A DNA stretch of 63,986 bases, counting the filler, from Reclinomonas americana ATCC 50394 (taxonomy: Eukaryota), in assembly GCA_048213135.1 (NCBI GenBank). It is 8 parts of 8 records of this genome, joined end to end, with 100 filler letters (N's around TTAATTAATTAA, not from the genome) between each part and the next. Parts side by side here need not be neighbours in the genome. Positions count along the whole stretch, not along the records: positions 1 to 11,222 come from AFZH01019986.1; positions 11,323 to 27,708 come from AFZH01019987.1; positions 27,809 to 31,750 come from AFZH01019989.1; positions 31,851 to 35,562 come from AFZH01019990.1; positions 35,663 to 47,633 come from AFZH01019991.1; positions 47,734 to 59,980 come from AFZH01019992.1; positions 60,081 to 62,853 come from AFZH01019993.1; 1 more part is not named here. One strand, given 5' to 3'. Below are positions 1 to 63,986 of the stretch, piece after piece. How positions within the stretch are numbered: position 1 is the first letter of the stretch; each line of letters begins with the position of its first letter. The notes beneath the pieces were generated by a model. It was not told where the DNA came from, searched no databases, and saw only the letters and a program-made list of their open reading frames with translations. The translations under genes were made by a program, and so were the position numbers.

Positions 1-278
1 ACGAGAGTGTCACTATCCGGACACATTGTCATCATCAACTCATCTCACATGCACACACACACAAACCGATACATGGTCACTCCGCCGACCACCGTGGACT
101 CCTCGGCGGCCACTCCGCGCACTTGCGGGCGCCACTGCAGCCACGAGTGCTCTCCTCCTCCATCGAAGAGGACGCAGGTGAAAAGGGCCACGGAGAGCAG
201 AATGAGAAACAGTGTGCGATGTCGATGTCGACGTCGCGGCGGTCTACATTGCGCTGTGTAAACCGCCAGCGGTCGCAT
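1..278 (-). CDS. 5' end (exon 1, signal peptide) of a tandem paralog of the adjacent LRR receptor gene; runs off the window
   Basis: ATG at 278. MRPLAVY...LFLILLSVALFTCVLFDGG...GVTMYR matches exon 1 of the gene starting at 10443 (MRPHRALLVTLVSVALACSVLFDGG...GVTMYR). The intron donor (CG|GTTTGT at 66) is at the same codon position. Confidence 0.7.
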
Positions 279-496
279 TGCGTGGCTTGTGCGCTGTGTG
301 CCTCTTTCGTTGTTGTGGCGCGAAGTGTGTGTCGCAGTCGTCCATCATCTTCATCACTTTAATTAAAGACCAACGCCACCACCATCGTCGCCACGGTCAT
401 CGCGTCGTTTCACAAACGCCAATGTCACTGTCGCACAGTGGATGAGTGAGAGAATGAGAGAGAGAAGCAGACATGAATAACACACAAGTGGTGCAG

Positions 497-3400
497 TTAC
501 AAACCGTGCTCTGGTGGCGGTTCCTCGTCGCCGTCGTCCTCCTCATCCTCCCCATCGTCGTCGTCGTCGTTCAAATCGAACCCGGCGGCAGCCGTGGTGG
601 CTGGCCGCCGTTTCGCGGCCTCCTGCTCCGCGGCTCCCTGCCGTGCGCCAGTGGCAGACACGGAGGGACGACGCGCCTGCGTGGACGGCGTGGTGGCGCG
701 TCCCGACGGTTGTCGTGACAGCTGCAGGTCGGACGAGCTGGCGACCGAGGCCGTACGTTGGAGCGACGATGCCGTTGGCCGTGCCGCGTGCGGCGCAGGA
801 GGCGGCGGCGGCGCGGCTGGTCTGGGTGGTGGTTGTGGTGCAGGAGGCGTCGGTTTGGCCGGTTGCCGAGTGAATTTCCGAGCGACCTTGCCACCGGCAG
901 CCGTCTCCCGACTCGGAGGCCGCCGCTGTGATGGCTGCATGGCAGATGCTGGCGGTGGGGGAGGCACGGTCGTGGTGGTGGTGGTCGTCGTCACGGATGG
1001 CGGCGACAGCAGTGGCTGGCGGGCCGAGGGCGATCTCGCAGTGTCCGGCGACGAAGGTGACTCAGGCAGCAGATCGGCACCGTATCGCTCTGTTGGTGGC
1101 TCGGCGTTGCGGAAGGTGCCAATGTCGGTAGCAGTAAGTGGTGCCGCCGCCGTGCCGGGACGCGAGGTCGGGAAGCTCGAACGATTGGTGAACGAGCCGT
1201 CGCGCATGGAGGTATGTGGATTGCGGTCGGTGCGCATGCCATGCTCATCCTCCGCCTCCTCCATGAGCATTTCGGGGTGCGTGACTTCCACAATACGCTG
1301 TGCGCGTGATGAGTCGGAAAGGGTGAGCGAGTAAGTGCGAGGGCGACAGAAACGGGGAGTGCGCCCACCTTCCAGTTCTGGGAGATGAGACGGGCTTTTG
1401 TTCGTCTCTCCAACTCGGCAGTCTCCGCCGTATTCTCTGTGTGTGACAGCAATGCCACTTCTGCGGCATGACGACGAGCAGCTGCACTCGAGCAACACAG
1501 CCGTAGATGAACAGCAGTGCGCGTTTGCAGCAGTGTGCCACGGCATGCACTCACCGATCTGTGCCTGCAGTCGTGCATTCAGCAGCAGCTCGCGTACTTG
1601 ATACTGATCCTCGTCGCCCGTCAGACGAAGCTGCACACTGGCGTCGACGTCGCGCAGGGCCGGTGGCTCTGGCACGTCATCAAACGCCACTTCCTCCTCG
1701 AATGTGAGCTCACTGCGCTTGTCTGCGGATCTGGCCGACACGTGGGAGCGAGCCGAGCGCTGTCCTGGTGGCACCGCTGTGCCCAGGGAAGCTGTGCATG
1801 TCGATTGAGTGAGATTCACGTGGCTCTCTCTCTGTGTGTAAAAAGGACTACTCAACTGTGCACGTAATCCAGCTCGTCCTGCATGTGCGTGCGTGTGTGA
1901 GTGGCAAGGCAGAAGCAACAGCAGCAACCACATGATCGACTGTGCAGTACAGACCTTTTTCACATACAGCCGCGCCCGAGCCGCGAATCCAGCCGAGATG
2001 AGGTGGGCCAGCAGATAAACAAAGAGCAACAAAACAATAATGTACACGAGAGCCACAATCCACCAGCGCTCGCAGGGACCGCCAGCGGGACCCATGTAGC
2101 CTGCAGATAGGATACACGCAAGCTGTGAGAATACTGCAGGGTGCCATGGTGACCATCAAGCGTCTCACCAAAATTGCACTGGCACAACGAGCGGGAGATA
2201 CCGGCAGCCTGTTCCGAACCAGTATTCTGCGGACAGCTGGTGCACACACGGGCGCCATATATCTCCGAGTACGAATCACGCGGACACTCGTTGCAGAACT
2301 TGGCCGTGCCCTGCATCTCTCACTTCTCTTGAGGAGGGAACAAGCGCGGAGTATCGCGCACACTCGTGACACGAAACATTGGATCGGAATCCGGGCGGGC
2401 ACGGATCACAGTTGACCGTGCCAAAGTACTGTGCGTACAGACCAGCAGCGCACGCCAGGCAGATGGGCGCCGCTGGGGTGCTCATGTTGTAGCCAGGCGG
2501 ACACAGCTTGCAGCTCGGCATGCCGATCTCGTCCTGGTAGTGGCCGGGCGGACACTTGCGGCATTTCCTAAACGGGTACGAGTGAGCGATTTTTGCAAGC
2601 AAGCAGTGAGCAACGCATTGACGCAACGTCGACAGTGTGTTGGGTTGGTAGTAGCCCTTGGGGCACTTGGTGCATGTGGTGGCGGTGAGACTCTCGGCAA
2701 CAGTGCCCTTGGGACAGCCGAGACACGGCGATGTGTACTTGACAATGATGTATCCGGCAGGGCAGCCTGCAAGTGCACCGCTTACGTGTGATGCATCCGC
2801 TGACTCTCTCCACTCTACAACTGCACGCAACTGCAGGAAATGGTCGGATTGGTTGAATTGTAAGAGTTCACGGGGCAGTCAAAGTCATTGCCAGTCACAT
2901 CGACTGTGTAGCTGACATCGGCGAAGAACGCAGGCACGTCGTCCTCGAAACGATTGCGTGACAGATTTCTGGCACACCACCCACCATACGTGAGTCAAAT
3001 GCAACATGTCGGCAGTGGCACAGCAGCAGCACGCAACAGATACGTCAGCTGCTTCAGTTGGCCAATCTCGTTCGGAATAAGACCGGTGAAATCATTGTCG
3101 GAGAGATCACTGCGTCCATGACTGCTGTTAGTTGCCTAAAAAGACAGCGACAACCGCATCAATACAACGCACAGGTACCACAGCGGAACGATGGAACCGA
3201 TGGACTTCGGAACACTGCCACGCATCGAGTTATTGCGACAGTCCCTGATTGGAGCGACACAATATCAGTGGCTCAATGACGATATGGTTGCAGTGCAATA
3301 TTCACGTGCACGCTCACCACCAACGGAGACGACGCAGGACTGCTAAATCGGTTGGCAACTCGCCTTCGATTGGATTGCGGGCGGTGTTGCTACAGAGTGC

Positions 3401-6400
3401 GAAGCGTGAGAGGCCTCATTTGGAGAGAGAGAATAGTGAACGGTGCGCAACAGATAGACGACTTGATCGAATGCAGAGCTGAAGGCTCGACTGGATACCG
3501 CATGCCGCAAACCACGGGCGCGCTCTGCTGTTCCAAATGACGCTGAGCGCGCTTCAAACCGCGGATCTGATTCACCGCCACCATGATCGTCCGACACTGC
3601 CGGCGGCGCAGTCGCCGATTTGGTCTTCTTGGTCGAGCCGGAGAGCAAGTCGAGTTTGTTGCCGGCCACATTTCTGCTCGCACTTATGAGTGCCCAACCA
3701 GAAGCATAGACGGAGGGGCATCCTCGGCGCAACATGTACAATGCTCCGCGCAGATTGCTGTACTGCGGAAACTCGCCCGTCAAGGCGTTGTTTTGCAAGT
3801 CACTGTGTGCATGAGAGAAGAGTGAATGGCTGGCGACAACCAACCTCCTACCAAGCTTGCTGACGCACAGATACAGCATCTTGGGGGCGGCGACGGCTGG
3901 TAGTTGACCCGTGAACCCGAGACCAGGAGCAGAGCTGCCAGGTGCAACATGAATTTGCATGAATGAAGAAGGGACGAGGGCGAGCGACATCACAGTGGCG
4001 CAACAATTCCACAAGCGAAGGAGACACAATGTTGGTGATGCCACCAGTGACCTTGATCTTCGACATTACTCTGTACGAAAAGTCAGTGCACACCAGGGTA
4101 CAAGGGAAGATGCTCGCAAAAAACGAAACAAGTGCGCCAAGCTCGTCAGGCTTTGAAAGGCTGCCGGCAGTCCAGTATTCATCTTTGGCATGTTGTTCAA
4201 CAGTCTGCAGAGGTGAATTGTCTCCAAACAATGAGTATTACGGGAGACAGGAGCTGTGCTCCTGACTCGCAACGCAACAGCACACGCAGTGACCGGAGTG
4301 AACTGATTTCCGCAGGAAATGAACCGCTCAGTTGCGTCGACGACGGGTTCCTGTGTGCAGAGGTGGTGTGTGTATCGGCAAGGAACACCATCGTGTGTGC
4401 TCGCAAAGCAGTACTCACCAGTAGCGCAGGCGAGTAAACATCTTCACTGCTGGATTGATTGCACCATCCATGGACGAGCTTTGCATGTGCCTGGTCACTA
4501 GCATGTGAGTTGCAAGCAATGTGCAGCAGGGAATAGGGGAGAGAATCACGCAACAGCTCGATCAGCGAGGTAAGATTCTGCCACGGCTTGAAGTTGCCAG
4601 TGAGCGACAGGCCGCTGACGTCGAGATACTCGAGGCCCGACGACACGTCAATGGGAAACATGGCACCTCGCAACCGTGTGCCTCCAATGTCACTGAGGGC
4701 GGACTGTAAGTATGTGTGTCGTCAACACTGAGCACGCATCGGCAGCACGCAACAAGTGCTCCAGTTTGCGGAACTGCGACAGCACTGGTGAAAAGGATGT
4801 GTCACGCAGGCCGACCAGATCGCTGCGTATCGTGGGTGAGTGGAGTGGCAGCGTGGTTGGATGGGGAGAGGAGGACAAGCGCAACATGTAAGTGAGGCCC
4901 ACAGCCGACTCGAGCTGCGTGATGGAGGCCAGAGGATTGTTGCGCAAGTCCCTGTGCGCACACTCACGTGTTAGTTGCAGAATGACAATCACTCTCGCGC
5001 GTGAGCGCACGCAACAGTTCCACCAAGCTGCCGGCACGTCCGGCCTGCACAAACGACGTGATTTTGTTGTTCTTCAACAGGAAAAACTGCAGCGAGCTGC
5101 CGACTGGTGACATGTCCGGCAGGTCGCCGGCTAAGGAGTTGTCGCTGACATCGCTGTGTCGAGGGAAGTGAGAAAGGAGACAGTTGTGAGCGCACACACT
5201 CTCCTGGCTCTCACGCAACAGGTGACGAATGAACGGGACATTGGCCAAACTGGGGAAGTTGCCGGAGAAAGAGTTGCTGCAAGCCACACTGTAAAAAACA
5301 GAAAGTTGGTCCGGTGCAAGAAAGGGGAGCTCGATTCGTCACCGACGAAACATCATAGTGCATGACACTGGCAGCGCAGCTGAGGTGATGGAACCAGAGA
5401 ATTGGTTATCGTGAATGAGTCTGCATTGGACAAAACAGATGAGGCAGGGTGGGGTCAATGAGGAGGCTGGAGCACTGCGCACAGAGTTTGCAGCTGATCG
5501 AGTGCTGACAACGATGGCATCGCGCCCGACAACTGGTTCTCGTGGAGGGTTCTGCGAGTGCGTATCAGTGAAGCATGGGGGAATACAAATAATCAACAAC
5601 AGTGAATGAATGAGTGGAAGCACTCAACAATGTTTTCAGTCCAAGCAGGCGTCGAATGGTGGTTGGCAGGGATCCACTGAAGCGGTTCTTGCCGAGTCCT
5701 CTGTGCGCGCAACACGTTTAGCATCACGATGGCGTCAAGCGCTGCCACAGAAGCCAGTTCACTCACAGGTACTGGATGCTGAGAACGGTTCGTAATGGAA
5801 ACGTTGGCAGTCCGCCACTCAGCGCATTTGCCTCGAGATATCTGCTCAGTAGCAGTGGTGAGTTGATGATGCGCGAGTATGTGCGTGTGTGAGTGCAACG
5901 CAACAGATTGGCAACACTTTTAAACGACAACACTTCGACAGGGAAACCTCCAGTGAACCGATTGCGAGTGATGGCACTGTGCGAAGAGAGGGGAGTGAGA
6001 ATTCACAACGACGGGGCGACAACCACACAAAACGCAACAGTTCACGCAAATCCGGACTTGTTGCAAACGACGGCAGAGCACTGGTCAGCATGTTGCCCAC
6101 GGCGCGGCTGTGCCACCGCCAGAAGTGAGGCAAATCAGTGAATGATTGGCACTGTACAGTGAGTGCTACATGACGCAACAAAATGCGCAAGCTCGGATGC
6201 TGGAACGTCTTGTCGCGCTCCCATGTGATTGCGCCCACAAAGTCATTGTGCGACAGGTCGCTGTGCAAGTGGAGGGTGAGGGCGGAAAGGGCGACCGAGT
6301 GATGGAGAATAGACGCCGACTCAACATGTACATAGCCGCATTGAGGTTGCTCAAGTCGGGCACGACGCCAGTAAGGCGATTGTAGGCCACACTCCTGTGA

Positions 6401-9400
6401 CAAGCGATTAGGTTCTTCTCCCGAACCCTCCGCACGTGCACCAAGGGAACGAAACAAGAAGCGAACGAGTCTGAGCTGCCCGAGGGCTGCGGGCATTGAT
6501 CCACTGAAGAGATTGCGCTCGAAGTTTCTGCGAACACCCTCAACGTCAACACAACACTCTCTGTCGGGATGCGGTGCCGACAACGCAACATATGAACGGA
6601 ATTGATGTTGTATGTTGTGGGCAAGGTGCCGGTGAACTTGTTATACCGCAATGATCTGCAACAATAAAAAGCAATATGAGATGGGAGACAGAGAGGAAAC
6701 TAGCTGCTGCAGTGGCGGAACGCAACATGTATTCGATTCGCCCAAGCGAAGATGGCAGGGTGCCACTTATAAAGTTGGCATCCAAGTCACTGCGTGCAGA
6801 GTGTTGTGAGAGACGAGTGGAGTGTTCTAATCTCCTCGGCAGCACGCAACACGTAGATGAGTGCCGGCAGCGCCCAAAATGCTAGCGCTGGTGCCACTGT
6901 GAGCTGATTGAAGCGTGCATCTCTGTAGATGTACAGAGTGAGTGCATGCGCATGTGTGCATTGCTGTAGCAGCATGTTCATGCGCAACAAATACGTCAGT
7001 TGTGTCCACGTGCTCATATCCGGTAAGCCGCCGGTGAAGGAGTTTAGCGACACGTCGCTGCAGCGGGCACCACCACTCGAAAATGAGTACCCTCCTTCAC
7101 CACAAGAGTGCCATGACGAATTCAGCACGACGCAACAGTGCCCGCATTTTGGTCAACGAGCTCATGGATGAAGGTAACGCACCAGTCAGTCCGGTATTGC
7201 TCACATTGCTGTGGCAAAGCACAAAAAAGTGTGGTGAGAGGGGAGGGCAATGGCACGACTCGCCACCTCCCATATGCTGCGCAACAGATACTGCAATGCG
7301 GCCAGTTGACCAATGGCACTCGGCAGTGTTGTGGCCGGGTGAGTGCCACCGAGTGGACTTTCAATCAACTTGATCTGTTCGAGAGACAACACCTCCAGCT
7401 TTTGCAAACGCGACCATTGCACACTGAAGTAACTGGATAGGCCAGTGCGCGACACGTTGCTGACGTATGACCGACCACCCATCGAATGAAGAAGTGAAAA
7501 TGGAGGAAGCGGACTGAGGGAAGCATGCGTACGCAACACGAATTTGAGTGACAGCGAGTTGTAGATCTGAACTGGGATGTCGCCGGTGATGAGCGGGTTG
7601 CCGCCGAGTTTTCTGTGATTGGTGGCGCGGTGAGCAGCAGTGTGGTGAGGTGAGCAAGGCGACAGTGGTTCACACGCGCACAGATACTCAATCGTCTGCG
7701 ATCCGGGATAGTCGTTGATGAGACCGGAAAAACTGTTCTCCGACAAGTCTCTGCACGGAAACATTGATCAGCACATACAGAGGTCCCTCTCTACTCCTCA
7801 AGTGGAGAGACGTGCACTCAACATATGCGTCAGCAGGGGGATGCGAAACAGCAGGCCCGGTATTTTGCCAGTGAGTCGATTGCGTTGCAGTTTTCTGTGC
7901 CACTCGCCAGTAAGAATGCATGTGCATGACCAGCAGCACTCACGCCTTCGCGCAACAGCACGAGGAGGTCCGGCAGTTTGGTGTACAACCACACGGGCAC
8001 GGTGTCGACAAACTGATTCCAGCTCAAATCTCTGCGCTCAAACGAGTGATCATGAGGCTGGCGCGATGAGGGCGACAACGCGCGAGATGCACGCAACAAG
8101 TACTGCAGTGTGGTGATGTTCTGTAAGGCCGGTGGCAGAGGTCCGCTCAGTCGATTGCGACCCAAGTCTCTGCAGTTGCGTGCGCGGTGAGTTGTTTGTG
8201 AGAGAAAACTGGAGCTCGTCACAGCGGACTGACGCACAGGTACTCCAGTTGTATTCCGATCTGCTGAAAGAAGATGGGCTTGATGTAGGACGTAGGCGTG
8301 GAGCCGACCATCTTGATGGAGGAGGTGAAAGAGTTGCCACCCAGAGCTCTGCGTTCGTGATCGAGTGTGAGTGGCAGCCGCGAGCGATGTTTGGTGAGGT
8401 GAGCGCACGCAACAAATGCGTGAGATTCACGGCTGGTTTCACTCCCGCCGTCAACTCGCCCGACAGGAGGTTGTTGGAGAGGTCACTGTGCGAGTTGGAA
8501 AAGTAAGCAGCAAATAGAGAGAGATGCGGAGGAGAAGGTCTGTGAACGCAACATGTGGTTGCAAAACTCGTATATCTGGTAAGGCACGTCACCGTAAAAG
8601 AGGTTGTCGCGCAAGTTGCTGCGTGAGATACATGATGCCTCGGTGAGGTACTGTGTGTCAAGCGTGGGTGGGATGAACGAAACAGTCGAATGAGGCCATT
8701 CATGTCGCGCAGTGCATTGGGTAACCGGCAGTCAATGTTGTTGTCCGGCAGGTCTCTGCGTCGTCGGTGGCACGAGTGAGGTGACGTGACGTGAGGGAAA
8801 CGGACTGGCCATGACGCAACAGGTGAGTGACAAAGCCAGTCTTGTTGCATGTGACGCCCTCCCACTGGCATGGTTTCTGCACACAGACGTTCAGTGATCT
8901 CGAAGTAGAGAGCGAGAGAGAGTCTTCGTGCTCATACCCTGCCAACTTGCATCCACCCATTGTGTCGTTTCCATCGATCACCGCGACAGTTGATGTACAT
9001 GTCCTGCAGCAAGTTACCTGCATGCCGTCGTCAATAGAATGCACGTGACGTCTCCAAGAAACCCGCAGGAAGCAACGCAACAATCGTAGTCACGGATGCC
9101 CTTGTTGGGGTCGACGCAGATGAAAGCCGAGACGCGCAAATCCACCGTGATCTCGAAACTGGCGCCCGTGTGGCCATACATGCCCACAATGTGACGGCCG
9201 GTGGCGTGGTACGGATCGTCGTTCAACACGATCAGTTGCTCGCAGCCGTACGCGCGTGACTTGAAGCGACACTTGGTCTGATTGACGCACGCCGTCGGGT
9301 GCATCACATTCGCGACGGTCTCCACCTCGGGGAACGCGTCGACCATGATGTAGATGTCGGGGTCGCCGTACAGGCCGGCGTTGGTGGTGCCGTTGCACCT

Positions 9401-9748
9401 GGAAAAGGAAGAAGGGAAGATCAACGAAAGGGAGGAAGGACCACAGAAAGGGAAAGTGTGCACGAGAGAGAGAGAGGAGAGGAGTGTAAGTTGGCGAGCT
9501 CCGAGCCTCTTCTTTTCTTGAGCTCCGTGGACGTGCGCGAGTTACAAGTTCGAAAGCGTGCAAGAGAGATACCGTAAGCGGCTTCCTCTTCTTCTCTTTC
9601 TCCTTCTATCTCCGCACACCGTAGGCTATCATTTGTTTTCCTTGTGCTCAGTTGCAAGTGCGAGAGAGTGCAAGGAGAGGGGGAGTGGAAGTTACAGTGG
9701 GCTACGAGCTTCTTCTTTCCTTGCGCTTCGTGCAGTGCGGGAGTGTGC

Positions 9749-9787
<39 letters not shown>

Positions 9788-10443
9788 ATGCTTCTTTCTC
9801 CTTTTTCTCTTTGTGATTCTCTGCGTTCCACTCTGTTGGACTTATTGTTTTCCTTGTGCTGCTAGAGAGTGCAACGCGCGCGCGCGCGCGAGAGAGGAGG
9901 ATACTGGTGGGTTTCGAGCTTCTTCTTCTCTTCCTTGTGGTCGATGTGCTCCATGTGCAAGTGTGGGAGTTGGCAACAAAACAGAGAAACCACAAGCGAG
10001 CGGCTTCTCCTTCTCCTTCATCTTCTCGCCTCGCATACCGTGTTACTCTGCCTTACACTGTGTAGGCTACCGTGCCTCATTCCGATATACGAGTGGGAGA
10101 AGACGGAAAGACTCATTACACTCACCTGGTGGTCAGCGTGATATCGATAAACGTATCGGTGACATCAAAGTACCAGAACTGCCAGCCGGCCTCATTGACG
10201 CTGCCATTCTTCCACAAGTCGGGTTCAACTCTGCGTTACCGGACACATCGTCATTCGTCGTCATCATCATCCGTGGCAAGGAAAAGAAGCAGAGCACACA
10301 CGCCTGTACATGGTCACACCCTGAAACGTGGTGCTGTCCTGCGCCGAGACGCGCTGCACGAGCCACCACCCTCCATCGAAAAGCACACTACACGCGAGCG
10401 CCACGCTCACCAGCGTCACCAGCAACGCCCGATGCGGTCGCAT
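497..10443 (-). CDS. Large multi-exon single-pass receptor-like protein: signal peptide, beta-sandwich (PPC-like) domain, LRR N-cap, ~35-40 plant-type LRRs, Cys-rich TNFR/ephrin-receptor-like repeats, TM helix, Pro/Ser-rich and acidic cytoplasmic tail
   Basis: Spliced exons read WQFWYFDV..ITLT..GDPDIYI..IVGMYG..SFEITV, then cap PCQWEGVTC, then repeats such as DLSNNLLSGELT, DLGRNRLSGPLPPAL, KLQRNRLTGKIP and DLDANFISGTLPSSLG. CPxG motifs follow (CTKCPKGYYQ, CRKCPPGHYQ, CKLCPPGY; ~2120-2790), then hydrophobic WWIVALVYIIVLLLFVYLLAHLI (~1995-2065). Stop TAA at 497. Confidence 0.85.
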
Positions 10444-10628
10444 GCGACACACACACGCACACACAAAGGGCGAAGAACAATGTGCGAGCGCGAATGAATG
10501 ACAGAGTGTGTGTGATGTGAGAATGGAAGAAACGCATTAATGGCGGGAAACCGCGCGAGCATTGGCCATGGTGCGTTTAGTCTCTCATACTCAGCGAGAG
10601 TAAGAGAAAGGGTGCGTGTGTGTGTGCG
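10444..10628. promoter_or_regulatory. Putative 185-bp bidirectional promoter between the LRR receptor and CFAP54
   Basis: Divergent ATGs at 10443 (-) and 10629 (+). Contains GGCGGGAAA (E2F-like, 10542-10550) and ATTGG (reverse CCAAT, 10561-10565); motif function is unverified. Confidence 0.45.
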
Positions 10629-11420
10629 ATGGAGGAGGAGTACGTGGAGAACTTCCAGTCGCGAGTGGTGGCATGTCTGACTCGATTTCGTTTGAGAAAT
10701 CAAGGTCAGCGCGTTTCCCGCTCACAGTCACTCTCACAGTCACTCACTCTCTTCCACTCATGCACACAGACTCCTCACGAAGACGAGCGACTGTTGATCG
10801 GTCAGCACTGCACTTCTCTCTCTTTCCTCTCTCACACACTCTCTTATCAATCATGTGATTTGCAGTCAATCGCTTGTTCAAGAACTGGAGGACTTGGTGG
10901 ATGGGCTTGCGGATGCGTGCGAGGTGGCGAACTTTGTGCGACGAGTGGTGGATACGGGCGAGTTGTTGGTGCGACATAAGGTGAGTGGAGGGGAAGGGGG
11001 AGATGCAAGATCAGTTGGTTATGCAGAGAGGGAGGGAGGGAGGGAGGGAGGGAGAGAGAGAGAGAGAGAGAGGAGGAGAGAGAGAGAGAGAGAGAGAGAG
11101 TAGAGAGAGAGAGAGAGAGAGAGAGAGACGAGAGAGAGAGAAGAAGACGAGAGAGAGAGACGTAGAGACGAAGAACGTAAGACGAACGAACACGACGAAC
11201 GTACGTACGACGTAGTACGTACNNNNNNNNNNNNNNNNNNNNNNNNNNNNNNNNNNNNNNNNNNNNTTAATTAATTAANNNNNNNNNNNNNNNNNNNNNN
11301 NNNNNNNNNNNNNNNNNNNNNNAACCGTAGGTAACGTAACGTAACGAACGGTAACGAAACGACGTAACGAACGTACGTACGTACGTACGTACGTACGTAC
11401 GTACGTACGTACGTACGTAC

Positions 11421-11468
<48 letters not shown>

Positions 11469-11998
11469 GAATGAGAGAGGCAGTGACAGACGTGCAGAAA
11501 GGCAGGCAGAGAGACATGCAAGAAAGAAAGACGACAAAACCTGCAGATTTCGCTGATCTTTCGCCTTGGAGCAGAAGACGTGAGGAAGGAGGGAGAGAGA
11601 GAGAGAGAGTGTGTGTGTGTGTAAAGCCTGCAGAGCAAGCTCATCGTCCTCGTTGAGCCAAGCAGAAGATCAGGAAGGAGACAAGAGGTCACGAAGCTGT
11701 TGAACACGTTGATATGCCTCGTTGGATCAAGCAGCTGACCAAGAGAGAAAGAAAAGACATACAATCTTTCTCGTCGGAGCAGAAGATCAGAGGAGACGCA
11801 GAGAGAAAGCGGTCAAGCCTTGCAGCATTCGCGTATCGTCCTTAATTGACATGCAGTTCTTGATCCGCTCTGTCTCCATCCCTCGCTGTTCTCTCTGACT
11901 GGATACATTATGACCCGCCCTGCCTCTTCCTTTCAGTCTCTCCTGTATTAAGAAAGGTCTACTGATTATGCAGGCACTGCTTGTCGGAGAGCTTCTCC

Positions 11999-12034
<36 letters not shown>

Positions 12035-15000
12035 AGGAATCGATTTCCTGGATCACCACACTCAGTGTGTTTGATGCACCTCTCCCTCCCTCTCCCCCTC
12101 CCTCCCTCCCTCCCTCCCTCTCCCCCCCCCTCCCTCTCCCTCATCTTCGCTCATCTTCACACCCACCAGCAACACGTACTGGCCAACGTTGTGTGCTTTG
12201 AGCGTCTGCAAAAATTTAGCGGCGACCACGAAGCCGAGCTGGAGCGCGTGCTGGGCGCCGACGAAGCGCAAGCGCTGCGTGTGCGCCAGCGCATGGGATG
12301 GAACTATTGTGCCGTGTATCAGCTGCTCGACAAGGACCCCACTGTTTCGTCTCCTCTTCTTCCACACTCTCATTCTCCTCCCCCCCACCAATCACTTATA
12401 TGCGCACAACATCGAGTAGTTGGGATCCGATCAGAGCCTCCAGCACACCGTGGAGCACCTCACCGCCATTCGCGTCGACATGGACCGCATTCGACACGAG
12501 CACCACTACTTTATCGTCTCCAACGGCGCCATGTATCTGTACGATGTGTCGCGAGTGCTCATGGAGTGCGATCTGGCGCAGCAGGCGGTTCCGTTTCTCG
12601 CCTACGCCATTGCGTCGTGTGAGGCGCACCTGGTGTTGTTGGCCGACAGATTTCTGCCGTGGCGCAACGAGTTGTACATGACCCTGGCTCGCTGCTACGC
12701 CAAGATGAATGTGCACAGTGAGGCACTGGTTCGTATGCGCGTGTGTGCTGCGCGCGCGCCCTTCCTCCCCCCCAACAAATCTCGCGCGTCTCCCAGAAAT
12801 GCATCGATCGAGCACTCGCGCAGCTGCAGATGGTGCTGTCGCTGGAGCAGGCCGACGAGGTGCCGCCGACAGCCGACGTGTTGCAGACATTCAACAATCA
12901 GCGCTCGCTGCTGCGCCAGTACCGCTTGCGATTAGCATTCTGGGCGCCCTCGGAACCCGTCAAGAATCCACAGACGCTGGCCAACGATCTGAAGGCCACG
13001 ATCGTGGACAGCACATGCTCACTTGGCTCGGCCTGTCTTGCGCTGCTGCAGGGACTGGAGTCGTTTTGTGTTGTGCCACGTCAGCTCGAGACGGAGCATC
13101 CGCCGACCGTGCGTGAGCGGTTGACGAATGCTGTGCAAGCGATTGCCGCCGTGGTCTGTCTTCACACGCTTGTCCCCGTACATTTTCGTGTTTCTCATAC
13201 CTGTTGCCGATCTCGCAGTTTAACGAGAGTGTGGAAGGACTGAAAAAGGCTCGTGCCGCTCCACCGTCGGAAGGTAAACGCACACGCGGCTTCTCATTTT
13301 TGTCGAGTCGTCGCTCACTCACGAGCTTCGATTTCGCACAGAGGCGGAGGCTGCTGCACGCGCTGCGTATTCTTCGCTTCCGCTGGATGTGCATGTGGCG
13401 CTGTTGGTGGCGGCAAATGCGAGTCGTCAGGAGGAACTGTTTGCGGTGCTGGAGAATCCGTGTCTTGTTCGACTGGCCGATGGTTATTTGCGTGGTGACG
13501 GCGGTGATTCCACTCGGTGTAGAAATTAAACTCACGGGATGTGCGGTGCAGGAACGGAGCCTGTGTTGGAACGACTCGCCTACCTCGTCTCGTTGTCGCA
13601 TCGCGTAGGTGGATTTACACTGCGTGGTCCGCTCGGTGACGGTGCGATGTGTGCCCTCTCCGTTTCATCGCCGTACCCTGCAATATCTTACTACTTTGTC
13701 GCATCGCCACAGATCAAGCGCACGAGCTGGCCACCACTTGCGAGGCCATCTACGACGCTATGTCGTCGGCCACCAAGGACGACGTCTTTGTGCAGGCCTA
13801 CTCGCATGTGATTGATGAGTTGGCGTCGCAGTTCTGGGAGACCGGCAAGGCGCTGCTGAAGGTCATTGAGATGGAGGCTGGTCGATACGCTGGTGTGTAT
13901 TTGTGTGTGTGTCGATGTTGGCGATCGTTGAGCGCAAGTGATTCACTAGTGGATCAGTGGTGTCCGACATGCCTGCACACGGTGCCTGTGTGTGCTTGCT
14001 GCGCGCGGCCGTGGAGGGACTCAGCGCCTCGCTGCGTCTGGACCCCGAACTCATCTCGGTGGTGTCGCTGCAACTCGCGTTCCTGTTGGAGGAGCGTGGT
14101 GATTTCAAGCAAGCGCTGTCGGTGCGTGACTTGTTGTTGTTATTTTGCGGGAATTGGCGTGACAGCACTCCAACCCTCGCTCGTCCCACGCAGGCCGTGT
14201 CCACGGCTCGAGCTGTCGTTGATGATTATCGTGACCGCTTCTCGCAACGCATGGGCGAGCAGTGCACGCAAAACGTGTCCACTGTCACTGCGCTGCCGTC
14301 GCTTCAACCGAAGTATCGTGAACTGTTGCGTATCTTGCGAAGTGACAATGCAAGCAAAGATGAACGCAGCAACTCACTCTTCCAATTGCGCAGGTACACA
14401 CCGCTCACGGGCACAGGACTGGCGCAGAATATTGCGTGTCTGCACGCTGATTTGTGGATCAACTCGTTCCGCTTGGAGCTGGTGCGCGTGTTGACGATAT
14501 TAACATCGTTCCTCTTCCCCGTTCTCTTATCATTGATGTGATCCGCGTCTCGCAGAAACAAGGACTGGCGGAGTTGCGTCAACAGCATCAGCGACGCGTC
14601 GCGGAGAAGATGGCGCAACCGGATGCCACTCGCAAGATTCCGTACGAGACCAAGGCGCACCTGTCAGAGCAGGCAGTGTCGCCACCAACTGTACCGACCC
14701 AAGTTGCGTGCGCAAGAAAAAGAGTGCATTATGTGAACTATGGTATTGACCATGCGTGCAGACCGAGGTCCGGCTGGAGCAAGAGCACGCCAACAATCCG
14801 TACGTGCTGTCGCTGTTGTACCTGGAGATGGCCAAGTACCGCGTACAAGGCGAGGCGCAAGCTCAGTTGCTGCAAAAGGCGGTGGCCGCGATTGCGCGTG
14901 CGGAGGCGGAGGAAGCTGAAGTATTCGAGCGTTGCGTGGCCTCCGACGCTGACCGCGCGTCATGCCTCACGTATTTGCTGATTCCACCTCACAGTGACCC

Positions 15001-18000
15001 GAACACCGACGAATGGGGTTCTCGGTCGCACGCCACTAGTGTTGCAGCTGGTCTCCAAGGGCTCCAGTCATGTCACGTTGCGCGTTCACACTCGTGATCC
15101 GGCGGCCAAGTATTGGGTACTCTACGGCAAGAACCTGTCTCTCGGCAATGTCATCTCCATGAACGATCGTCTGGTGCCGGGCACCGGCACGCCCGTGCCC
15201 GTGAGTGAGCCAGTTGCGTCGGGGAGACTACGTGGCGCAGCCATTGTGTGTATCATCACGTTGAGTTGCTCACTGTCTTTCATTCAAGATTCGCGCGTCG
15301 AGTCTGGCTGCCGCCGAGCGACACATCTTTGCGGGCGTCTTGCTGAATGGCGCAGGTGAGCAGTGGCGGGCGACTTGTGAGAGCGTTTATTTTAACTCAC
15401 CGCATCGATAATAGGCGACGCACTGGGCCCATTGTGCACACCCACTCCAGCACTGCTGAGCGCACACACACTACCGCTCCCGCTGCTGTATTCATACGCC
15501 GCACAGACGGCGTACGCCCTGTGCCTCACATCCACTGCTGCGCAGCCACTGCGCGGCAAGGGCGAGGTTTCGTCTGTCTCCTCAAGTCATCGTATTTTCC
15601 CTACTGTGCCTTGCGCTGATCATTGCGTGCAGACGTCGGCGGCCGCCGCAACCTCACAGCCACAGCAGCAGCTGGTGAGTGTGATCTTCGGTTGCGTGCG
15701 TGCAATGTGCTGCAACGCACTCACCTTTCTTTCCCCTTGTCTGTTGCGCAGTCTCGAGTGCATCCTGTCAACCAGGCTGGTGCGTCGCGGATCAAGACGG
15801 ACCACGTGGACTTCACTACTGCCTGTCTCCGCGATGCCATGGCTCCGTTCTTGTCAAAGAAACATCGGAAGGCATGCTGAGGCATCCGTGTGTGCTGCGC
15901 TCTCACCAGCAGACTGACACCTCGTTGTTTTCCGCAGCCTGGTTGGCAAGCGTCGGTGCTCACGCGCACCGCCCTCGATCAGAGTGTCTGCTTGACGGTG
16001 CCGAGCGCCGTGTTGCGCACTGTCACCGACGCACTGCTCTGCAGCGCCCGTCTGCAGTACGCGTCACTCACGGTGAGCAGCGAGTGAGCGATGGCATTTT
16101 GTTGCTTGTGCTCGCAACCGACTCCTGCTCGTCATGTGCAGGAGAGGCTTCTGGAGAGACCATCTGGGAGCAACCTCACTCGCGAGCAGTTTTCGCGCTT
16201 GGCAGCTGTGGAGCATGTGTTCATGGCTGCGCAGCTGGCGTGCGTGGGCGAGTACGACGACTTGAATCTCGAAGCTTTGGGACTGTTACTGGACGTGCTC
16301 AATCCGACGCTGCAACTGCCGTCACCGCCGTTCGAGCTGGCCGAACTGCTTCTGATATCCTTTCTGTCACATGCTCCATCTGCTGTTTTTCTCCAATCGC
16401 CGTCTCGTTCCCCTTGACTCAACCTTTTTGCCACGTTGCTTGCGAGACTCTGTTTGTGACAGAGAGCGCCAGCTTGTCGTCGCCTGCGGCCCAGCAAGTT
16501 GTCGCCAGTCTGCTCTTCCATGCCACGAATAGCGCGGCCTCTATCGGCGAGGTGAGTTCATTCCTCCCTTTCACTCCCTTCCTTCCTTTTGCACTCACTC
16601 GCTCGCTCTTGCATTCCCACTCTGGCAGACTGCGATGGTTCGTCGTGCGGTGGAAATCGCTTGCCATGTGATGCAGGCGATTTTCGCGGTCAACAAGCCA
16701 ACCGCCGACCCTGCGCTCGGTGCGTGCGAACAACTTCTCACCCGCTGCACTTTTTCTCTCTGCGCTCACCAACCTCCCATTCATCTCCAGATGTTGAGGG
16801 CATCCGTCGCGCCTGTCTCGTGCCCGAGCTCATCAATCTGGAGTGGTCGCTGCTGACGAATACGCGAACACGTGCAGCGTGGGTGGAGTTCGCCACCCCG
16901 CGCGACTTTGCCTCCAAGCGCGACATGGCGTTTGTCAAGTCCAGTGAGAGCAATCTGGGCGCGGCCATCACCGAGTGCAGCAACGCCGCCAACGACGCAC
17001 GCGTGTTTGGGCGCATGTCCGTCTTTGTGCTGGAGCTGCAACTCATGGCTGGCCAGTTGGAGCAGTGCGAGACACAGGCACAGGCCTTTGAGGACATGAT
17101 GTCGGCTCGTCGCCGTCCCACCAATGTCTCGCTGACGGCCGCTCGCGAGGAGGCCCCTCCGCCCGTCGACAATGTCAAGGGTGGCAAGAAGGGCGCCGCC
17201 GCCGCCGCACCAGCGGCTCCCGCCAAGGCCGCTGGTGGCAAGAAGGGCCCCGCATCGGTTGTGTCCGAGGTGGATGAGTCGCCAGAGGCGCTGGAGGCGG
17301 CCGCCAAGAGCAAGGCGGCAAGCAAGTTGCAACTGTGGTTCCGCTCCTTGACAGAACGACGCGCCAACATCAAGTTCAATGCGGCTCTGGCGGCGCAAGA
17401 CAATGTGTATCGCGCACTGGTGAGAGACGTTGTCGGTTGCTACTGCGTGCTCCAAGAATGTGTCTCATACGAATACGGGTTGTTGTAGATCAAGCAACTT
17501 CGCGGATTGTGCGCACAGCTGCGCATCACCGAGACACCGAATGCGCCACCTCCGTCGCCCGAGGCAGCCTTCCAGGCCGAACAGGAAGCTGCCGCAGCCG
17601 CTGCTGCAGCTGCCGCGGCTGGAGCAGGAGCCAAAGGTTTGACACCAAAAGTGTACTTGCCAGTGTGTTTCTTTGTCACTCACCTCATGTCTCTCCATCT
17701 ACAGGTGGAAAGAAGGCTCCTCAGCCGCCAGCCAAGTCCGAGGAAGAGATTCGCGTGGAGACTGAACAGCGGGAGCGTCGTCGTCAGGAGCTGCAAGACG
17801 GCTACGAAGACGCGCAGAAGAACTGGTTCTGGAGTGCAGCTCTGCAGCTTCCGTACGTGCACTCGGAGGCTGTGCTGACGTATGTGCGTCGGAAGCGAGC
17901 TGCCGCACCTTCACCGGCCCCTGTCGCCGAGTTGCCGCCGAACGAGGGTGCGTCGGTGGTGTCGTCCGCGGCGGCCACTGCCGCCGGAGCGTCGTCGGTG

Positions 18001-19767
18001 GCGGCCACGGTGACCGGCAATCCTGTGCTGGCGGCTCTCGATCGCTTTGCGCAGTCGGTGGAGTTGGCGGCTCGTGCCTCGGCGCCCCTTCTGCTGCAAC
18101 AGGGTTTGGTGCTGGCACGCAATCTGATGGACACCTGGCTGGTGCGCAACCCGGAGCGACACGGCGAGGCGGCTCCGATCCTGGCGCGCATCTTGCGTAC
18201 GCTGACAGAGGTGCTGGCGAGTGCAGGCAACCGTGATACGCTCGTCCTCACTGGGGAGTGGCTGGCCGAGATGGTGGTGCTGTGCATGACAGGTAAGAGA
18301 GGACAAGGTGCCTGTCTATGTTTCCTTTAGCCTTGCTCATTGGTGTAAAAAAAAATTGCAGGCCTCTTGATACACCTGCCCTCCAGTCATCGCCTGGTGC
18401 AGTACGGCACTCTGTTCGACTCGCACACGGAGCACGCATTCGCCACCTCGGTCATGCCCTTTGTGGTGGTCGCGCTGCAGTATCGCGGCGACGACTGCAC
18501 GGCGGCCGAGGACATTTTATTGCGCGCTCGCCGCGACCAGCCCAAGGTCATTCAGAAGGTGGATCGCTCGCGTCTCGAGCTCTCGCGCTTCCTGCTGCAA
18601 CACGCCGAGGTGTTGAAGGTGGATCGCAGCATTCCGCTGGCCGACGAGCCAGTGAATACCACTCTCAAGGTGCAGTTCTTGCTCAATATGCACCACAACC
18701 ACTGACCATTGCTCACCACCCCACCGTGTGTTATCTCGCATCTCGCAGAGTGTGTGCCTGCTCTACGACGAGGCCTCGGAATTCGTGCGCAACAAGGGCG
18801 ACTTTTCGCTGCTGACGACGCTGATGAACGAGTATGGCGACTTTTTGATGGCGCACGGTATCACAGACAAGGCACGCACCGTGTACGCCGACGCCGTCGA
18901 TGCCGTGTTCCAGACCGTGGACGCTCCCGCCAGCTGGCAACAGTTGCTTGCCGAGTTCGAGAGCCAGTCCAGTGGTCATGTGGGGTTCTCGGTGGTGGAG
19001 AAGATTAGCGCCGAGCGATGTGTGGGTGGCGTGGTATTGTGTGGCAAGCTGGCCAAGTACGTGTGTCCGGAGAGTCAGCAGCGAGCCGTGTCGCTGTGCG
19101 TGTTGCAGTCGGCGCTGTGCTCGTCGCTGTTGGCGACCAACGGTTCAACGCACCCGTTCCGGTCGGTGGATGCGGGAGGGGTGTTGATGCAGAGGGTGAC
19201 TGTGCCGGATGATTTGGTGCATTCCATGTCCAGGTGAGAAAAGAAAAGGGGAAGGAGAGGGGGCAATGAGGGAAAGGGGGAGAGGAGAGGGGGAAAGGGG
19301 GAAGAGACCAAGAGGGAGCAAGAGAAGGTGAGCTCAAGCGAAACGAAGAGGCGGGGTGAGGATCAGGAGAGGAAGACTGTATGAGAAATAGAAGAAAGAT
19401 TACGAAGAGAAATCGCGGAAAGGATGGAGGGAGACAGGGGAAGGGAAACTGAGAGGATGGTGCAAAAATGTGTGCTGTCGGGGTGTAATTTGCTGGACGA
19501 GGAAGTAGAGTTGGAGGGGAGTGACACACTCTCGAGATGAGAGGAGGAGTTGGGAAGGATGCAGCAATAGAGACTTGGCAAATGCAACGCAGAAGATAAA
19601 CTCTGTAAGAACGTTAGGCAGGGGAGAGAGAAAGAGACAGCAAGTTCAAAAGCAAATGTGTGAGAGAGAGTGGAGGAAGAATGCAGCGCATAACAGGTAG
19701 CGTGAACAAAGAATAGAGATGTGGCAAAGGAGACGCAGGAGTTATGAGTGTGTGAGAATGTGAGTAA

Positions 19768-19808
<41 letters not shown>

Positions 19809-22800
19809 TGAGAGAGTGGACGAAGAGCACAGAGACGGACTGTGTTATCGATGCAACAGAGAGAAAGAGAGAATGGATGCCTTGTGCATGCTGGAGAGAT
19901 GTATTTGATGTACAGATGTAGATGCATTTCTTTGGTGAGCACGGTCGCTGAACCCGTCTTTCTTTGCAGGATAAACACTGGCGCCCTTCTGGACAGTGTG
20001 CGCCACGCGAGCTTTGTGCTCTGCCAGTCCGAGCGGACGGCTGTGTACGCGCCGCCAGTGTGCGCGATCTTCGAGTATCTGGCCATGCGCGTGTTCCGCA
20101 GTGCGACACTGGTGACCGAATGTCGATTGCTGAAAGTGATGGCCTTGGCGCGCCTGGGTCGCTTGCGTGAGGCGTCGCGAGTGCTGCTGCAGGTGTTGCA
20201 GGGCGCCGATGCACCGCGCCTGGGTGCGTTGAGGAAGGGTGAGTCGTGCTGCTGTGCGTCAGAGTGGGGTTTCCGTCGATCGGTCACTGATTTTTCAGTG
20301 TGCACGTCAGACAATGTGCCTGCATTCTTGGCGCTGGAGCCGCAGTTCGACTCGAGTGTCTCGCTGGCCCACGAGGGCAATCAGCGATTCCTGACATTCA
20401 TCAGAGATCGGTGGAACAAGGCAAGTGTCGTGCTTGTGCGAGGAAAGGAGTTGTGCATGCTGACTTTTATTCCTCGCACACGCAGGATGACGTGTCGCGT
20501 GATTTCACACCTCTGTGTCACGTACTGCTGCGCGTGGCGCTGACCGAGCTGTCCTTGTCCGCAATGCGACCGTTTGCTGTACTGGCACTCTCTCCCGACA
20601 CGTGCGTCACTGTGTTGTGCTTGTTTCTCCCTCACCTGCTGACGCTATGTTGCGGTCACAGATGGCCTTCGCGCGACGCCGACCGCAAGGCCGTGGCGCA
20701 GTGGGTGACATTTGCCGGCAGCGTGTTGGACAGCGTCGGTGCGGTGCAGCTTGGTGTGATGAATCCGGCAGGTAAGCGCTGGCAGTCATTTTCGCGCCTG
20801 GCTGCATTGCGATTGTGACAATTGGTGTGCAGGATCGCCGGTGAGCCTGTTTACGGCGGCGCATACGGCTAGACTGCGTGCCGCACTGTTGTTTGCGCAA
20901 GGGCAGCATTCAGCGGTTTGCAATCGTCTTTGAGTCTCATGGTGTTTTCCTCATTTGAGTGCTGACTCTTTCCCGCCACGCAGACTCTGCGCGAGTTGCA
21001 GAAAGCCGTCGACACGATGCGGCAGGTGTCGGCCGGGCGCGAGCAAGACGTGCCTGCGTCGGTGGCGGCCGAGGAAAGCGCGCTGTTCCTCGGCGGAGGT
21101 GTGTACGCGGATTGCATGCGTCTGTACACGACAGCACTGCTGTCGCAGCAGCGCTTTGGTGAGTGCGCCGAGTTGTGCACCATGGTGATGAAGGTGCGTC
21201 AGGAGTAGCAGGAGGTGGAGTGTGTCATGTGTGCTTCTGTGCTGACGCGTACGTCAGGAGTGTGAGATGGCTCGCTTCGAGGCTGCCCGAGTGGAGTTCG
21301 AGTGCATTTGGTGTGTGGCGCACGCTCGTGTGGCAGGGGCCGGCGCAGCCATGTCGCGAATGCAGCCGCTCTTTGCTGCTGTTGCGTGCCTTGTTTTGCA
21401 TGAATGTTGTTATTGATGGTTTCAGCTTACATGCTATTCCACAGGCCGCGGCTGCCGATTGGTCGGGTACGACGGCGAGTGCCGTGGCCGCCGCCACTGG
21501 TGCACTTGCCCTCGAGATCAATATGCACGCTGTGAAGAATTCGGCTGCGTCGACGATGTCGGATCAGCAGGTGGCGGACATGCTGCGCGAGGGAGAGCGA
21601 CTTGCCGCGCGCTACATGACTCTCGTGGGATTGGATGCCGATGAACTGGTTGGTGGAGTTTCTTCGCACGCATATTGTGGACCGGGGAAACACTCATCTG
21701 CGCTGCAGGATCCGCAACGGTGGAACTGGTACTTGACGCACTTGGACGACTTTTTGCTCATCAAGTACCGCCTGGCGTTGGCACTGGTGCGCGTCGACCG
21801 CCACCCGGAGGCCATTGGTGTGCTGGAGTCGGCCATGCGATTGGTGTCGAGGGTGAGTCTTGAGGGGGGAAGGGGAAGGGGAGGGGGGAAGGGGAAAGGG
21901 GGGGAAGGGGGAAGGGGGAGAGGAGGGATAAGGAGAAGGTTGAGGTGGAGTTCAATATGTGAAAGAGAAAGAGAAGATGGTGGTGGAGGATGACGTGAAG
22001 ATGTTGTTGAAAAAGGTGGAGGAGGAGGAGGGTGGAGATATGTGTGAGAATATGAAGAGTGGGAGGGTGGGAAAGGAGGATAAGGAGTAGACTGAGGTGG
22101 AGTTCAAGATGTGATAGAGATGGAGGAGGAGTGACGAAATGTTGGTGATAAGGAGAAGGGGCGGGAAGAGATGAAAAAGAGAAGAAGACTGTGGAAGAGA
22201 CGATGAGGACGAGAAGGATCGTTGAGGACATGTGTGGGGGGAAAAGGAACGAGAGAAGCGGCGGTTCTTGTGAGAGGAGATGAGAAAGATGATTACTTGC
22301 TTCACAAGTGCATGCGAGGACTCCCCAACCCTTCTCGTTGTATCTGACATTTCCTTCCATTCGCAGTGTCCCTGCCTGGCACCAGCGACTGTGGTAGAGA
22401 GCATGCTGCTGCTGGCACGACTCTATCGCAAGCGCCTCGTGCCGGTAGACGTGTTGAAGATGCAGTGGGGTGGCACTGTGTCGCGACCTGGCGCCGTTTC
22501 CGATGTCGATGCGGCTGGCGCGGACGGTGCGGCGGCGGCAGCAGCTGCAGCAGCTGCGCCGGCGGCTGGTGCAAAGCCCGACAAGGCTCCAAAGAAGCCA
22601 CCGGCGCCAGCGGCGGCCGCCAAGGGAGCGAAGAAACCGGGCGACGAGGCAGCAGCTGGTGCCGGCGATGTGCCAGAGGCTCCTCCGATTGAGGTCGGAA
22701 TGGACATGCTGGCAGAGACGCCGGTGGTGCACCTGTTGATGAGGGTGCGTTCACATAATCAACTGTGCTGCAAGCGGTGGAGATACTGACTTTGCGTGCG

Positions 22801-24409
22801 CAGGCGCTGGGTGTGATCATTGTTGACGGTGCTCATGCTCATCCGCTGATTCGCACGGCGTTGAGCGAGCTCGCACTGCACTATGGTGCGGCAGATCTGC
22901 CGCGCGCCACGCACTTTTTGCGGCTTGCACAGAGGTACGACACCATTCTGCTGACAATTCTTGCTGGCTCTCTGTGCTCACGCTTACTGCAGTGTCACCG
23001 AAATGTACAACCGGCTCACCATGTACACTCACGACTTGGCGGCGCGAGCGCCAGCCGATCTCAAGACGTGAGTGTCGGCGAAGCACGCACATCAAGAACC
23101 AGTCGAGCTCATTCTCCCTCTGTCGCAGACTGCCGGCCTTTTGCCGCGAGGCACTGATCGAGGCTCACCAGAATTCGATGCGGACACGCGGCTCTGTCAT
23201 TGGATCCACGGCAGTGCCGCAGGAGGCCGAGTGTCTCACAATCCTGGGCGTGCTGTTGTATTTTGTGTCGCTGATGGGCGAGCTGTCGGCGTCGCTGTGG
23301 CCGGCGCAGCGGGCGGTGGTGGAGCGCAAGCTGTTGCAGGTGCACTCGTTCTTGCGCGAGTCGTTTGCACCGTACCGCGCCGAGTGCCTGCTGGCCGAGG
23401 TGCCTACAGGCCAGACCACCATGGCTGGTCTCAGCGACGCGTTCTTGGTGTCGTCATGGGTGTCGCTCGACGATCTGTGCACGCACGGCGAGTGGCCCGT
23501 GGAGGTGCCAGCAGGTATGGAGTTATCCGTGCCAAGAGGGTGAAGATGGAAGGACTCATTTGTGTGGTAGTGAATACGCGGCGCGCCTGGCGAGCCAGCG
23601 CACACATTGCGCTGTTGTACTCGTTGCATTGGAGTGCGCAGAAGCCATTGCCGACAGGCACCGGAACACAAACTGTACACAATGTTGAGTTGTTTGGCCC
23701 CGCCCTCTGTCACTTTGCATTGCTGACAAGGGAGGCGCAGCTCACTGTCGGCCTCAAGTACGTCCCTGCATTCTTGGTCAGCGATCTGTGCGCGCAATTG
23801 CGCAAGTTGCTGGTGGCCGTGCAGCAGCGCAATGGTGCCGATTCACCAGCCGTCGCGGCGATCCCGGTGAGTGTGCACGACAAATCAAGGACTTGCATTG
23901 AAGCATCCACAACTCATGTATGTGAACAGAATGTGGCGGTGACGGCCAAGAAACTGGTCAGTGGCGACTTTTGGCGGGAGGACGACGATGATGGTTTGAG
24001 TGGAGTCGAGAGCCGACCTCGATTCGAGCGCATCACTCACTCCTTCCCTTCCCTCCCAGTGATTTTGCAATTCGATTCACCGGAAGCGTACCTGCAAGAT
24101 GGCATTGTGCTGCCGCCTCCAGCTGGTGGTGGTGGAGAAGGCAGCGGTGCCGACCGGTGGGCGCGATACCCACTGGTGTTCACCGCCAAGGCGGGGTCGA
24201 TGGCAGACGCGCGTGTCCTGCACGTGTTGAGTCGACTGATGGACTCGGCAGTGGGTGTGGCGCTGCCACTGGGTGCTCCGGTGCCGGAGCCTGCGGGCAT
24301 GCAATCACACAAGGCGCTGTCGGCCGCGTTTGTGCGCTGGCTCGCCGAGAGTGTGCTGGGGTTGAGGAAAGCGGAGGCTGCTGAAGTCACGGGGAGCGAG
24401 GCGGTGTGA
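10629..24409 (+). CDS. CFAP54: Cilia- and flagella-associated protein 54 (central-pair C1d projection), multi-exon, spans the first gap
   Basis: Spliced N-terminus ...FVRRVVDTGELLVRHK|QHVLANVVCFERLQKF and HHYFIVSNGAMYLYDVSRVLM...AIASCEAHLVLLADRFLPWRNELYMTLARCY resemble the conserved CFAP54 N-terminal domain as recalled. Long helical protein with AGGKKG/KKPPAPAAAAKGAKK linkers typical of axonemal proteins. Stop at 24409. Confidence 0.8.
11043..11466. repeat. (GA)n microsatellites and (ACGT)n runs flanking the first assembly gap
   Basis: Visible directly; lies inside a CFAP54 intron (10981-12170). Confidence 0.85.
11223..11322. other. Artificial 100-nt gap linker (N44-TTAATTAATTAA-N44); identical linkers at 27709-27808, 31751-31850, 35563-35662, 47634-47733, 59981-60080 and 62854-62953
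   Basis: Identical length and a central 12-mer giving stops in all six frames. Confidence 0.98.
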
Positions 24410-24475
24410 AATACAATACAATAGTACGCGGCAGCGCGTTGTTGTTTTTTTAATATGTAGCTGTAGCTGCGCGCA

Positions 24476-27300
24476 TCACAACGTCAGCGCCTCCCTCCTC
24501 ACGTACACAATCTCGTGCCTCTTGGTGTCGGCCAGCAGCATCGCATTGCGATTCAGCGACATGCTGGCGAAGCGTGTGGACTCGGCGTCGCCGTTGAACA
24601 TTTGGATGGTGTCGCGCAGTGGGGCCGTCGGGTGTAGGTACCACTCGTCCTTGTTGGTGCCGCGCTGGACGGCCGCCGCGAATTCGTTGTTCTTGAGGTA
24701 GGCGATCGAGCGGCCGGTGAGGGTTCCTGCACGAAGGGAAAGGGGAAATGGGGAAGGGTGAGGGGGAGGGGGGAAGGGGAGGGGAAGAGGGGAGGAGAGA
24801 GAAGGGTGTGTGTGTGCCTGGCTGGCAGCTCGTCGTTCCATCTCTCTCTCTCTCTCTCTCTCATGTGTCAGTTTCATGCTGTTTGTGCTCCTGTCAATCT
24901 GTGTGCCATGTGTCTGTCCGTTTGCTTTCTTCTGTCTCTCCCTCTCTCGAGTCAGTTTCTTTTTGCCTTCAACTTCTTAGTCACTCTTCGCCTATCTGTC
25001 TGTCTCGTTCTCTATCAGACTATTTGCTTGTGACAGCGTGTGAATGTGTGTGTTCCTATCTGTCTGCATGTCTTTTGGCTGCCTGCGTTTTCTCTGTCTC
25101 TCTGTCTGCATGGCTATGTGGGCATGTGTGTGTGTGCATGCCTATTTGTCTGCTTGTCAATCTCTCTCTCAGTCTGTTAGTCAGTGCGTCGTACGTCTAT
25201 GTGTCTGCCTGCTGGCTTCCCTCTTTCTCTTCCTCTGTGAGCGTGTCTGACCGTCTCTCTCTCTCTCTCTCTCTGCGTCTCTGTGTGTGTCACTCAATCT
25301 CTTTCTATCTCTCTTTCTGTCTGTCTGCTTGTCGTTCTCTCCATAGTGTGACAGAAGAAAGCAAACAGATAGGCAAACGCAGGCACGAAACACAGACAGG
25401 AGGCGAAGAAGGAATGAAACTGACGCACAGGGAGAGAGAGAGAGAGTGAGAGAGTTATCGACAACTTGACATACTCACACACAGAGACAGCCGAGAAAGA
25501 GAGAGAAAGAGAGAACGATACACACACACACACAAACTAACAGACACACACTCACACGCCGCACATAGAGAAAGAGAAAGACAGTCAAGGAAACAGGCAG
25601 GCAGGCTGGAGACAGAAGACAAGTAGACGGGTACACAGACACTCACACACACTGAGAGACGGAAGAAAGCAGACACACTGGGAAAGAAACTGTCGCTCCC
25701 TCTCTCTCTATATATCTCTCTCCGTCTGTCTGCTTGTCGTTCTCTCTTTTGTCTCTCAGTGCGTCGGTTCGTTCTGTCTCTCTCCTTCTTCGCCACTACT
25801 CTGCAGCCAGTCTATCTGTGTGTCAGCTTGTGCTTGTCTCCCTCTCTCCCTCTCGAAGCCTCTCCCTCCCTCTCTCTCCCCCTCCCTCCCTCTTCACCCT
25901 CCCACTCACCAGTCCCCATCACACCCGATCGCCACCCGAGCTGATCCGACTCGTGACGCGTGAGCGACGGCGGCGGGAAGTCGACCATCAGCACCACTCG
26001 CGCCGTCTCTCCGCGGTGGTACACCTCGTGCTCAAACGAGTCATCAAAGACCACACACTTGCGCTCGCGCCACACCACATCCTCGCCGCCGCACAGCAGC
26101 CGGCAGGCGGGTGGGTCGCCTCGTGCTGCCGCGGCCTCGTTGTCGGTGCAAATGACGCCGAGGTGGCAGCGGAGTTTGGAGTTGGTGACGCCGCAGTGCG
26201 GGCGGATCTCCGTGCCGGGGTAGAGGACCGAGAAGCCGACAAAGACGGGGACGGGGTAGAGGAAGCCGGGGAAGTCTGCCGCGAGGAGGGGGGAAGGGGG
26301 AAGGGAGGGCAGAAGGAAAGAACGCGCTGTTAGTGTTCGCTTCTCGTGCATTCCAGAAGGGAGAGGGATAGGATGAGCCGCATGATTTCTCTCGAGGCGA
26401 AGGGCGGGGCAGAAAAGACGAGAAACAAGAGAGAAGAAGAGGGAGAACAAAAATGCATCTCGCTGCTTCACTTTCATCCCCAAGGAATGCAAAGGACGGA
26501 AGTTGAGGCGAGTGAACGAAAGAGGAGAGCATTCGTGCTTCTTGTTCTCATGCTCTGCCAAGAGAGAGTCAACCACTGAAGATCTCGTGAAAAAAGGAGG
26601 ACAAGCGAAAGAGGGATGGGAGATGTCACCTCCCATTCTCTCATTCCCAACAGGGAAAATGAGAGACGAGACATCTTCACATCGTAATTCTCATGCTCTC
26701 CTCTTGACTTACTGCGGCCCAGTGAGAAAAATGTGCATAGAGTAAAAGGAAGCGCACTGAATGGAACGAGGAAGAGAAGACTGTCCCTTTCCTTCTTTCC
26801 CTCATTCCCCTTTCCTCGTTCACGCTCACCTCCCGGCGGCAACATCGAATCATCATACCCCATGTGCCTGTGCGCCTCCTTCAACACCGCATCGACCACG
26901 GCCATGGTCTTGGGGAAGCGCGGCGTGTGGAACGACGGCGCACCCCACATGTACAGCGGAACCTGCGACCAGCGTCCCTTGCCAGTATCGTAGATCCGAT
27001 CCGGCGTGCGCAGCTTCTTCACCGCCTCCGAGTCCGCCTGCGTCAGATCCAACAGCCCCGGCGCCTCTGCTTGCGCAAACGCCTCAAACTCGGCACGAAT
27101 GTCGTCGTAGTTGGCCTCCAGTGGTTGCGTCACAAACGACAGCTCCTCCGCGCGATACACCGGTGCATGTGAGCCACTGCCACACAAACAAGAAGAAGAA
27201 GTGAGCAGACGAATAGAAACGGTTGATGATTGCCAATGTCGACTTGCCTCCACAAGAGCAGCGATGGATGCTGCGCAGCGTCCCTGTATCGCGTGACTGG
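24476..27300 (-). CDS. Aspartyl/asparaginyl beta-hydroxylase-domain (2OG-Fe(II) oxygenase) protein, 5' end uncertain
   Basis: Exons read LEANYDDIRAEF...W...LY...FPKTMAVV and FSVLYPGTEIRPHCGVTNSKLRCHLGV...VVFDDSFEHEVYH...RVVLMVDF, the ASPH-type catalytic motifs. Last exon 24727-24476. Confidence 0.85.
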
Positions 27301-27661
27301 TGGTGAGGAACAGTAATTAAAGCGTCCGGATTCATGCATGTGCATGCGAGAAGGTGCGCGCATCTGAGCAGTGAGCGAGACAGAGAGGCAGAGAGGCAGA
27401 GAGGGAGCTCACCAGACAAGGGGGGGAGGACAGAAGGAGAGAGGGAGAGGGGAAAGAGAGGGAAAGAAGGAGGAGACACAAAGATACTCAGTGCGATCAT
27501 TGAGGACGAAGGGAGAGAAGTGTGTGAGAGAGAGAGAGAGAGAGGCAAGAGAGAGGGAGGAGCGCAGGAGGGAAGAGAAGGAGGATTGAGGGGAGAGGAA
27601 GTCGAGTGCGAGAGTAATCGCACAGACAAAGATACTCAGATGCAGACTCAGGTGCAAAGAC

Positions 27662-27693
<32 letters not shown>

Positions 27694-27865
27694 TGTGTGT
27701 GTGTGTGTNNNNNNNNNNNNNNNNNNNNNNNNNNNNNNNNNNNNNNNNNNNNTTAATTAATTAANNNNNNNNNNNNNNNNNNNNNNNNNNNNNNNNNNNN
27801 NNNNNNNNAGTATGGACGGAGTAGAGAAGAGTAGAGAGAGAGAGAGAGAGAGAGAAGACTGCGAC

Positions 27866-28461
27866 ATGAAGGCTCTCTCAGTCCTGTTCGCCGACTGAAG
27901 GCAGGGCAGCAGCAACAGGGAGAGAACGCCATTAAAACGGACGACGAAACGGAAACGCTGCTCTGTCCAGTGACGAGTGACACTTTCTGAGGCTTCTCCC
28001 TGCAAGAGACCGAAATGCAAGTCTTTTATCCCTCCCTCTCTGCATTGTCAGAGAGGAAGAGACACAAGTCAGGGTTCTCTCCTCACTCTTCTATACAGCC
28101 TGAGGTTTGCATGCACACAAGAATGCAGCACTTTGCCTTCTCTCTCTCTCATCTCCCTTCCCCTGCTCCCTCTCTCTCTCCCTCTCTCTCCTCCCCCCCA
28201 AATCCACCCACCAACCACACTCTTCGCCACCCCTCTCTCCTCCTCCTCCGCCGTGTACAACACCACATTCGGCGCCGGAGGGCGTTGCGCGACGGGAAAG
28301 GTCGACTCCTCACTGCATCGCTCTGCATGCGTGGTCCACACAGAACCGCCCACCGCGCGAACTTGCAGTGCACATGCTGTCTGCGATGCAGTCAGAGAGA
28401 TGCGCACGTCGGAGGTGGCGTCGGAGGTGGCGCGGAGAATGTGGAAGTTTTCCGCGCGCAT
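27866..28461 (-). CDS. Possible exons of a hypothetical protein, perhaps the 5' part of the beta-hydroxylase gene across the gap
   Basis: ATG at 28461 (MRAENFHILRATSD...) with plausible GT..AG boundaries; same strand as the downstream gene; no recognisable motif. Confidence 0.3.
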
Positions 28462-28724
28462 TTTGAACGATCGAGATAACAGTGTGTGGTGGATGCAGGA
28501 CACGATGCATGTTGACAACTGAAGGGAGAGAGGGGAGCGGAGAGGGCGATTGCTGCTGTCGCTGCGAAATTTAAACTTGCAATTTATGGCGATATCGATA
28601 TCGATTGCGATCCTTTCTGTTCGCTTCTGAACGCTTTTTCTCTGCAGAGACCTTGTCTTCTGTGGTGCTCTTGTTCGCGTTCACGAGAAGGGCGATGACA
28701 GGCGGCTTGTCGATCGCGACGTCG

Positions 28725-29400
28725 TCGGTTTGTCATGTTCGGTTTTAGTCTTCCGATCGCGGTATCCTCGCGCCTGAGGGCTTGCTGCACCGGATATTAC
28801 AGCTAGACTCTGCGCTGCGTTATCTCTTCTGCGCCACATGTAGCATGCCCTTGTTCTTCGTCTCGTTAAGCAGCACTTGTCGTGTTCGGTTTTCGTCTTC
28901 CGATCGCGGTAGCGTCGCGCCTGAAAGTCTGGTGCACTTGCTGTAACAGAAAGAGATACTGTACACAGTTGCTTTGCCTGTGTCACATGCAGAAAGCCCC
29001 TATTCTTCGTCTCGTTCAACAACGCTTGTCGTGTTCGGTTTTCGTCTTCCGATCGTGGTTTCCTCGTGCCTGAAAGTCTGGTGCACTTGCTGTAACAGAG
29101 AGAGATACTTCGCACAGTAGCCTTGCGTGCACAACCTGCAGCATGCCCTTGTTCTTCGTCTCGTTCAACAGAACTTGCAATTGGTTTTCATCTTCCGGTC
29201 GCACTGTCATCGCATCAGAGGGCCTGAAGGCTTGCTGCACTCCCTCTGTCGAAAGGAGGCACTACGCAGTGGTACCTAGCCTGTGCCGCATGCAGCAAGC
29301 TGTGATTCAATAGCACTGCAACTTTGGGGTTCGAATTCGGTTTTCGTCTTCCGATCGCGATATCGTTGCGCCTGAAGGCTTTCTTGCACTTCCTCTTTCA
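28725..29400. repeat. Degenerate tandem repeat, 5 copies, period ~146-156 bp
   Basis: Core GGTTTT(C/A)(G/A)TCTTCCG(A/G)TCG with TCTTCC starting at 28749, 28896, 29045, 29191 and 29347. Shared CCTGAA..CTTG.TGCA and TTCTTCGTCTCGTT blocks. Confidence 0.9.
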
Positions 29401-29491
29401 AAGAGAGAGAGATACTACATACTGTTGCCTTGCCTCTGTGCAGCATTTGCAAGAGTTGTCCTGCATGATTGCAATCACTTTCTTGTTGGCA

Positions 29492-29611
29492 ATGGGAGTC
29501 GACGAAGACGCCTGTCGCGCAGCCGTGGAAACACATCTGCGAACGCATCCACTCTCCTCTGCCATGGTACGCCTTAATGCACACAAGAGACACAATGATC
29601 TTCTGCATGTG

Positions 29612-29651
<40 letters not shown>

Positions 29652-31489
29652 GTGAGTGATGACGAGGAGACACCGTGGCTTTCTCTCTCACTCACACGCT
29701 CACTGCATTCTCACTCTCTCTCTCTCTCACTCACTGCATTCACTGCATTCACTGCATTCACTGCACTCACTCACTCTCTCTCTCACTCACTCACTGTGTA
29801 TCTCTCATTCTCGCGCTCTCTCTCACTCTCTCTCCCTCCCTCCCTCCTTCACTTAGTCACTCACTCACTCACTCACTCACTCACTTACTTTCTCACTCAC
29901 TCACTCACCCACTCACGTCCCTTCCCTCCCTTCCCTTCTCCCTGCTCCCTCTTCCTCTCCCCTCACTCACTCCCTTCTCCCTCCCTTCAGTACCGCTCCT
30001 TCACCTCCTCACCGCCACCAACTGTCGAGTGTCGCGCCAACTGCGCCTCCTCCTCCGCTTCTTCTGCCTCTCCTGGCAGTGGAGTGCGTGCCTTTTACGA
30101 GGTGGCACACCATCGCATTGTCGTCTGCTGTGATGCGTTGCGACGGGCGAGTGAGGTGGGCGAGTGTGTGGCGCACGAACTGGTGCATGCGTGGGATGTG
30201 CGCGAGGGCGGCATGAGCAAGATGGGCGAGGATTGTGTGCAGTTGGCCTGCAGTGAGATAAGGTGAAGGGAGGGAAGACGGAGACAGGAAGCGACTCGAC
30301 AGACAACTCTCACTCTCACTCTGTTTGTCTCACTTGCTTTCTCACTTCCCTATTTCTCCTTTCTCTCGTCTGCTCTCTCTCTCTCTCCCCTGCTCTCTCT
30401 CTCCCCTGCTCTCTGTCTCTCCGTCTCTCTCTTTCTTGTCTGCTCTCTCTCACTTTCAGTCTGCTTGTTTGCTTTTCACTTTCTCACCCTTCTCTTGTTT
30501 GCTCTCTCTCTCTCTCTTGTTTGCTTTCTCACTCAGTCTGGTCACACTTGTTCTTTCTCTCTCTCTCACTCGCACTCCTTCCATCTTTCTTTGCTTGTCA
30601 CACTTGCTCTCTCACTGTCTCTCTTGCTTTCTCACTTCGTCTTTCTCTCTGCTCCCTTTCTCTCTTGTTTGCTTTCTCACTCAGTCTGGTCACACTTGCT
30701 CTCTCTGACTCTTACTCTCCCTCTCTCTCTCTCTCGCTCTGCTTGTGTCACTTGCTTGCATTCCTTCCATTTTTCTTTGCTTGTCACACTTACTGTCTCA
30801 CTGTCTCTCTTTCTCGCCTGCTCTCTTTCGCTCTTCTGCTCTCTCTCTCAGTCTGCTTGTTTACTTGCTCTCTCACTCTCTTTCTCCCTTTCTCTCTTCC
30901 TCGTTCTTCTTGCTTGCTCACTCACTCTCAGTCTGCTTGTCACACTTGCTTTCACTCTCTACTCATCACTCGTGCTGTTCATTTCTCTCGTTCTCTCTCA
31001 CTCTCAGTCTGCTTGTCTCGCTTGTTTTTCTCTCATTCTCTCTTTTCTCGCCTGCAATCTTTTCACTCTCATTCTCTCTTTCTTGCTCCTTGTCGCTCGA
31101 CTTTCCTGCTCTCTCTCTCTCTTTCCCATTCTTCCTCTCCCTTTCTGTATCTCTCTTTTTCTCGCCTGCTCTCTCAATCTCTCTTTCTTGCTCATCTCGG
31201 TTGCCTGCTCACTCACCCCTTTCCCTCTCTGTTCCCTCACCCTTCCCCCCTTTTTCCCCACTCGCAGAGCCGCTGCTCTCGTGGACTGCGCAACAAAACG
31301 AACCGAGTGGGGCCGCCGAAGATGCACGCGCGAGGTGGCCACACTTGCCACGGCGGTAAGTTTGGGAGTGTCTTGACGAGGATATGAACACGGCTCATCC
31401 ATCTCCTACTCCAGCACAATTGCACACTGGCCAAGGCGTTGGTCGACAAGCTGATGGACGGCGGTGACTGCTATCCGAGTGGCAAGTGA
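29492..31489 (+). CDS. ATP23: Mitochondrial inner-membrane metalloprotease ATP23 homolog
   Basis: Spliced MGVDEDACRAAVE...RIVVCCD...VAHELVHAWD (HExxH)...DCVQLACSEIR|AAALVDC; the ACSEIRAA motif is typical of peptidase M76. Stop TGA at 31487-31489. Confidence 0.85.
30263..31268 (+). repeat. ~1-kb CT-rich intron of ATP23 built from degenerate minisatellite units (e.g. TGCTTGTCACACTT)
   Basis: GTGAAG...CGCAG intron; low complexity with a recurrent motif. Confidence 0.75.
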
Positions 31490-31897
31490 GAGTAGCTTAC
31501 GTACAGGCTTGCCATCGGAAGCAGCCTTCACACAATAGTCAGGCTGCGGTCTCGCGCGGTCGCTCGCTTGACGCGTAGCGACAGTGCGCCACTCGTGCTC
31601 AACGAAACTTCTCCTGCAGAACAGGAGTTGGGATAATGGAGCATTTCTGCAACTGCGTGTCAATGGACAGCGTCGTGAGTGAGAAGGATCCGTTTCTTGA
31701 CGTCAGTATCAACAAACACCAACAGGCTGTTCAGCAACACAGTTGCCATCNNNNNNNNNNNNNNNNNNNNNNNNNNNNNNNNNNNNNNNNNNNNTTAATT
31801 AATTAANNNNNNNNNNNNNNNNNNNNNNNNNNNNNNNNNNNNNNNNNNNNGTCAGATTCTGACCACTCGTGACAAGCATTCTCTCTCGCTCGGCCGT

Positions 31898-32210
31898 TCC
31901 CTTTCTCCCGCTCCCTCTCCCTTTCTGTCACTCCCACTCCCTTTCTCTCACTGTCACTCCCTTTCTTTCACTCCCACTCCCTTTCTCTCTCCCTCTCCCT
32001 TTCTCTCACTCCCGCTCCCTTTCTCTCTCACTCCTGCTCCCTTTCCCTTTCGCTCCCGCTCCCTTTCTGTCACTCCCACTCCCTTTCTCACGCTGCCACT
32101 CCCTTTCTCACGCTGCCACTCCCTTTCTCTCGCTGCCACTCCCTTTCTCACGCTGCCACTCCATTTCTCTCGCTGCCACTCCCTTTCCCTCGCTGCCACT
32201 CCCTTTCTCT
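31898..32210. repeat. 20-bp minisatellite (CCCTTTCTCACGCTGCCACT)n
   Basis: Near-perfect 20-nt period over 32081-32210, degenerate copies upstream. Confidence 0.9.
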
Positions 32211-32365
32211 CGCTTGTGCGCGATCGCGATCTGGAACGCCGTCATTCTTGAACAAAAGTTTACAAACCGTTTTACAACAACACTTCGCAGCACTCTTGCA
32301 ACTGCGAGGAACATTACAACACAGGCAACACAACAAAAACAAACACAACAAAACAAACAAAACAA

Positions 32366-35300
32366 TCACGTGGCATCCACGGCGCTGGCAGTCGTCGGTC
32401 GCACTCGGCGTTTGCTCGGTGTGGACTGTGCGACAGTCGCCGCCGCCGCTGCTGCTGCCGCCACTGCCGCATCGCGAGCCGGCGACGCACTGCTGATGGT
32501 GTTGGCACGCACGCGGCGCGGTGTGGACATTAGATTGCCCGCCCGTGCCGCCGCCGAGCTCTCTCCGGGCGTCACCTGCGCCTCGGGCACGCCCAGCAGC
32601 AGCGCCAGCAGATCCGAATGGTTGAGCATGCGCATTTGGTGGCTCAGCCTGCAGTGGGCGAAGAAGAGTGTGTGAGCAACCAACCCTTTGGCTCTCCTTC
32701 ACTTGACGGAAAACGCACTGCAGCAAGTCCATCAAGCGCCAGAATCCATCGCGAATGGCGTCGAGACCCTCCCGCCGCCGATCAATCAACTCGCGACGAA
32801 TGTACCGCGCCACGTAGTGCCGAATCTGTGTGGGATTTTGCACGCGTCTCGGTGCATCCCCTGCGAAAAAAAGGCAAGTCAGAAACCCGACGGACTGCTG
32901 AACTCACTCGCACAAACACTCACCAACATCGGAGAAGCACAAATCCAGCGCCGCCGCGTCACCGTTGCTGTGCTGCAACCACGAGGAGATGCGTCGCGCA
33001 TTGGTATCGTCAAAGGCCTCCATGTCGGCGAAATTGAAGGGCGTGTCGCTGCCGGGCGGCGCGCAAATGTGCTTGTAGACCACGTTGGAGAGGGCTCCGA
33101 GAGTGTGCACCGGCTTGCCCTCCAGCAGGCATCGCCCGATCGCCATGCCAATGCCCTGCACGACACATGAGCTCTACAACCTCTCTTCTCGTCCTCCCTG
33201 CCCCTATCCGCACCTCAAAGCGCGCCACATCAGCGTCGGTGAGTTGCTCGTCGACCGCAGGCAGACACGCATGCTGGCGCGAGGAGCGACTCTCAAAGAG
33301 GCGGTGGTGAGCGAGTGCGTCAAACAGAGTGACGAAGAACTGCTGCGGCTCCGTGTGCGAGGGACCGGTGAAGGCGTAGAGTCGGCGCAGCCAGAGATCC
33401 GGGTCGCGACGCGCGGCCGTGCAGAACGACTCGAAAAAGCCGTCCACCAGTGTCTGTTGCGGCCCGATGCGCACCGAGAACGAAGAGTACAGCTGCACTT
33501 GCGCAATGGCCGACTGTACCATGGAGATCTTGGAGGCCTGCGACGGCAGAATGCTCTCCAGCGCCCGCTCCGACGACATCAAGAAGAAGGCGTGCGAGCA
33601 GCAGTCGGCCGCGGATATTCTCTCGGCCGGTTCCCGACGGAGCACGCTCTCCAGCAGCAGAATGGCCTCGTGCGGAAGCGAGGCGACGCCACCCAAACAC
33701 GGCGTGCTGTCGCCCTCTACGTAGTGTATGGTGCCTTGACCGGCCGTCATGGCCCTGCGACTCGCATGTGAGTGGGGAGAGGGGGAGAGGTTTAGGGTGA
33801 GGATGGCAAAAACCAGAGCAGGAGGGCGCCGAATCGCCACACGTCGAGCGAGCCAGCAGCCTGCAGTTCATTGTCTATGGCCTCTGGAGGCATGGCGTCC
33901 TCGTACGCCGCTCGTACTGTGCCGAAAGGTAAGCAACGAAACGCCATTAATGGTCAACAATCATCTTGAATCTCACCGCTTTCGAGGAAACCTCGCCGCG
34001 GCAAAATGAGCGACTGCCGAGTGGAGACGGCGTTCGAGAATCCGAGGAGAGTGAGATTGTTGTCGGGCGACACAATCATGTTCTCGTCCACCAGATGGGC
34101 ATGCACGATGCCATTTTCGTGCAAGTACGCCAGAGCCTAATGCGATGATGGCAACAGTCAACAACTGCAATCCAGAGCGATGCTTCTGAAAATATTGCCA
34201 CTCACCTCGGCCAGTTGCCGGAAGACGGCGCGGACCTCGTCGCCCTTCGGCCGACACTCGCGCACCCACGAGCTCAAATGATGGCCATCGTAGAACGGCA
34301 GCTGAATGCACAGTGTCTGGCCCTCCACAAACACGGCATCAACGCGCGCGATGCTGCGGTGGTGCACATTTTGCGTGACCCTGCCAGGCGCGCATTCGTG
34401 AGACGGAGGAGTCCATCGATGCCGGGAGAGCAGGACACTTTGCTCACCACAGCTGATTGACGGCAGTGGCCAGGTCCGATTCGTTGGCAACAATCGAGTA
34501 CACCTTGACGACCACAGAGTTGCCGCCGAATGTCGCCCGCGAGGCTCGGAGGGCGCCTGTGCGAAAGGATATTTGAGGAGAGCCAGGGCACGGGTCAACA
34601 AGCGCGTGGCCACTCACCTCGTATCGTCTGGACCTGCTGGAAATCGCGAATGGAGCGCTCGACAAAAATGGGCGGCTGCAACACCGCGGCCGGCAACATG
34701 CGGCGCACCAGTGGCGGTACGTGCGGAGCAATGACGGTAGCCAGACCACCACTGCCGTCGGGCTTGGTCAGCGCGTGCACCAGGAGTTGAATCTCTGGGC
34801 AATGTGTCTGCACGAGGAGAGAAGTGAGTGGGGAGGGGAGAGAGAAAGCAGAAAGGACATTGGACGCAACGACGACATTGCCGGTCTCCAGTTGCTCTTG
34901 CAGTGGCAACAACAGCTCCTCGGCTCGTCGCACCAGCTGCTGCGCGTGGAACACCTTTTCCTCCGCCTCGAGCAGGCACTGCATCGCGTATCGAATGAGC
35001 AGAGAGTCATTTTTTGGTGCTGTGAAATCGGAAAAACTACGGTCTCACCGTGGCCCAGGCGCCACTCAGTCGCAGCTTGCTCAGCTGGTATTGAGCGTCG
35101 ATAAAATCGTTGGCTCGATCGTAGTACTCGCGCGAGGCCGCGGCCATGAGACCATCGGGTTGAAGAATGACGCGCTTGGCGTTGGAGGCTGCGAATCCAG
35201 TCAGTCACTGATGACACCAGTGTGAGGGAGAAGGAGATCGCGCGCACCATCAAGAGCCTCCTTGAACTGCGTGCGGGTGTGCTCGAGTTGCTCCACGTGC

Positions 35301-35483
35301 TGCCGAGCCAGCTGCGTTCGTCGCTGCAGGCAGTGCACACATGCGTCGTCTTGCCGCAGCGTCTCGGCAATGCTGAGGAAACCGCTGAGCAGAGCGGCGA
35401 CGGTTGGTGCCAGTGGCTCTGTTGCCGACACACCGGCCGCGGCCTCTTGCAGGGCGACGAGTGATGGTGAATCGCCGAGTTGA
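32366..35483 (-). CDS. Coiled-coil + protein pseudokinase + truncated HECT-like (N-lobe only) fusion protein, 5' end lost in gap
   Basis: Kinase subdomains VVVKVY, HHRSIARVDAVFVE..CIQLPFYDG, ALAYLHENGIVHAHL..ENMIV, PPE, DVWRFG, L..EPAERISAADCCSHAFF. Then HECT-like F..IG.AIGRCLLEG..., VYKHI, DMEAFD, YVARYIRRELI..R..LDAIRDGF, L.HSDLLALLLGVPE. Stop at 32366. Confidence 0.75.
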
Positions 35484-35813
35484 CCTGTCAGGGAAGAAGG
35501 GAGAAGGGAATGGGAATGGGAATGGGATGGGGAAAGAGGGGAAAGAGGGGGAAAAGAGGGGGNNNNNNNNNNNNNNNNNNNNNNNNNNNNNNNNNNNNNN
35601 NNNNNNTTAATTAATTAANNNNNNNNNNNNNNNNNNNNNNNNNNNNNNNNNNNNNNNNNNNNCACACACACTCACCTGTAAAGCGCCATTATGCGTGCAG
35701 TCTCACTCACTCACTTACACTCAACACACGCTCTCTCGCGTCGGAAGAACAATGAGAAAAAGTTGAGCATTCTATCACAGTCGACTGATACTCTCATACA
35801 CACTCACACTCAA

Positions 35814-36507
35814 ATGCCGTTCTATGAGAGTGTGCTTCTGCTGCGCCCGCGTCTGCGCAATGAAGAGATCGCCGCAGTGTTGAGCAAGCTGGGCAAGTTG
35901 CGCTGAGAAAACACACACACACACACACACTCACACACTCTCTCTGTGTCTCTCTCTGTCTCTCTCTCTCTCTCTCTTGCACACACACACACTCACACAC
36001 TCACACACACTCACCCCCCCCACCACACACACACACTCACACACTCTCTCTGTGTCTCACTCTCTCTCTTCTCTCTCTCTGTTTGTGAAGAGCGGTGATT
36101 GGCACTGGCAATGGTGCAGTGCAGTCGATTGAGCTGCTGCCTGCGCGTCGACTTGCGTATCCTGTGCGCGATCGAGGTGCGCGCACTGGTGCCGCAAAGC
36201 TGCGAGAAGGTAAGAGTGAGAGAGAGAGATGCGTTGTTGTGTGTTCTCTCTCTCTGTGTCACTCACTTGTGTGTGTTGTGCAGGCCGCTATGCGTTCATG
36301 CGCTATGTGGCGCCGCCGGATAGCGTGGCTGAGGTGTCGCGTTTGGCGCGCATTGATGAGCGTGTTGTGCGCGAGGTGATTGCTATGTGTCTCTCACTCT
36401 GTTCACTGTGTCTGTCTCTCACACTACGTGCTGCTGTGCAGATGACGGTCAAGCAGACAGACGCAGCGCCTCCAACGACTGCGCCGCCGCCACCTGCTGA
36501 CAAGTGA
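35814..36507 (+). CDS. MRPS6: Mitochondrial ribosomal protein S6 (bS6m), 4 exons
   Basis: Spliced MPFYESVLLLRP...GAVQSIELLPARRLAYPV...EGRYAFMRYVAPPDSVAEVSRLARIDERVVREMTVK has the bS6 pattern (YE..., RxLAY, G.Y, D.RV.R). Confidence 0.85.
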
Positions 36508-36555
36508 TCACACGCGTGTGTTTTGAATGCAGTATAGAATGCCGATCGTCTTTCA

Positions 36556-39500
36556 TTAGCGGAACAGCAGCTGCACGACAAAGGGGATGGTGTGTGTGAA
36601 GATGAGTGGTGTGGTGGCATCGCGTGGAAGCAGGTCGGAGAGCGCGGCTGTGGGTTGGACGGTGGGCGGTAGGTCGGGTTTGGTGGTGCTGTCGACGAGG
36701 TGCGCGCGTGCGGCGAGTGTTGGATCGTGTCCCAGGCGCAGGAGGAGCAAGCAGAAGACGGCGTCGGGGTCGCCGTGTGTGTAGAGGACGTGGAGGAGGC
36801 GCTGTGCGGCGTCGCGTACTTGTTCGTGTTGTCGGTCGTCGAGGCAGAAGATGAGATGGTCGACGAGGTCGCCCGCTGCCTCGGCGGCGAGTAGTTCGGC
36901 GGTGGTGGCGGCGTAGGCGAGCAGCTCCAGTGTTGAGCAGAGGAGGCGGTGGCGGAAGGAGAAGCGCTCCGTGTCGTCGGCGGTGGCGAGCACCGGTACC
37001 ATTTGCATGTCGGGTCGCAGGCGTTCCTTCTTCTTCTTGCGCGACGGACCGCCGCTGCGCACGAGCCGAGTGAGACAAAGAATCGCACGCGCGGGTAAGG
37101 AGTTTGTGCTCGTACAGTACCTTGACGCCGCGGCGGGTGGCACAATGTTTCGCAACTCCGCCATGGTGAGCAGAGAACTGGAGGCCGACGAGGCCGAGGC
37201 CGCCGTCGCCTGCTGCTTCAGGCGTTGCGAGAACAAATCGCGCTCGCGACGAAGCACACCGAGCAGCGTCGGCAGCAAGTCGCGTGAGAAACGCTGGTGC
37301 ATGAACTCGCCGCCGGCGGCACGCACAATCGAGTGTACGAGGGTGACGGCGGCGAGTCGCACCGGTCGTTCATCGGCACTCTGTGTATGAGCACAAGTCG
37401 TGAGCAACTGCAGGCGCAACAATCTGGGAGCTCGATGCAGCGCACCTCCAGACGACGGCACACATGTGGCCACAATCGCGGCACAGTTGGTCGGCTGGTG
37501 CGCGGGTACTGCAGGAGACAGGCGGAGAGCGCCCGATCCAGCAGCGACAGTGTGCTCACGCGCACACGCACCGCCGGGTGACCAATAAAGTGTTGCAGCT
37601 TGTCGACCACCTTGCGACACAGCTCCGCCACCGCACTGGGCGCTGGCGCGGCAGCCGTCGGGTCTTCGCTCTCCTCGGGTTCCGGAAAGGCAGGCGCGCA
37701 CACCGCGAGGTAGTCGATCATGTTGCGCAGAGCGCCGAGAAACGCGAGCAGTGCTGCTTCGCGATGGTACACGTCGTCCAACGACAGCATCACCGTGTCG
37801 ATGGTGTCGGCCACCAGCGGCAGGCTGCGAGCGGCAGCCTCGGCCGTCGCCATTGACGTTGCATCCAGGCACGCCAAGGCCGCCTGCAACGCCGTGACGG
37901 CACCACTGGAGATATCGTTGAATCTGCGAAAAGGAGGTGAGGAAGCATGGTGTGATGCATACGACGAGTGTGTGCACGTTGCGCAACTTGAGGTTGCGGC
38001 ACACGACATCGATAATGTAGTCGAGGTTGTCGCGCATCAACTGCGGCACGCCCTCCGTGCATCCCGTGGCAACAGCAATGCGTGCCAGCGTGGCCCTGCA
38101 CCATTAGCAGGTGAGTGTGTCATCACCCGTCGAGTCCAATTACACCGATCGTGCTCTCAATCGCTCACCTGGCACTCTCTGCCACACGCGCATCCACCGC
38201 CTGCGACCACTCGAGCACCACACACAGCAAGTGGCGCAGCTTGCGCGCAAACCGAGCTCCCATCACCAGTGCGACATTGCCGATGCCTTCCAGAGCGATC
38301 GCTCGGCAGTAACTCGTCACGGCCACCGAGTGCGCTGTGGCGGTCGTACAACCCGCTGTCAATTGCAGAATTGTGCGATGAGAAACACAAGCACACACAC
38401 ATACACACACACCAGAAGACGTCTCTGCAGTCGATTCCGACAAGCGACCAGTGTCGACAAACTCATCCAGCAGCATATCCAGCACTCCTGCGCACGGTGA
38501 GCACGACAGCAACGTGGACGAGAGAGAGGGTATAGACGACGACTGACCCGACTCTGCGCGTACGCCACTGGCCACAGCTGCGAGTACCGTCAGCGCTGCG
38601 GCGCGATCAATGGACCTGTCGAGACCAGAAAGAGTCGGCACACAAGACTCAACAACGTATCCGCAATCGCCACTCGAACGCAACGTGTGCTGCACAACCT
38701 CCATGCACAGGGTACGCGCGACCGAGCCCGGTGCGTTGCCGAGAGAGCGACACAACTCGACAGCGCACTGCACGGTGTTTGCGTCGCGCGTGTTCACAAA
38801 GAATTTGCGTGGATACGACGGAAGCGAGGGCGACGATGAGCTCGCGCCACCGTCACTCACTGCCGAGCAGAGCAGCGTCAGGACTCGTGAGCAAAAAACG
38901 ATGTAAATAACGTGCATCACACCTCCAGCCGGCAGCACTTCTTCCACGTGTACCAGGGCCGACTCGTCGAGATCCGGCTGCAATGCGAGGCACAATGTGC
39001 GCGATAACCTCGTCACCACGGTCGGCAACACGTCGTTCAACGACGGGCCCAGCAGCTGCACGTAGGCACGCAGCAGGAGCAGTGACTGACGCTTCTCCTC
39101 CTCCGAGAGTGACACGCGCAGGCACTTGGCGAGATCAAACTGCAGCTGGTGGACGCGCTCCGCAACAATGGCAGCCAACGTGCCCGTGGTCGACTGCCCA
39201 ACTCAGGCGATGAGTGCATCGTTAAGCATCCTCAACCACACAGCAGGCACACAAACCCCCTGGGAGACGGCGGTTGCGAGGCGCTCCAACTCGGCCCGAC
39301 AGCGACTGCCGAGTGCGGAATCTTGGTCAGCGGCCGAACCGAGAATAATCAGATCGAGGGCCGGTGGCAAGCATGCCGCCAGTGAGCGTTGACATGAGTG
39401 GACAAGCGACACTGCCAGCTCTGTGAGAGCCAGTCGCACACGCACATCAGAGGCCGAGTAGTGCGCGAGACTGCAAGATGGTGGTGAGGACGATAATTTC

Positions 39501-40978
39501 TCAACAGAATTCGCATGCACAGACCTGAGAGCTTGCTGCAGAACCTTGCCGAGGCGGGCTGCCGTCTCTGCCACCCACCGCTCATCAACGCGCACTTGCG
39601 GAAGGCGCGACTTGTCATCCGAAAACGACGACGGCGGCTCCGCACGGTTCGCCGACGACGATCCACCACCACCACCACCACCAGCGTCCAGCAAGCCCAT
39701 CATGCGCATCTCATCGACGAGACTGTCAAACGAGGTCGGCGCCCGTGCCGACGGCAACAGCGTCTGCACGGCCTCGTCTGACAGCACTCGCAGCACCGTG
39801 CGTCGCATAATGTCCACTGCATGCAACAAGAAGAAGGTGAGATGCCAGGATATAAAACCCCTCACCACAGTGCCCTTCATCACACACCGGCCTTGGCGCG
39901 TGCCGCCGAGGCCACAGTCACCGACGGCACCTGTGCGGCCAGCAGGCGAAGAGCCGACACGATACCAGGGAGTGCGCCGATCAAGTGCACCTGTCGCACC
40001 CACTCGCTGCCACACAGGGCGGCCACCACATCCAGCGCCGTCTCCAGCACTGCGTCAAACGCGAGTGAGCCACGAGACGCACACACCAAGCACACGAATG
40101 GCGACACACCTTCACGCGCCACACCCGTGCCAGTGCCGTGTCGCGACTGCGCCGCCTGTCGACACACTCCGAGAGCGGCCGTCAAGAACAGTGCATGCGA
40201 GCCCTGCAGCCGCTCGTCTGCGAACGCCAGCACATGTGAGCAACTCCTGCCTTTTGCAGCTGTCTCTCTTGTTCGCACACGCACCATGCGCTGCTGGATC
40301 CAGCTCCGTCAGCCTCTCATCGCTCAGTGCCCGTCCAAACGAAGTCAGAAACTGGGCGACTGCGGCGAGCGTGGCCAGCTGCAGCTCCTCCAGCGAGGTG
40401 CCGGCCTTGGATCCTGTTGTCCGCATAAGAGATGAGCACAGTGTGGGGGGTGTGCGAGGGAGGGCACCAGGGGTACCATCGGGTGCGCTGGAGAATGTCT
40501 CGCGAGTCAACAACATGAGCATCTCTGCAGTCATCCACAGCGCAGGATCCGGAGGCGGTGGCAGTGCAGAGTCTGCAGAGGCCACCAGCAGGGCTCGGAG
40601 ACACGACAGTCCACTTTCACGCACGCGCAGAGGGCACTTGCTGCTTCCCGAGTGTGTGAGGAGAGAGAGAGATTGATGGAGGAGAGAATGCATGCGCACA
40701 CACCGCTCGAGGCACACAAAGCGCAGTGGAAGCAACACATACTCGTATGCTCCACGCATCATGTCCACAGGCGATGATTGCAGGAGGGCAGTGAGCGCCT
40801 GCAAGTGTGACAACACAGTCGCTGTGTGGCGATGTTTCCTTGAGAGATGAGAGAGGATCGCACCCTTCTCATACACACACACACCTGCTGAGGAGGCGTC
40901 ACCTCCGCGCACCATCTGCGACACGGCCTCGAGTAGAGGCACGCATGTGAGTCGCAGAGTGGGAAAGCGTGCGTCCAT
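36556..40978 (-). CDS. TTI1: TELO2-interacting protein 1 (TTT complex HEAT-repeat protein)
   Basis: Motifs YEYVLLPL, LPGIVSAL, VRLAL.ELA..LVHSCQRSL, L.RDNLDYIID.V..NL, GEFM.QRF..D.LP and DPDAVF are characteristic of TTI1 as recalled. Confidence 0.8.
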
Positions 40979-41026
40979 GCACTTGTAACAGAAATGAATG
41001 AAGAAGGGAGGAAGGACGAGGACAAC

Positions 41027-43143
41027 TCAAGTGTACATTGGCGCAGCAGTGGGCGGTGGAGGAAGCACAAGCGCAGAGTCTGCACAGTGCATCTCTTCTT
41101 CCTCTCCAACCTCTTCCTCCTCGTCCTCCTCGCCTTCCATCGGCTGTGCTGGTGGTGGTGGCGGAGGCGGAGGACCGCCGGCACTCGGATCTTCACAGAT
41201 CTGCATCCACTTGTGCCGTGGGCGGCCCGGCTCGGCCCATCTGCACACAGAGGATGAGCAACAGCAGAGGTTGCTGCATCGGCGACAGGCAAACAAACGC
41301 AACAGTTCCAGCATCGACAGCGGCTCGACGTACGGCAACATGGTCTCCAGAATTTCGTACCCACAGAGTGGTTTCCTCTCGCCACCATCTGCAAAGCAAC
41401 GACCCGTGAGTGGCACTGCGCCTGCTGCCTTGGCCTCAAGCCACACTGACCACTGGCCACTTGCACAAAATCGAAAAACACGTCGGAGCTGGCTTGATTG
41501 TTCAGCTCCAGTTCCGAGTCCTTGGCTTTCGAGGCCTGCAACACACGTCCATCAGCATACAGTCACACCATCATCGCTCGGCACACGCGACTCAACTTGT
41601 CGAAACATGAACATGGTGAGATGGGAACGCTGGAAGAACCGCGACGGCTGCATCTCAAACGTGTCGTTGGCGCGCAGCTTGATCCACGCCATGTTCTCCA
41701 CGTACGTGAAACCAATCTCCTCCATCAAGTCGAACGTCTGCCACGATTGTTCAGCGCCCCCCCACTATACGCAGACATGCACAAGTGTGTGCAAAACACA
41801 CTGCACCTCCATGATGAAATGCTTCTCAAGCCAGATGCAAATGTAGCCGCGAGGAACAACACGCTGCAACTGAAGTGGTCTCTGCCAGCAGCACAACGCA
41901 TGTCAGCACGGAAAAAAATTCCCTCTCTATTCCCATGCCGCCACGCACCAGCCACGACGGCACAAAGCCCTTGTGCATCGGCGGATTGATGAGCACGACG
42001 TTAAAGTCGCGTCCGAGTGTGGCGAGATCAAATGCGCGGACGTCGGGAACCGTGTGGCATCTGTGCACATGGCAGTGAGGCTGTGGATCTCCTGCCAACG
42101 GAAGGAGACGACGCACTGATACGGTTCTGCCACGGGTGGTGGTCGGGAGGAGAACGGTTGGACGGTGAAACCCCACGTGAACGGCAGTGGTTCCTTGTCG
42201 ACATTGGGCAACTGCGTGCGCTCCGGCTGGAACCCAGTGTCGTGCGTCTCCACTTCAGTGCTGCACCTATCGTCAGAACACGTGCACAAAGCAACCTTGT
42301 GGCCAGCAGCACGCACCCCACACGCTTGCGAAAGGCAAACGGACGACCACGAGCGTCGGTAAACAGCGCACCACCACGCATGTTCTTCACCGACGACTCC
42401 TGCATGGAACCACTCGACGCCCTGCCTCGCAGACTTCCGCCCTTGCGTCTCCGTCGCGCTCGATCCATATCCGCCTCCTCGTCTACCTCCACCGGCAGCA
42501 CATCCTCGTCGACCCACCTGACACGCACCTCGTTGAGCGCACAGCCAACAAACGAATAGTCACTCCAGTCTCACATTGCCGCGCTGTCATCACTGTAGAA
42601 GCCCTCCTCATCGTCCATGATCGCCGCCGACGAAGTCGCACGTCGCATTGTCGACTTGTGCGTTTGCTCCTCCAGCGCGGCCAGTGTCTCCGGAGTCACA
42701 TATGAAGTCTGCTGGAAGCACAGTTGCTGGAACTCGGCATCCTCCTGTCTCACACGTGAGCGCAAGACCCGCATAGAGGAAAGGCACACACAGTCTCTGA
42801 CCTCGCGGTTAATGTCCTCGGGCTCTGTGCTTCCGCGTGTGAGACAACTGATCATCATCTTTCTCTCTCTCTCTCTGTCTTACTCTCACCTATGCCGCGT
42901 TCTCGTGCCAGTTGCTCAGCAATCTGATCGGCGATCTTGAACTTGAGCGCCACCATCTCGGGTGACTCTTGATCGAGAGCATAGCCGAGCCAAAAGATGC
43001 TGAGTGAGAGTGAGCAAGACTGTATGTGCGTTCTTGCTCTCTCTCTCTCTCTGCGCCCACCTTGGTGCCGTGTTTTCGTGACGCGTCTTTCTCCTCGTCT
43101 GCATTCGTGTTTGTGTTGCAACCTTCGTTCCCGCGTTTTCCAT
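41027..43143 (-). CDS. MT-A70 family protein of the MTA9/AMT6-7 type (non-catalytic subunit of the MTA1c DNA 6mA methyltransferase); start could be 43104
   Basis: Spliced LGYALDQESPEMV..KF...LGRDFNVVLINPPM...VVPRGYICIWLEK...GFTYVENMAWIK...MFMFRQ...LELNNQASSDVFFDF...RKPLCGYEILETMLP...MLELWAEPGRPRHKW. MT-A70 fold with NPPM in place of DPPW. Confidence 0.75.
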
Positions 43144-43230
43144 GGGAAACGGGACGCTTCACTCATACATTTCTTTTTTTCCGGTGTTTTTTTCTTTTCC
43201 CCTTCGTGCGCTTCATGCAGCAGCGCCTCG

Positions 43231-46200
43231 CTACATGCGAACAACAGAGTGGCAGAGAGGGCACGACGCGCGCTCGAAGAAGAGGCTCTTGAGGCCTTGT
43301 CGGTGGCACGTCTGGCACGTGTACGTCTCGCTGGCGGAGACGAGCAGCGAGGCTCCCGACACCACGCACGGTGGGTGCTTGAGACCGCACTGCTCGCACT
43401 CGGTCTGCCAGTCTTGTGCGTCGGCCGCGCAGCCGGGGCAGCGGCATCGTGGACGCAACGTCGGGTCGGTGGGTGTGTGACTGTGCGAACACACCTCAAA
43501 TTAACTTCATGTCTTCTCACTGCGTCGCCTTCTCATGCTCCTCCCGCACTCACCGAGTGAAAATCTTGACTGCCAGTCGCTTGTACGCATCACGGTCCTC
43601 CTGACTCGTGTCGAGCGACTCCAGCTTGATAAAGGCGCGTGAGCACTGACCGTAGAAGCTGCGTGGCGAGCAAGAGGGGAGAACACAAATGAGTGGGAGA
43701 GGGGGACAGCAACAGCCACTTGCGCGGCCAACACGTCACGCACCGATTGAGGAATGTGGCCAAGGCAATCAGATTGTACACGTCCTTGGTGTCGAGAATG
43801 TCTTCGTAGTCGCGCAACCGCAGCGCAGTGCACATGGCCTCGTGGATCTTCTTGTTGTACAACTGGCGCTGGCACAGCATGAAGAAGTGATAGGCCTCGG
43901 CACCCCTCCAGCCGCCCTCGGTTCCACTCACGGCCGCCGTGGTTGAGGCCTCGTACTGCATGAGACCCTCCAGCACACGTGCGTGCTGCTGACCCGCTCG
44001 TGAAGGCTGCTCGAACAACTTCTTGCGGAGCTCATTGATCTGTGCGCGCGCCGCAAGCATGAGCAACTTACCCCGACGCGAGAAATCCAACACTCGAAAC
44101 AACGCACCTCGAGTGCAGCCAGCACAAAGAGCTTCTTGGCGCGAAGCGGATTGGACTTGCCGTTCGAGGGACCCGTGGCAATCTGCACCATCACCACAAT
44201 GTGTGAGATACTCGTCCAAAAATGAGCACCCGGTTTGTGCGACTCAGACCTCGCCAAGTAGCCGTGCAGCCTCGCTGTGCTGCTTGGCCTTTTGGTACAA
44301 CTCAATGGCCTGGAACTTTTCCTCCTTCTCCAGCAAGTGGTTGGCGTACTGCGACAGCAGACCCGTGATGTCCTCCAAGTGGAATTCCTCGGCGAGCTGC
44401 ACAGCTCGATCCCACTAACACGGCGAAGAGGCGAACACAGGTAAGTACATCATCACACCAAGGCAGCGGGAGAGAGAGCAACACTGGGGCGCACCTGGTT
44501 GAGTTCCACACACGTGTCGATCGCCATGCGAATCTGGTTGGCCTTGCGGAAGGCACGAATGGCCTCGTCGCACAGACCAACGCTGCGGAACTTGTCACCA
44601 ATGTCCTGCGTCGCACAAGAGAATGAGCATCACCTCCTTGTCAGGTAAGCAACACGCCCCCGCACGCACCGTCAGCAGCGGGGAGTGATCCGAGGGCGGC
44701 AGCGTGTCGGTGAGACTCGACAGGCTGTCAAAGTCCTCCAGTCGGTAGTAGCACTCGGCCAGCCGATCGTAGCTCTTGGCTTGCGCAAAGTACTGCATGG
44801 CCTTGGACCACTTTTGCCGGTCGGCGTAGTACTCGCCGAGATGATGCCACGCCTCGATGGTGGTCGTGTCATCGCCGCCACCCTCTTGCACCAGCTGCAC
44901 GACGCGGAACCAGTTGCCGAGCTTCTTGCGCAAATCCACCGCCAGATCCTTGCGATCGATCTCCTTGTAGATCTCTTCGGCCTCGTCGAAACGCTTAAAG
45001 TATGCCGCCACTTCGGCGCGCTGCTTTTGCTTGTCACCGAGAATCTGTAGCCGCTTGACAAAGTCGATGCCCTGGTAGTCCTTGGAGCGGACAAAGGCCT
45101 GCTCGGCCACCAAGAAGTCGAGCTTGTCCAGTGCCTTGTCTGCACGCACGCAAGGGAGAGAGAGAGAGAGAGATGAGCATGATGCGCAAGGTACGGCAGG
45201 GAGAATGAGAAGAAGAACTCACCGGCAAGGAGCTTCCACAGGCGCGGATGGGAGTTGTTCTCGATAAAGGAGAACGAGTCCTGAATGCTGATGCCGCTGG
45301 CCTCGAGCATTTCTCGCGTGTCGCGCAACGAGCGTGTCTCAAAGTCGATCAGGTCGTCCTTGGAGGGGTGATCGGGTTCACGCATGACGTCGTCCAGGTT
45401 GACGGCCTTGATCTTCAGGTTCTTGAACTTGCAAATCTGCGCCGACGACAGGCGCGGCTCCTCGGGGTCGAGACCGCGGAAAATGTACATGCGAGTCTTT
45501 TCCATTGTGGCAAACACGTCTGGGTTGTCGTCGGCCCTGCGCAGCGCAAACCAGTGTCAGTTGCCAAGTCACGACAGAAGAACACACGTGAATTGAGAGA
45601 CACGTACCATCGGACATCCCACACATCCTTGCGCTCAAAGCCCTCCATCATCTTGCCTCGATCCTACGGAAGAGTGCACAAAAGAGAGCGAGTGAGCGGG
45701 AGGAACTTCATGTGCCTTTGCAAAGCGCAAGTCTCGAAACCTGACTGCCATCATCCATGTTGACCATGGTCATGATGCCGTTGATGTCGACAACGGCGAG
45801 GCGCGACGACGTGTTATTCAGCGTCATGGTGTGCGGCCGGCAGTTGAGCACAAACTTGAAATCGAGGTACAAGCTGGCCATCGAGTACAGCTGCACAGTG
45901 CCAGAGGTACGCGCCACCACCAACCACTTGGAGGAGCACGTGACGCTCGAGATGACATCACTCGTCGACAAGCCAGTCGCCACAAATGTCTCGGTGGCCT
46001 GCGAGCCGCCGTGTGGATCGTCGACGCTGAAGCAGCGCACACGGGCATTCGAACGACGCAGTGCCAGGGCTGGTGGAAGTCACAGACAATGAGAACATAT
46101 GTGTGACAGATCACACACTCTCTCACGCCTCTGCAAACCAGTAGTATCGTACGAGGTGGCTCCCGAGTGCGAGCGGTACTGCCAAAAGTAGATCGAGTCC

Positions 46201-48264
46201 TCCGAAGCCACCACCACGTGCGTTCTGTGGCGACACCCGAGGAGATGAGATGCAGGGAACGGCTTGGAGGGTACATCAAGGCAACGCAACGGTGTCATGG
46301 CCATGTAAATCGGCTCGACCTGAATGTACTTGGAGTCCATGGGGCTTCCGATGGCATTGCACAGGATGAGAATGTACCTGCGTGATGAACACGGGTAAGA
46401 AACTGCGCTCCACGAGGCAGACAAGAGACAGAAGCGCGCAACTCTCCGCTATTGTCGTCCGTCTTGGTGGCCAGGCAGCAGAAATCGCCGGCAGCGCGAA
46501 TGTCAATCAGCTTCTTCACGTACTTGATGTACTTTTCGTTCGTCTTTGTGTTCCAAAACACGACACACTGCTCCACGCGGTCGGGTTTGGTGTACGCATA
46601 CACCAGCGTCTGCGGCGAAACACAACGTGAGGAATGAGACCGCAAGAGATCAAGGACAGGTAGCGTATGCGGCCGACCTTGCCAAAGTAACCCCACTTGT
46701 AGTCGGGTCGCACATTGGCAAAGTAGATGAACGAGTCGACGGCGAGACACACGCGCAACCCGTTGCCCTCCCACGAGAGCCCGTTAAAGGTCGTGCCTGG
46801 CACACGCAGCGTGCGCAGGTGCTGACCGTAGGGCGAGTAGAACTGCACAATGTTGAAGTTCTTCTGCTCGCCGGTGCTGAGGCGCATGTTCTGTGATCCA
46901 GAAATCGCCAGCACGGTGCCTGAGGCATTCCAGCAGACATGCGTCGCTCGCATGTCGGTGATCAGAATGACAGGCTCTGCGAGGGAAAATCAGTGTCCGT
47001 GACGTCTAGAGAAAGTATGGCACGCCCGCAACTGTCGTCCAACTCGTGACGCATGAGTTGGCATCGACCATTCTCGTAAGCAATGGCCAACACGGGTGCG
47101 TCGGGGTCGGCGTAACCCTCGGCACCATCGTACCAGTCGATGCCCACGCAGAGTGAGCCGTCTGGCACATCCTCCAGTGCGTACACTGGCAGGCGGGCCT
47201 GCGCGCGGAAAGAGAGTGAGACGGCCGCACGATCGTTCATGGATGCAGGGGCAACGCAACAATCGATGTGCCCGAGACGCCATCATACATGAAGACGTCG
47301 CCGCTGACGGTGCCGAAGAGCAGCAACCGACCGTCGGGTGACCAGTCGACACGCGACAGGTTCAGCTTGGTCTCCTGACCCCACAGGCGATTGCCCTCCA
47401 CCGAACCGGAAATGACGGCACCTGCGACGACGATCACGATGATCACGCTGGGCATATGCGTGCACACAGCACACACAGTGACACACTCACCATCCTGGTA
47501 AATGATGCAGATCTTGCGGCCGTCGGGAGTCCACTTCATGTCGGTGACCACGCTCTTGTTGCGCGAGTTGATCATCTCCTCGTACCACGTGCCCTTGTGC
47601 AGCATCCACACAATGATCAGGCCCTGCTCGTCANNNNNNNNNNNNNNNNNNNNNNNNNNNNNNNNNNNNNNNNNNNNTTAATTAATTAANNNNNNNNNNN
47701 NNNNNNNNNNNNNNNNNNNNNNNNNNNNNNNNNGGAGGAGGAGGAGGAAGAGGAGGAGGAGGAAGGGCTTAGAGGCATGACGCACCCTTGTGACCCTCGA
47801 GGCTTTGATTCATGGTCAGCGTGGCGCCTGGATTCTTCTTCGAGTCACCGCTGTCCAGTTGCACAACCTTGAGCAGGTTGGCCTCGCCACCGCATGCAAT
47901 CCATCCATGATCGGCATTCCAGCTGATACAATGCAGCGGGATGTTGTTGGGAATGGCAATCTACACGAGAGAGCAAGAAGAGAAAACAAAATTGAGGTCA
48001 ACGACGCAACGCGCAAGAGCGATTTCGACTGTCTGCGTGTGTGTGCGTGTGTGAGAGAGGAGAGTGAAGGGTGACTGGCAGTGCACACGCAGACGCAAGG
48101 GCACAGACACACAGCGCAAGGTGCGAGCGTGGGTTTTCGCGCCATGTCCAAACCGCCTTTAACGCCCGCTCTCTCTTGCTCACACGCAAACACACACATG
48201 TGCCAGTGGTGCGCATACACAGACACATAGACACACAGACCTTCTTTGCCAAGTAGACAAACAT
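43231..48264 (-). CDS. WDR35: WD repeat protein 35 / IFT121 (IFT-A), spans the gap at 47634-47733
   Basis: [111 protein letters not shown]-terminal CPLCH. Confidence 0.95.
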
Positions 48265-48339
48265 GGCGCCTTGTCACAGACGGCGCACGGGCTGTGTCAT
48301 CTGTCGACTGGAGCGGAGTGGTGGAAAAGCACATCAACC
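48265..48339. promoter_or_regulatory. 75-bp head-to-head intergenic region (putative bidirectional promoter) WDR35/MPP-beta
   Basis: ATG at 48264 (-) and ATG at 48340 (+). Confidence 0.55.
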
Positions 48340-50559
48340 ATGTTTCGTCGCCTTGGCGGGCAGGTCAGTCGCCTCCTCCCTGTGTACATCTGCACCCTGC
48401 ACACTACACACACGCAGCTGCATTTCCGCTGCGCGCGCGCGTGTGTGTGCAGTTGCTGTTTGTGCGCCATTTCGCGACTGACTTCTGTGTGTGTCTTTGT
48501 GTGCGTGTGTGTGCAGCTGCTGCGCCGGCCACTGTCGGCCATTGCAGCGTCGCCGTCGTCCACGCCACTGCGTGCGTCGGTGACCGAGCTGACCACGCTG
48601 CCGAGTGGTGCGTTGTGTGTGTATGTGATGGCGCGCACATGCGCGCATGGTTCTCTCGCTCTCTCTTCCTCCCTCCCTGCCTTCCCATCTTCTCTCTTCT
48701 CATACACGCACGCGTACATGCTCTCCCCTTTCCCCTCATCCTCCTCTCTGCACAACATGCATGTTTTTCACTCACTCAACGTGCATGCATGATGATGATT
48801 ATGATTATGATGATGCAGGCTTGCGTGTGGCATCGGAGACGCTGCCTGGAGAGACTGCCACTGTGGGCATCTACATCAATGCGGGTTCTCGCTTTGAGTC
48901 GGCAGCCAACAATGGCACCGCGCACTTCCTCGAGCACCTCACCTTCAAGGTCTGCACACGATCGCCAAGACACAACTCGTGTGAGGTGATTCGAGTCTCA
49001 CGTGTGACTCGTTGTTAGGGAACGCCGTCGCTGTCGCAGCGTGACCTGGAGCTGAGCTTTGAGGACATGGGTGGTCACCTCAATGCCTACACGAGCCGTG
49101 AGCAGACCGTGTACTTTGCCAAGGTCCGCGCGCAGCTTGCGGAGAGATGCGGCATCTTTTTTGGTCTCACGCCCCCTGTTCGCAGGTCTTCAAGCGCGAC
49201 GTGGGCCGCGCAGTGCAGATCCTCGGTGATATCCTGCAGAACTCGAAGCTCGAGGAGGTCTGTCGGGAGTGTTTGCTGGCGCTGCAACGCGATGCAACAG
49301 AATGCTGACGTACAATAATGATAATGCGACAGACTGCAATCGAGAATGAGCGTGGAACGATCCTGCGCGAGCAGCAGGAGGTGGAGAGCATTATGGAGGA
49401 GGTGTTGTTTGATCAGTTGCACGCCACGGCGTATCAGACTTCCAGCTTGGGTCGCACCATTTTGGGCCCGGCTGAGAACATCAAGTCGATCCGCCGCGAA
49501 GACCTGACCAACTACGTGCAGACTCACTACACTGCTCCTCGGTGAATACCTCCGTCGGCACTCTCCTCCTCTCCTCTCTCTCCACACCCAAGTGGCGAAG
49601 CGTGCTGACCACCCTCTCTTTAAATGCAGTATCGTGCTGGCCGGCGCCGGTGCGGTGAATCACGCGGAGCTGGTGGATTTGGCCAACAAGCATCTGAGCA
49701 AGTTCAAGTCGGCTGCTGACTCGACGCCGCTGGAGAAGCTGCGCGAGCCCGCTGTCTACGTGGGCTCTGATGTTGCGTCCTCGTCGTCATGGTGGTGGTG
49801 GTGGTGGTGAGAGTGCAGCTGTCGATTGACCCGAAAAACAAACAAAAAAAACAGGTGCGCATCGAGGCCGACATTCCGTTGGTGCACGTGGCTGTCGCAG
49901 TCGAGGGACCCGGCTGGACGTCACCCGACCTGATGACCTTTATTGTGATGCAAACCATGCTGGGCTCGTGGAACCGCACGTCGATTGGTGGCAAGCACCT
50001 GTCGTCGCGCATGTGCCAGTCGATTGCGCAGCAAAATCTGGCGCACTCCGTGACCACCTTCAACTCGCCGTACGCGGACACTGGCCTCTTTGGTGTGTAC
50101 GCCACGGCCGAGGAGGGTCGCTTGGATGACCTGTTGTACGAGATTCAGAGCGAGTGGGTCCGTCTGTGCCACGAGGTGCCGGCGGTTGAGCTGGCTCGCG
50201 CCAAGACGGCGCTGAAGACTGCCCTGTTGGTGGATCTCGACGGCACCTCTGCGGTGTGCGAGGAGATTGGCCGACAAATGCTGACCTTTGGCCGTCGCAT
50301 CCCGATTACGGAAATTTTTGCCAGCATTGACGCCGTGACGGAGCAGAGCATCATCGAGTTGCGTCGGCGTGGCGGAGCTCGTGTCTTTTTTCCATATTTC
50401 ATTTGGCGGGGGGAGCTAAAGTGTGCCTGTTTGCTGGAACACAGTGCTGGTCAGCGCTACATTTTCGACAAGGATCCAGTCCTGGCCGCGATTGGTCACA
50501 TCAAGTCGCTGCCCGACTACAACAAGATCCGCCGCTGGACCTACTGGCTGCGAAGCTAA
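48340..50559 (+). CDS. PMPCB: Mitochondrial-processing peptidase beta subunit (M16)
   Basis: Arg-rich presequence [15 protein letters not shown], then [33 protein letters not shown] (HxxEH), [42 protein letters not shown]. Confidence 0.95.
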
Positions 50560-50784
50560 GCGCGTCGCAGCGAAGAGAGGCCGAGTGGAACGTGTGTGGA
50601 TGCGCGGAGTCTCTCTTCATCGTGATGATGTCTTGCGAGAGTGTACACAGACCAGAAATTGGCGTGAAATGCTGGCTGGGTTGAGAACCCTGCCTCGAGA
50701 AAGTAGGGCAACGTCGTGAGACAACACTTGGTGTCCCGGACCTCAGTCATCAAGCTTGCTGTCGGTGTACGCAGACGATAAAGA

Positions 50785-51722
50785 ATGGCCAGCCGAGGAG
50801 AGGAGGAAACAAAGAAGTTGGTGGAGCAGACGCAGGTTCGTAGCACAGAGAGTGCGATGTCGCACACGAGGAGATCATTGATTGCGTGTGTGTGTGTGCT
50901 TGCTCTGACCCCACAGGAGCAACTGAACCGCCTGCTTCTCCAACTGCAAGACTGCGAAGAGCTGAAGGGTGATTTGGAGCCTGAGGTTTGTGTGTGCGCG
51001 TGTGTGCGTCTGTCTATATGCGCATTCCTCCGCATTCATCGTGACACACACACACAGGAGTACGAGGAAACACGCCGCGAGACACTGGAGCAGGTACGTG
51101 TGGAGTCGAGTCGACCTCTCACTCGCTTGCTCACTCGTCACCGCAGTTGCGTGAGTTTCAAAGAACTCTCGACACGCTGGTGCGCGGAAACCTCTCGCTC
51201 GTCGACCAGTTCAGCAGTGTGCAGCTGGTGCGTGTGTGTGTGTGTGTCGCTCTCCCTTCCACAACGTCTTCGCCCTTTCATGAGCTGGCTCATGCTGTGA
51301 CAGGCCATTCGAGCTGCCGTGTCGGAGGCATTCAAGACACCGGAAGTCATTGCGCTGTTTGCTCGTCGCCAGCCCGGTCAGCTGCGTTCGCGATTGGCGG
51401 CCATTCAGCAGGAGTTCCAGCTGCAGAAGCTGCCGGAGGAGGCGTACTTGATGCAGAGCGTGGAGATCTTGGTAGCACTCAAGCAACTGGGCGAGGAGGT
51501 CTGGCTGCTGCATTCTCTTCTCACTTTGTGGTCTTTGTTTGCGCGCGTGTGTGTTGACGTGCGCGATCGGTGTAGCTGACGGAGAGCGAGAAGGCCTTCT
51601 TGGCCGCGAATGCCTCCGGGTCGATGCGCAACTTCGAGACCGTGGATGCGGACTCCGAGGTCGGCGCGCAGAGGACAGTGTTGGCCCAAGCCGGCAGCGC
51701 TATTCGGCATGCGTCCAAGTGA
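50785..51722 (+). CDS. LZIC: Leucine zipper and ICAT (CTNNBIP1) domain-containing protein
   Basis: Spliced MASRG..ETKKL...EQLNRLL.QLQD.EE...EYEETRRETLEQL.EF...LAIRAAVSEAFKTPEVI.LFA.RQPGQLR.RL...VEILVALK.LGE.LT..E.AFL matches LZIC along its length. Confidence 0.92.
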
Positions 51723-51832
51723 ACGGGGGTGCGAACTCGGGTGAGCCACCGAGCAGCAATGGATTATACACCCTCAATGGAATCGATGTGTGTTGTGTGC
51801 ATTGAACGACAACTGTCTTTCTTTTCCCCCCC

Positions 51833-54800
51833 TCAGCCCACACCCCACAAGAACATGTCGCCGTGGCGATCGCCGGCAGCCAGCTCCGTGAGATCCGGAC
51901 TGTGTACGCGTATCGCATGTTTTAGTTCTTGATGTGACGGCGACAAGGCAGCGCAGACGCAACGAGAATGCCAGTGCAGTTACTGGTGCGGTGGTGAGAC
52001 GCGGCATGTCCACCAACGGCCGCAGGTCCCACGACGAGTACAACAGCACCTCGCCTCGCTCGGTTCCCACGGCCACCACATTGCGGTGCACACCTTCGGT
52101 GCCGTGACTGAATATGAGCGCGGTGACACTGTGCACGCCGTGTGTCAGCATCGGCGAGCGCCAGCAGCACTCGAGAAAAAAGAGGACATACCGACTCATC
52201 ACGCTCTGTTGACCCACACGTTCGCCATTGATGCTCCACAGCTCCACGTTCGACGCCTCATCTTCGCTGCTGATGCTAGCCGTCACAATGTCGCCCTGCA
52301 TTTTTCTCGCCGACGTGAGCCAACCACAACTCACATTTCTCTGCATGCCCCAGACACACACATCGCTGACAAACCGAGGTCTCCGAGAGCGCCACACAAA
52401 CGACAGTGTCACCGGCCACACGAAGCGTGCGAATGTACTGCAACCGAGTGAGGTCCCACACGATGACGGTGCCGTCGACCGAGCCGCTGACGATGAGATG
52501 GTACTCCTCGCTGACCACCACGCTCGTCACCGGGCCGTCGTGGCCAGTGAGCACGTCCAAAGCCACAAAGCAGCCAGTCAGACTGCTGTTCGATGGCGAA
52601 GATGCTTGCATGGCTGCGGTCGTGCGCAGCCGCCACACACGCACTGCACATGCGTGGTGAGTGGAAGGAGCACCCACACGCAACGAAACAGGGAATAAGT
52701 GGACGCACCCGACCCACGGGAACTGCCGGTGGCCATCCATCGGCCACTGGACGATACGTGGCAGCAGCGCACTTCTTCGGAGCGCGGAAGCGAGACGCGG
52801 CACACGACGCGCGACTTGTCGGTCGAGCAGAGGCGAATGGCGTTGTCCCAGTAGTGGTAGCTGCGGCAGAACCGTCGTCAGCATAGCGATCAACAAGCAA
52901 CTCGACGCACGACGAGAACAACGCACGCGAGGTAGTACTTGTAGAGCGGCGGTACGGGGATGGTGAATTGTGGAAGTGCAGTTGGCGACGAATTGTACAC
53001 AATGCTGCCGATGGGCACATCCAACTCGTTCGGCAGCGTGGACTGGCGGAAGAGACGAGCGGTACCGGTGACTGGAAACACACATCCGGGAATGAGTGGT
53101 CTTCATACCGGGGAAGACGAAAGCACGCGTGTACATACCGACACTCTCATCGAGAGGGAGTGCCACATGACGCGACGGCAGCGACTGGCGACCGGGGACG
53201 ACGGCAAAGTGTGCCAGCTCCAGCAGCGTCGTCAGTGCTGCGCGCTTCAGGTCGGCGCGTGCAGGATGCGGATTGCCAAAGAGCTGACGCGGTGTCTGAC
53301 CAAACAGATCGATCTGGGTAATGATGCTCTGTGTTCACCGCGCGCGGTGAGTGACCGGATCAAGATGGACGAAACAAACATACACGAGTGCACAGGTGAC
53401 GGCAGTGAATACGCAACAGCTTTGCGCACAGGATCGTCAATCTTGTCAACGTCGACGCCACCCTCGTACGTGTAGGGATGGAACACATTCATGGCCTCCA
53501 CGGCCTTGGGCCCCTGCATTCGGTGTGAGCAAGAGGGGCACACATAGAGTGATGTGGAACATCTGGCGGTGACGCAACTTGCTGCTTGCTGCCAAAGATC
53601 AAGTCGATCCAGTGATGCAGGTTGCGCGACACCGGTGCCGACTCGAGTGCCTCGCGATGCAAACGCACGTAGGTGCGCGCGCTGTTCCACCCACATTCAG
53701 GCAGCCAGCACGCGACTCGAGAGAGCATTAAAAGCTCACGCAACTTGTCTTGCGCCCACACCGGCAGTTCCACGTTGCTGACAGGCGCGCCCGTGCTCTC
53801 GGTGCCGAGATTTACCCCGTTGGCGTTGACAAACATCTCTGGCAGGCAATAAAATTCGGGAATGAGTTCCTTGACTTGCCTGCCGACAGCTGCCGAGGTG
53901 AGCCACGACGCGGCCACCGAGCGGAATGTGCGGTCGTCGAAGCGCTTGTTGAACCAGAGATAGAATGACGTGTACGGTTCCACGCGCACTGTGCACACAG
54001 TGAGTTGAAGGAGGAGAGGCGGGAGTGCGCGTCGCCGACAAACAAGCACGCACCAAGATAGCCGAGTACAATGCCACGCGTGGAGTAATGACTGCCGTAG
54101 TGGAAGGGATGCAACAAATCGAGTTCCTTGCTCTCCTCAAAGCACTCCTGCGCACGCACGCACACACAATTGCAGTGAGTGTGGCGGCGCCCGCGCTGGC
54201 AATAGAGCACGGAAAACAAGACACGGACCTGAAAGACGGCGACACGAGATGGATGTTGTGTGCCCATGGGTTTGCAGAGGTTGCGCAGGTTGCTGAGCTG
54301 CGAGGTGTCGAGCTCCGGAGAACCGTGGTCGGCCACAATGTGTGGAAACACGGGATACTGGCACAGATCGTTGAACGAGCGACCGGCGAGAGTGTTGAGC
54401 ACCATGAGGTACTCGAAGTTGCTCACGGAGCCCTCCTGCTCACGGTCGTCGTCAGCTTCTCTCCACAGAGAAAGAGAGAGAGAGAGGTTGGGAGAAGAGA
54501 GACACGCGCACGCACCTTCCACCGCTGATGGATACTCTTGGTCCAGAACGTGCCTTGCGCCTCGGCTTCGTAATCCACCAGATCGGGACAGTCCATGGCC
54601 TTGACCAACGCCGACACCGATTTCCTGTTCGCACGTACGCAGCGTCAGTGGGAAGCACAAACACACTCAGACACACATGCGCGCGCTGGACACACCTTGC
54701 TCGTTCCTCGGCAAATGCGAAAAAGTACGCCTTGCCACCCATGAGGTAGATCTCAAGACCGGTGTTGCGCAACAAATGTCTGCGCCACAGCGTGAGTCAC

Positions 54801-57800
54801 TGATTAACCTCTGCATTGCCCACCACCTCGCTCCTCCACGCACCTTCGCCAGTGAACTTCGCGAATCTGGTTGTAGGGGAACGACACCGAGTGCGACTTG
54901 CCGTGCACGATCTTGTCCGCGAAAAAGTACATGCGCAGTTCGCCGACCACCACCTCGCCCTGCAATGCACCATTCAGTCGTCCAGTGGACGATCGCGCAC
55001 ACACAAAAGGGAAGAACTGCGCACCGGAGTGACAGTCATGGTGGTGATTCGGTCGGCGCTGTAAGAGTTGATCACACGCTCGCCGGGGGCCAGCTGACGG
55101 AACGGCTCGGTGAAAAGTTCCTCTGTCATTGTCGATGCGCTGCAACACACGACCAGCCCAAGTGAGGGGACATGCGCACACAAATGCTCGCGTATGAGCG
55201 CGCCCACGAGAGCGCCGTACCTTTCCTCCAGCATGTCCTCAATGTTCTGGCGCAGCGCGACAAACTCGTCGACCGCGAAGCGCGCCAAGTAACTCAAGTG
55301 CGCCAAACGAGTCGGCGGTGCCGGTGCCGCACTCGACTGTGCCACCTCCGTCGATTCCGACTGTGCGACCGCCTGCTGCAGTGCGCGACACTGTGTCAGG
55401 AAACCGCATCGACAGACAGTGTGGAGAATTCGACAGGGGTACCTTATCCGACGCCTTTGGTGGAAACAGCGTCTCGTGGTCCTGGTGCATCCACACATCG
55501 ATAGGCTTGAGACGGACACGCACACGCTCGTAGTTGGCCACATTGTCCAACTTCCAGCGCGTGCGACCGTAGCCAGAGGTGTGCATGACATTCCAGACAC
55601 TGCGCTCCTGCATTAGCTTCTTGACCACGCGGCGCCACGCTTGTGACAACGCTGTCTCGTTCTGTGCTCGCTCGCGAATCTGTGGCGCGCCAATCGCGAG
55701 TAAGCACCAGCCAAATCGATCGGCGCCACCTGCCTCTCCCCGCCTCACCTTCATCAGTCGTCGCTGCTCCGACATGGTGCTCTCCATAATCAACGCGGTG
55801 TCGATCATCTGGGACCGCTCTTCACAGCCGCGATACTCGCCGGCATCTTCCGTGCGACACAAGTTCAACTTGGCGCGCCGATCGGCCGACAGGCGCAAGT
55901 CGGGCATGACACGCGACTCCTCACGCTGCCACACCAGTACCTGGCCAATGACCGACTCCTGCAATGTGCAAAAAAAGTCAACAGATGCTATCCACGCACA
56001 CAGTTGCGAGCTATCTCACGCACCCGGAACACTGCCGATCCCCATCCATGCGAGAAGTCGTCGGACACGCGCAGCAGTTCCGCCTGCCGACAATCATCAG
56101 CTCATCACCTCCGGTGCGTGCACACACGAGGACACACTCACCACCATGCTCAGCACTTCTGGTGACGCCGCATTACCAATGTGCTCCGCAAAGAGATTCT
56201 TGAACACGGACGATCTCAGTTTGAACAGCATGTCCCAGTACTGCGCTGCATGTCAGGATTCGCAGTACAGCGAATACTCAGAGGGTACGAAAGTAACAAA
56301 CCAACGTGTTGAGTTCCTGCAGTCTCTCACTCTCGTGACTGAACAGGCGCGAGAGGTAGAACAGGTACTGCACAGCAAAGCCCTTGTCTTCCGACAGATT
56401 CTTCACAAATGCAGGCGAAATCGTCAGCTTCGACAGCATGTACGTGCACAGCGGTGTCTCCAGCGGACCTGCGCATAGAGAGAGAGAGAGCAGTCAGATT
56501 CATGTAGCGCGAAGGATAGCGACAAGAAAATAAACGCGTCGTGATGCGTACCGGTGATGCGCGCCATTTGCAGAAACAGGCGACACAAGCGCACGATGAG
56601 CGTCTCACGCAGCACGCCCGTGAACAACTCCGTGGGCAGCATGGAGCCGGATGTGCGGATGCCGAATGCTTGATGGAGTACCAAGTCCAACAAGTGGAAT
56701 ATGGTAGACACCAGACCGGCACTGACGTCGTGCAACTGCACAACGATGGGGACAACAGTGAGTCATTGTGCCACGCTTTCCCAGCATGCGACTCACAGCG
56801 CGTACCACTCGCAAACTCGACGGCAAGGCTGCAATGGCACTGCGATGGCAATCCAATATGCTGGACTCCACCAGCGTGTGCTCTCGCTGGCAGCCGCTGC
56901 TGAGAACGAGCAGCTCACGCACGGCCTGCTTGGTGAATGAGCGGAGGCGCGAGTCGTCTTCCATGGCCGACGCGGTCGGCGACGGTGGTCCCGAGCTCGC
57001 ATACGACGCCGTGGCCGCAGCAGTCGCCGCACTCAGCGACGACGTCGACGACGAAGGGTCAGTGGCAGAGACCGACGAACTGCCGCCGTCCTCGAACCAT
57101 ATGCGGGTGTCGTGAGCCAGAAAACGAACATCGTCGCGCATCCAGTGACTTGCCAGCGTCAGACAACACAGCGAGAAATCGGGGAATGTCGACTGGGCGC
57201 GGCGCGGCGACACAAACTGGAAGCGACCGCTGTAGACCGCGACCAGCGCGGACGCCAAGTAGTGCTCCATGGCGCGTTTCAGCGGCATCTCCAAACGCAT
57301 TTCGTCCACAAACTGCGCACAAGCAACAGAAATGGCCGTGATTGAGAGAGAGAGAGAAGCACATGACAAAACACTGCATACGACACGCACCGCAAAGAAC
57401 ATGGACCACAGATCGCGGCCGCGAGCAAGCGTGGTCGAGTAGCGGCACTGCATCACCACAGCCTGCATCACCACGCTCACACAGTCGACCCATTCGTATT
57501 TGCACGCGGTGTTCAGGCACTTTAGTAGAGCGTACAGCAGCTGCACAAAGATGTGGCAGTCAGGACATGTACTTGAGTGTGCATCCAGTGTGTGCGCACG
57601 CAAATGACAAACCTTGGCCGACACCAGAGAGGTGCGCTTGGCCGGTGAACAGCGCTTGTCGAGCATGTCGGAAAAGTGGCGAATCACCGACGCCATGGTG
57701 TCCGGGTCGCGGGTGGCACTGAGGGCGTCAATCACCACCCACAAGAGGTCGTGCCGATCTAGCGCGAGGTAACCGTCGCTCGGCGATGCGACTCCACTGA

Positions 57801-60800
57801 TCGCGTTGTCCGAGTTCGAGCGCTTCAGCTTGCTGCGTTTCTTTCTCCGCTTCGACGACTTGCGCTCTTGCGAGATTGAGCTGCGACCGCCGTCGTCCTC
57901 TGCTCGCGCACACCCCACAAATGAGTGCGCAGGCGGACACAAGAATATCTCTCCACCACTTACACACCGTCAGTGGAAATGTGTTCCACCGCATGCACGG
58001 CAGCCAGCGGTCCCGAACCCGACGTGTCGCCCAGGTTCTCGAAGAGCAACAAGAACTCGGCAGGCGACAGCGGCACACGCCGCAGGTGCCAGGCAAGTTG
58101 CGCAAACCCATTCATCGCAGTGAACTTGGCCGAGAGCGGTGGCACCGACAGGAATCGATCGAGGATCTGCAAGTACACGTAGCGCATGCACGAGTTCGGG
58201 TTCTCGAGGAAGCGCAGCAGTTTGGAGAACGGCAAGATCTCGCCCTCGAGCATCTGCAGTGACTCGCGCCACTCGGGCGAGGAGATTTTCGCTGCACAGC
58301 CAGCACATTGAGATATGCAGAAAGCACACAAATAATCTCTCGGCATGGAGAAAACCACACGCACCGCGCAGCAACGTGGCCGTGGCCAGACCAACAGTGA
58401 GACATTGCGACACGGCGCCGCGCCAGTCGACACCCGATCGCAGTGCGTTGAATACCGCTGTGCGCAACGTTTTAAGATGCGTCGCGAAAGAGGTAATATG
58501 CAACAAATAGATGATACCTTGATGTGCAAATCGCGACGACTCGGTCTCAGACGATAGGCTGTGGAGGCAACTGCGTCAGATCCGTGGAATGGCACGAAAA
58601 CAGAAAATCGCGAAACAACATGCACGCAACAGCGAGTGGAGGGTGGTGAGAAATTGCACCAGCGGACGAGCATCGTCGACGTGCTCCACCAGCGGCTCAA
58701 TCACCATGCCAGCCTGCGGGACCAGTGACTGCGGCAACGCATGTCCCAGCGGAGTCGCGAATTCTCTGGACCGAGCACGATGCGCAGACGGATGTGGTGT
58801 CGCAGGTGCACCATCGGCAGCAGCCGTCGACGGCGTAGCGCCAGTGCCACCATTGACGTGCGGTACAGGCTGTGCAGTCAAAAAAATGAGAACTTACCGA
58901 CGACGGGCGCGAATAGTGTGCACACCACAACAACACACCTCGGCTTGCGACGGTCCACCGCGCTCGAATCGCGCTCGCTCAATCTCGCCAAAGGCCAACA
59001 TCAGCAGATTCAAAAAGTCACCCTCCCGGCACACGCGTCGAATGTCGGCGGCGTGTGCATGCTGCAGCCGGCGATAGCAGCACAAGTCAACATCACGAAC
59101 GATATTCTCTCGCAAAAACACACATACAGACACACGAAACATCAGTCAGCAAGTAGCGCAGGCACGCCAGCCACTGCGCCACCACATCGCTCGACGCCGA
59201 GCTCCACAGTCTGTAGTCGAGGAGCAGTATCCGCAGGCCGTCTGCGTCGCACAGCCGCCCATCCACCAACCAGCACGCCGATTGTGCCGTGCGCCCGTGT
59301 CCTGCACAACGACCATGAGCAACAACAACAACGAAAACACACAACAAAGAGGATACGCACCGCTCTGCTGCAGCGAGTATGCGTCGGGCTCCGCGCGTTG
59401 GAATTCAGCCTCCAGCGAGCGCGAGGTGGCTCCCAAGTACGACCGATCCAGTGACAGCAGCTGGTCCTCCTCGAAACCAACAAAGCGGAACGCAACACGC
59501 AACGCGGCAGCCGACAGGCAAAAGCTCGACCGTCGCAAGTGCAAATTGAGCCAGTCGAAGCCGTTCATGGTGCGGAACTCGACGTCACACATGGGCGAGA
59601 ATCGCACCAACGTGTACAGCAGATCGAGACAGTGCAGCTGCAAGTCGGGTTCGTCAACGCGCGCCAACAGCGCGAGAATCACTGGCGTGCCTCCCACGTG
59701 AGTCCACGTGCTCGCAATGCACGAGCGCTCCCCAGACACAATCTGCAACGTGAAAACCCACAGGTTGGTCAGTTGAGCTCCTCAAACAAAGAAACGTACC
59801 AAAGCCAACAACTTCGTCACTCACCTTGCCGCCGTGCATGGCAGGGACAGCGAAGAAATGCACATTCTGGAACGAGGCATTGGTGGAGACAGGCGACACC
59901 GGTGACGTCGCCGCTGAAGACGACGACAGAGCTGACATGGAGCCGGAGGAGGAGCCGGTCGAGTTGGACTTGTTGGTCAGNNNNNNNNNNNNNNNNNNNN
60001 NNNNNNNNNNNNNNNNNNNNNNNNTTAATTAATTAANNNNNNNNNNNNNNNNNNNNNNNNNNNNNNNNNNNNNNNNNNNNCCACCACCACCACCACCACC
60101 ACCTCCGCCGATACCACCGCCGGTGGTGGAGGTCAGCACCAGCGGAGTGTACGGTAATAGCTCGCGATAACAGGATGGAGCGTTGAACTCAGCCGCGTGT
60201 GCCGACAGCACGAGCGTACTGATCAAATCCGCAGGTAGTCTTGGTGCATGCAGCAACCGCAAATACTCCTTCAAGTCACGCGTCTGCACATCCAGTGCCA
60301 TGCACGAAACCAGTAATGACAAGACCAATGACCGCACGCACGCAAGAGGCGTATGAGGCGAGCCAGCCGGCATCACATTCCGCCGTAATGGAGACGACAG
60401 GGGACTCCTCGCATACGAGCCGGGAGACATGGGCGAATCCAGGTGCGCGAGCAGCATGGGAGACAACAGATCGGCATTGACAGACATGGAGGTGGAAACA
60501 GGAGACAGCGTGGTGGACTGGTCGGAGCGTGGCGTCGCCAGCTGTGGTGGTGCAGTCACGTGACCGTGACACGGCACATAGTGGTCGAAAAAATGTACAA
60601 AATTGGATTCCAGTTCCTCGCTCCTGCACGTTCGTGAGCAACACAATCACACACAGAAGGCGAGCCTCAAAAAAAAAAAGACGAACCACGAAGCGCTGAG
60701 CATCATCGATGCTTCGTCGTCCACTGGAGGCCACAGGTGCCCGCATGTCAGCTCAGGGCTGGCGTCGGCGAGCACCATCGACATTCGATGCAAAAGGCAC

Positions 60801-62853
60801 TGCATGAGATCGCCGCGTCGACACAGGGCGAGCTTGTTGTGCAACGTGTGCTCCATGAGCGCGCTGATGCACCGCAACAGAAACATGCTAAAGATGCACA
60901 TGGTGTCGTACTCGATCGCCGGTCGTTCACCGGCGTTGACTAGCGCCAAGTGCTCCAGAACCACATCCACCGCGTAGACCAGCGCTTCGGGAATCTCCAC
61001 CCGGACAAAGGCGCGCGGCGCGCTGCGACTTGATTCCACTATGCGCGGCAGAGTGCGTGAGTTGGCGAAGGAGAGGTGAGTCGCGAGGTCAAGCAAGTGT
61101 GCGCGCACCTAATGACTCCCGCGCAGAGGGCATGGACGATTTGCTGCGAGGAAGAGAGGGTGGGTAGGTGGACGTGCAAGCAAGATTGGTGCGTTGGCGC
61201 TTCGCACCTGAGATCTTTCGGAAGCAACACACTCAGCCGAAGCATGGAAAAGCACAGGAACAGAGGTCGGCCATACTCGGCAAAAAACGTAAACAGCTTG
61301 CTCAGCTGTGGTCTGAGTGTGCGCACTCCAATTTGCGTGGTGAAGTAACTCTGCGGGGTGCACGGTCGCGATTCATGAGTGGTCGACAGGGAATGCGAAA
61401 AACAGACACGGACGAACGTGATTGCGCTCGTCGTCCTGCATGGCCACGGTCAGCACTGCGAATGCGGCCTCGAGCAGCTCCTCGCAGTGGCGGATGGTCT
61501 GAGGACTCAAAGTGCGACCCTGCGGAAAAGAGAGGAGTTGCATGGGTCTCAGTCGCTGTGCGCCAATGTGGAGAATAGCACAAGCACACGCAACTTGCTC
61601 CTCAATCGCCTGCGTTACCGTGTCAATGAGGACAGGGACGTGAATGAAGCCACCCCCGCTATCGCGGAATTCGGTTCGCATTAGCGAGTTCTGCGTGCAA
61701 TGTTGAGTGCGGGAGTGTTTAGTGCCGTCGCTGCAACTGAACTCACCGATCGGAGGCACATGTACACCACGGAGAGAATGTCACGGCGGAAAACCAGGAC
61801 TCGGTCACTCAGCACCTCCTCGGACGTGCCGCACGTCTGCAGACGGAGTGAGCAGCAATATCAAGCAACCGTGTTTCGTACAAAAACACGACGGACGCAC
61901 CTGCATCTGCTGCAGCAAGTCACACACGACAAAGTATTGTGCGCGGTGGTCGTTCAAGCACATTTCGAAAATGATCTCAAAGCAGTGCGGTCGCACATCG
62001 GCATTCGGCAGCAAGCCGTACAGAGCCGTCAAGCCATCCACATCGTGAAAGTCGTTTCGAAACGCTTCTGCCGTGCGCAGCAGCAGGAGCACGAGGCCGA
62101 GAGTGTTGACCAGCACGCGCTCAAATCCAGCACGCACAGTTTGCGAGGCTGTTGAGGGAGCAGCAACAGAGAGTGAGGGAAGAGTTCGGATAGCATCTGC
62201 CTGCCAAGCAGCCCGACGTACCACCGGCACACATGAAATCAATCAGGGAGAGCAAGTGCAGCCACAGGCCGTGGCGAGCAAAGCCATTCATGAGTGGCGA
62301 GGTCATCGACGGATGCCTCAGCACCGATCGCAAGTACTGCACGATGAGTGCCAGACTGTCTTCACCGCGGTTCAGCAGCAGATCAACCGAAACCGCCTGC
62401 CATCTGCCTCATCCCGAATGCTGAGGTGAGAAACCGTGCCGAGGTGGACGCGACAAAAAGGCATCCCGCACGCAACTGTTGTGACACCACACCAGCATTG
62501 TCCTTGTGCAGCCACTCAAACACCATGAACAGCAGCGACACCAGTTTCTCCTTGGTGTCGACACTGAATCGATCAAAATGGACACACAGCTTGCGCAGCA
62601 CGTCGTACTCGGTGACGCCGCGCAGCGCCTCGACGTGACCATCCTCGCTCAAAAACGCCACAATGAGACGCACCACCGACTCACGCCACCACATATCGTC
62701 GACTCGTTCCACAATCAGAAGCAGCGTCTGCAGTGCGTCCTTGTTGGCGGTCGGCAGTGGCTGCGCCAGTGCCACGATCGACACGTCGAGTGCGAGACCT
62801 ACATCGACGGAGTCAATCACAGGGGATGCGCCGCACGCAGGTGCATCATCGGC
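51833..62853 (-). CDS. BEACH-domain protein (ARM region, PH, BEACH, WD40), LYST/Lvs-like, 5' end missing; spans the gap at 59981-60080
   Basis: RWKLD...RVRVRL; PH GEVVVGELRMYFF...[93 protein letters not shown]; WD40 LTGHDGPVT..IVSGSVDGTVIVWDL. Stop at 51833. Confidence 0.9.
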
Positions 62854-62953
62854 NNNNNNNNNNNNNNNNNNNNNNNNNNNNNNNNNNNNNNNNNNNNTTA
62901 ATTAATTAANNNNNNNNNNNNNNNNNNNNNNNNNNNNNNNNNNNNNNNNNNNN

Positions 62954-63237
62954 CCGAAGGCACGGTCGCCCGCCATCGGCGTGAACTCGTCGATCAGGGC
63001 CGAGCAATAGTCGAGGAAATGCGGGCGCTGCGGATGGCGCGCAACCAGCGTCTTCTGCCAGGGTGTCAGAGCCCCATAGAGGTCCTTCAGCGCCTGCGTG
63101 GCCTTGGCCTCGAGCTTGCCGATCTCCTCGGCGAGGGAATAGCCGTCGCCCTTGCCGTCGAGCGCGCGCAGTTCATCCGCCTTCGCCTCCAGTTCGGCAA
63201 CCGGCTTTTCGAAATCGAGATAGCTTCGCATCGACAT
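62954..63237 (-). CDS. accA: Bacterial acetyl-CoA carboxylase carboxyltransferase alpha subunit, 3'-truncated
   Basis: YLDFEKPVAELE...LTPWQKTLVARHPQRPHFLDY..L.DEFTP.AGDRAF; intronless, high GC. Confidence 0.95.
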
Positions 63238-63350
63238 CCAGATAAGGTCCCGCTTTCCCTAGGAAAAGGCGGCGGCATCGGCCGCCAGGGGTCGCGGCGA
63301 CGGAACGGTCAAGAAAGGCGGCGGACCTTGGCCGCGCCCCGGCGAAATTG

Positions 63351-63986
63351 TCAACCCGCCGGCATCTTCGCTTCGTCCTGCCGCGGCAGTCGGCTCGAAG
63401 GATGGGCCTGCGGCAGCAGCACCGGCCGGAAGGCGAAGCTGCGCCGCGTCGCACGCAAGGGAGCGCGCCGGTAGAACTGCTTGGTCGCGTCGATGACATA
63501 GACGCCGGCGAAAGGCAGCGACAGGCCGGCTCCGACCTTCTCCCAGGCCATGGCCGAGCGCATGAACAAGCGCCGGCGCAGCGGCGGCACATAGAGCGCC
63601 TCGGCCCAATGCTCGGGCGAGAACATGGCTCGGCGCATCAAGGCTTCGATCTGCGAACGGCTGAACGGCCTGCCGTGGCCGAAGGGCGTCGTATCCATCC
63701 GCGCCCACAGGCCGCGCCGGTTCGGCACGACGACGATCAGCCGTCCGCCCGGGCTCAGCACCCGCGAAATCTCCTCCAGCAGATCCTCCGGGCTTTCGGT
63801 CTCCTCGAGCGCATGCACCAGCAGCACCCGGTCGATCGAGGCGGTCGGCAGCGGCAGCAGGGTCGGTTCGACCAAAGCCGAGGCGGAGAGCCCGGGCGAA
63901 GGCCAGTTCACCACGCCCTGTGCCGCCGGCATGAAGGCGATCACCCGCTCGGCCTCGCCGCCAAGCAGCGGCAGATAGGGCGTGGC
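63351..63986 (-). CDS. Bacterial class I SAM-dependent methyltransferase (Methyltransf_11-like), 5'-truncated
   Basis: LPLPTASIDRVLLVHALE...EISRVLSPGGRLIVVVPNRRGLWARMDTTPFGHGRPFSRSQI, a typical alphaproteobacterial family. Confidence 0.88.
   Translation of the reverse strand, partial: ATPYLPLLGGEAERVIAFMPAAQGVVNWPSPGLSASALVEPTLLPLPTASIDRVLLVHALEETESPEDLLEEISRVLSPGGRLIVVVPNRRGLWARMDTTPFGHGRPFSRSQIEALMRRAMFSPEHWAEALYVPPLRRRLFMRSAMAWEKVGAGLSLPFAGVYVIDATKQFYRRAPLRATRRSFAFRPVLLPQAHPSSRLPRQDEAKMPAG

Follow-up and report, generated by a model that had tools for sequence, protein, structure and literature searches.

Two kinds of 5′ splice site, tied to the last exon base, on GT-AG introns of Reclinomonas americana

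Introduction

How is an intron recognized when the exon before it does not end in G? The question is raised by 63,986 nt of Reclinomonas americana DNA, joined from eight contigs and referred to below as the window. It is shown here that ordinary GT-AG (U2-type) introns of this protist carry two kinds of 5′ end. When the exon ends in G, the intron starts with GT-N-N-G-(T/C), most commonly GTGCGT (G-class). After an exon with A, C or T as its last base, the opening is GTT(G/T)(C/A)G(T/C), mainly GTTGCGT (S-class). Jointly, both classes spell (A)G-[G or T]-T-G-C-G-T, and the cut falls after the first G of this word in the G-class and before it in the S-class. The two-class pattern is solid, and from it we infer a mechanism.

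Placement of the introns

Each junction is a prediction, made by homology, from repeat structure or with a coding model. For three conserved genes, a spliced aligner was run against homologue profiles with GT..AG as its only constraint and the donor motif unscored. The resulting unbiased set is small (33 introns in 3 genes). All 33 introns have GT..AG termini, the only ones the aligner allowed, and restore the reading frame when removed. A doubtful 45-nt intron at 46114 was swapped for a 69-nt alternative at 46138. The gene with leucine-rich repeats (LRR) was parsed donor-blind, guided by the LRR unit, and its donors, paralogues of one another, are not independent. Another 73 introns are model-based; the parse behind them let its donor model vary with the -1 base, which makes counts from this set partly circular. 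The genes and donors are collected in Table 1.

Table 1. Genes and donors in the window. A slash marks the exon-intron boundary; KO, donor knock-out cost in score units.
Feature	Positions	Strand	Gene	Placement	Details
Gene	2311..9081	-	LRR and ephrin-receptor-like cysteine-rich receptor	donor-blind, LRR-guided parse	Pfam Ephrin_rec_like
Six exceptions, strong canonical donors after T	3166..8237	-	LRR receptor	each junction restores the LxxLxLxxN pattern	8237 GTGCGT, 7681 GTGCGC, 5766 GTGAGT, 5482 GTGCGC, 3868 GTGCGT, 3172 GTGCGT
S-class donors	12344..15219	+	CFAP54 (CFAP54_N domain)	model-based, unsupervised parse	12344 act/GTTTCGT, 14703 caa/GTTGCGT, 14931 agc/GTTGCGT, 15213 cca/GTTGCGT
S-class donor gtc/GTTGCGT	34864..34870	-	gene on contig 4	model-based
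S-class donors	37981..41596	-		model-based	37987 caa/GTTGCGC (TTI1 gene, TTI1 domains detected), 41303 act/GTTGCGT, 41596 caa/GTTGAGT
Gene	43481..47490	-	WDR35/IFT121		12 ordinary donors, all after G: GTGAGT, GTCGGC, GTTTGC, GTTTCG, GTACGT, GTGAGT, GTGCGT, GTGCGC, GTCTGA, GTGCGT, GTGCGT, GTGAGT
S-class donor acc/GTTGCGT	46284..46290	-	WDR35	homology, KO 15.8	66-nt intron, phase 2
S-class donor aga/GTTGCGC	46436..46442	-	WDR35	homology, KO 65.2	65-nt intron, phase 2; position shared with L016 (profile 327, phase 2)
S-class donor aca/GTTGCGG	47026..47032	-	WDR35	homology, KO 14.7	56-nt intron, phase 1; same position occupied in metagenome locus L018 (profile 172, phase 1)
S-class donor att/GTTGCGT	47254..47260	-	WDR35	homology, KO 23.4	62-nt intron, phase 0; position shared with L018 (profile 116, phase 0)
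Gene	48608..49629	+	M16 peptidase (MPP-beta-like)		5 ordinary donors, all after G: GTGCGT, GTCTGC, GTCCGC, GTCTGT, GTGAAT
S-class donor gat/GTTGCGT	49772..49778	+	MPP-beta-like	homology, KO 18.8	83-nt intron, phase 0
S-class donor cga/GTTGCGT	50358..50364	+	MPP-beta-like	homology, KO 9.8	87-nt intron, phase 2
S-class donor gct/GTTGCGT	53411..53417	-	BEACH-WD40	homology, KO 9.4	89-nt intron
S-class donor caa/GTTGCGT	53572..53578	-	BEACH-WD40	homology, KO 16.0	65-nt intron
S-class donor caa/GTTGCGT	53738..53744	-	BEACH-WD40	homology, KO 14.6	63-nt intron
S-class donors	58624..59140	-	BEACH gene, N-terminal part	model-based	59140 gat/GTTTCGT, 58630 gct/GTTGCGT
S-class donors	61588..62476	-	on contig 7	model-based	62476 aca/GTTGCGT, 61594 caa/GTTGCGT

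Two donor classes

In the homology set, GTTGCG opens all nine introns that follow a non-G exon end and none of the 24 that follow G (Fisher p = 2.6e-8). If the aligner's call at 46114 is retained, the counts become 9/10 and 0/23 (p = 2.6e-7). One G-end donor of this set reads G/GTTTCG, with weak support. The wider set outside the LRR gene comprises 106 introns, 26 after a non-G base and 80 after G. The former begin with GTTGCG (18), GTT[GT][CA]G (4) or doubtful other words (4), and 0/80 of the latter begin with GTTGCG. The LRR gene has about 45 introns, 31 of which interrupt the conserved Leu codon (CT/N) of the LRR unit, and its donor-blind parse placed the shifted word at 23 of these 31 junctions. 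Its 28 S-class donors are GTTGCG (22), GTTGAGT (3) and GTTTCGT (3). When the homology set, the LRR parse and the unsupervised window-wide parse are combined, the S-class amounts to 50 of 151 introns on 6 of the 8 contigs.

The two classes also resemble each other position by position. At +4 to +7, S-class donors have G (91%), C (91%), G (100%) and T (86%), and at +3 to +6 G-class donors have G (65%), C (44%), G (95%) and T (65%). The S-class +4 to +7 is the G-class +3 to +6 in sharper form, displaced by one base, and the S-class U, G, C, G, U at +3 to +7 mirrors G-class +2 to +6. On the 5′ side of the anchor G, A is preferred and G avoided in both classes (G in 1/23 S-class donors, p = 0.004, and in 4/80 G-class donors, p = 5e-8). 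The initial annotation had proposed two donor classes that depend on the -1 base, spell one word a base apart and include a major intron class of the shifted kind. All of this holds: the shifted class makes up about 25-33% of introns, going by non-G ends outside the LRR gene (26/106) or by S-class donors overall (50/151).

The word itself is enriched. GTTGCG occurs 106 times in the window against 62.8 ± 8.0 expected, a count that 0/100 shuffles reached, and within modelled genes it is found 73 times in sense and 25 times in antisense. Of the 73 sense copies, 44 are donors, every one of them preceded by a non-G base. The motif alone is not sufficient for donor use: 24 sense-strand H/GTTGCG are not donors in the gene models. 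WDR35 contains four exonic GTTGCG words that are left unspliced (45329, 43459, 46759 and 43818), and by homology the H/GTTGCG at 45329 and 43459 lie within exons. H/GTGCGY is used as a donor in just 6 of 74 sense-strand occurrences. As the six T/GTG[CA]G[TC] donors of the LRR gene demonstrate, an exon G is not indispensable to the ordinary register. Two of these exceptions, 7681 and 8237, had already been pointed out and are confirmed, and those at 5766, 5482, 3868 and 3172 are additional.

The individual donors proposed earlier fared unequally. Minus-strand GTTGCG is present at all 12 LRR-gene coordinates that had been listed, and the donor-blind parse used 11 of them as donors; at 6038 it took the neighboring GT at 6026 instead. 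The homology alignments confirm the donors proposed at 49772, 50358, 47260, 46290, 53417, 53578 and 53744, and those at 14703, 15213 and 61594 were recovered in the unsupervised model only. An MRPS6 donor at 35897 is plausible but weak (S6-like first exon with E = 0.04, AAG acceptor). The donors suggested at 51963, 14122 and 10981 are absent from the models made here.

Could misplaced junctions, or tandem duplication of the LRR unit alone, have produced the pattern? Of the 50 cases, 28 are paralogous LRR introns, and a motif-free, codon-only parse places only about 60% of donors correctly, missing all six S-class donors of WDR35 and MPP-beta. However, alignment to homologues placed nine cases without scoring a donor motif, and these lie in three unrelated conserved genes; their knock-out costs are 9.4 to 65 score units. 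A misplacement by one base would break the reading frame, and the cases are spread over six of eight contigs. An artefact is therefore very unlikely.

Intron type

A rigid 5′ word that does not lean on the exon might belong to a separate kind of intron, either a diverged U12-like class of the minor spliceosome or introner copies that carry their own GTTGCGT end. U12-type introns have the 5′ word RTATCCTT and the branch word TCCTTAAC near the 3′ end, and they share with the S-class a rigid word of 7-8 bases that is independent of the exon. Introners with fixed donor words are described for Micromonas (Verhelst et al. 2013, PMC3879977). The S-class has another word, however, and no RTATCCTT-like word was found in it. 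In branch site and acceptor it matches the ordinary class: a branch-like motif of the YTNAY type, whose median distance from the 3′ end is 18-20 nt, is present in 46/50 S-class and 73/83 G-class introns, and a CAG acceptor in 48/50 and 75/83, respectively. The motifs CTCAC, CTGAC and CTCAT recur in both classes, and TTGAC is a further branch motif of the S-class that the ordinary class has as well. Median intron lengths are 65 nt (S-class) and 69 nt (G-class; Mann-Whitney p = 0.97).

Nor do the S-class introns look like copies of one another. Their interiors are no more similar than those of unrelated introns, even within the LRR gene (mean local score 7.6-7.8 vs 7.9). Three of the four WDR35 S-class introns occupy positions common to other eukaryotes, which have plain GTAAG or GTACGT there. 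A separate intron type, be it U12-like or an introner, is largely refuted and highly improbable. Because length, branch motif and acceptor are common to both classes, the interiors are unrelated and the WDR35 positions are shared, the S-class introns are therefore ordinary, old U2-type introns and not mobile copies. Judging from these sequences, selection rather than copying may lie behind their heptamer.

Recognition of the shifted donor

The standard 5′ end of U1, ACUUACCU, is among the most conserved RNA sequences of eukaryotes, which counts against an altered end. U1 merely marks the site and U6 later sets the cut, and both shifted and bulged registers have been proven in human cells (Tan et al. 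2016, PMC4856993). A single standard U1 might serve both classes, as the initial annotation mainly held. On GUUGCGU its pairing would slip by one base (+1 G on C9, +3 U on A7, +6 G on C4, +7 U on A3) with the aid of U1 proteins, and U6 and U5 would fix the cut afterwards. The evidence for a shifted word applies equally to this reading, and the near-universal conservation of the U1 5′ end favors it. S-class donors have the sequence features of shifted-register sites, namely GU at the cut, U at +3 and the consensus displaced by one. The human sites of this kind (Roca and Krainer 2009, via Tan et al. 2016, PMC4856993, and the 2022 review PMC9311317) likewise have U at +3 after GU, and their remaining bases fit the consensus if it is moved downstream by one. 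Cleavage still takes place at the GU although the guide is displaced by one base, as proven experimentally for GUUAAGU-type sites.

The predicted pairing speaks against a single standard U1. In a duplex model that leaves out pseudouridines and snRNP proteins, median pairing with the standard end is -6.8 kcal/mol for the G-class and -0.6 for the S-class, and S-class donors do not pair clearly better in the shifted than in the canonical register. The best pairing puts +1 G on C9 in only 6 of the 50 S-class donors. When shifted, human GUUAAGU pairs well (-5.0 kcal/mol) and GUUGCGU poorly (-1.4). The GC at +4/+5 is unable to pair with the two pseudouridines, unlike the AA of the human cases. Moreover, the strong preference for H/GUUGCGU over H/GUGCGU would be left unexplained, since A/GUGCGU pairs at least as well (-2.8 vs -1.4). 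A sliding standard U1 is, on balance, rather doubtful.

Alternatively, U1 and later U6 might pair normally at +1/+2, with the extra +3 U bulging out and GCGU pairing as +3 to +6. Bulge +2/+3 and asymmetric-loop registers of U1 were reportedly described by Roca and colleagues in 2012. Such registers also have an extra nucleotide between GU and the +5G/+6U anchor, and for human 5′ splice sites a bulge of one base at +2/+3 has been validated (Tan et al. 2016, PMC4856993). A bulge would preserve G+1:C8 and U+2:A7. A link to the -1 base does not follow from it, however: neither the tie of the extra U to non-G exon ends (GTTGCG in 0/80 G-end donors outside the LRR gene) nor the -1 base copying the -2 preferences of the ordinary class is explained, and the predicted energy is as poor as that of the shifted register. 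A bulged register is improbable.

The same low probability attaches to a reader other than U1, such as a sequence-specific protein or a later U6/U5 step, that would make these introns U1-independent or U1-light. The heptamer is rigid yet poorly paired with standard U1, which would suit such a reader, but its close likeness to the ordinary donor word, one base shifted, points to a shared one. We know of no candidate factor. Tan et al. 2016 (PMC4856993) cite reports of U2-type splicing that proceeds independently of U1.

Altered guides were modelled as well. Among 64 guide variants, none binds both classes. With the standard guide, 61% of G donors but 2% of S donors are picked out; with guides of the type AUACG[CU]A[AG]CUG the shares are 74-82% for S donors and only 16-25% for G donors. 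In this model, a U1 whose 5′ end is altered, or an additional U1 variant, fits better than standard U1 sliding by one base, because the standard end is predicted to pair poorly in any register and no variant serves both classes. The initial annotation had named routine alternative registers or a variant U1; the variant would be the better choice of the two. No U1 or U6 gene was found within the 63,986 nt of the window.

The best explanation overall, at a probability of roughly one half, is one motif in a fixed register with a changed or second U1 as its predicted guide. The splice site would be read through the anchors G, U, G, U. In the S-class, the first intron G would fill the place normally held by the last exon G, and the catalytic core would cut 5′ of the sole GU present, resulting in a cut one base upstream of usual relative to the guide. 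The heptamer would be kept rigid by selection because S-class sites lack the exon G. A changed or second U1 is proposed because very weak binding of GUUGCGU is predicted for the standard end, whatever the register. The guide would most likely be a U1 whose 5′ end has changed, or else a second variant complementary to GUUGCGU, in which A or G faces the +2 U and G-C complements face +4/+5, acting alongside a standard U1 that serves the G-class. A stronger proposal, put forward tentatively and perhaps more doubtful than not, is a dual 5′ splice-site code in the major spliceosome, with standard U1 used after exon G and a second or rewritten U1, complementary to GUUGCGU, for all non-G ends.

Comparison with known systems

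In human, all validated noncanonical registers together account for about 1.5% of 201,541 sites (Tan et al. 2016, PMC4856993). Shifted-register sites are rare exceptions there, and the strict tie to a non-G exon end sets the Reclinomonas class, with its 25-33% of introns, apart. Several U1 species with different 5′ ends do coexist in one human cell (PMC3561869, PMC10870369), which is a precedent for multiple U1 species. To our knowledge, no large intron class is dedicated to the human variants.

The Mamiellophyceae (Micromonas, Ostreococcus) have AG/GTGCGT donors, and G/GTGCGT is also the favored word of the ordinary class of Reclinomonas; common to both are GC-richness of the genome, short introns and a strong branch motif. 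A GTTGCGT class is unmentioned in the available text of Verhelst et al. 2013 (PMC3879977). Reclinomonas is not close to these algae, and its best protein identities to anything are 49-56%. Irimia and Roy are also said to have noted such algal donors in 2008. A literature search found no description of the GTTGCGT donor pattern, and the class is probably a previously undescribed form of noncanonical 5′ splice-site recognition.

Implications

Gene finders with a single donor matrix will misplace S-class junctions. Because old intron positions carry the new word, the S-class shows that donors of existing introns can be refashioned within a lineage, beyond the gain of new introns alone. Noncanonical U1 registers are otherwise known only as rare human exceptions, and here one such class would hold 25-33% of introns, under a strict rule tied to the last exon base. 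Such a genome would lend itself naturally to two old questions: what fixes the cut site independently of U1 pairing, and how much change the spliceosome's most conserved guide sequence can tolerate. If the dual code were true, a second guide would serve a quarter to a third of all introns, ancient ones included.

Donor word and exon-final base

Introns were placed with a purpose-written spliced aligner of protein profiles to DNA, which admits GT..AG introns only and leaves splice sites otherwise unscored. With profiles built from 45, 40 and 30 homologues, it returned 7 introns in MPP-beta, 16 in WDR35 and, for the C-terminal portion of the BEACH protein, 11. The bias-free evidence comprises 33 introns, in a study of one 64-kb window. 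It confirms the claim of the initial annotation that two donor words go with the exon-final base: GTTGCG is found at 9/9 donors after A, C or T (GTTGCGT at 7/9) and at 0/24 after G (Fisher's exact p = 2.6e-8). After G, the donors are GTGCGT, GTGAGT, GTGCGC, GTCTGY, GTCCGY, GTACGT, GTATGT, GTGTGT, GTTTGY and similar words. Below, introns that begin GTT(G/T)(C/A)G(T/C) after a non-G exon end are called the shifted class and those after G the G class; a slash marks the exon/intron border.

The score lost when the aligner is forbidden a chosen donor (knock-out cost) is 9.4 to 68 units for 29 of the 33 retained introns, and each of the four weaker ones (0.5 to 8.3) comes after a G once the set is final. 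A doubtful WDR35 call at 46114 (45 nt, tgt/GTGATCT, knock-out cost 8.3) was replaced by an intron at 46138 (69 nt, ctg/GTTTGCA), the same choice being made in two other parses; with the original call, p is 2.6e-7. A codon-only ab initio parse, which gave 4/7 and 10/16 donors correctly, was left out of the counts. One BEACH call (385 nt, AAG acceptor, within an open frame) was dropped as spurious. The stretch of about 385 nt that the aligner skipped as an 'intron' belongs to a 352-codon open frame of the WD40 region and is probably a lineage-specific insertion; a gene model places what are possibly two short real introns inside it, at 53138 and 52926.

One word in two registers

In the G class, positions +3 to +6 carry G (65%), C (44%), G (95%) and T (65%). 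In the shifted class the same bases appear one position later, at +4 to +7: G (91%), C (91%), G (100%) and T (86%). It could thus be confirmed that both classes use the same word, one base out of register. Immediately 5' of the anchor G, which opens the common word, A is favoured and G avoided in both classes: G occurs in 4/80 at -2 of the G class and in 1/23 at -1 of GTT(G/T)(C/A)G donors, against a background of 0.29. Exon positions further in do not tell the registers apart (log-likelihood -83.8 vs -84.6).

Apart from the donor, the two classes are similar in intron length, branch motif, branch distance, acceptor and base composition. A U12-like nature of the shifted class was rejected on its branch motif, branch distance, acceptor and length, all of which resemble the ordinary class. 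An origin as introners was likewise rejected: comparison of the intron interiors revealed no sequence family, and three of the four shifted-class introns of WDR35 occupy positions common to other eukaryotes.

Breadth across the window and the LRR gene

An unsupervised iterated parse was run with no starting motif and a donor matrix allowed to vary only by whether -1 is G. It converged on 156 introns, with GTTGCG at 37 donors after non-G and 0 after G; these counts are partly circular, include some errors relative to the homology set and serve for breadth only. In the combined table the shifted class makes up 50 of 151 introns, and it is present on 6 of the 8 contigs. When the leucine-rich-repeat (LRR) gene is set aside, 106 introns are left, 80 after G and 26 after non-G, the latter comprising 18 GTTGCG, 4 GTT(G/T)(C/A)G and 4 doubtful cases. 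Within modelled genes GTTGCG occurs 73 times in sense and 25 times in antisense, an excess equated with 44 donors. No strand excess is seen for GTGCGY after non-G (74 sense vs 68 antisense); it serves as donor 6 times, in the LRR gene only. For CFAP54 the search found no homologues and per-exon Pfam scans anchored one exon only, so its donors remain model-based.

Directly after several shifted donors, a partial second copy of the word (GTTGCGTTGC...) is visible. These copies could provide tandem alternative donors five bases apart.

The LRR gene was parsed by codon scores with a bonus for junctions restoring LxxLxLxxN, the donor word being unseen. It contains about 45 short introns (2311-9081, minus strand), 31 of which split a conserved Leu codon as CT/N and occupy the same place in successive repeats; evidently the repeat unit took its intron with it when it was duplicated. 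The CT/N split fixes the exon-final base as T in all 31. Their donors are GTTGCG (18), GTTGAGT (3), GTTTCGT (2), strong ordinary words (6: GTGCGT x3, GTGCGC x2, GTGAGT x1) and two ambiguous ones, at 6026 with GTTGCG as an alternative start and at 5366 with a GTTTCG start spotted by eye. Being paralogous, these introns do not count as independent support for the link to the -1 base. Their interiors have fully diverged and the heptamer is retained, which indicates selection on the heptamer.

Genes and other features of the window

The window is GC-rich (52-61%) and has the character of eukaryotic nuclear sequence. Its eight contigs are joined by seven identical linkers, each with TTAATTAATTAA between two runs of 44 N; simple repeats, for example (GA)n, (GT)n, (GGA)n and (CCA)n, flank them. 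The linker at 47634 cuts WDR35 short, about 90 N-terminal residues being absent, so the contigs are possibly not neighbours in the genome. Third codon positions in two segments hold just 4-7% A and about 78% G+C, which gives a very strong coding signal. The intron of the possible mitochondrial ribosomal protein S6 gene, after an exon 1 ending AA/GTTGCGC, is unusually long (about 197 nt) and rich in CA/CT repeats, with an acceptor that is apparently AAG rather than CAG. The window has no snRNA gene: Rfam gave no match of any kind at gathering thresholds, and the only matches at E <= 1, microRNA-like and on both strands, were rejected as simple repeats.

Coordinates of genes, linkers and other features along the window
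Feature	Position	Strand	Basis or remark
LRR + ephrin-receptor-like receptor	2.3-9.4 kb	minus	Pfam
CFAP54	12-25 kb	plus	Pfam
Asp/Arg hydroxylase			Pfam
M76 peptidase			Pfam
TTI1	36.5-40 kb	minus	Pfam
WDR35/IFT121	43.2-47.6 kb	minus	Pfam
M16 peptidase, MPP-beta-like	48.6-50.6 kb	plus	Pfam
BEACH-WD40 protein	51.9-59.9 kb	minus	Pfam
Probable lineage-specific insertion, BEACH WD40 region	52815-53199	minus	
Possible mitochondrial ribosomal protein S6 gene	35814-36226	plus	
Small gene 3' of MPP-beta	50836-51719	plus	no Pfam match; five short introns, donors all after G: GTTCGT, GTTTGT, GTACGT, GTGCGT, GTCTGG
Third-position bias	43240-47632	minus	
Third-position bias	48568-50554	plus	
Partial second copies of the word	47254-47260, 46284-46290, 9075-9081, 4268-4278	minus	after shifted donors
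Linkers	11223-11322, 27709-27808, 31751-31850, 35563-35662, 47634-47733, 59981-60080, 62854-62953		
Sub-threshold microRNA-like matches	11360-11425		self-complementary (ACGT)n microsatellite
Sub-threshold microRNA-like matches	29610-29795		facing (GA)n/(TC)n tracts

Age of the introns and relatives

Three of the four shifted-class WDR35 introns match the position and phase of introns in other eukaryotes. Eighteen metagenomic WDR35 loci were retrieved and 10 were spliced with the same profile as the window; none of these loci is close, and GTTGCGT donors are absent from them. The common positions are profile 116 phase 0 and 172 phase 1 in locus L018, with the donors atg/GTAAGG and act/GTAAGT, and 327 phase 2 in locus L016, with acg/GTACGT. 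Elsewhere in the metagenome loci, non-G exon ends also precede plain donors (caa/GTGAGT, caa/GTATGT). With plain donors in the other organisms, the GTTGCGT word is therefore a re-tooling of old introns specific to one lineage. L016 (1644-2779) derives from an unrelated low-GC eukaryote, with WDR35 introns of just 30-37 nt.

In large protein libraries the window's proteins have no close relative on record, the best matches reaching just 49-56% identity across the full length. A 40-base exact search of a prokaryote genome collection yielded no match, and a protein atlas offered no hint of the taxon. In a quick tree of a single gene, WDR35 falls beside a clade of Percolomonas and Euglenozoa (SH-aLRT 97, long branch), a hint at most. 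A passage of PMC12621601 gives diplonemid donors as (G)/GTATG, with few branch motifs, and one of PMC7050145 describes Andalucia godoyi as intron-poor; the organism of the window differs from both in these features as described there. The text-searched literature on splice registers, jakobid introns and GTGCGT donors holds no description of the GTTGCGT donor pattern, logos in figures and supplements, where relatives with the pattern may have been described, lying beyond a text search.

Recognition of the shifted word

The 5' end of standard U1 reads ACUUACCU. Real donor contexts were modelled as duplexes with the standard 11-base U1 end, pseudouridine and proteins being ignored. The G class pairs with a median of -6.8 kcal/mol and its +1G lies on C8 in 82/83 cases. 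For the shifted class the median is -0.6 kcal/mol, and +1G lies on C9 in just 6/50. A/GUUGCGU (-1.4 kcal/mol) does not pair better than A/GUGCGU (-2.8), while the human-type A/GUUAAGU reaches -5.0. A scan of 64 guide variants changed at positions 5, 6 and 8, under the same simplifications, contained no guide that serves both donor classes. Against 95% of decoy GT sites, the standard guide sets apart 61% of G donors and 2% of shifted donors; guides complementary to GUUGCGU set apart 74-82% of shifted donors and only 16-25% of G donors.

The initial annotation had proposed either that U1 and U6 routinely use alternative registers or that a variant U1 exists. Passages of Tan et al. 2016 describe human U1 as able to pair in a register shifted by one base, or with a bulge, U1 merely marking the site and U6 later fixing the cut; all validated noncanonical registers together make up about 1.5% of human sites. 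A bulged register would leave the tie to the -1 base unexplained, and the duplex and guide-scan figures make the first half of the proposal, as sliding of standard U1, the less likely one. Instead, the modelled pairing points to a U1 that is altered, to a second U1 or to another reader for the shifted word. As an observation, GTTGCGT as a noncanonical 5' splice site is confirmed; its interpretation is partly supported: the two classes sharing one shifted word stand and standard-U1 sliding has become less likely. If borne out at the RNA and snRNA level, the shifted-word class would be of high interest for splicing evolution.

Follow-up and report, generated by a model that had tools for sequence, protein, structure and literature searches.

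Leucine-rich repeat (LRR) genes in which each repeat sits on its own exon have already been reported from plants and brown algae, from Tetrahymena and from vertebrates, and the gene presented here is a further example of this layout. In plant LRR-kinase genes of the ERECTA/SERK/SYMRK type, rice 'group 5' included, exons of ca. 72 nt harbor one LRR each, sometimes two, and have between them phase-2 introns that interrupt xxLxLxx at its first Leu, a layout for which exon duplication is given as the accepted explanation (PMC3050792). The brown-algal (Ectocarpus, Saccharina) LRR-ROCO genes are described with 72-bp, phase-2, one-LRR exons that begin at GxxP, with several splice variants and with positive selection, the marks of shuffling reported for Ectocarpus being exons of identical length, inactivated or inverted LRR exons lying in introns, and recently duplicated loci (PMC3341825, PMC11378527); skipping of LRR exons in these genes is documented as well (PMC11378527). 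The Tetrahymena LRR genes, as portrayed in PMC6564038, number thousands, are young, display nucleotide-level similarity and clonal expansions, and use exons of exactly 90 bp, whose extreme phase-2 bias creates a 'junction' residue. Among vertebrates, the LH, FSH and TSH receptor genes show LRR exons of similar size and introns all in phase 2, a pattern interpreted as exon duplication (PMC11378527, citing Koo 1991), and human LRR gene families are reported to display strict exon modularity with some exon skipping, e.g. NLRP3 (PMC6642158). A previous sequence-only reading of this DNA had named the plant ERECTA-type kinases and the brown-algal ROCO genes as precedents, and both are indeed found in these sources (PMC3050792; PMC3341825, PMC11378527).

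The window, i.e. the whole stretch of 63,986 nucleotides that was analyzed, contains a real one-repeat-per-exon LRR array on its minus strand. The gene model was hand-curated from the output of a dynamic programme favoring chosen donor motifs, its splice junctions being predicted, and yields a whole predicted gene of 53 exons (497..10443, minus strand) that starts with an ATG at 10443, ends with a TAA at 499-497, and has a coding sequence of 5766 nt for 1921 amino acids with no internal stop. The LRR span read without splicing shows 28-46 stops per frame. All 52 introns are GT-AG except intron 1, which apparently reads GC-AG and for which a tandem paralog (see below) carries GT at the equivalent donor position.

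Exons 5-44 are each followed by a phase-2 intron, in an unbroken run of 40, and exons 6-44 (3038..8755, minus strand) are therefore 39 symmetric 2-2 exons, as had been claimed for all cassettes. Thirty-four of them are single-LRR exons of 63-81 nt, which agrees with the earlier statement that most LRRs lie on their own exon of ca. 66-75 nt; 14 measure exactly 72 nt, none measures 90 nt, and the remaining five (111, 174, 138, 138 and 222 nt) contain one irregular LRR or two LRRs, the range over the whole array being 63-222 nt. Array introns are 59-79 nt long (median 65.5) and successive unit starts lie 129-150 nt apart for 30 of the 39 units, close to the period of ca. 135-145 bp first noticed. 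With approximately 42 LRRs in exons 6-44 and the last one in exon 45, the total is ca. 43, slightly above the 35-40 initially counted. Concerning the position of the introns, said to interrupt the same Leu codon after its second base, the position holds in all 40 cases, the split codon always being that of the first hydrophobic residue of xxLxLxx, while the residue itself is Leu in only 25, the others being Ile (8), Phe (3), Val (2) and Trp (2). The junction offered as an example, CT/...CAG/A GAC CTG, corresponds to intron 5 (8820 to 8756). Were phases independent, forty introns would share one phase by chance with a probability of about (1/3)^40.

The predicted product shows the architecture of a receptor-like protein. 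Exon 1 (10304..10443, minus strand, as all that follow) contains the start codon and, as read from the sequence, a hydrophobic N-terminus resembling a signal peptide. Exons 2 and 3 (10230-10126 and 9398-9082), separated by a 727-nt intron, encode a putative PPC-like beta-sandwich N-domain: a phmmer search with the exon-3 translation retrieves PPC/UPF0669-array proteins (E 5e-10 to 1e-4) as well as the N-domains of the proteins P0005, P0006 and P0007, and the AlphaFold model of the homologue P0007 (mean pLDDT 65.7) gives a TM(target) of 0.64-0.69 to collagenase PPC and collagen-binding domains, with 0.67 for the PPC domain 5sv5. A Pfam scan of the N-domain exon itself showed no direct match to PPC (PF04151) or UPF0669 (PF17065). 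An LRRNT-like cap (..CRGDRW..KPCQWEGVTCN..) is translated from exons 4-5 (8821..9017) and aligns with that of P0017, the homologue discussed below. The array that follows has the consensus LxxLxLxxNx(F/L)(T/S)Gx(L/I)P, i.e. a plant-type 24-residue LRR, as derived position-wise from the 34 regular units; single exons are too short for significance in Pfam (LRR_1, E 0.006-0.11). Exon 45 (2832..2968) holds the last LRR and a Cys-containing C-terminal cap (DVTGNDFDCP...), is aligned to DLSQNIFGCPLP of P0017 and ends in phase 1, where the phase-2 run of the array stops. Exons 46-48 (2169..2766) encode Ephrin_rec_like (GCC2/GCC3-type, PF07699) cysteine-rich repeats, with three matches exceeding the gathering score (E 1.2e-5 at 2630-2764, 2.7e-12 at 2378-2566 and 2.5e-6 at 2170-2310). 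A single transmembrane (TM) helix of 23 hydrophobic residues, starting with WWIVAL, and a basic stop-transfer stretch are found in exon 49 (1955..2100), which falls opposite the TM region when P0017 is aligned. Exons 50-53 (497..1878) are tentatively assigned, on composition, to a low-complexity cytoplasmic tail of ca. 390 residues, rich in Ala, Pro, Arg, Thr and Ser and with an acidic end. The frame 2155..497 is open even unspliced, which leaves introns 49-52 uncertain; right after the TM helix, a KDEL[D/E] stretch is common with P0017 in the spliced version only. The tail was scanned against Pfam through exons 49 (1955-2098) and 51 (1556-1789), and in these two pieces no kinase or other domain matched at E<=1.

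One full-length homologue was found in the databases searched, namely P0017, a cDNA/transcript-derived protein of the jakobid Stygiella incarcerata (EukProt, TRINITY_DN28433_c0_g2; also P0006). Residues 58-1601 align with its residues 73-1621 in one colinear blastp HSP, with 26.7% identity and an E of 7e-145. The two proteins share the putative PPC-like N-domain, the LRRNT, the Cys cap, the Ephrin_rec_like repeats, the TM helix and the KDEL[D/E] stretch, as well as the order of the repeats and the length of the LRR region (1062 residues by the chosen boundaries); they differ in the tail, and the Stygiella protein is known from its transcript alone. In a global alignment with P0017, 38 of the 40 predicted junctions have no gap within +-2 residues. 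The junction residue lies opposite L, I, V, F, M or W in 34 of the 40 cases, against a background of 34%, and the predicted junctions are thereby supported independently. The best PDB matches of the homologue's LRRs are plant LRR-RLK ectodomains, GSO1 (E 1.9e-107), ERL1 and ERL2 among them.

The native order of the units scores 659 against P0017, whereas 300 random orders give a mean of 370 and a maximum of 480 (z 7.3), and permuting only the regular units of equal length still leaves the native order ahead (mean 412, maximum 524, z 6.0); in both tests the alignment was re-optimized for each permutation, which frees them of bias towards the native order. Since only 2 of the 39 exon peptides score best at their colinear position, orthology of single repeats is weak and colinearity rests on whole-array statistics. 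Concave x positions are 19.5% identical in register vs 9.4% for mismatched repeats, the native score being reached by none of 2000 permutations, and convex plus loop positions are 16.3% identical vs 7.1%; here positions were fixed by an alignment optimized for the native order, which somewhat favors the native value. Relative to these controls, concave-face positions are no less conserved than convex ones.

At the DNA level the repeats have drifted far apart, in accordance with the high divergence first noticed. The mean pairwise identity between exons is 0.563 for nucleotides (0.532 shuffled) and 0.256 for amino acids (0.194 shuffled), the highest exon-exon nucleotide identity is 0.68, near-identical exons are absent, and adjacent exons are no more similar than distant ones (0.563). 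Tandem Repeats Finder returned no array with the period of the unit, and no DNA-level repeat was detected. The introns are 0.583 identical to one another vs 0.517 when shuffled, an excess for which their common ends can account. The orphan LRR exons that might lie in introns or intergenic DNA were likewise not found: there are no LRR-like matches on the plus strand inside the gene and none in the 727-nt intron 2, the sole long intron, the array introns of 59-79 nt are too short for spare exons, and the other ca. 53 kb of the window gave six weak matches only (E 3-10), i.e. chance level.

Dscam-like regulated cassette splicing has conserved intronic docking or selector elements as its hallmark. 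Logos of the 40 LRR introns revealed no such extra element, only a generic 5' splice site, a branch-like CTNAY motif and CAG: GTTGCG stands exactly at the start of 25 of the 40, CAG at the 3' end of 39, and CTNAY occurs in 34, in most cases 16-31 nt before the 3' end. The non-LRR introns 3, 45 and 46 of this gene share their donor with the LRR introns.

The proposal of a receptor-like LRR ectodomain gene in a protist is upheld, the eukaryote being neither plant nor animal. Genes nearby are WDR35/IFT121-like, BEACH, M16 peptidase and TTI1, and the conserved M16 peptidase reaches a best identity of only 49% in the protein database. Approximately 220 nt downstream of the stop codon starts a tandem paralog, whose first exon (66..280, minus strand) is 51% identical by tblastn to residues 7-47 (E 9e-6) and which continues past the window edge, leaving its LRR exons outside. 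Its presence shows that this LRR receptor family is able to expand.

With plant receptors of the ERECTA, SERK and SYMRK/NORK type the gene shares the LxxLxLxxNxLxGxIP repeat, the codon position and phase of the introns, and the type-I topology; unlike them, it belongs to an organism that is not a plant and has a low-complexity tail where they have a kinase after the TM helix. No solved plant ectodomain is known to have as many LRRs as these ca. 43, and neither the putative PPC-like N-domain nor the Ephrin_rec_like stalk is known from plant receptors. The brown-algal ROCO 'type I' exons are alike in being symmetric phase-2 exons with one LRR each, in principle skippable and shufflable, but as described they are uniformly 72 nt, start elsewhere in the repeat, encode cytosolic ROC-COR GTPases instead of an LRR, Ephrin_rec_like and TM protein with a putative PPC-like domain, and are accompanied by inactivated or inverted copies. 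Tetrahymena offers, in its published description, a protist with tandem LRR exons and phase-2 bias, in contrast with which we find one gene with its tandem paralog, exons that vary in length, and exon identity near that of shuffled sequence. The vertebrate glycoprotein-hormone receptors and NLRs are reported to have similar LRR exon size, phase-2 introns and modularity, but their LRRs are of another class and far fewer, and their effector is a GPCR or NACHT. In lampreys, an incomplete VLR germline gene has banks of orphan LRR cassettes on its flanks; the present gene, in contrast, is complete, and its ca. 53 kb flank in the window revealed no orphan LRR segments.

The sequence-only reading had gone from this layout to a combinatorial or diversifying receptor, whose cassettes would be skipped, duplicated or swapped, through splicing or recent shuffling, to yield many prey or pathogen specificities. 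Any subset of the 39 symmetric exons could indeed be removed in frame, the splice variants described for Ectocarpus and Saccharina ROCO genes and the 90-bp arrays of Tetrahymena are precedents, and a tandem paralog is present. Of the shuffling marks known from Ectocarpus, none of those tested for was found, so the step from cassettes that could be skipped or swapped to a combinatorial system is not supported. No exons are near-identical, no repeat was detected in the DNA, exon length is not uniform, and orphan, inverted or inactivated exons were found neither in the gene nor in the window. Nearly all exons have splice sites of consensus strength, and across the whole LRR region the Stygiella gene's two Trinity isoforms agree, gap-free, at 1414 of 1417 residues. 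That reading had itself counted colinear order against its proposal, and it is colinear order, with repeat-specific residues kept, that the sole full-length homologue, distant as it is, displays; nor does the concave face stand out as the more variable one. Taken together, we regard a combinatorial receptor as very unlikely.

A different history, with the same function, would be that of an initially intron-poor array into which introns were inserted in parallel, at a proto-splice sequence recurring in every repeat, instead of being duplicated together with the exons. The introns are alike only in generic signals, the organism has many introns with a highly stereotyped donor, and the five exons exceeding one regular repeat could be boundaries that were never given introns. 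However, intron loss explains these exons equally well, old duplicated introns are expected to lose their similarity, and forty insertions at one codon position and in one phase need a highly specific preference, for which there is nothing in support; moreover, position and phase are the same in the plant LRR-kinases, for which exon duplication is presented as accepted (PMC3050792). Parallel gain is thus unlikely, albeit less so than the combinatorial reading. An over-fitted exon chain, or a decaying, unexpressed gene, is barely credible: the programme did favor chosen donor motifs and the tail exons are uncertain, but 5766 nt stay open over 52 introns, GT-AG save the first, the alignment with an expressed homologue runs the whole length of the product, TM helix and juxtamembrane motif included, and the junction residues fit the homologue's hydrophobic positions.

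The explanation we favor, and consider probable, is an ordinary gene, presumably spliced constitutively, that encodes a type-I membrane protein of very large size and of the LRR receptor-like or adhesion kind; the gene's layout would derive from old tandem duplication. The layout would be the remnant of how the array was built: a unit of one exon plus one intron, the latter lying in the codon for the first Leu in xxLxLxx, may long ago have undergone many tandem duplications, after which every repeat would have acquired its own identity while the order was retained. The ca. 43 LRRs would then form a single long solenoid on a cysteine-rich Ephrin_rec_like stalk, followed by a disordered, Pro-rich tail. 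A cell-surface location with a ligand or adhesion function for the concave face may be envisaged, and the tail might serve signalling or cytoskeletal coupling in place of a kinase.

Finally, the phase-2 intron in xxLxLxx may be that of the plant ERECTA/SERK-type genes by descent, with a minority of cassettes possibly still skipped, which would shorten the ectodomain. We hold this to be a minor possibility, as position, phase and LRR class are the same as in plants but do not by themselves separate common descent from convergence. If shared descent were true, the exon-per-repeat, plant-type LRR module would be older than the split between plants and this protist lineage, or would have moved between lineages.

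On the minus strand, the reverse complement of 9450..2700 shows short coding blocks alternating with ~65-nt introns that start with GTTGCG and end with CAG. The gene model was obtained by dynamic programming followed by hand curation, the splice junctions being predicted, and comprises 53 exons, starting with the ATG at position 10443 and stopping with the TAA at 499-497 (minus strand), with a CDS of 5766 nt that encodes 1921 aa with zero internal stops; left unspliced, the LRR span contains 28-46 stops depending on the frame. An unbroken series of 40 phase-2 introns (after exons 5 to 44) makes exons 6-44 an array of 39 symmetric 2-2 exons, 34 of which carry a single LRR in 63-81 nt, with a length of exactly 72 nt in 14 cases. 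The remaining five (111, 174, 138, 138 and 222 nt) hold either an irregular repeat or two repeats each, and LRRs total ~43. Array introns measure 59-79 nt, and the spacing between units falls within 129-150 nt for 30 of the 39. The split codon is always that of the first hydrophobic position of the xxLxLxx stretch, occupied by Leu in 25 cases, Ile in 8, Phe in 3, Val in 2 and Trp in 2 (n = 40). The sequence-only reading had described mostly one repeat per phase-2 exon, and this observation is correct, far beyond chance; small corrections are needed for the strand, for the number of repeats, given as about 35-40, and for the split residue, taken to be Leu throughout.

Concerning the splice signals, the LRR introns share only the GTTGCGT donor (exact GTTGCG in 25/40), a CTNAY motif (34/40), located mostly 16-31 nt from the intron 3' end, and the final CAG (39/40). 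Introns 3, 45 and 46, which lie outside the LRR region, carry the same GTTGCG donor, and the hexamer occurs 106 times across the window against 62.8 expected. These are general splice signals of the organism, not cassette-specific ones. The 5' splice-site consensus is GTTGCGT instead of the usual GTRAGT, from which an altered U1 snRNA 5' end would be predicted in R. americana. Intron 1 (window 10231-10303, minus) looks GC-AG, the exon ending in TACAG and the intron starting with GCGTGTG. A tandem paralog starts ~220 nt downstream of the stop codon (window 66-280, minus), its remainder lying beyond the window; it shows 51% identity with the studied protein over the N-terminal ~41-49 residues, and has GT where intron 1 has GC.

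The predicted protein begins with a signal-peptide-like segment (exon 1), followed by a domain (exons 2-3) that is without a direct match in Pfam and matches proteins composed of PPC/UPF0669 arrays. The AlphaFold model of P0007, a homologous fragment, is a beta-sandwich (mean pLDDT 65.7, core 70-90) that aligns to collagenase PPC and collagen-binding domains with TM(target) of 0.64-0.69. An LRRNT-like cap (exons 4-5) precedes the repeats, whose consensus over 34 regular units is LxxLxLxxNx(F/L)(T/S)Gx(L/I)P. The best PDB matches of the LRRs of the homologue are plant LRR-RLK ectodomains, namely GSO1 (1.9e-107), then FLS2, PEPR1, ERL1/2 and BRI1. Beyond the array lie Ephrin_rec_like repeats (exons 46-48, E down to 2.7e-12), one TM helix (exon 49), and a ~390-aa tail where Ala, Pro, Arg, Thr and Ser are abundant and no kinase was found. 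The tail exons are tentative, and the four tail introns uncertain, because one frame of window 2155..497 (minus) is also open for 552 codons without splicing, and a tail with one large last exon is possible; a KDEL[D/E] stretch following the TM helix, which P0017 has as well, favours the spliced version. Overall, an LRR receptor-like or adhesion protein fits the gene best.

Relatives are scarce. Searching 1.84 billion representative proteins with the exon-3 translation (105 aa, phmmer) gave 15 matches, among them P0006, a transcript-derived protein assigned by EukProt to Stygiella incarcerata, of which P0017 is a longer isoform. In that database the architecture of a PPC-like domain, ~43 LRRs, an Ephrin_rec_like stalk and a TM helix has one full-length relative and two fragments. 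No longer homologous protein was found among 26 candidates with the N-domain exon as query, residues 60-250 of P0017 recovered only their own cluster among 356 candidates, and scanning metagenome contigs with the N-domain alignment gave 95 pattern matches, of which tblastn confirmed 0. Querying the ESM Atlas with P0017 returned generic LRR clusters only, the best (0.93) being an uncharacterised LRR fragment cluster, and none of the papers brought up by a literature search on the combination deals with it, as judged by title or abstract start. By these searches, the domain combination appears almost without database relatives.

The full-length homologue provides support for the junctions. The spliced product aligns to P0017 in a single HSP (residues 58-1601 vs 73-1621, 26.7% identity, E 7e-145), and in a global alignment no gap falls within two residues of 38 of the 40 junctions, with 34/40 junction residues opposite L/I/V/F/M/W vs a background of 34%. 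It also allows the order of the repeats to be assessed. Assigning positional orthology to single repeats by best hit was discarded, the colinear position ranking first for just 2 of 39 exon peptides, and the whole array was permuted instead. When the 39 units were permuted and realigned to the LRR region of the homologue (300 permutations), scores had a mean of 370 (sd 39.5, maximum 480), against 659 for the native order (z 7.3). With permutation confined to the 34 regular units z is 6.6, and with permutation confined to equal-length classes it is 6.0 (mean 412, maximum 524). Repeat-specific residues are likewise conserved: identity at the concave x positions is 19.5% in register vs 9.4% for mismatched repeats, a native value reached by 0/2000 permutations, and at loop and convex positions 16.3% vs 7.1%. 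The colinearity signal belongs to the whole array and not to individual repeats.

A combinatorial system of skipped or swapped cassettes, as had been proposed for this array, is possible in principle, and arrays of this kind are known. Ectocarpus ROCO genes have exons of exactly 72 nt, inactivated or inverted LRR exons within introns, and recently duplicated loci (PMC3341825), brown-algal ROCO splice variants are reported to carry differing LRR sets (PMC11378527), and Tetrahymena exons measure exactly 90 bp, with nucleotide similarity kept among young copies (PMC6564038). All tests that could be run, however, oppose such a reading here. Tandem Repeats Finder detected no array with the period of the unit, exon nucleotide identity averages 0.563 vs 0.532 when shuffled (maximum 0.68), and adjacent array exons are no more similar than distant ones. 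Orphan LRR exons, which the combinatorial proposal suggested looking for, did not emerge: tblastn with the LRR region gave 0 matches on the opposite strand inside the gene and only 6, with E of 3-10, in the remainder of the window, and the sole long intron (intron 2, 727 nt, window 9399-10125) has neither an LRR motif nor LRR-like coding potential, presenting only short direct repeats spaced ~200-340 nt and microsatellites, (AG)n and (CG)n runs. The two Stygiella isoforms, P0006 and P0017, align gap-free through the LRR region with 1414/1417 identical positions, and differ only after it. With no DNA-level repeat in the array, no spare exons in the window and an order conserved with the homologue, the combinatorial proposal is not borne out.

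In gene structure, plant LRR-kinases whose LRR domains are rich in introns come closest (PMC3050792), with codon position and phase identical to those found here, whereas brown-algal type I exons start at GxxP and so differ in intron position (PMC3341825). With no kinase found, the gene is not an LRR-RLK, nor is it a ROCO.

The window itself consists of contigs strung together, several of them with microsatellites at their ends, (ACGT)n and (CT)n for instance; between them lie seven 100-nt spacers, each built as 44 N, TTAATTAATTAA, 44 N (11223-11322, 27709-27808, 31751-31850, 35563-35662, 47634-47733, 59981-60080 and 62854-62953). Rfam gives 0 matches in window 1-11222. Ordinary eukaryotic neighbours are a TTI1-like gene (36.5-39.2 kb, minus), a WDR35/IFT121-like gene (44.6-45.6 kb, minus), an M16 peptidase (MPP-beta-like, 49.8-50.6 kb, plus, best protein-database identity 49%) and a BEACH-domain gene (53.5-54.7 kb, minus). 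The WDR35/IFT121-like gene implies a flagellum.

The array is old, its repeats individually differentiated and their order conserved. Its cassette-like layout is most plausibly a remnant of ancient tandem exon duplication, the repeat order having become fixed afterwards. Exon cassettes are by themselves no sign of a combinatorial system. One LRR per symmetric phase-2 exon is an already known pattern, found here in a poorly sampled eukaryote, and since plant LRR-kinase genes have introns at the identical position, the locus is a data point on whether exon-per-LRR modules are ancient or have arisen repeatedly.
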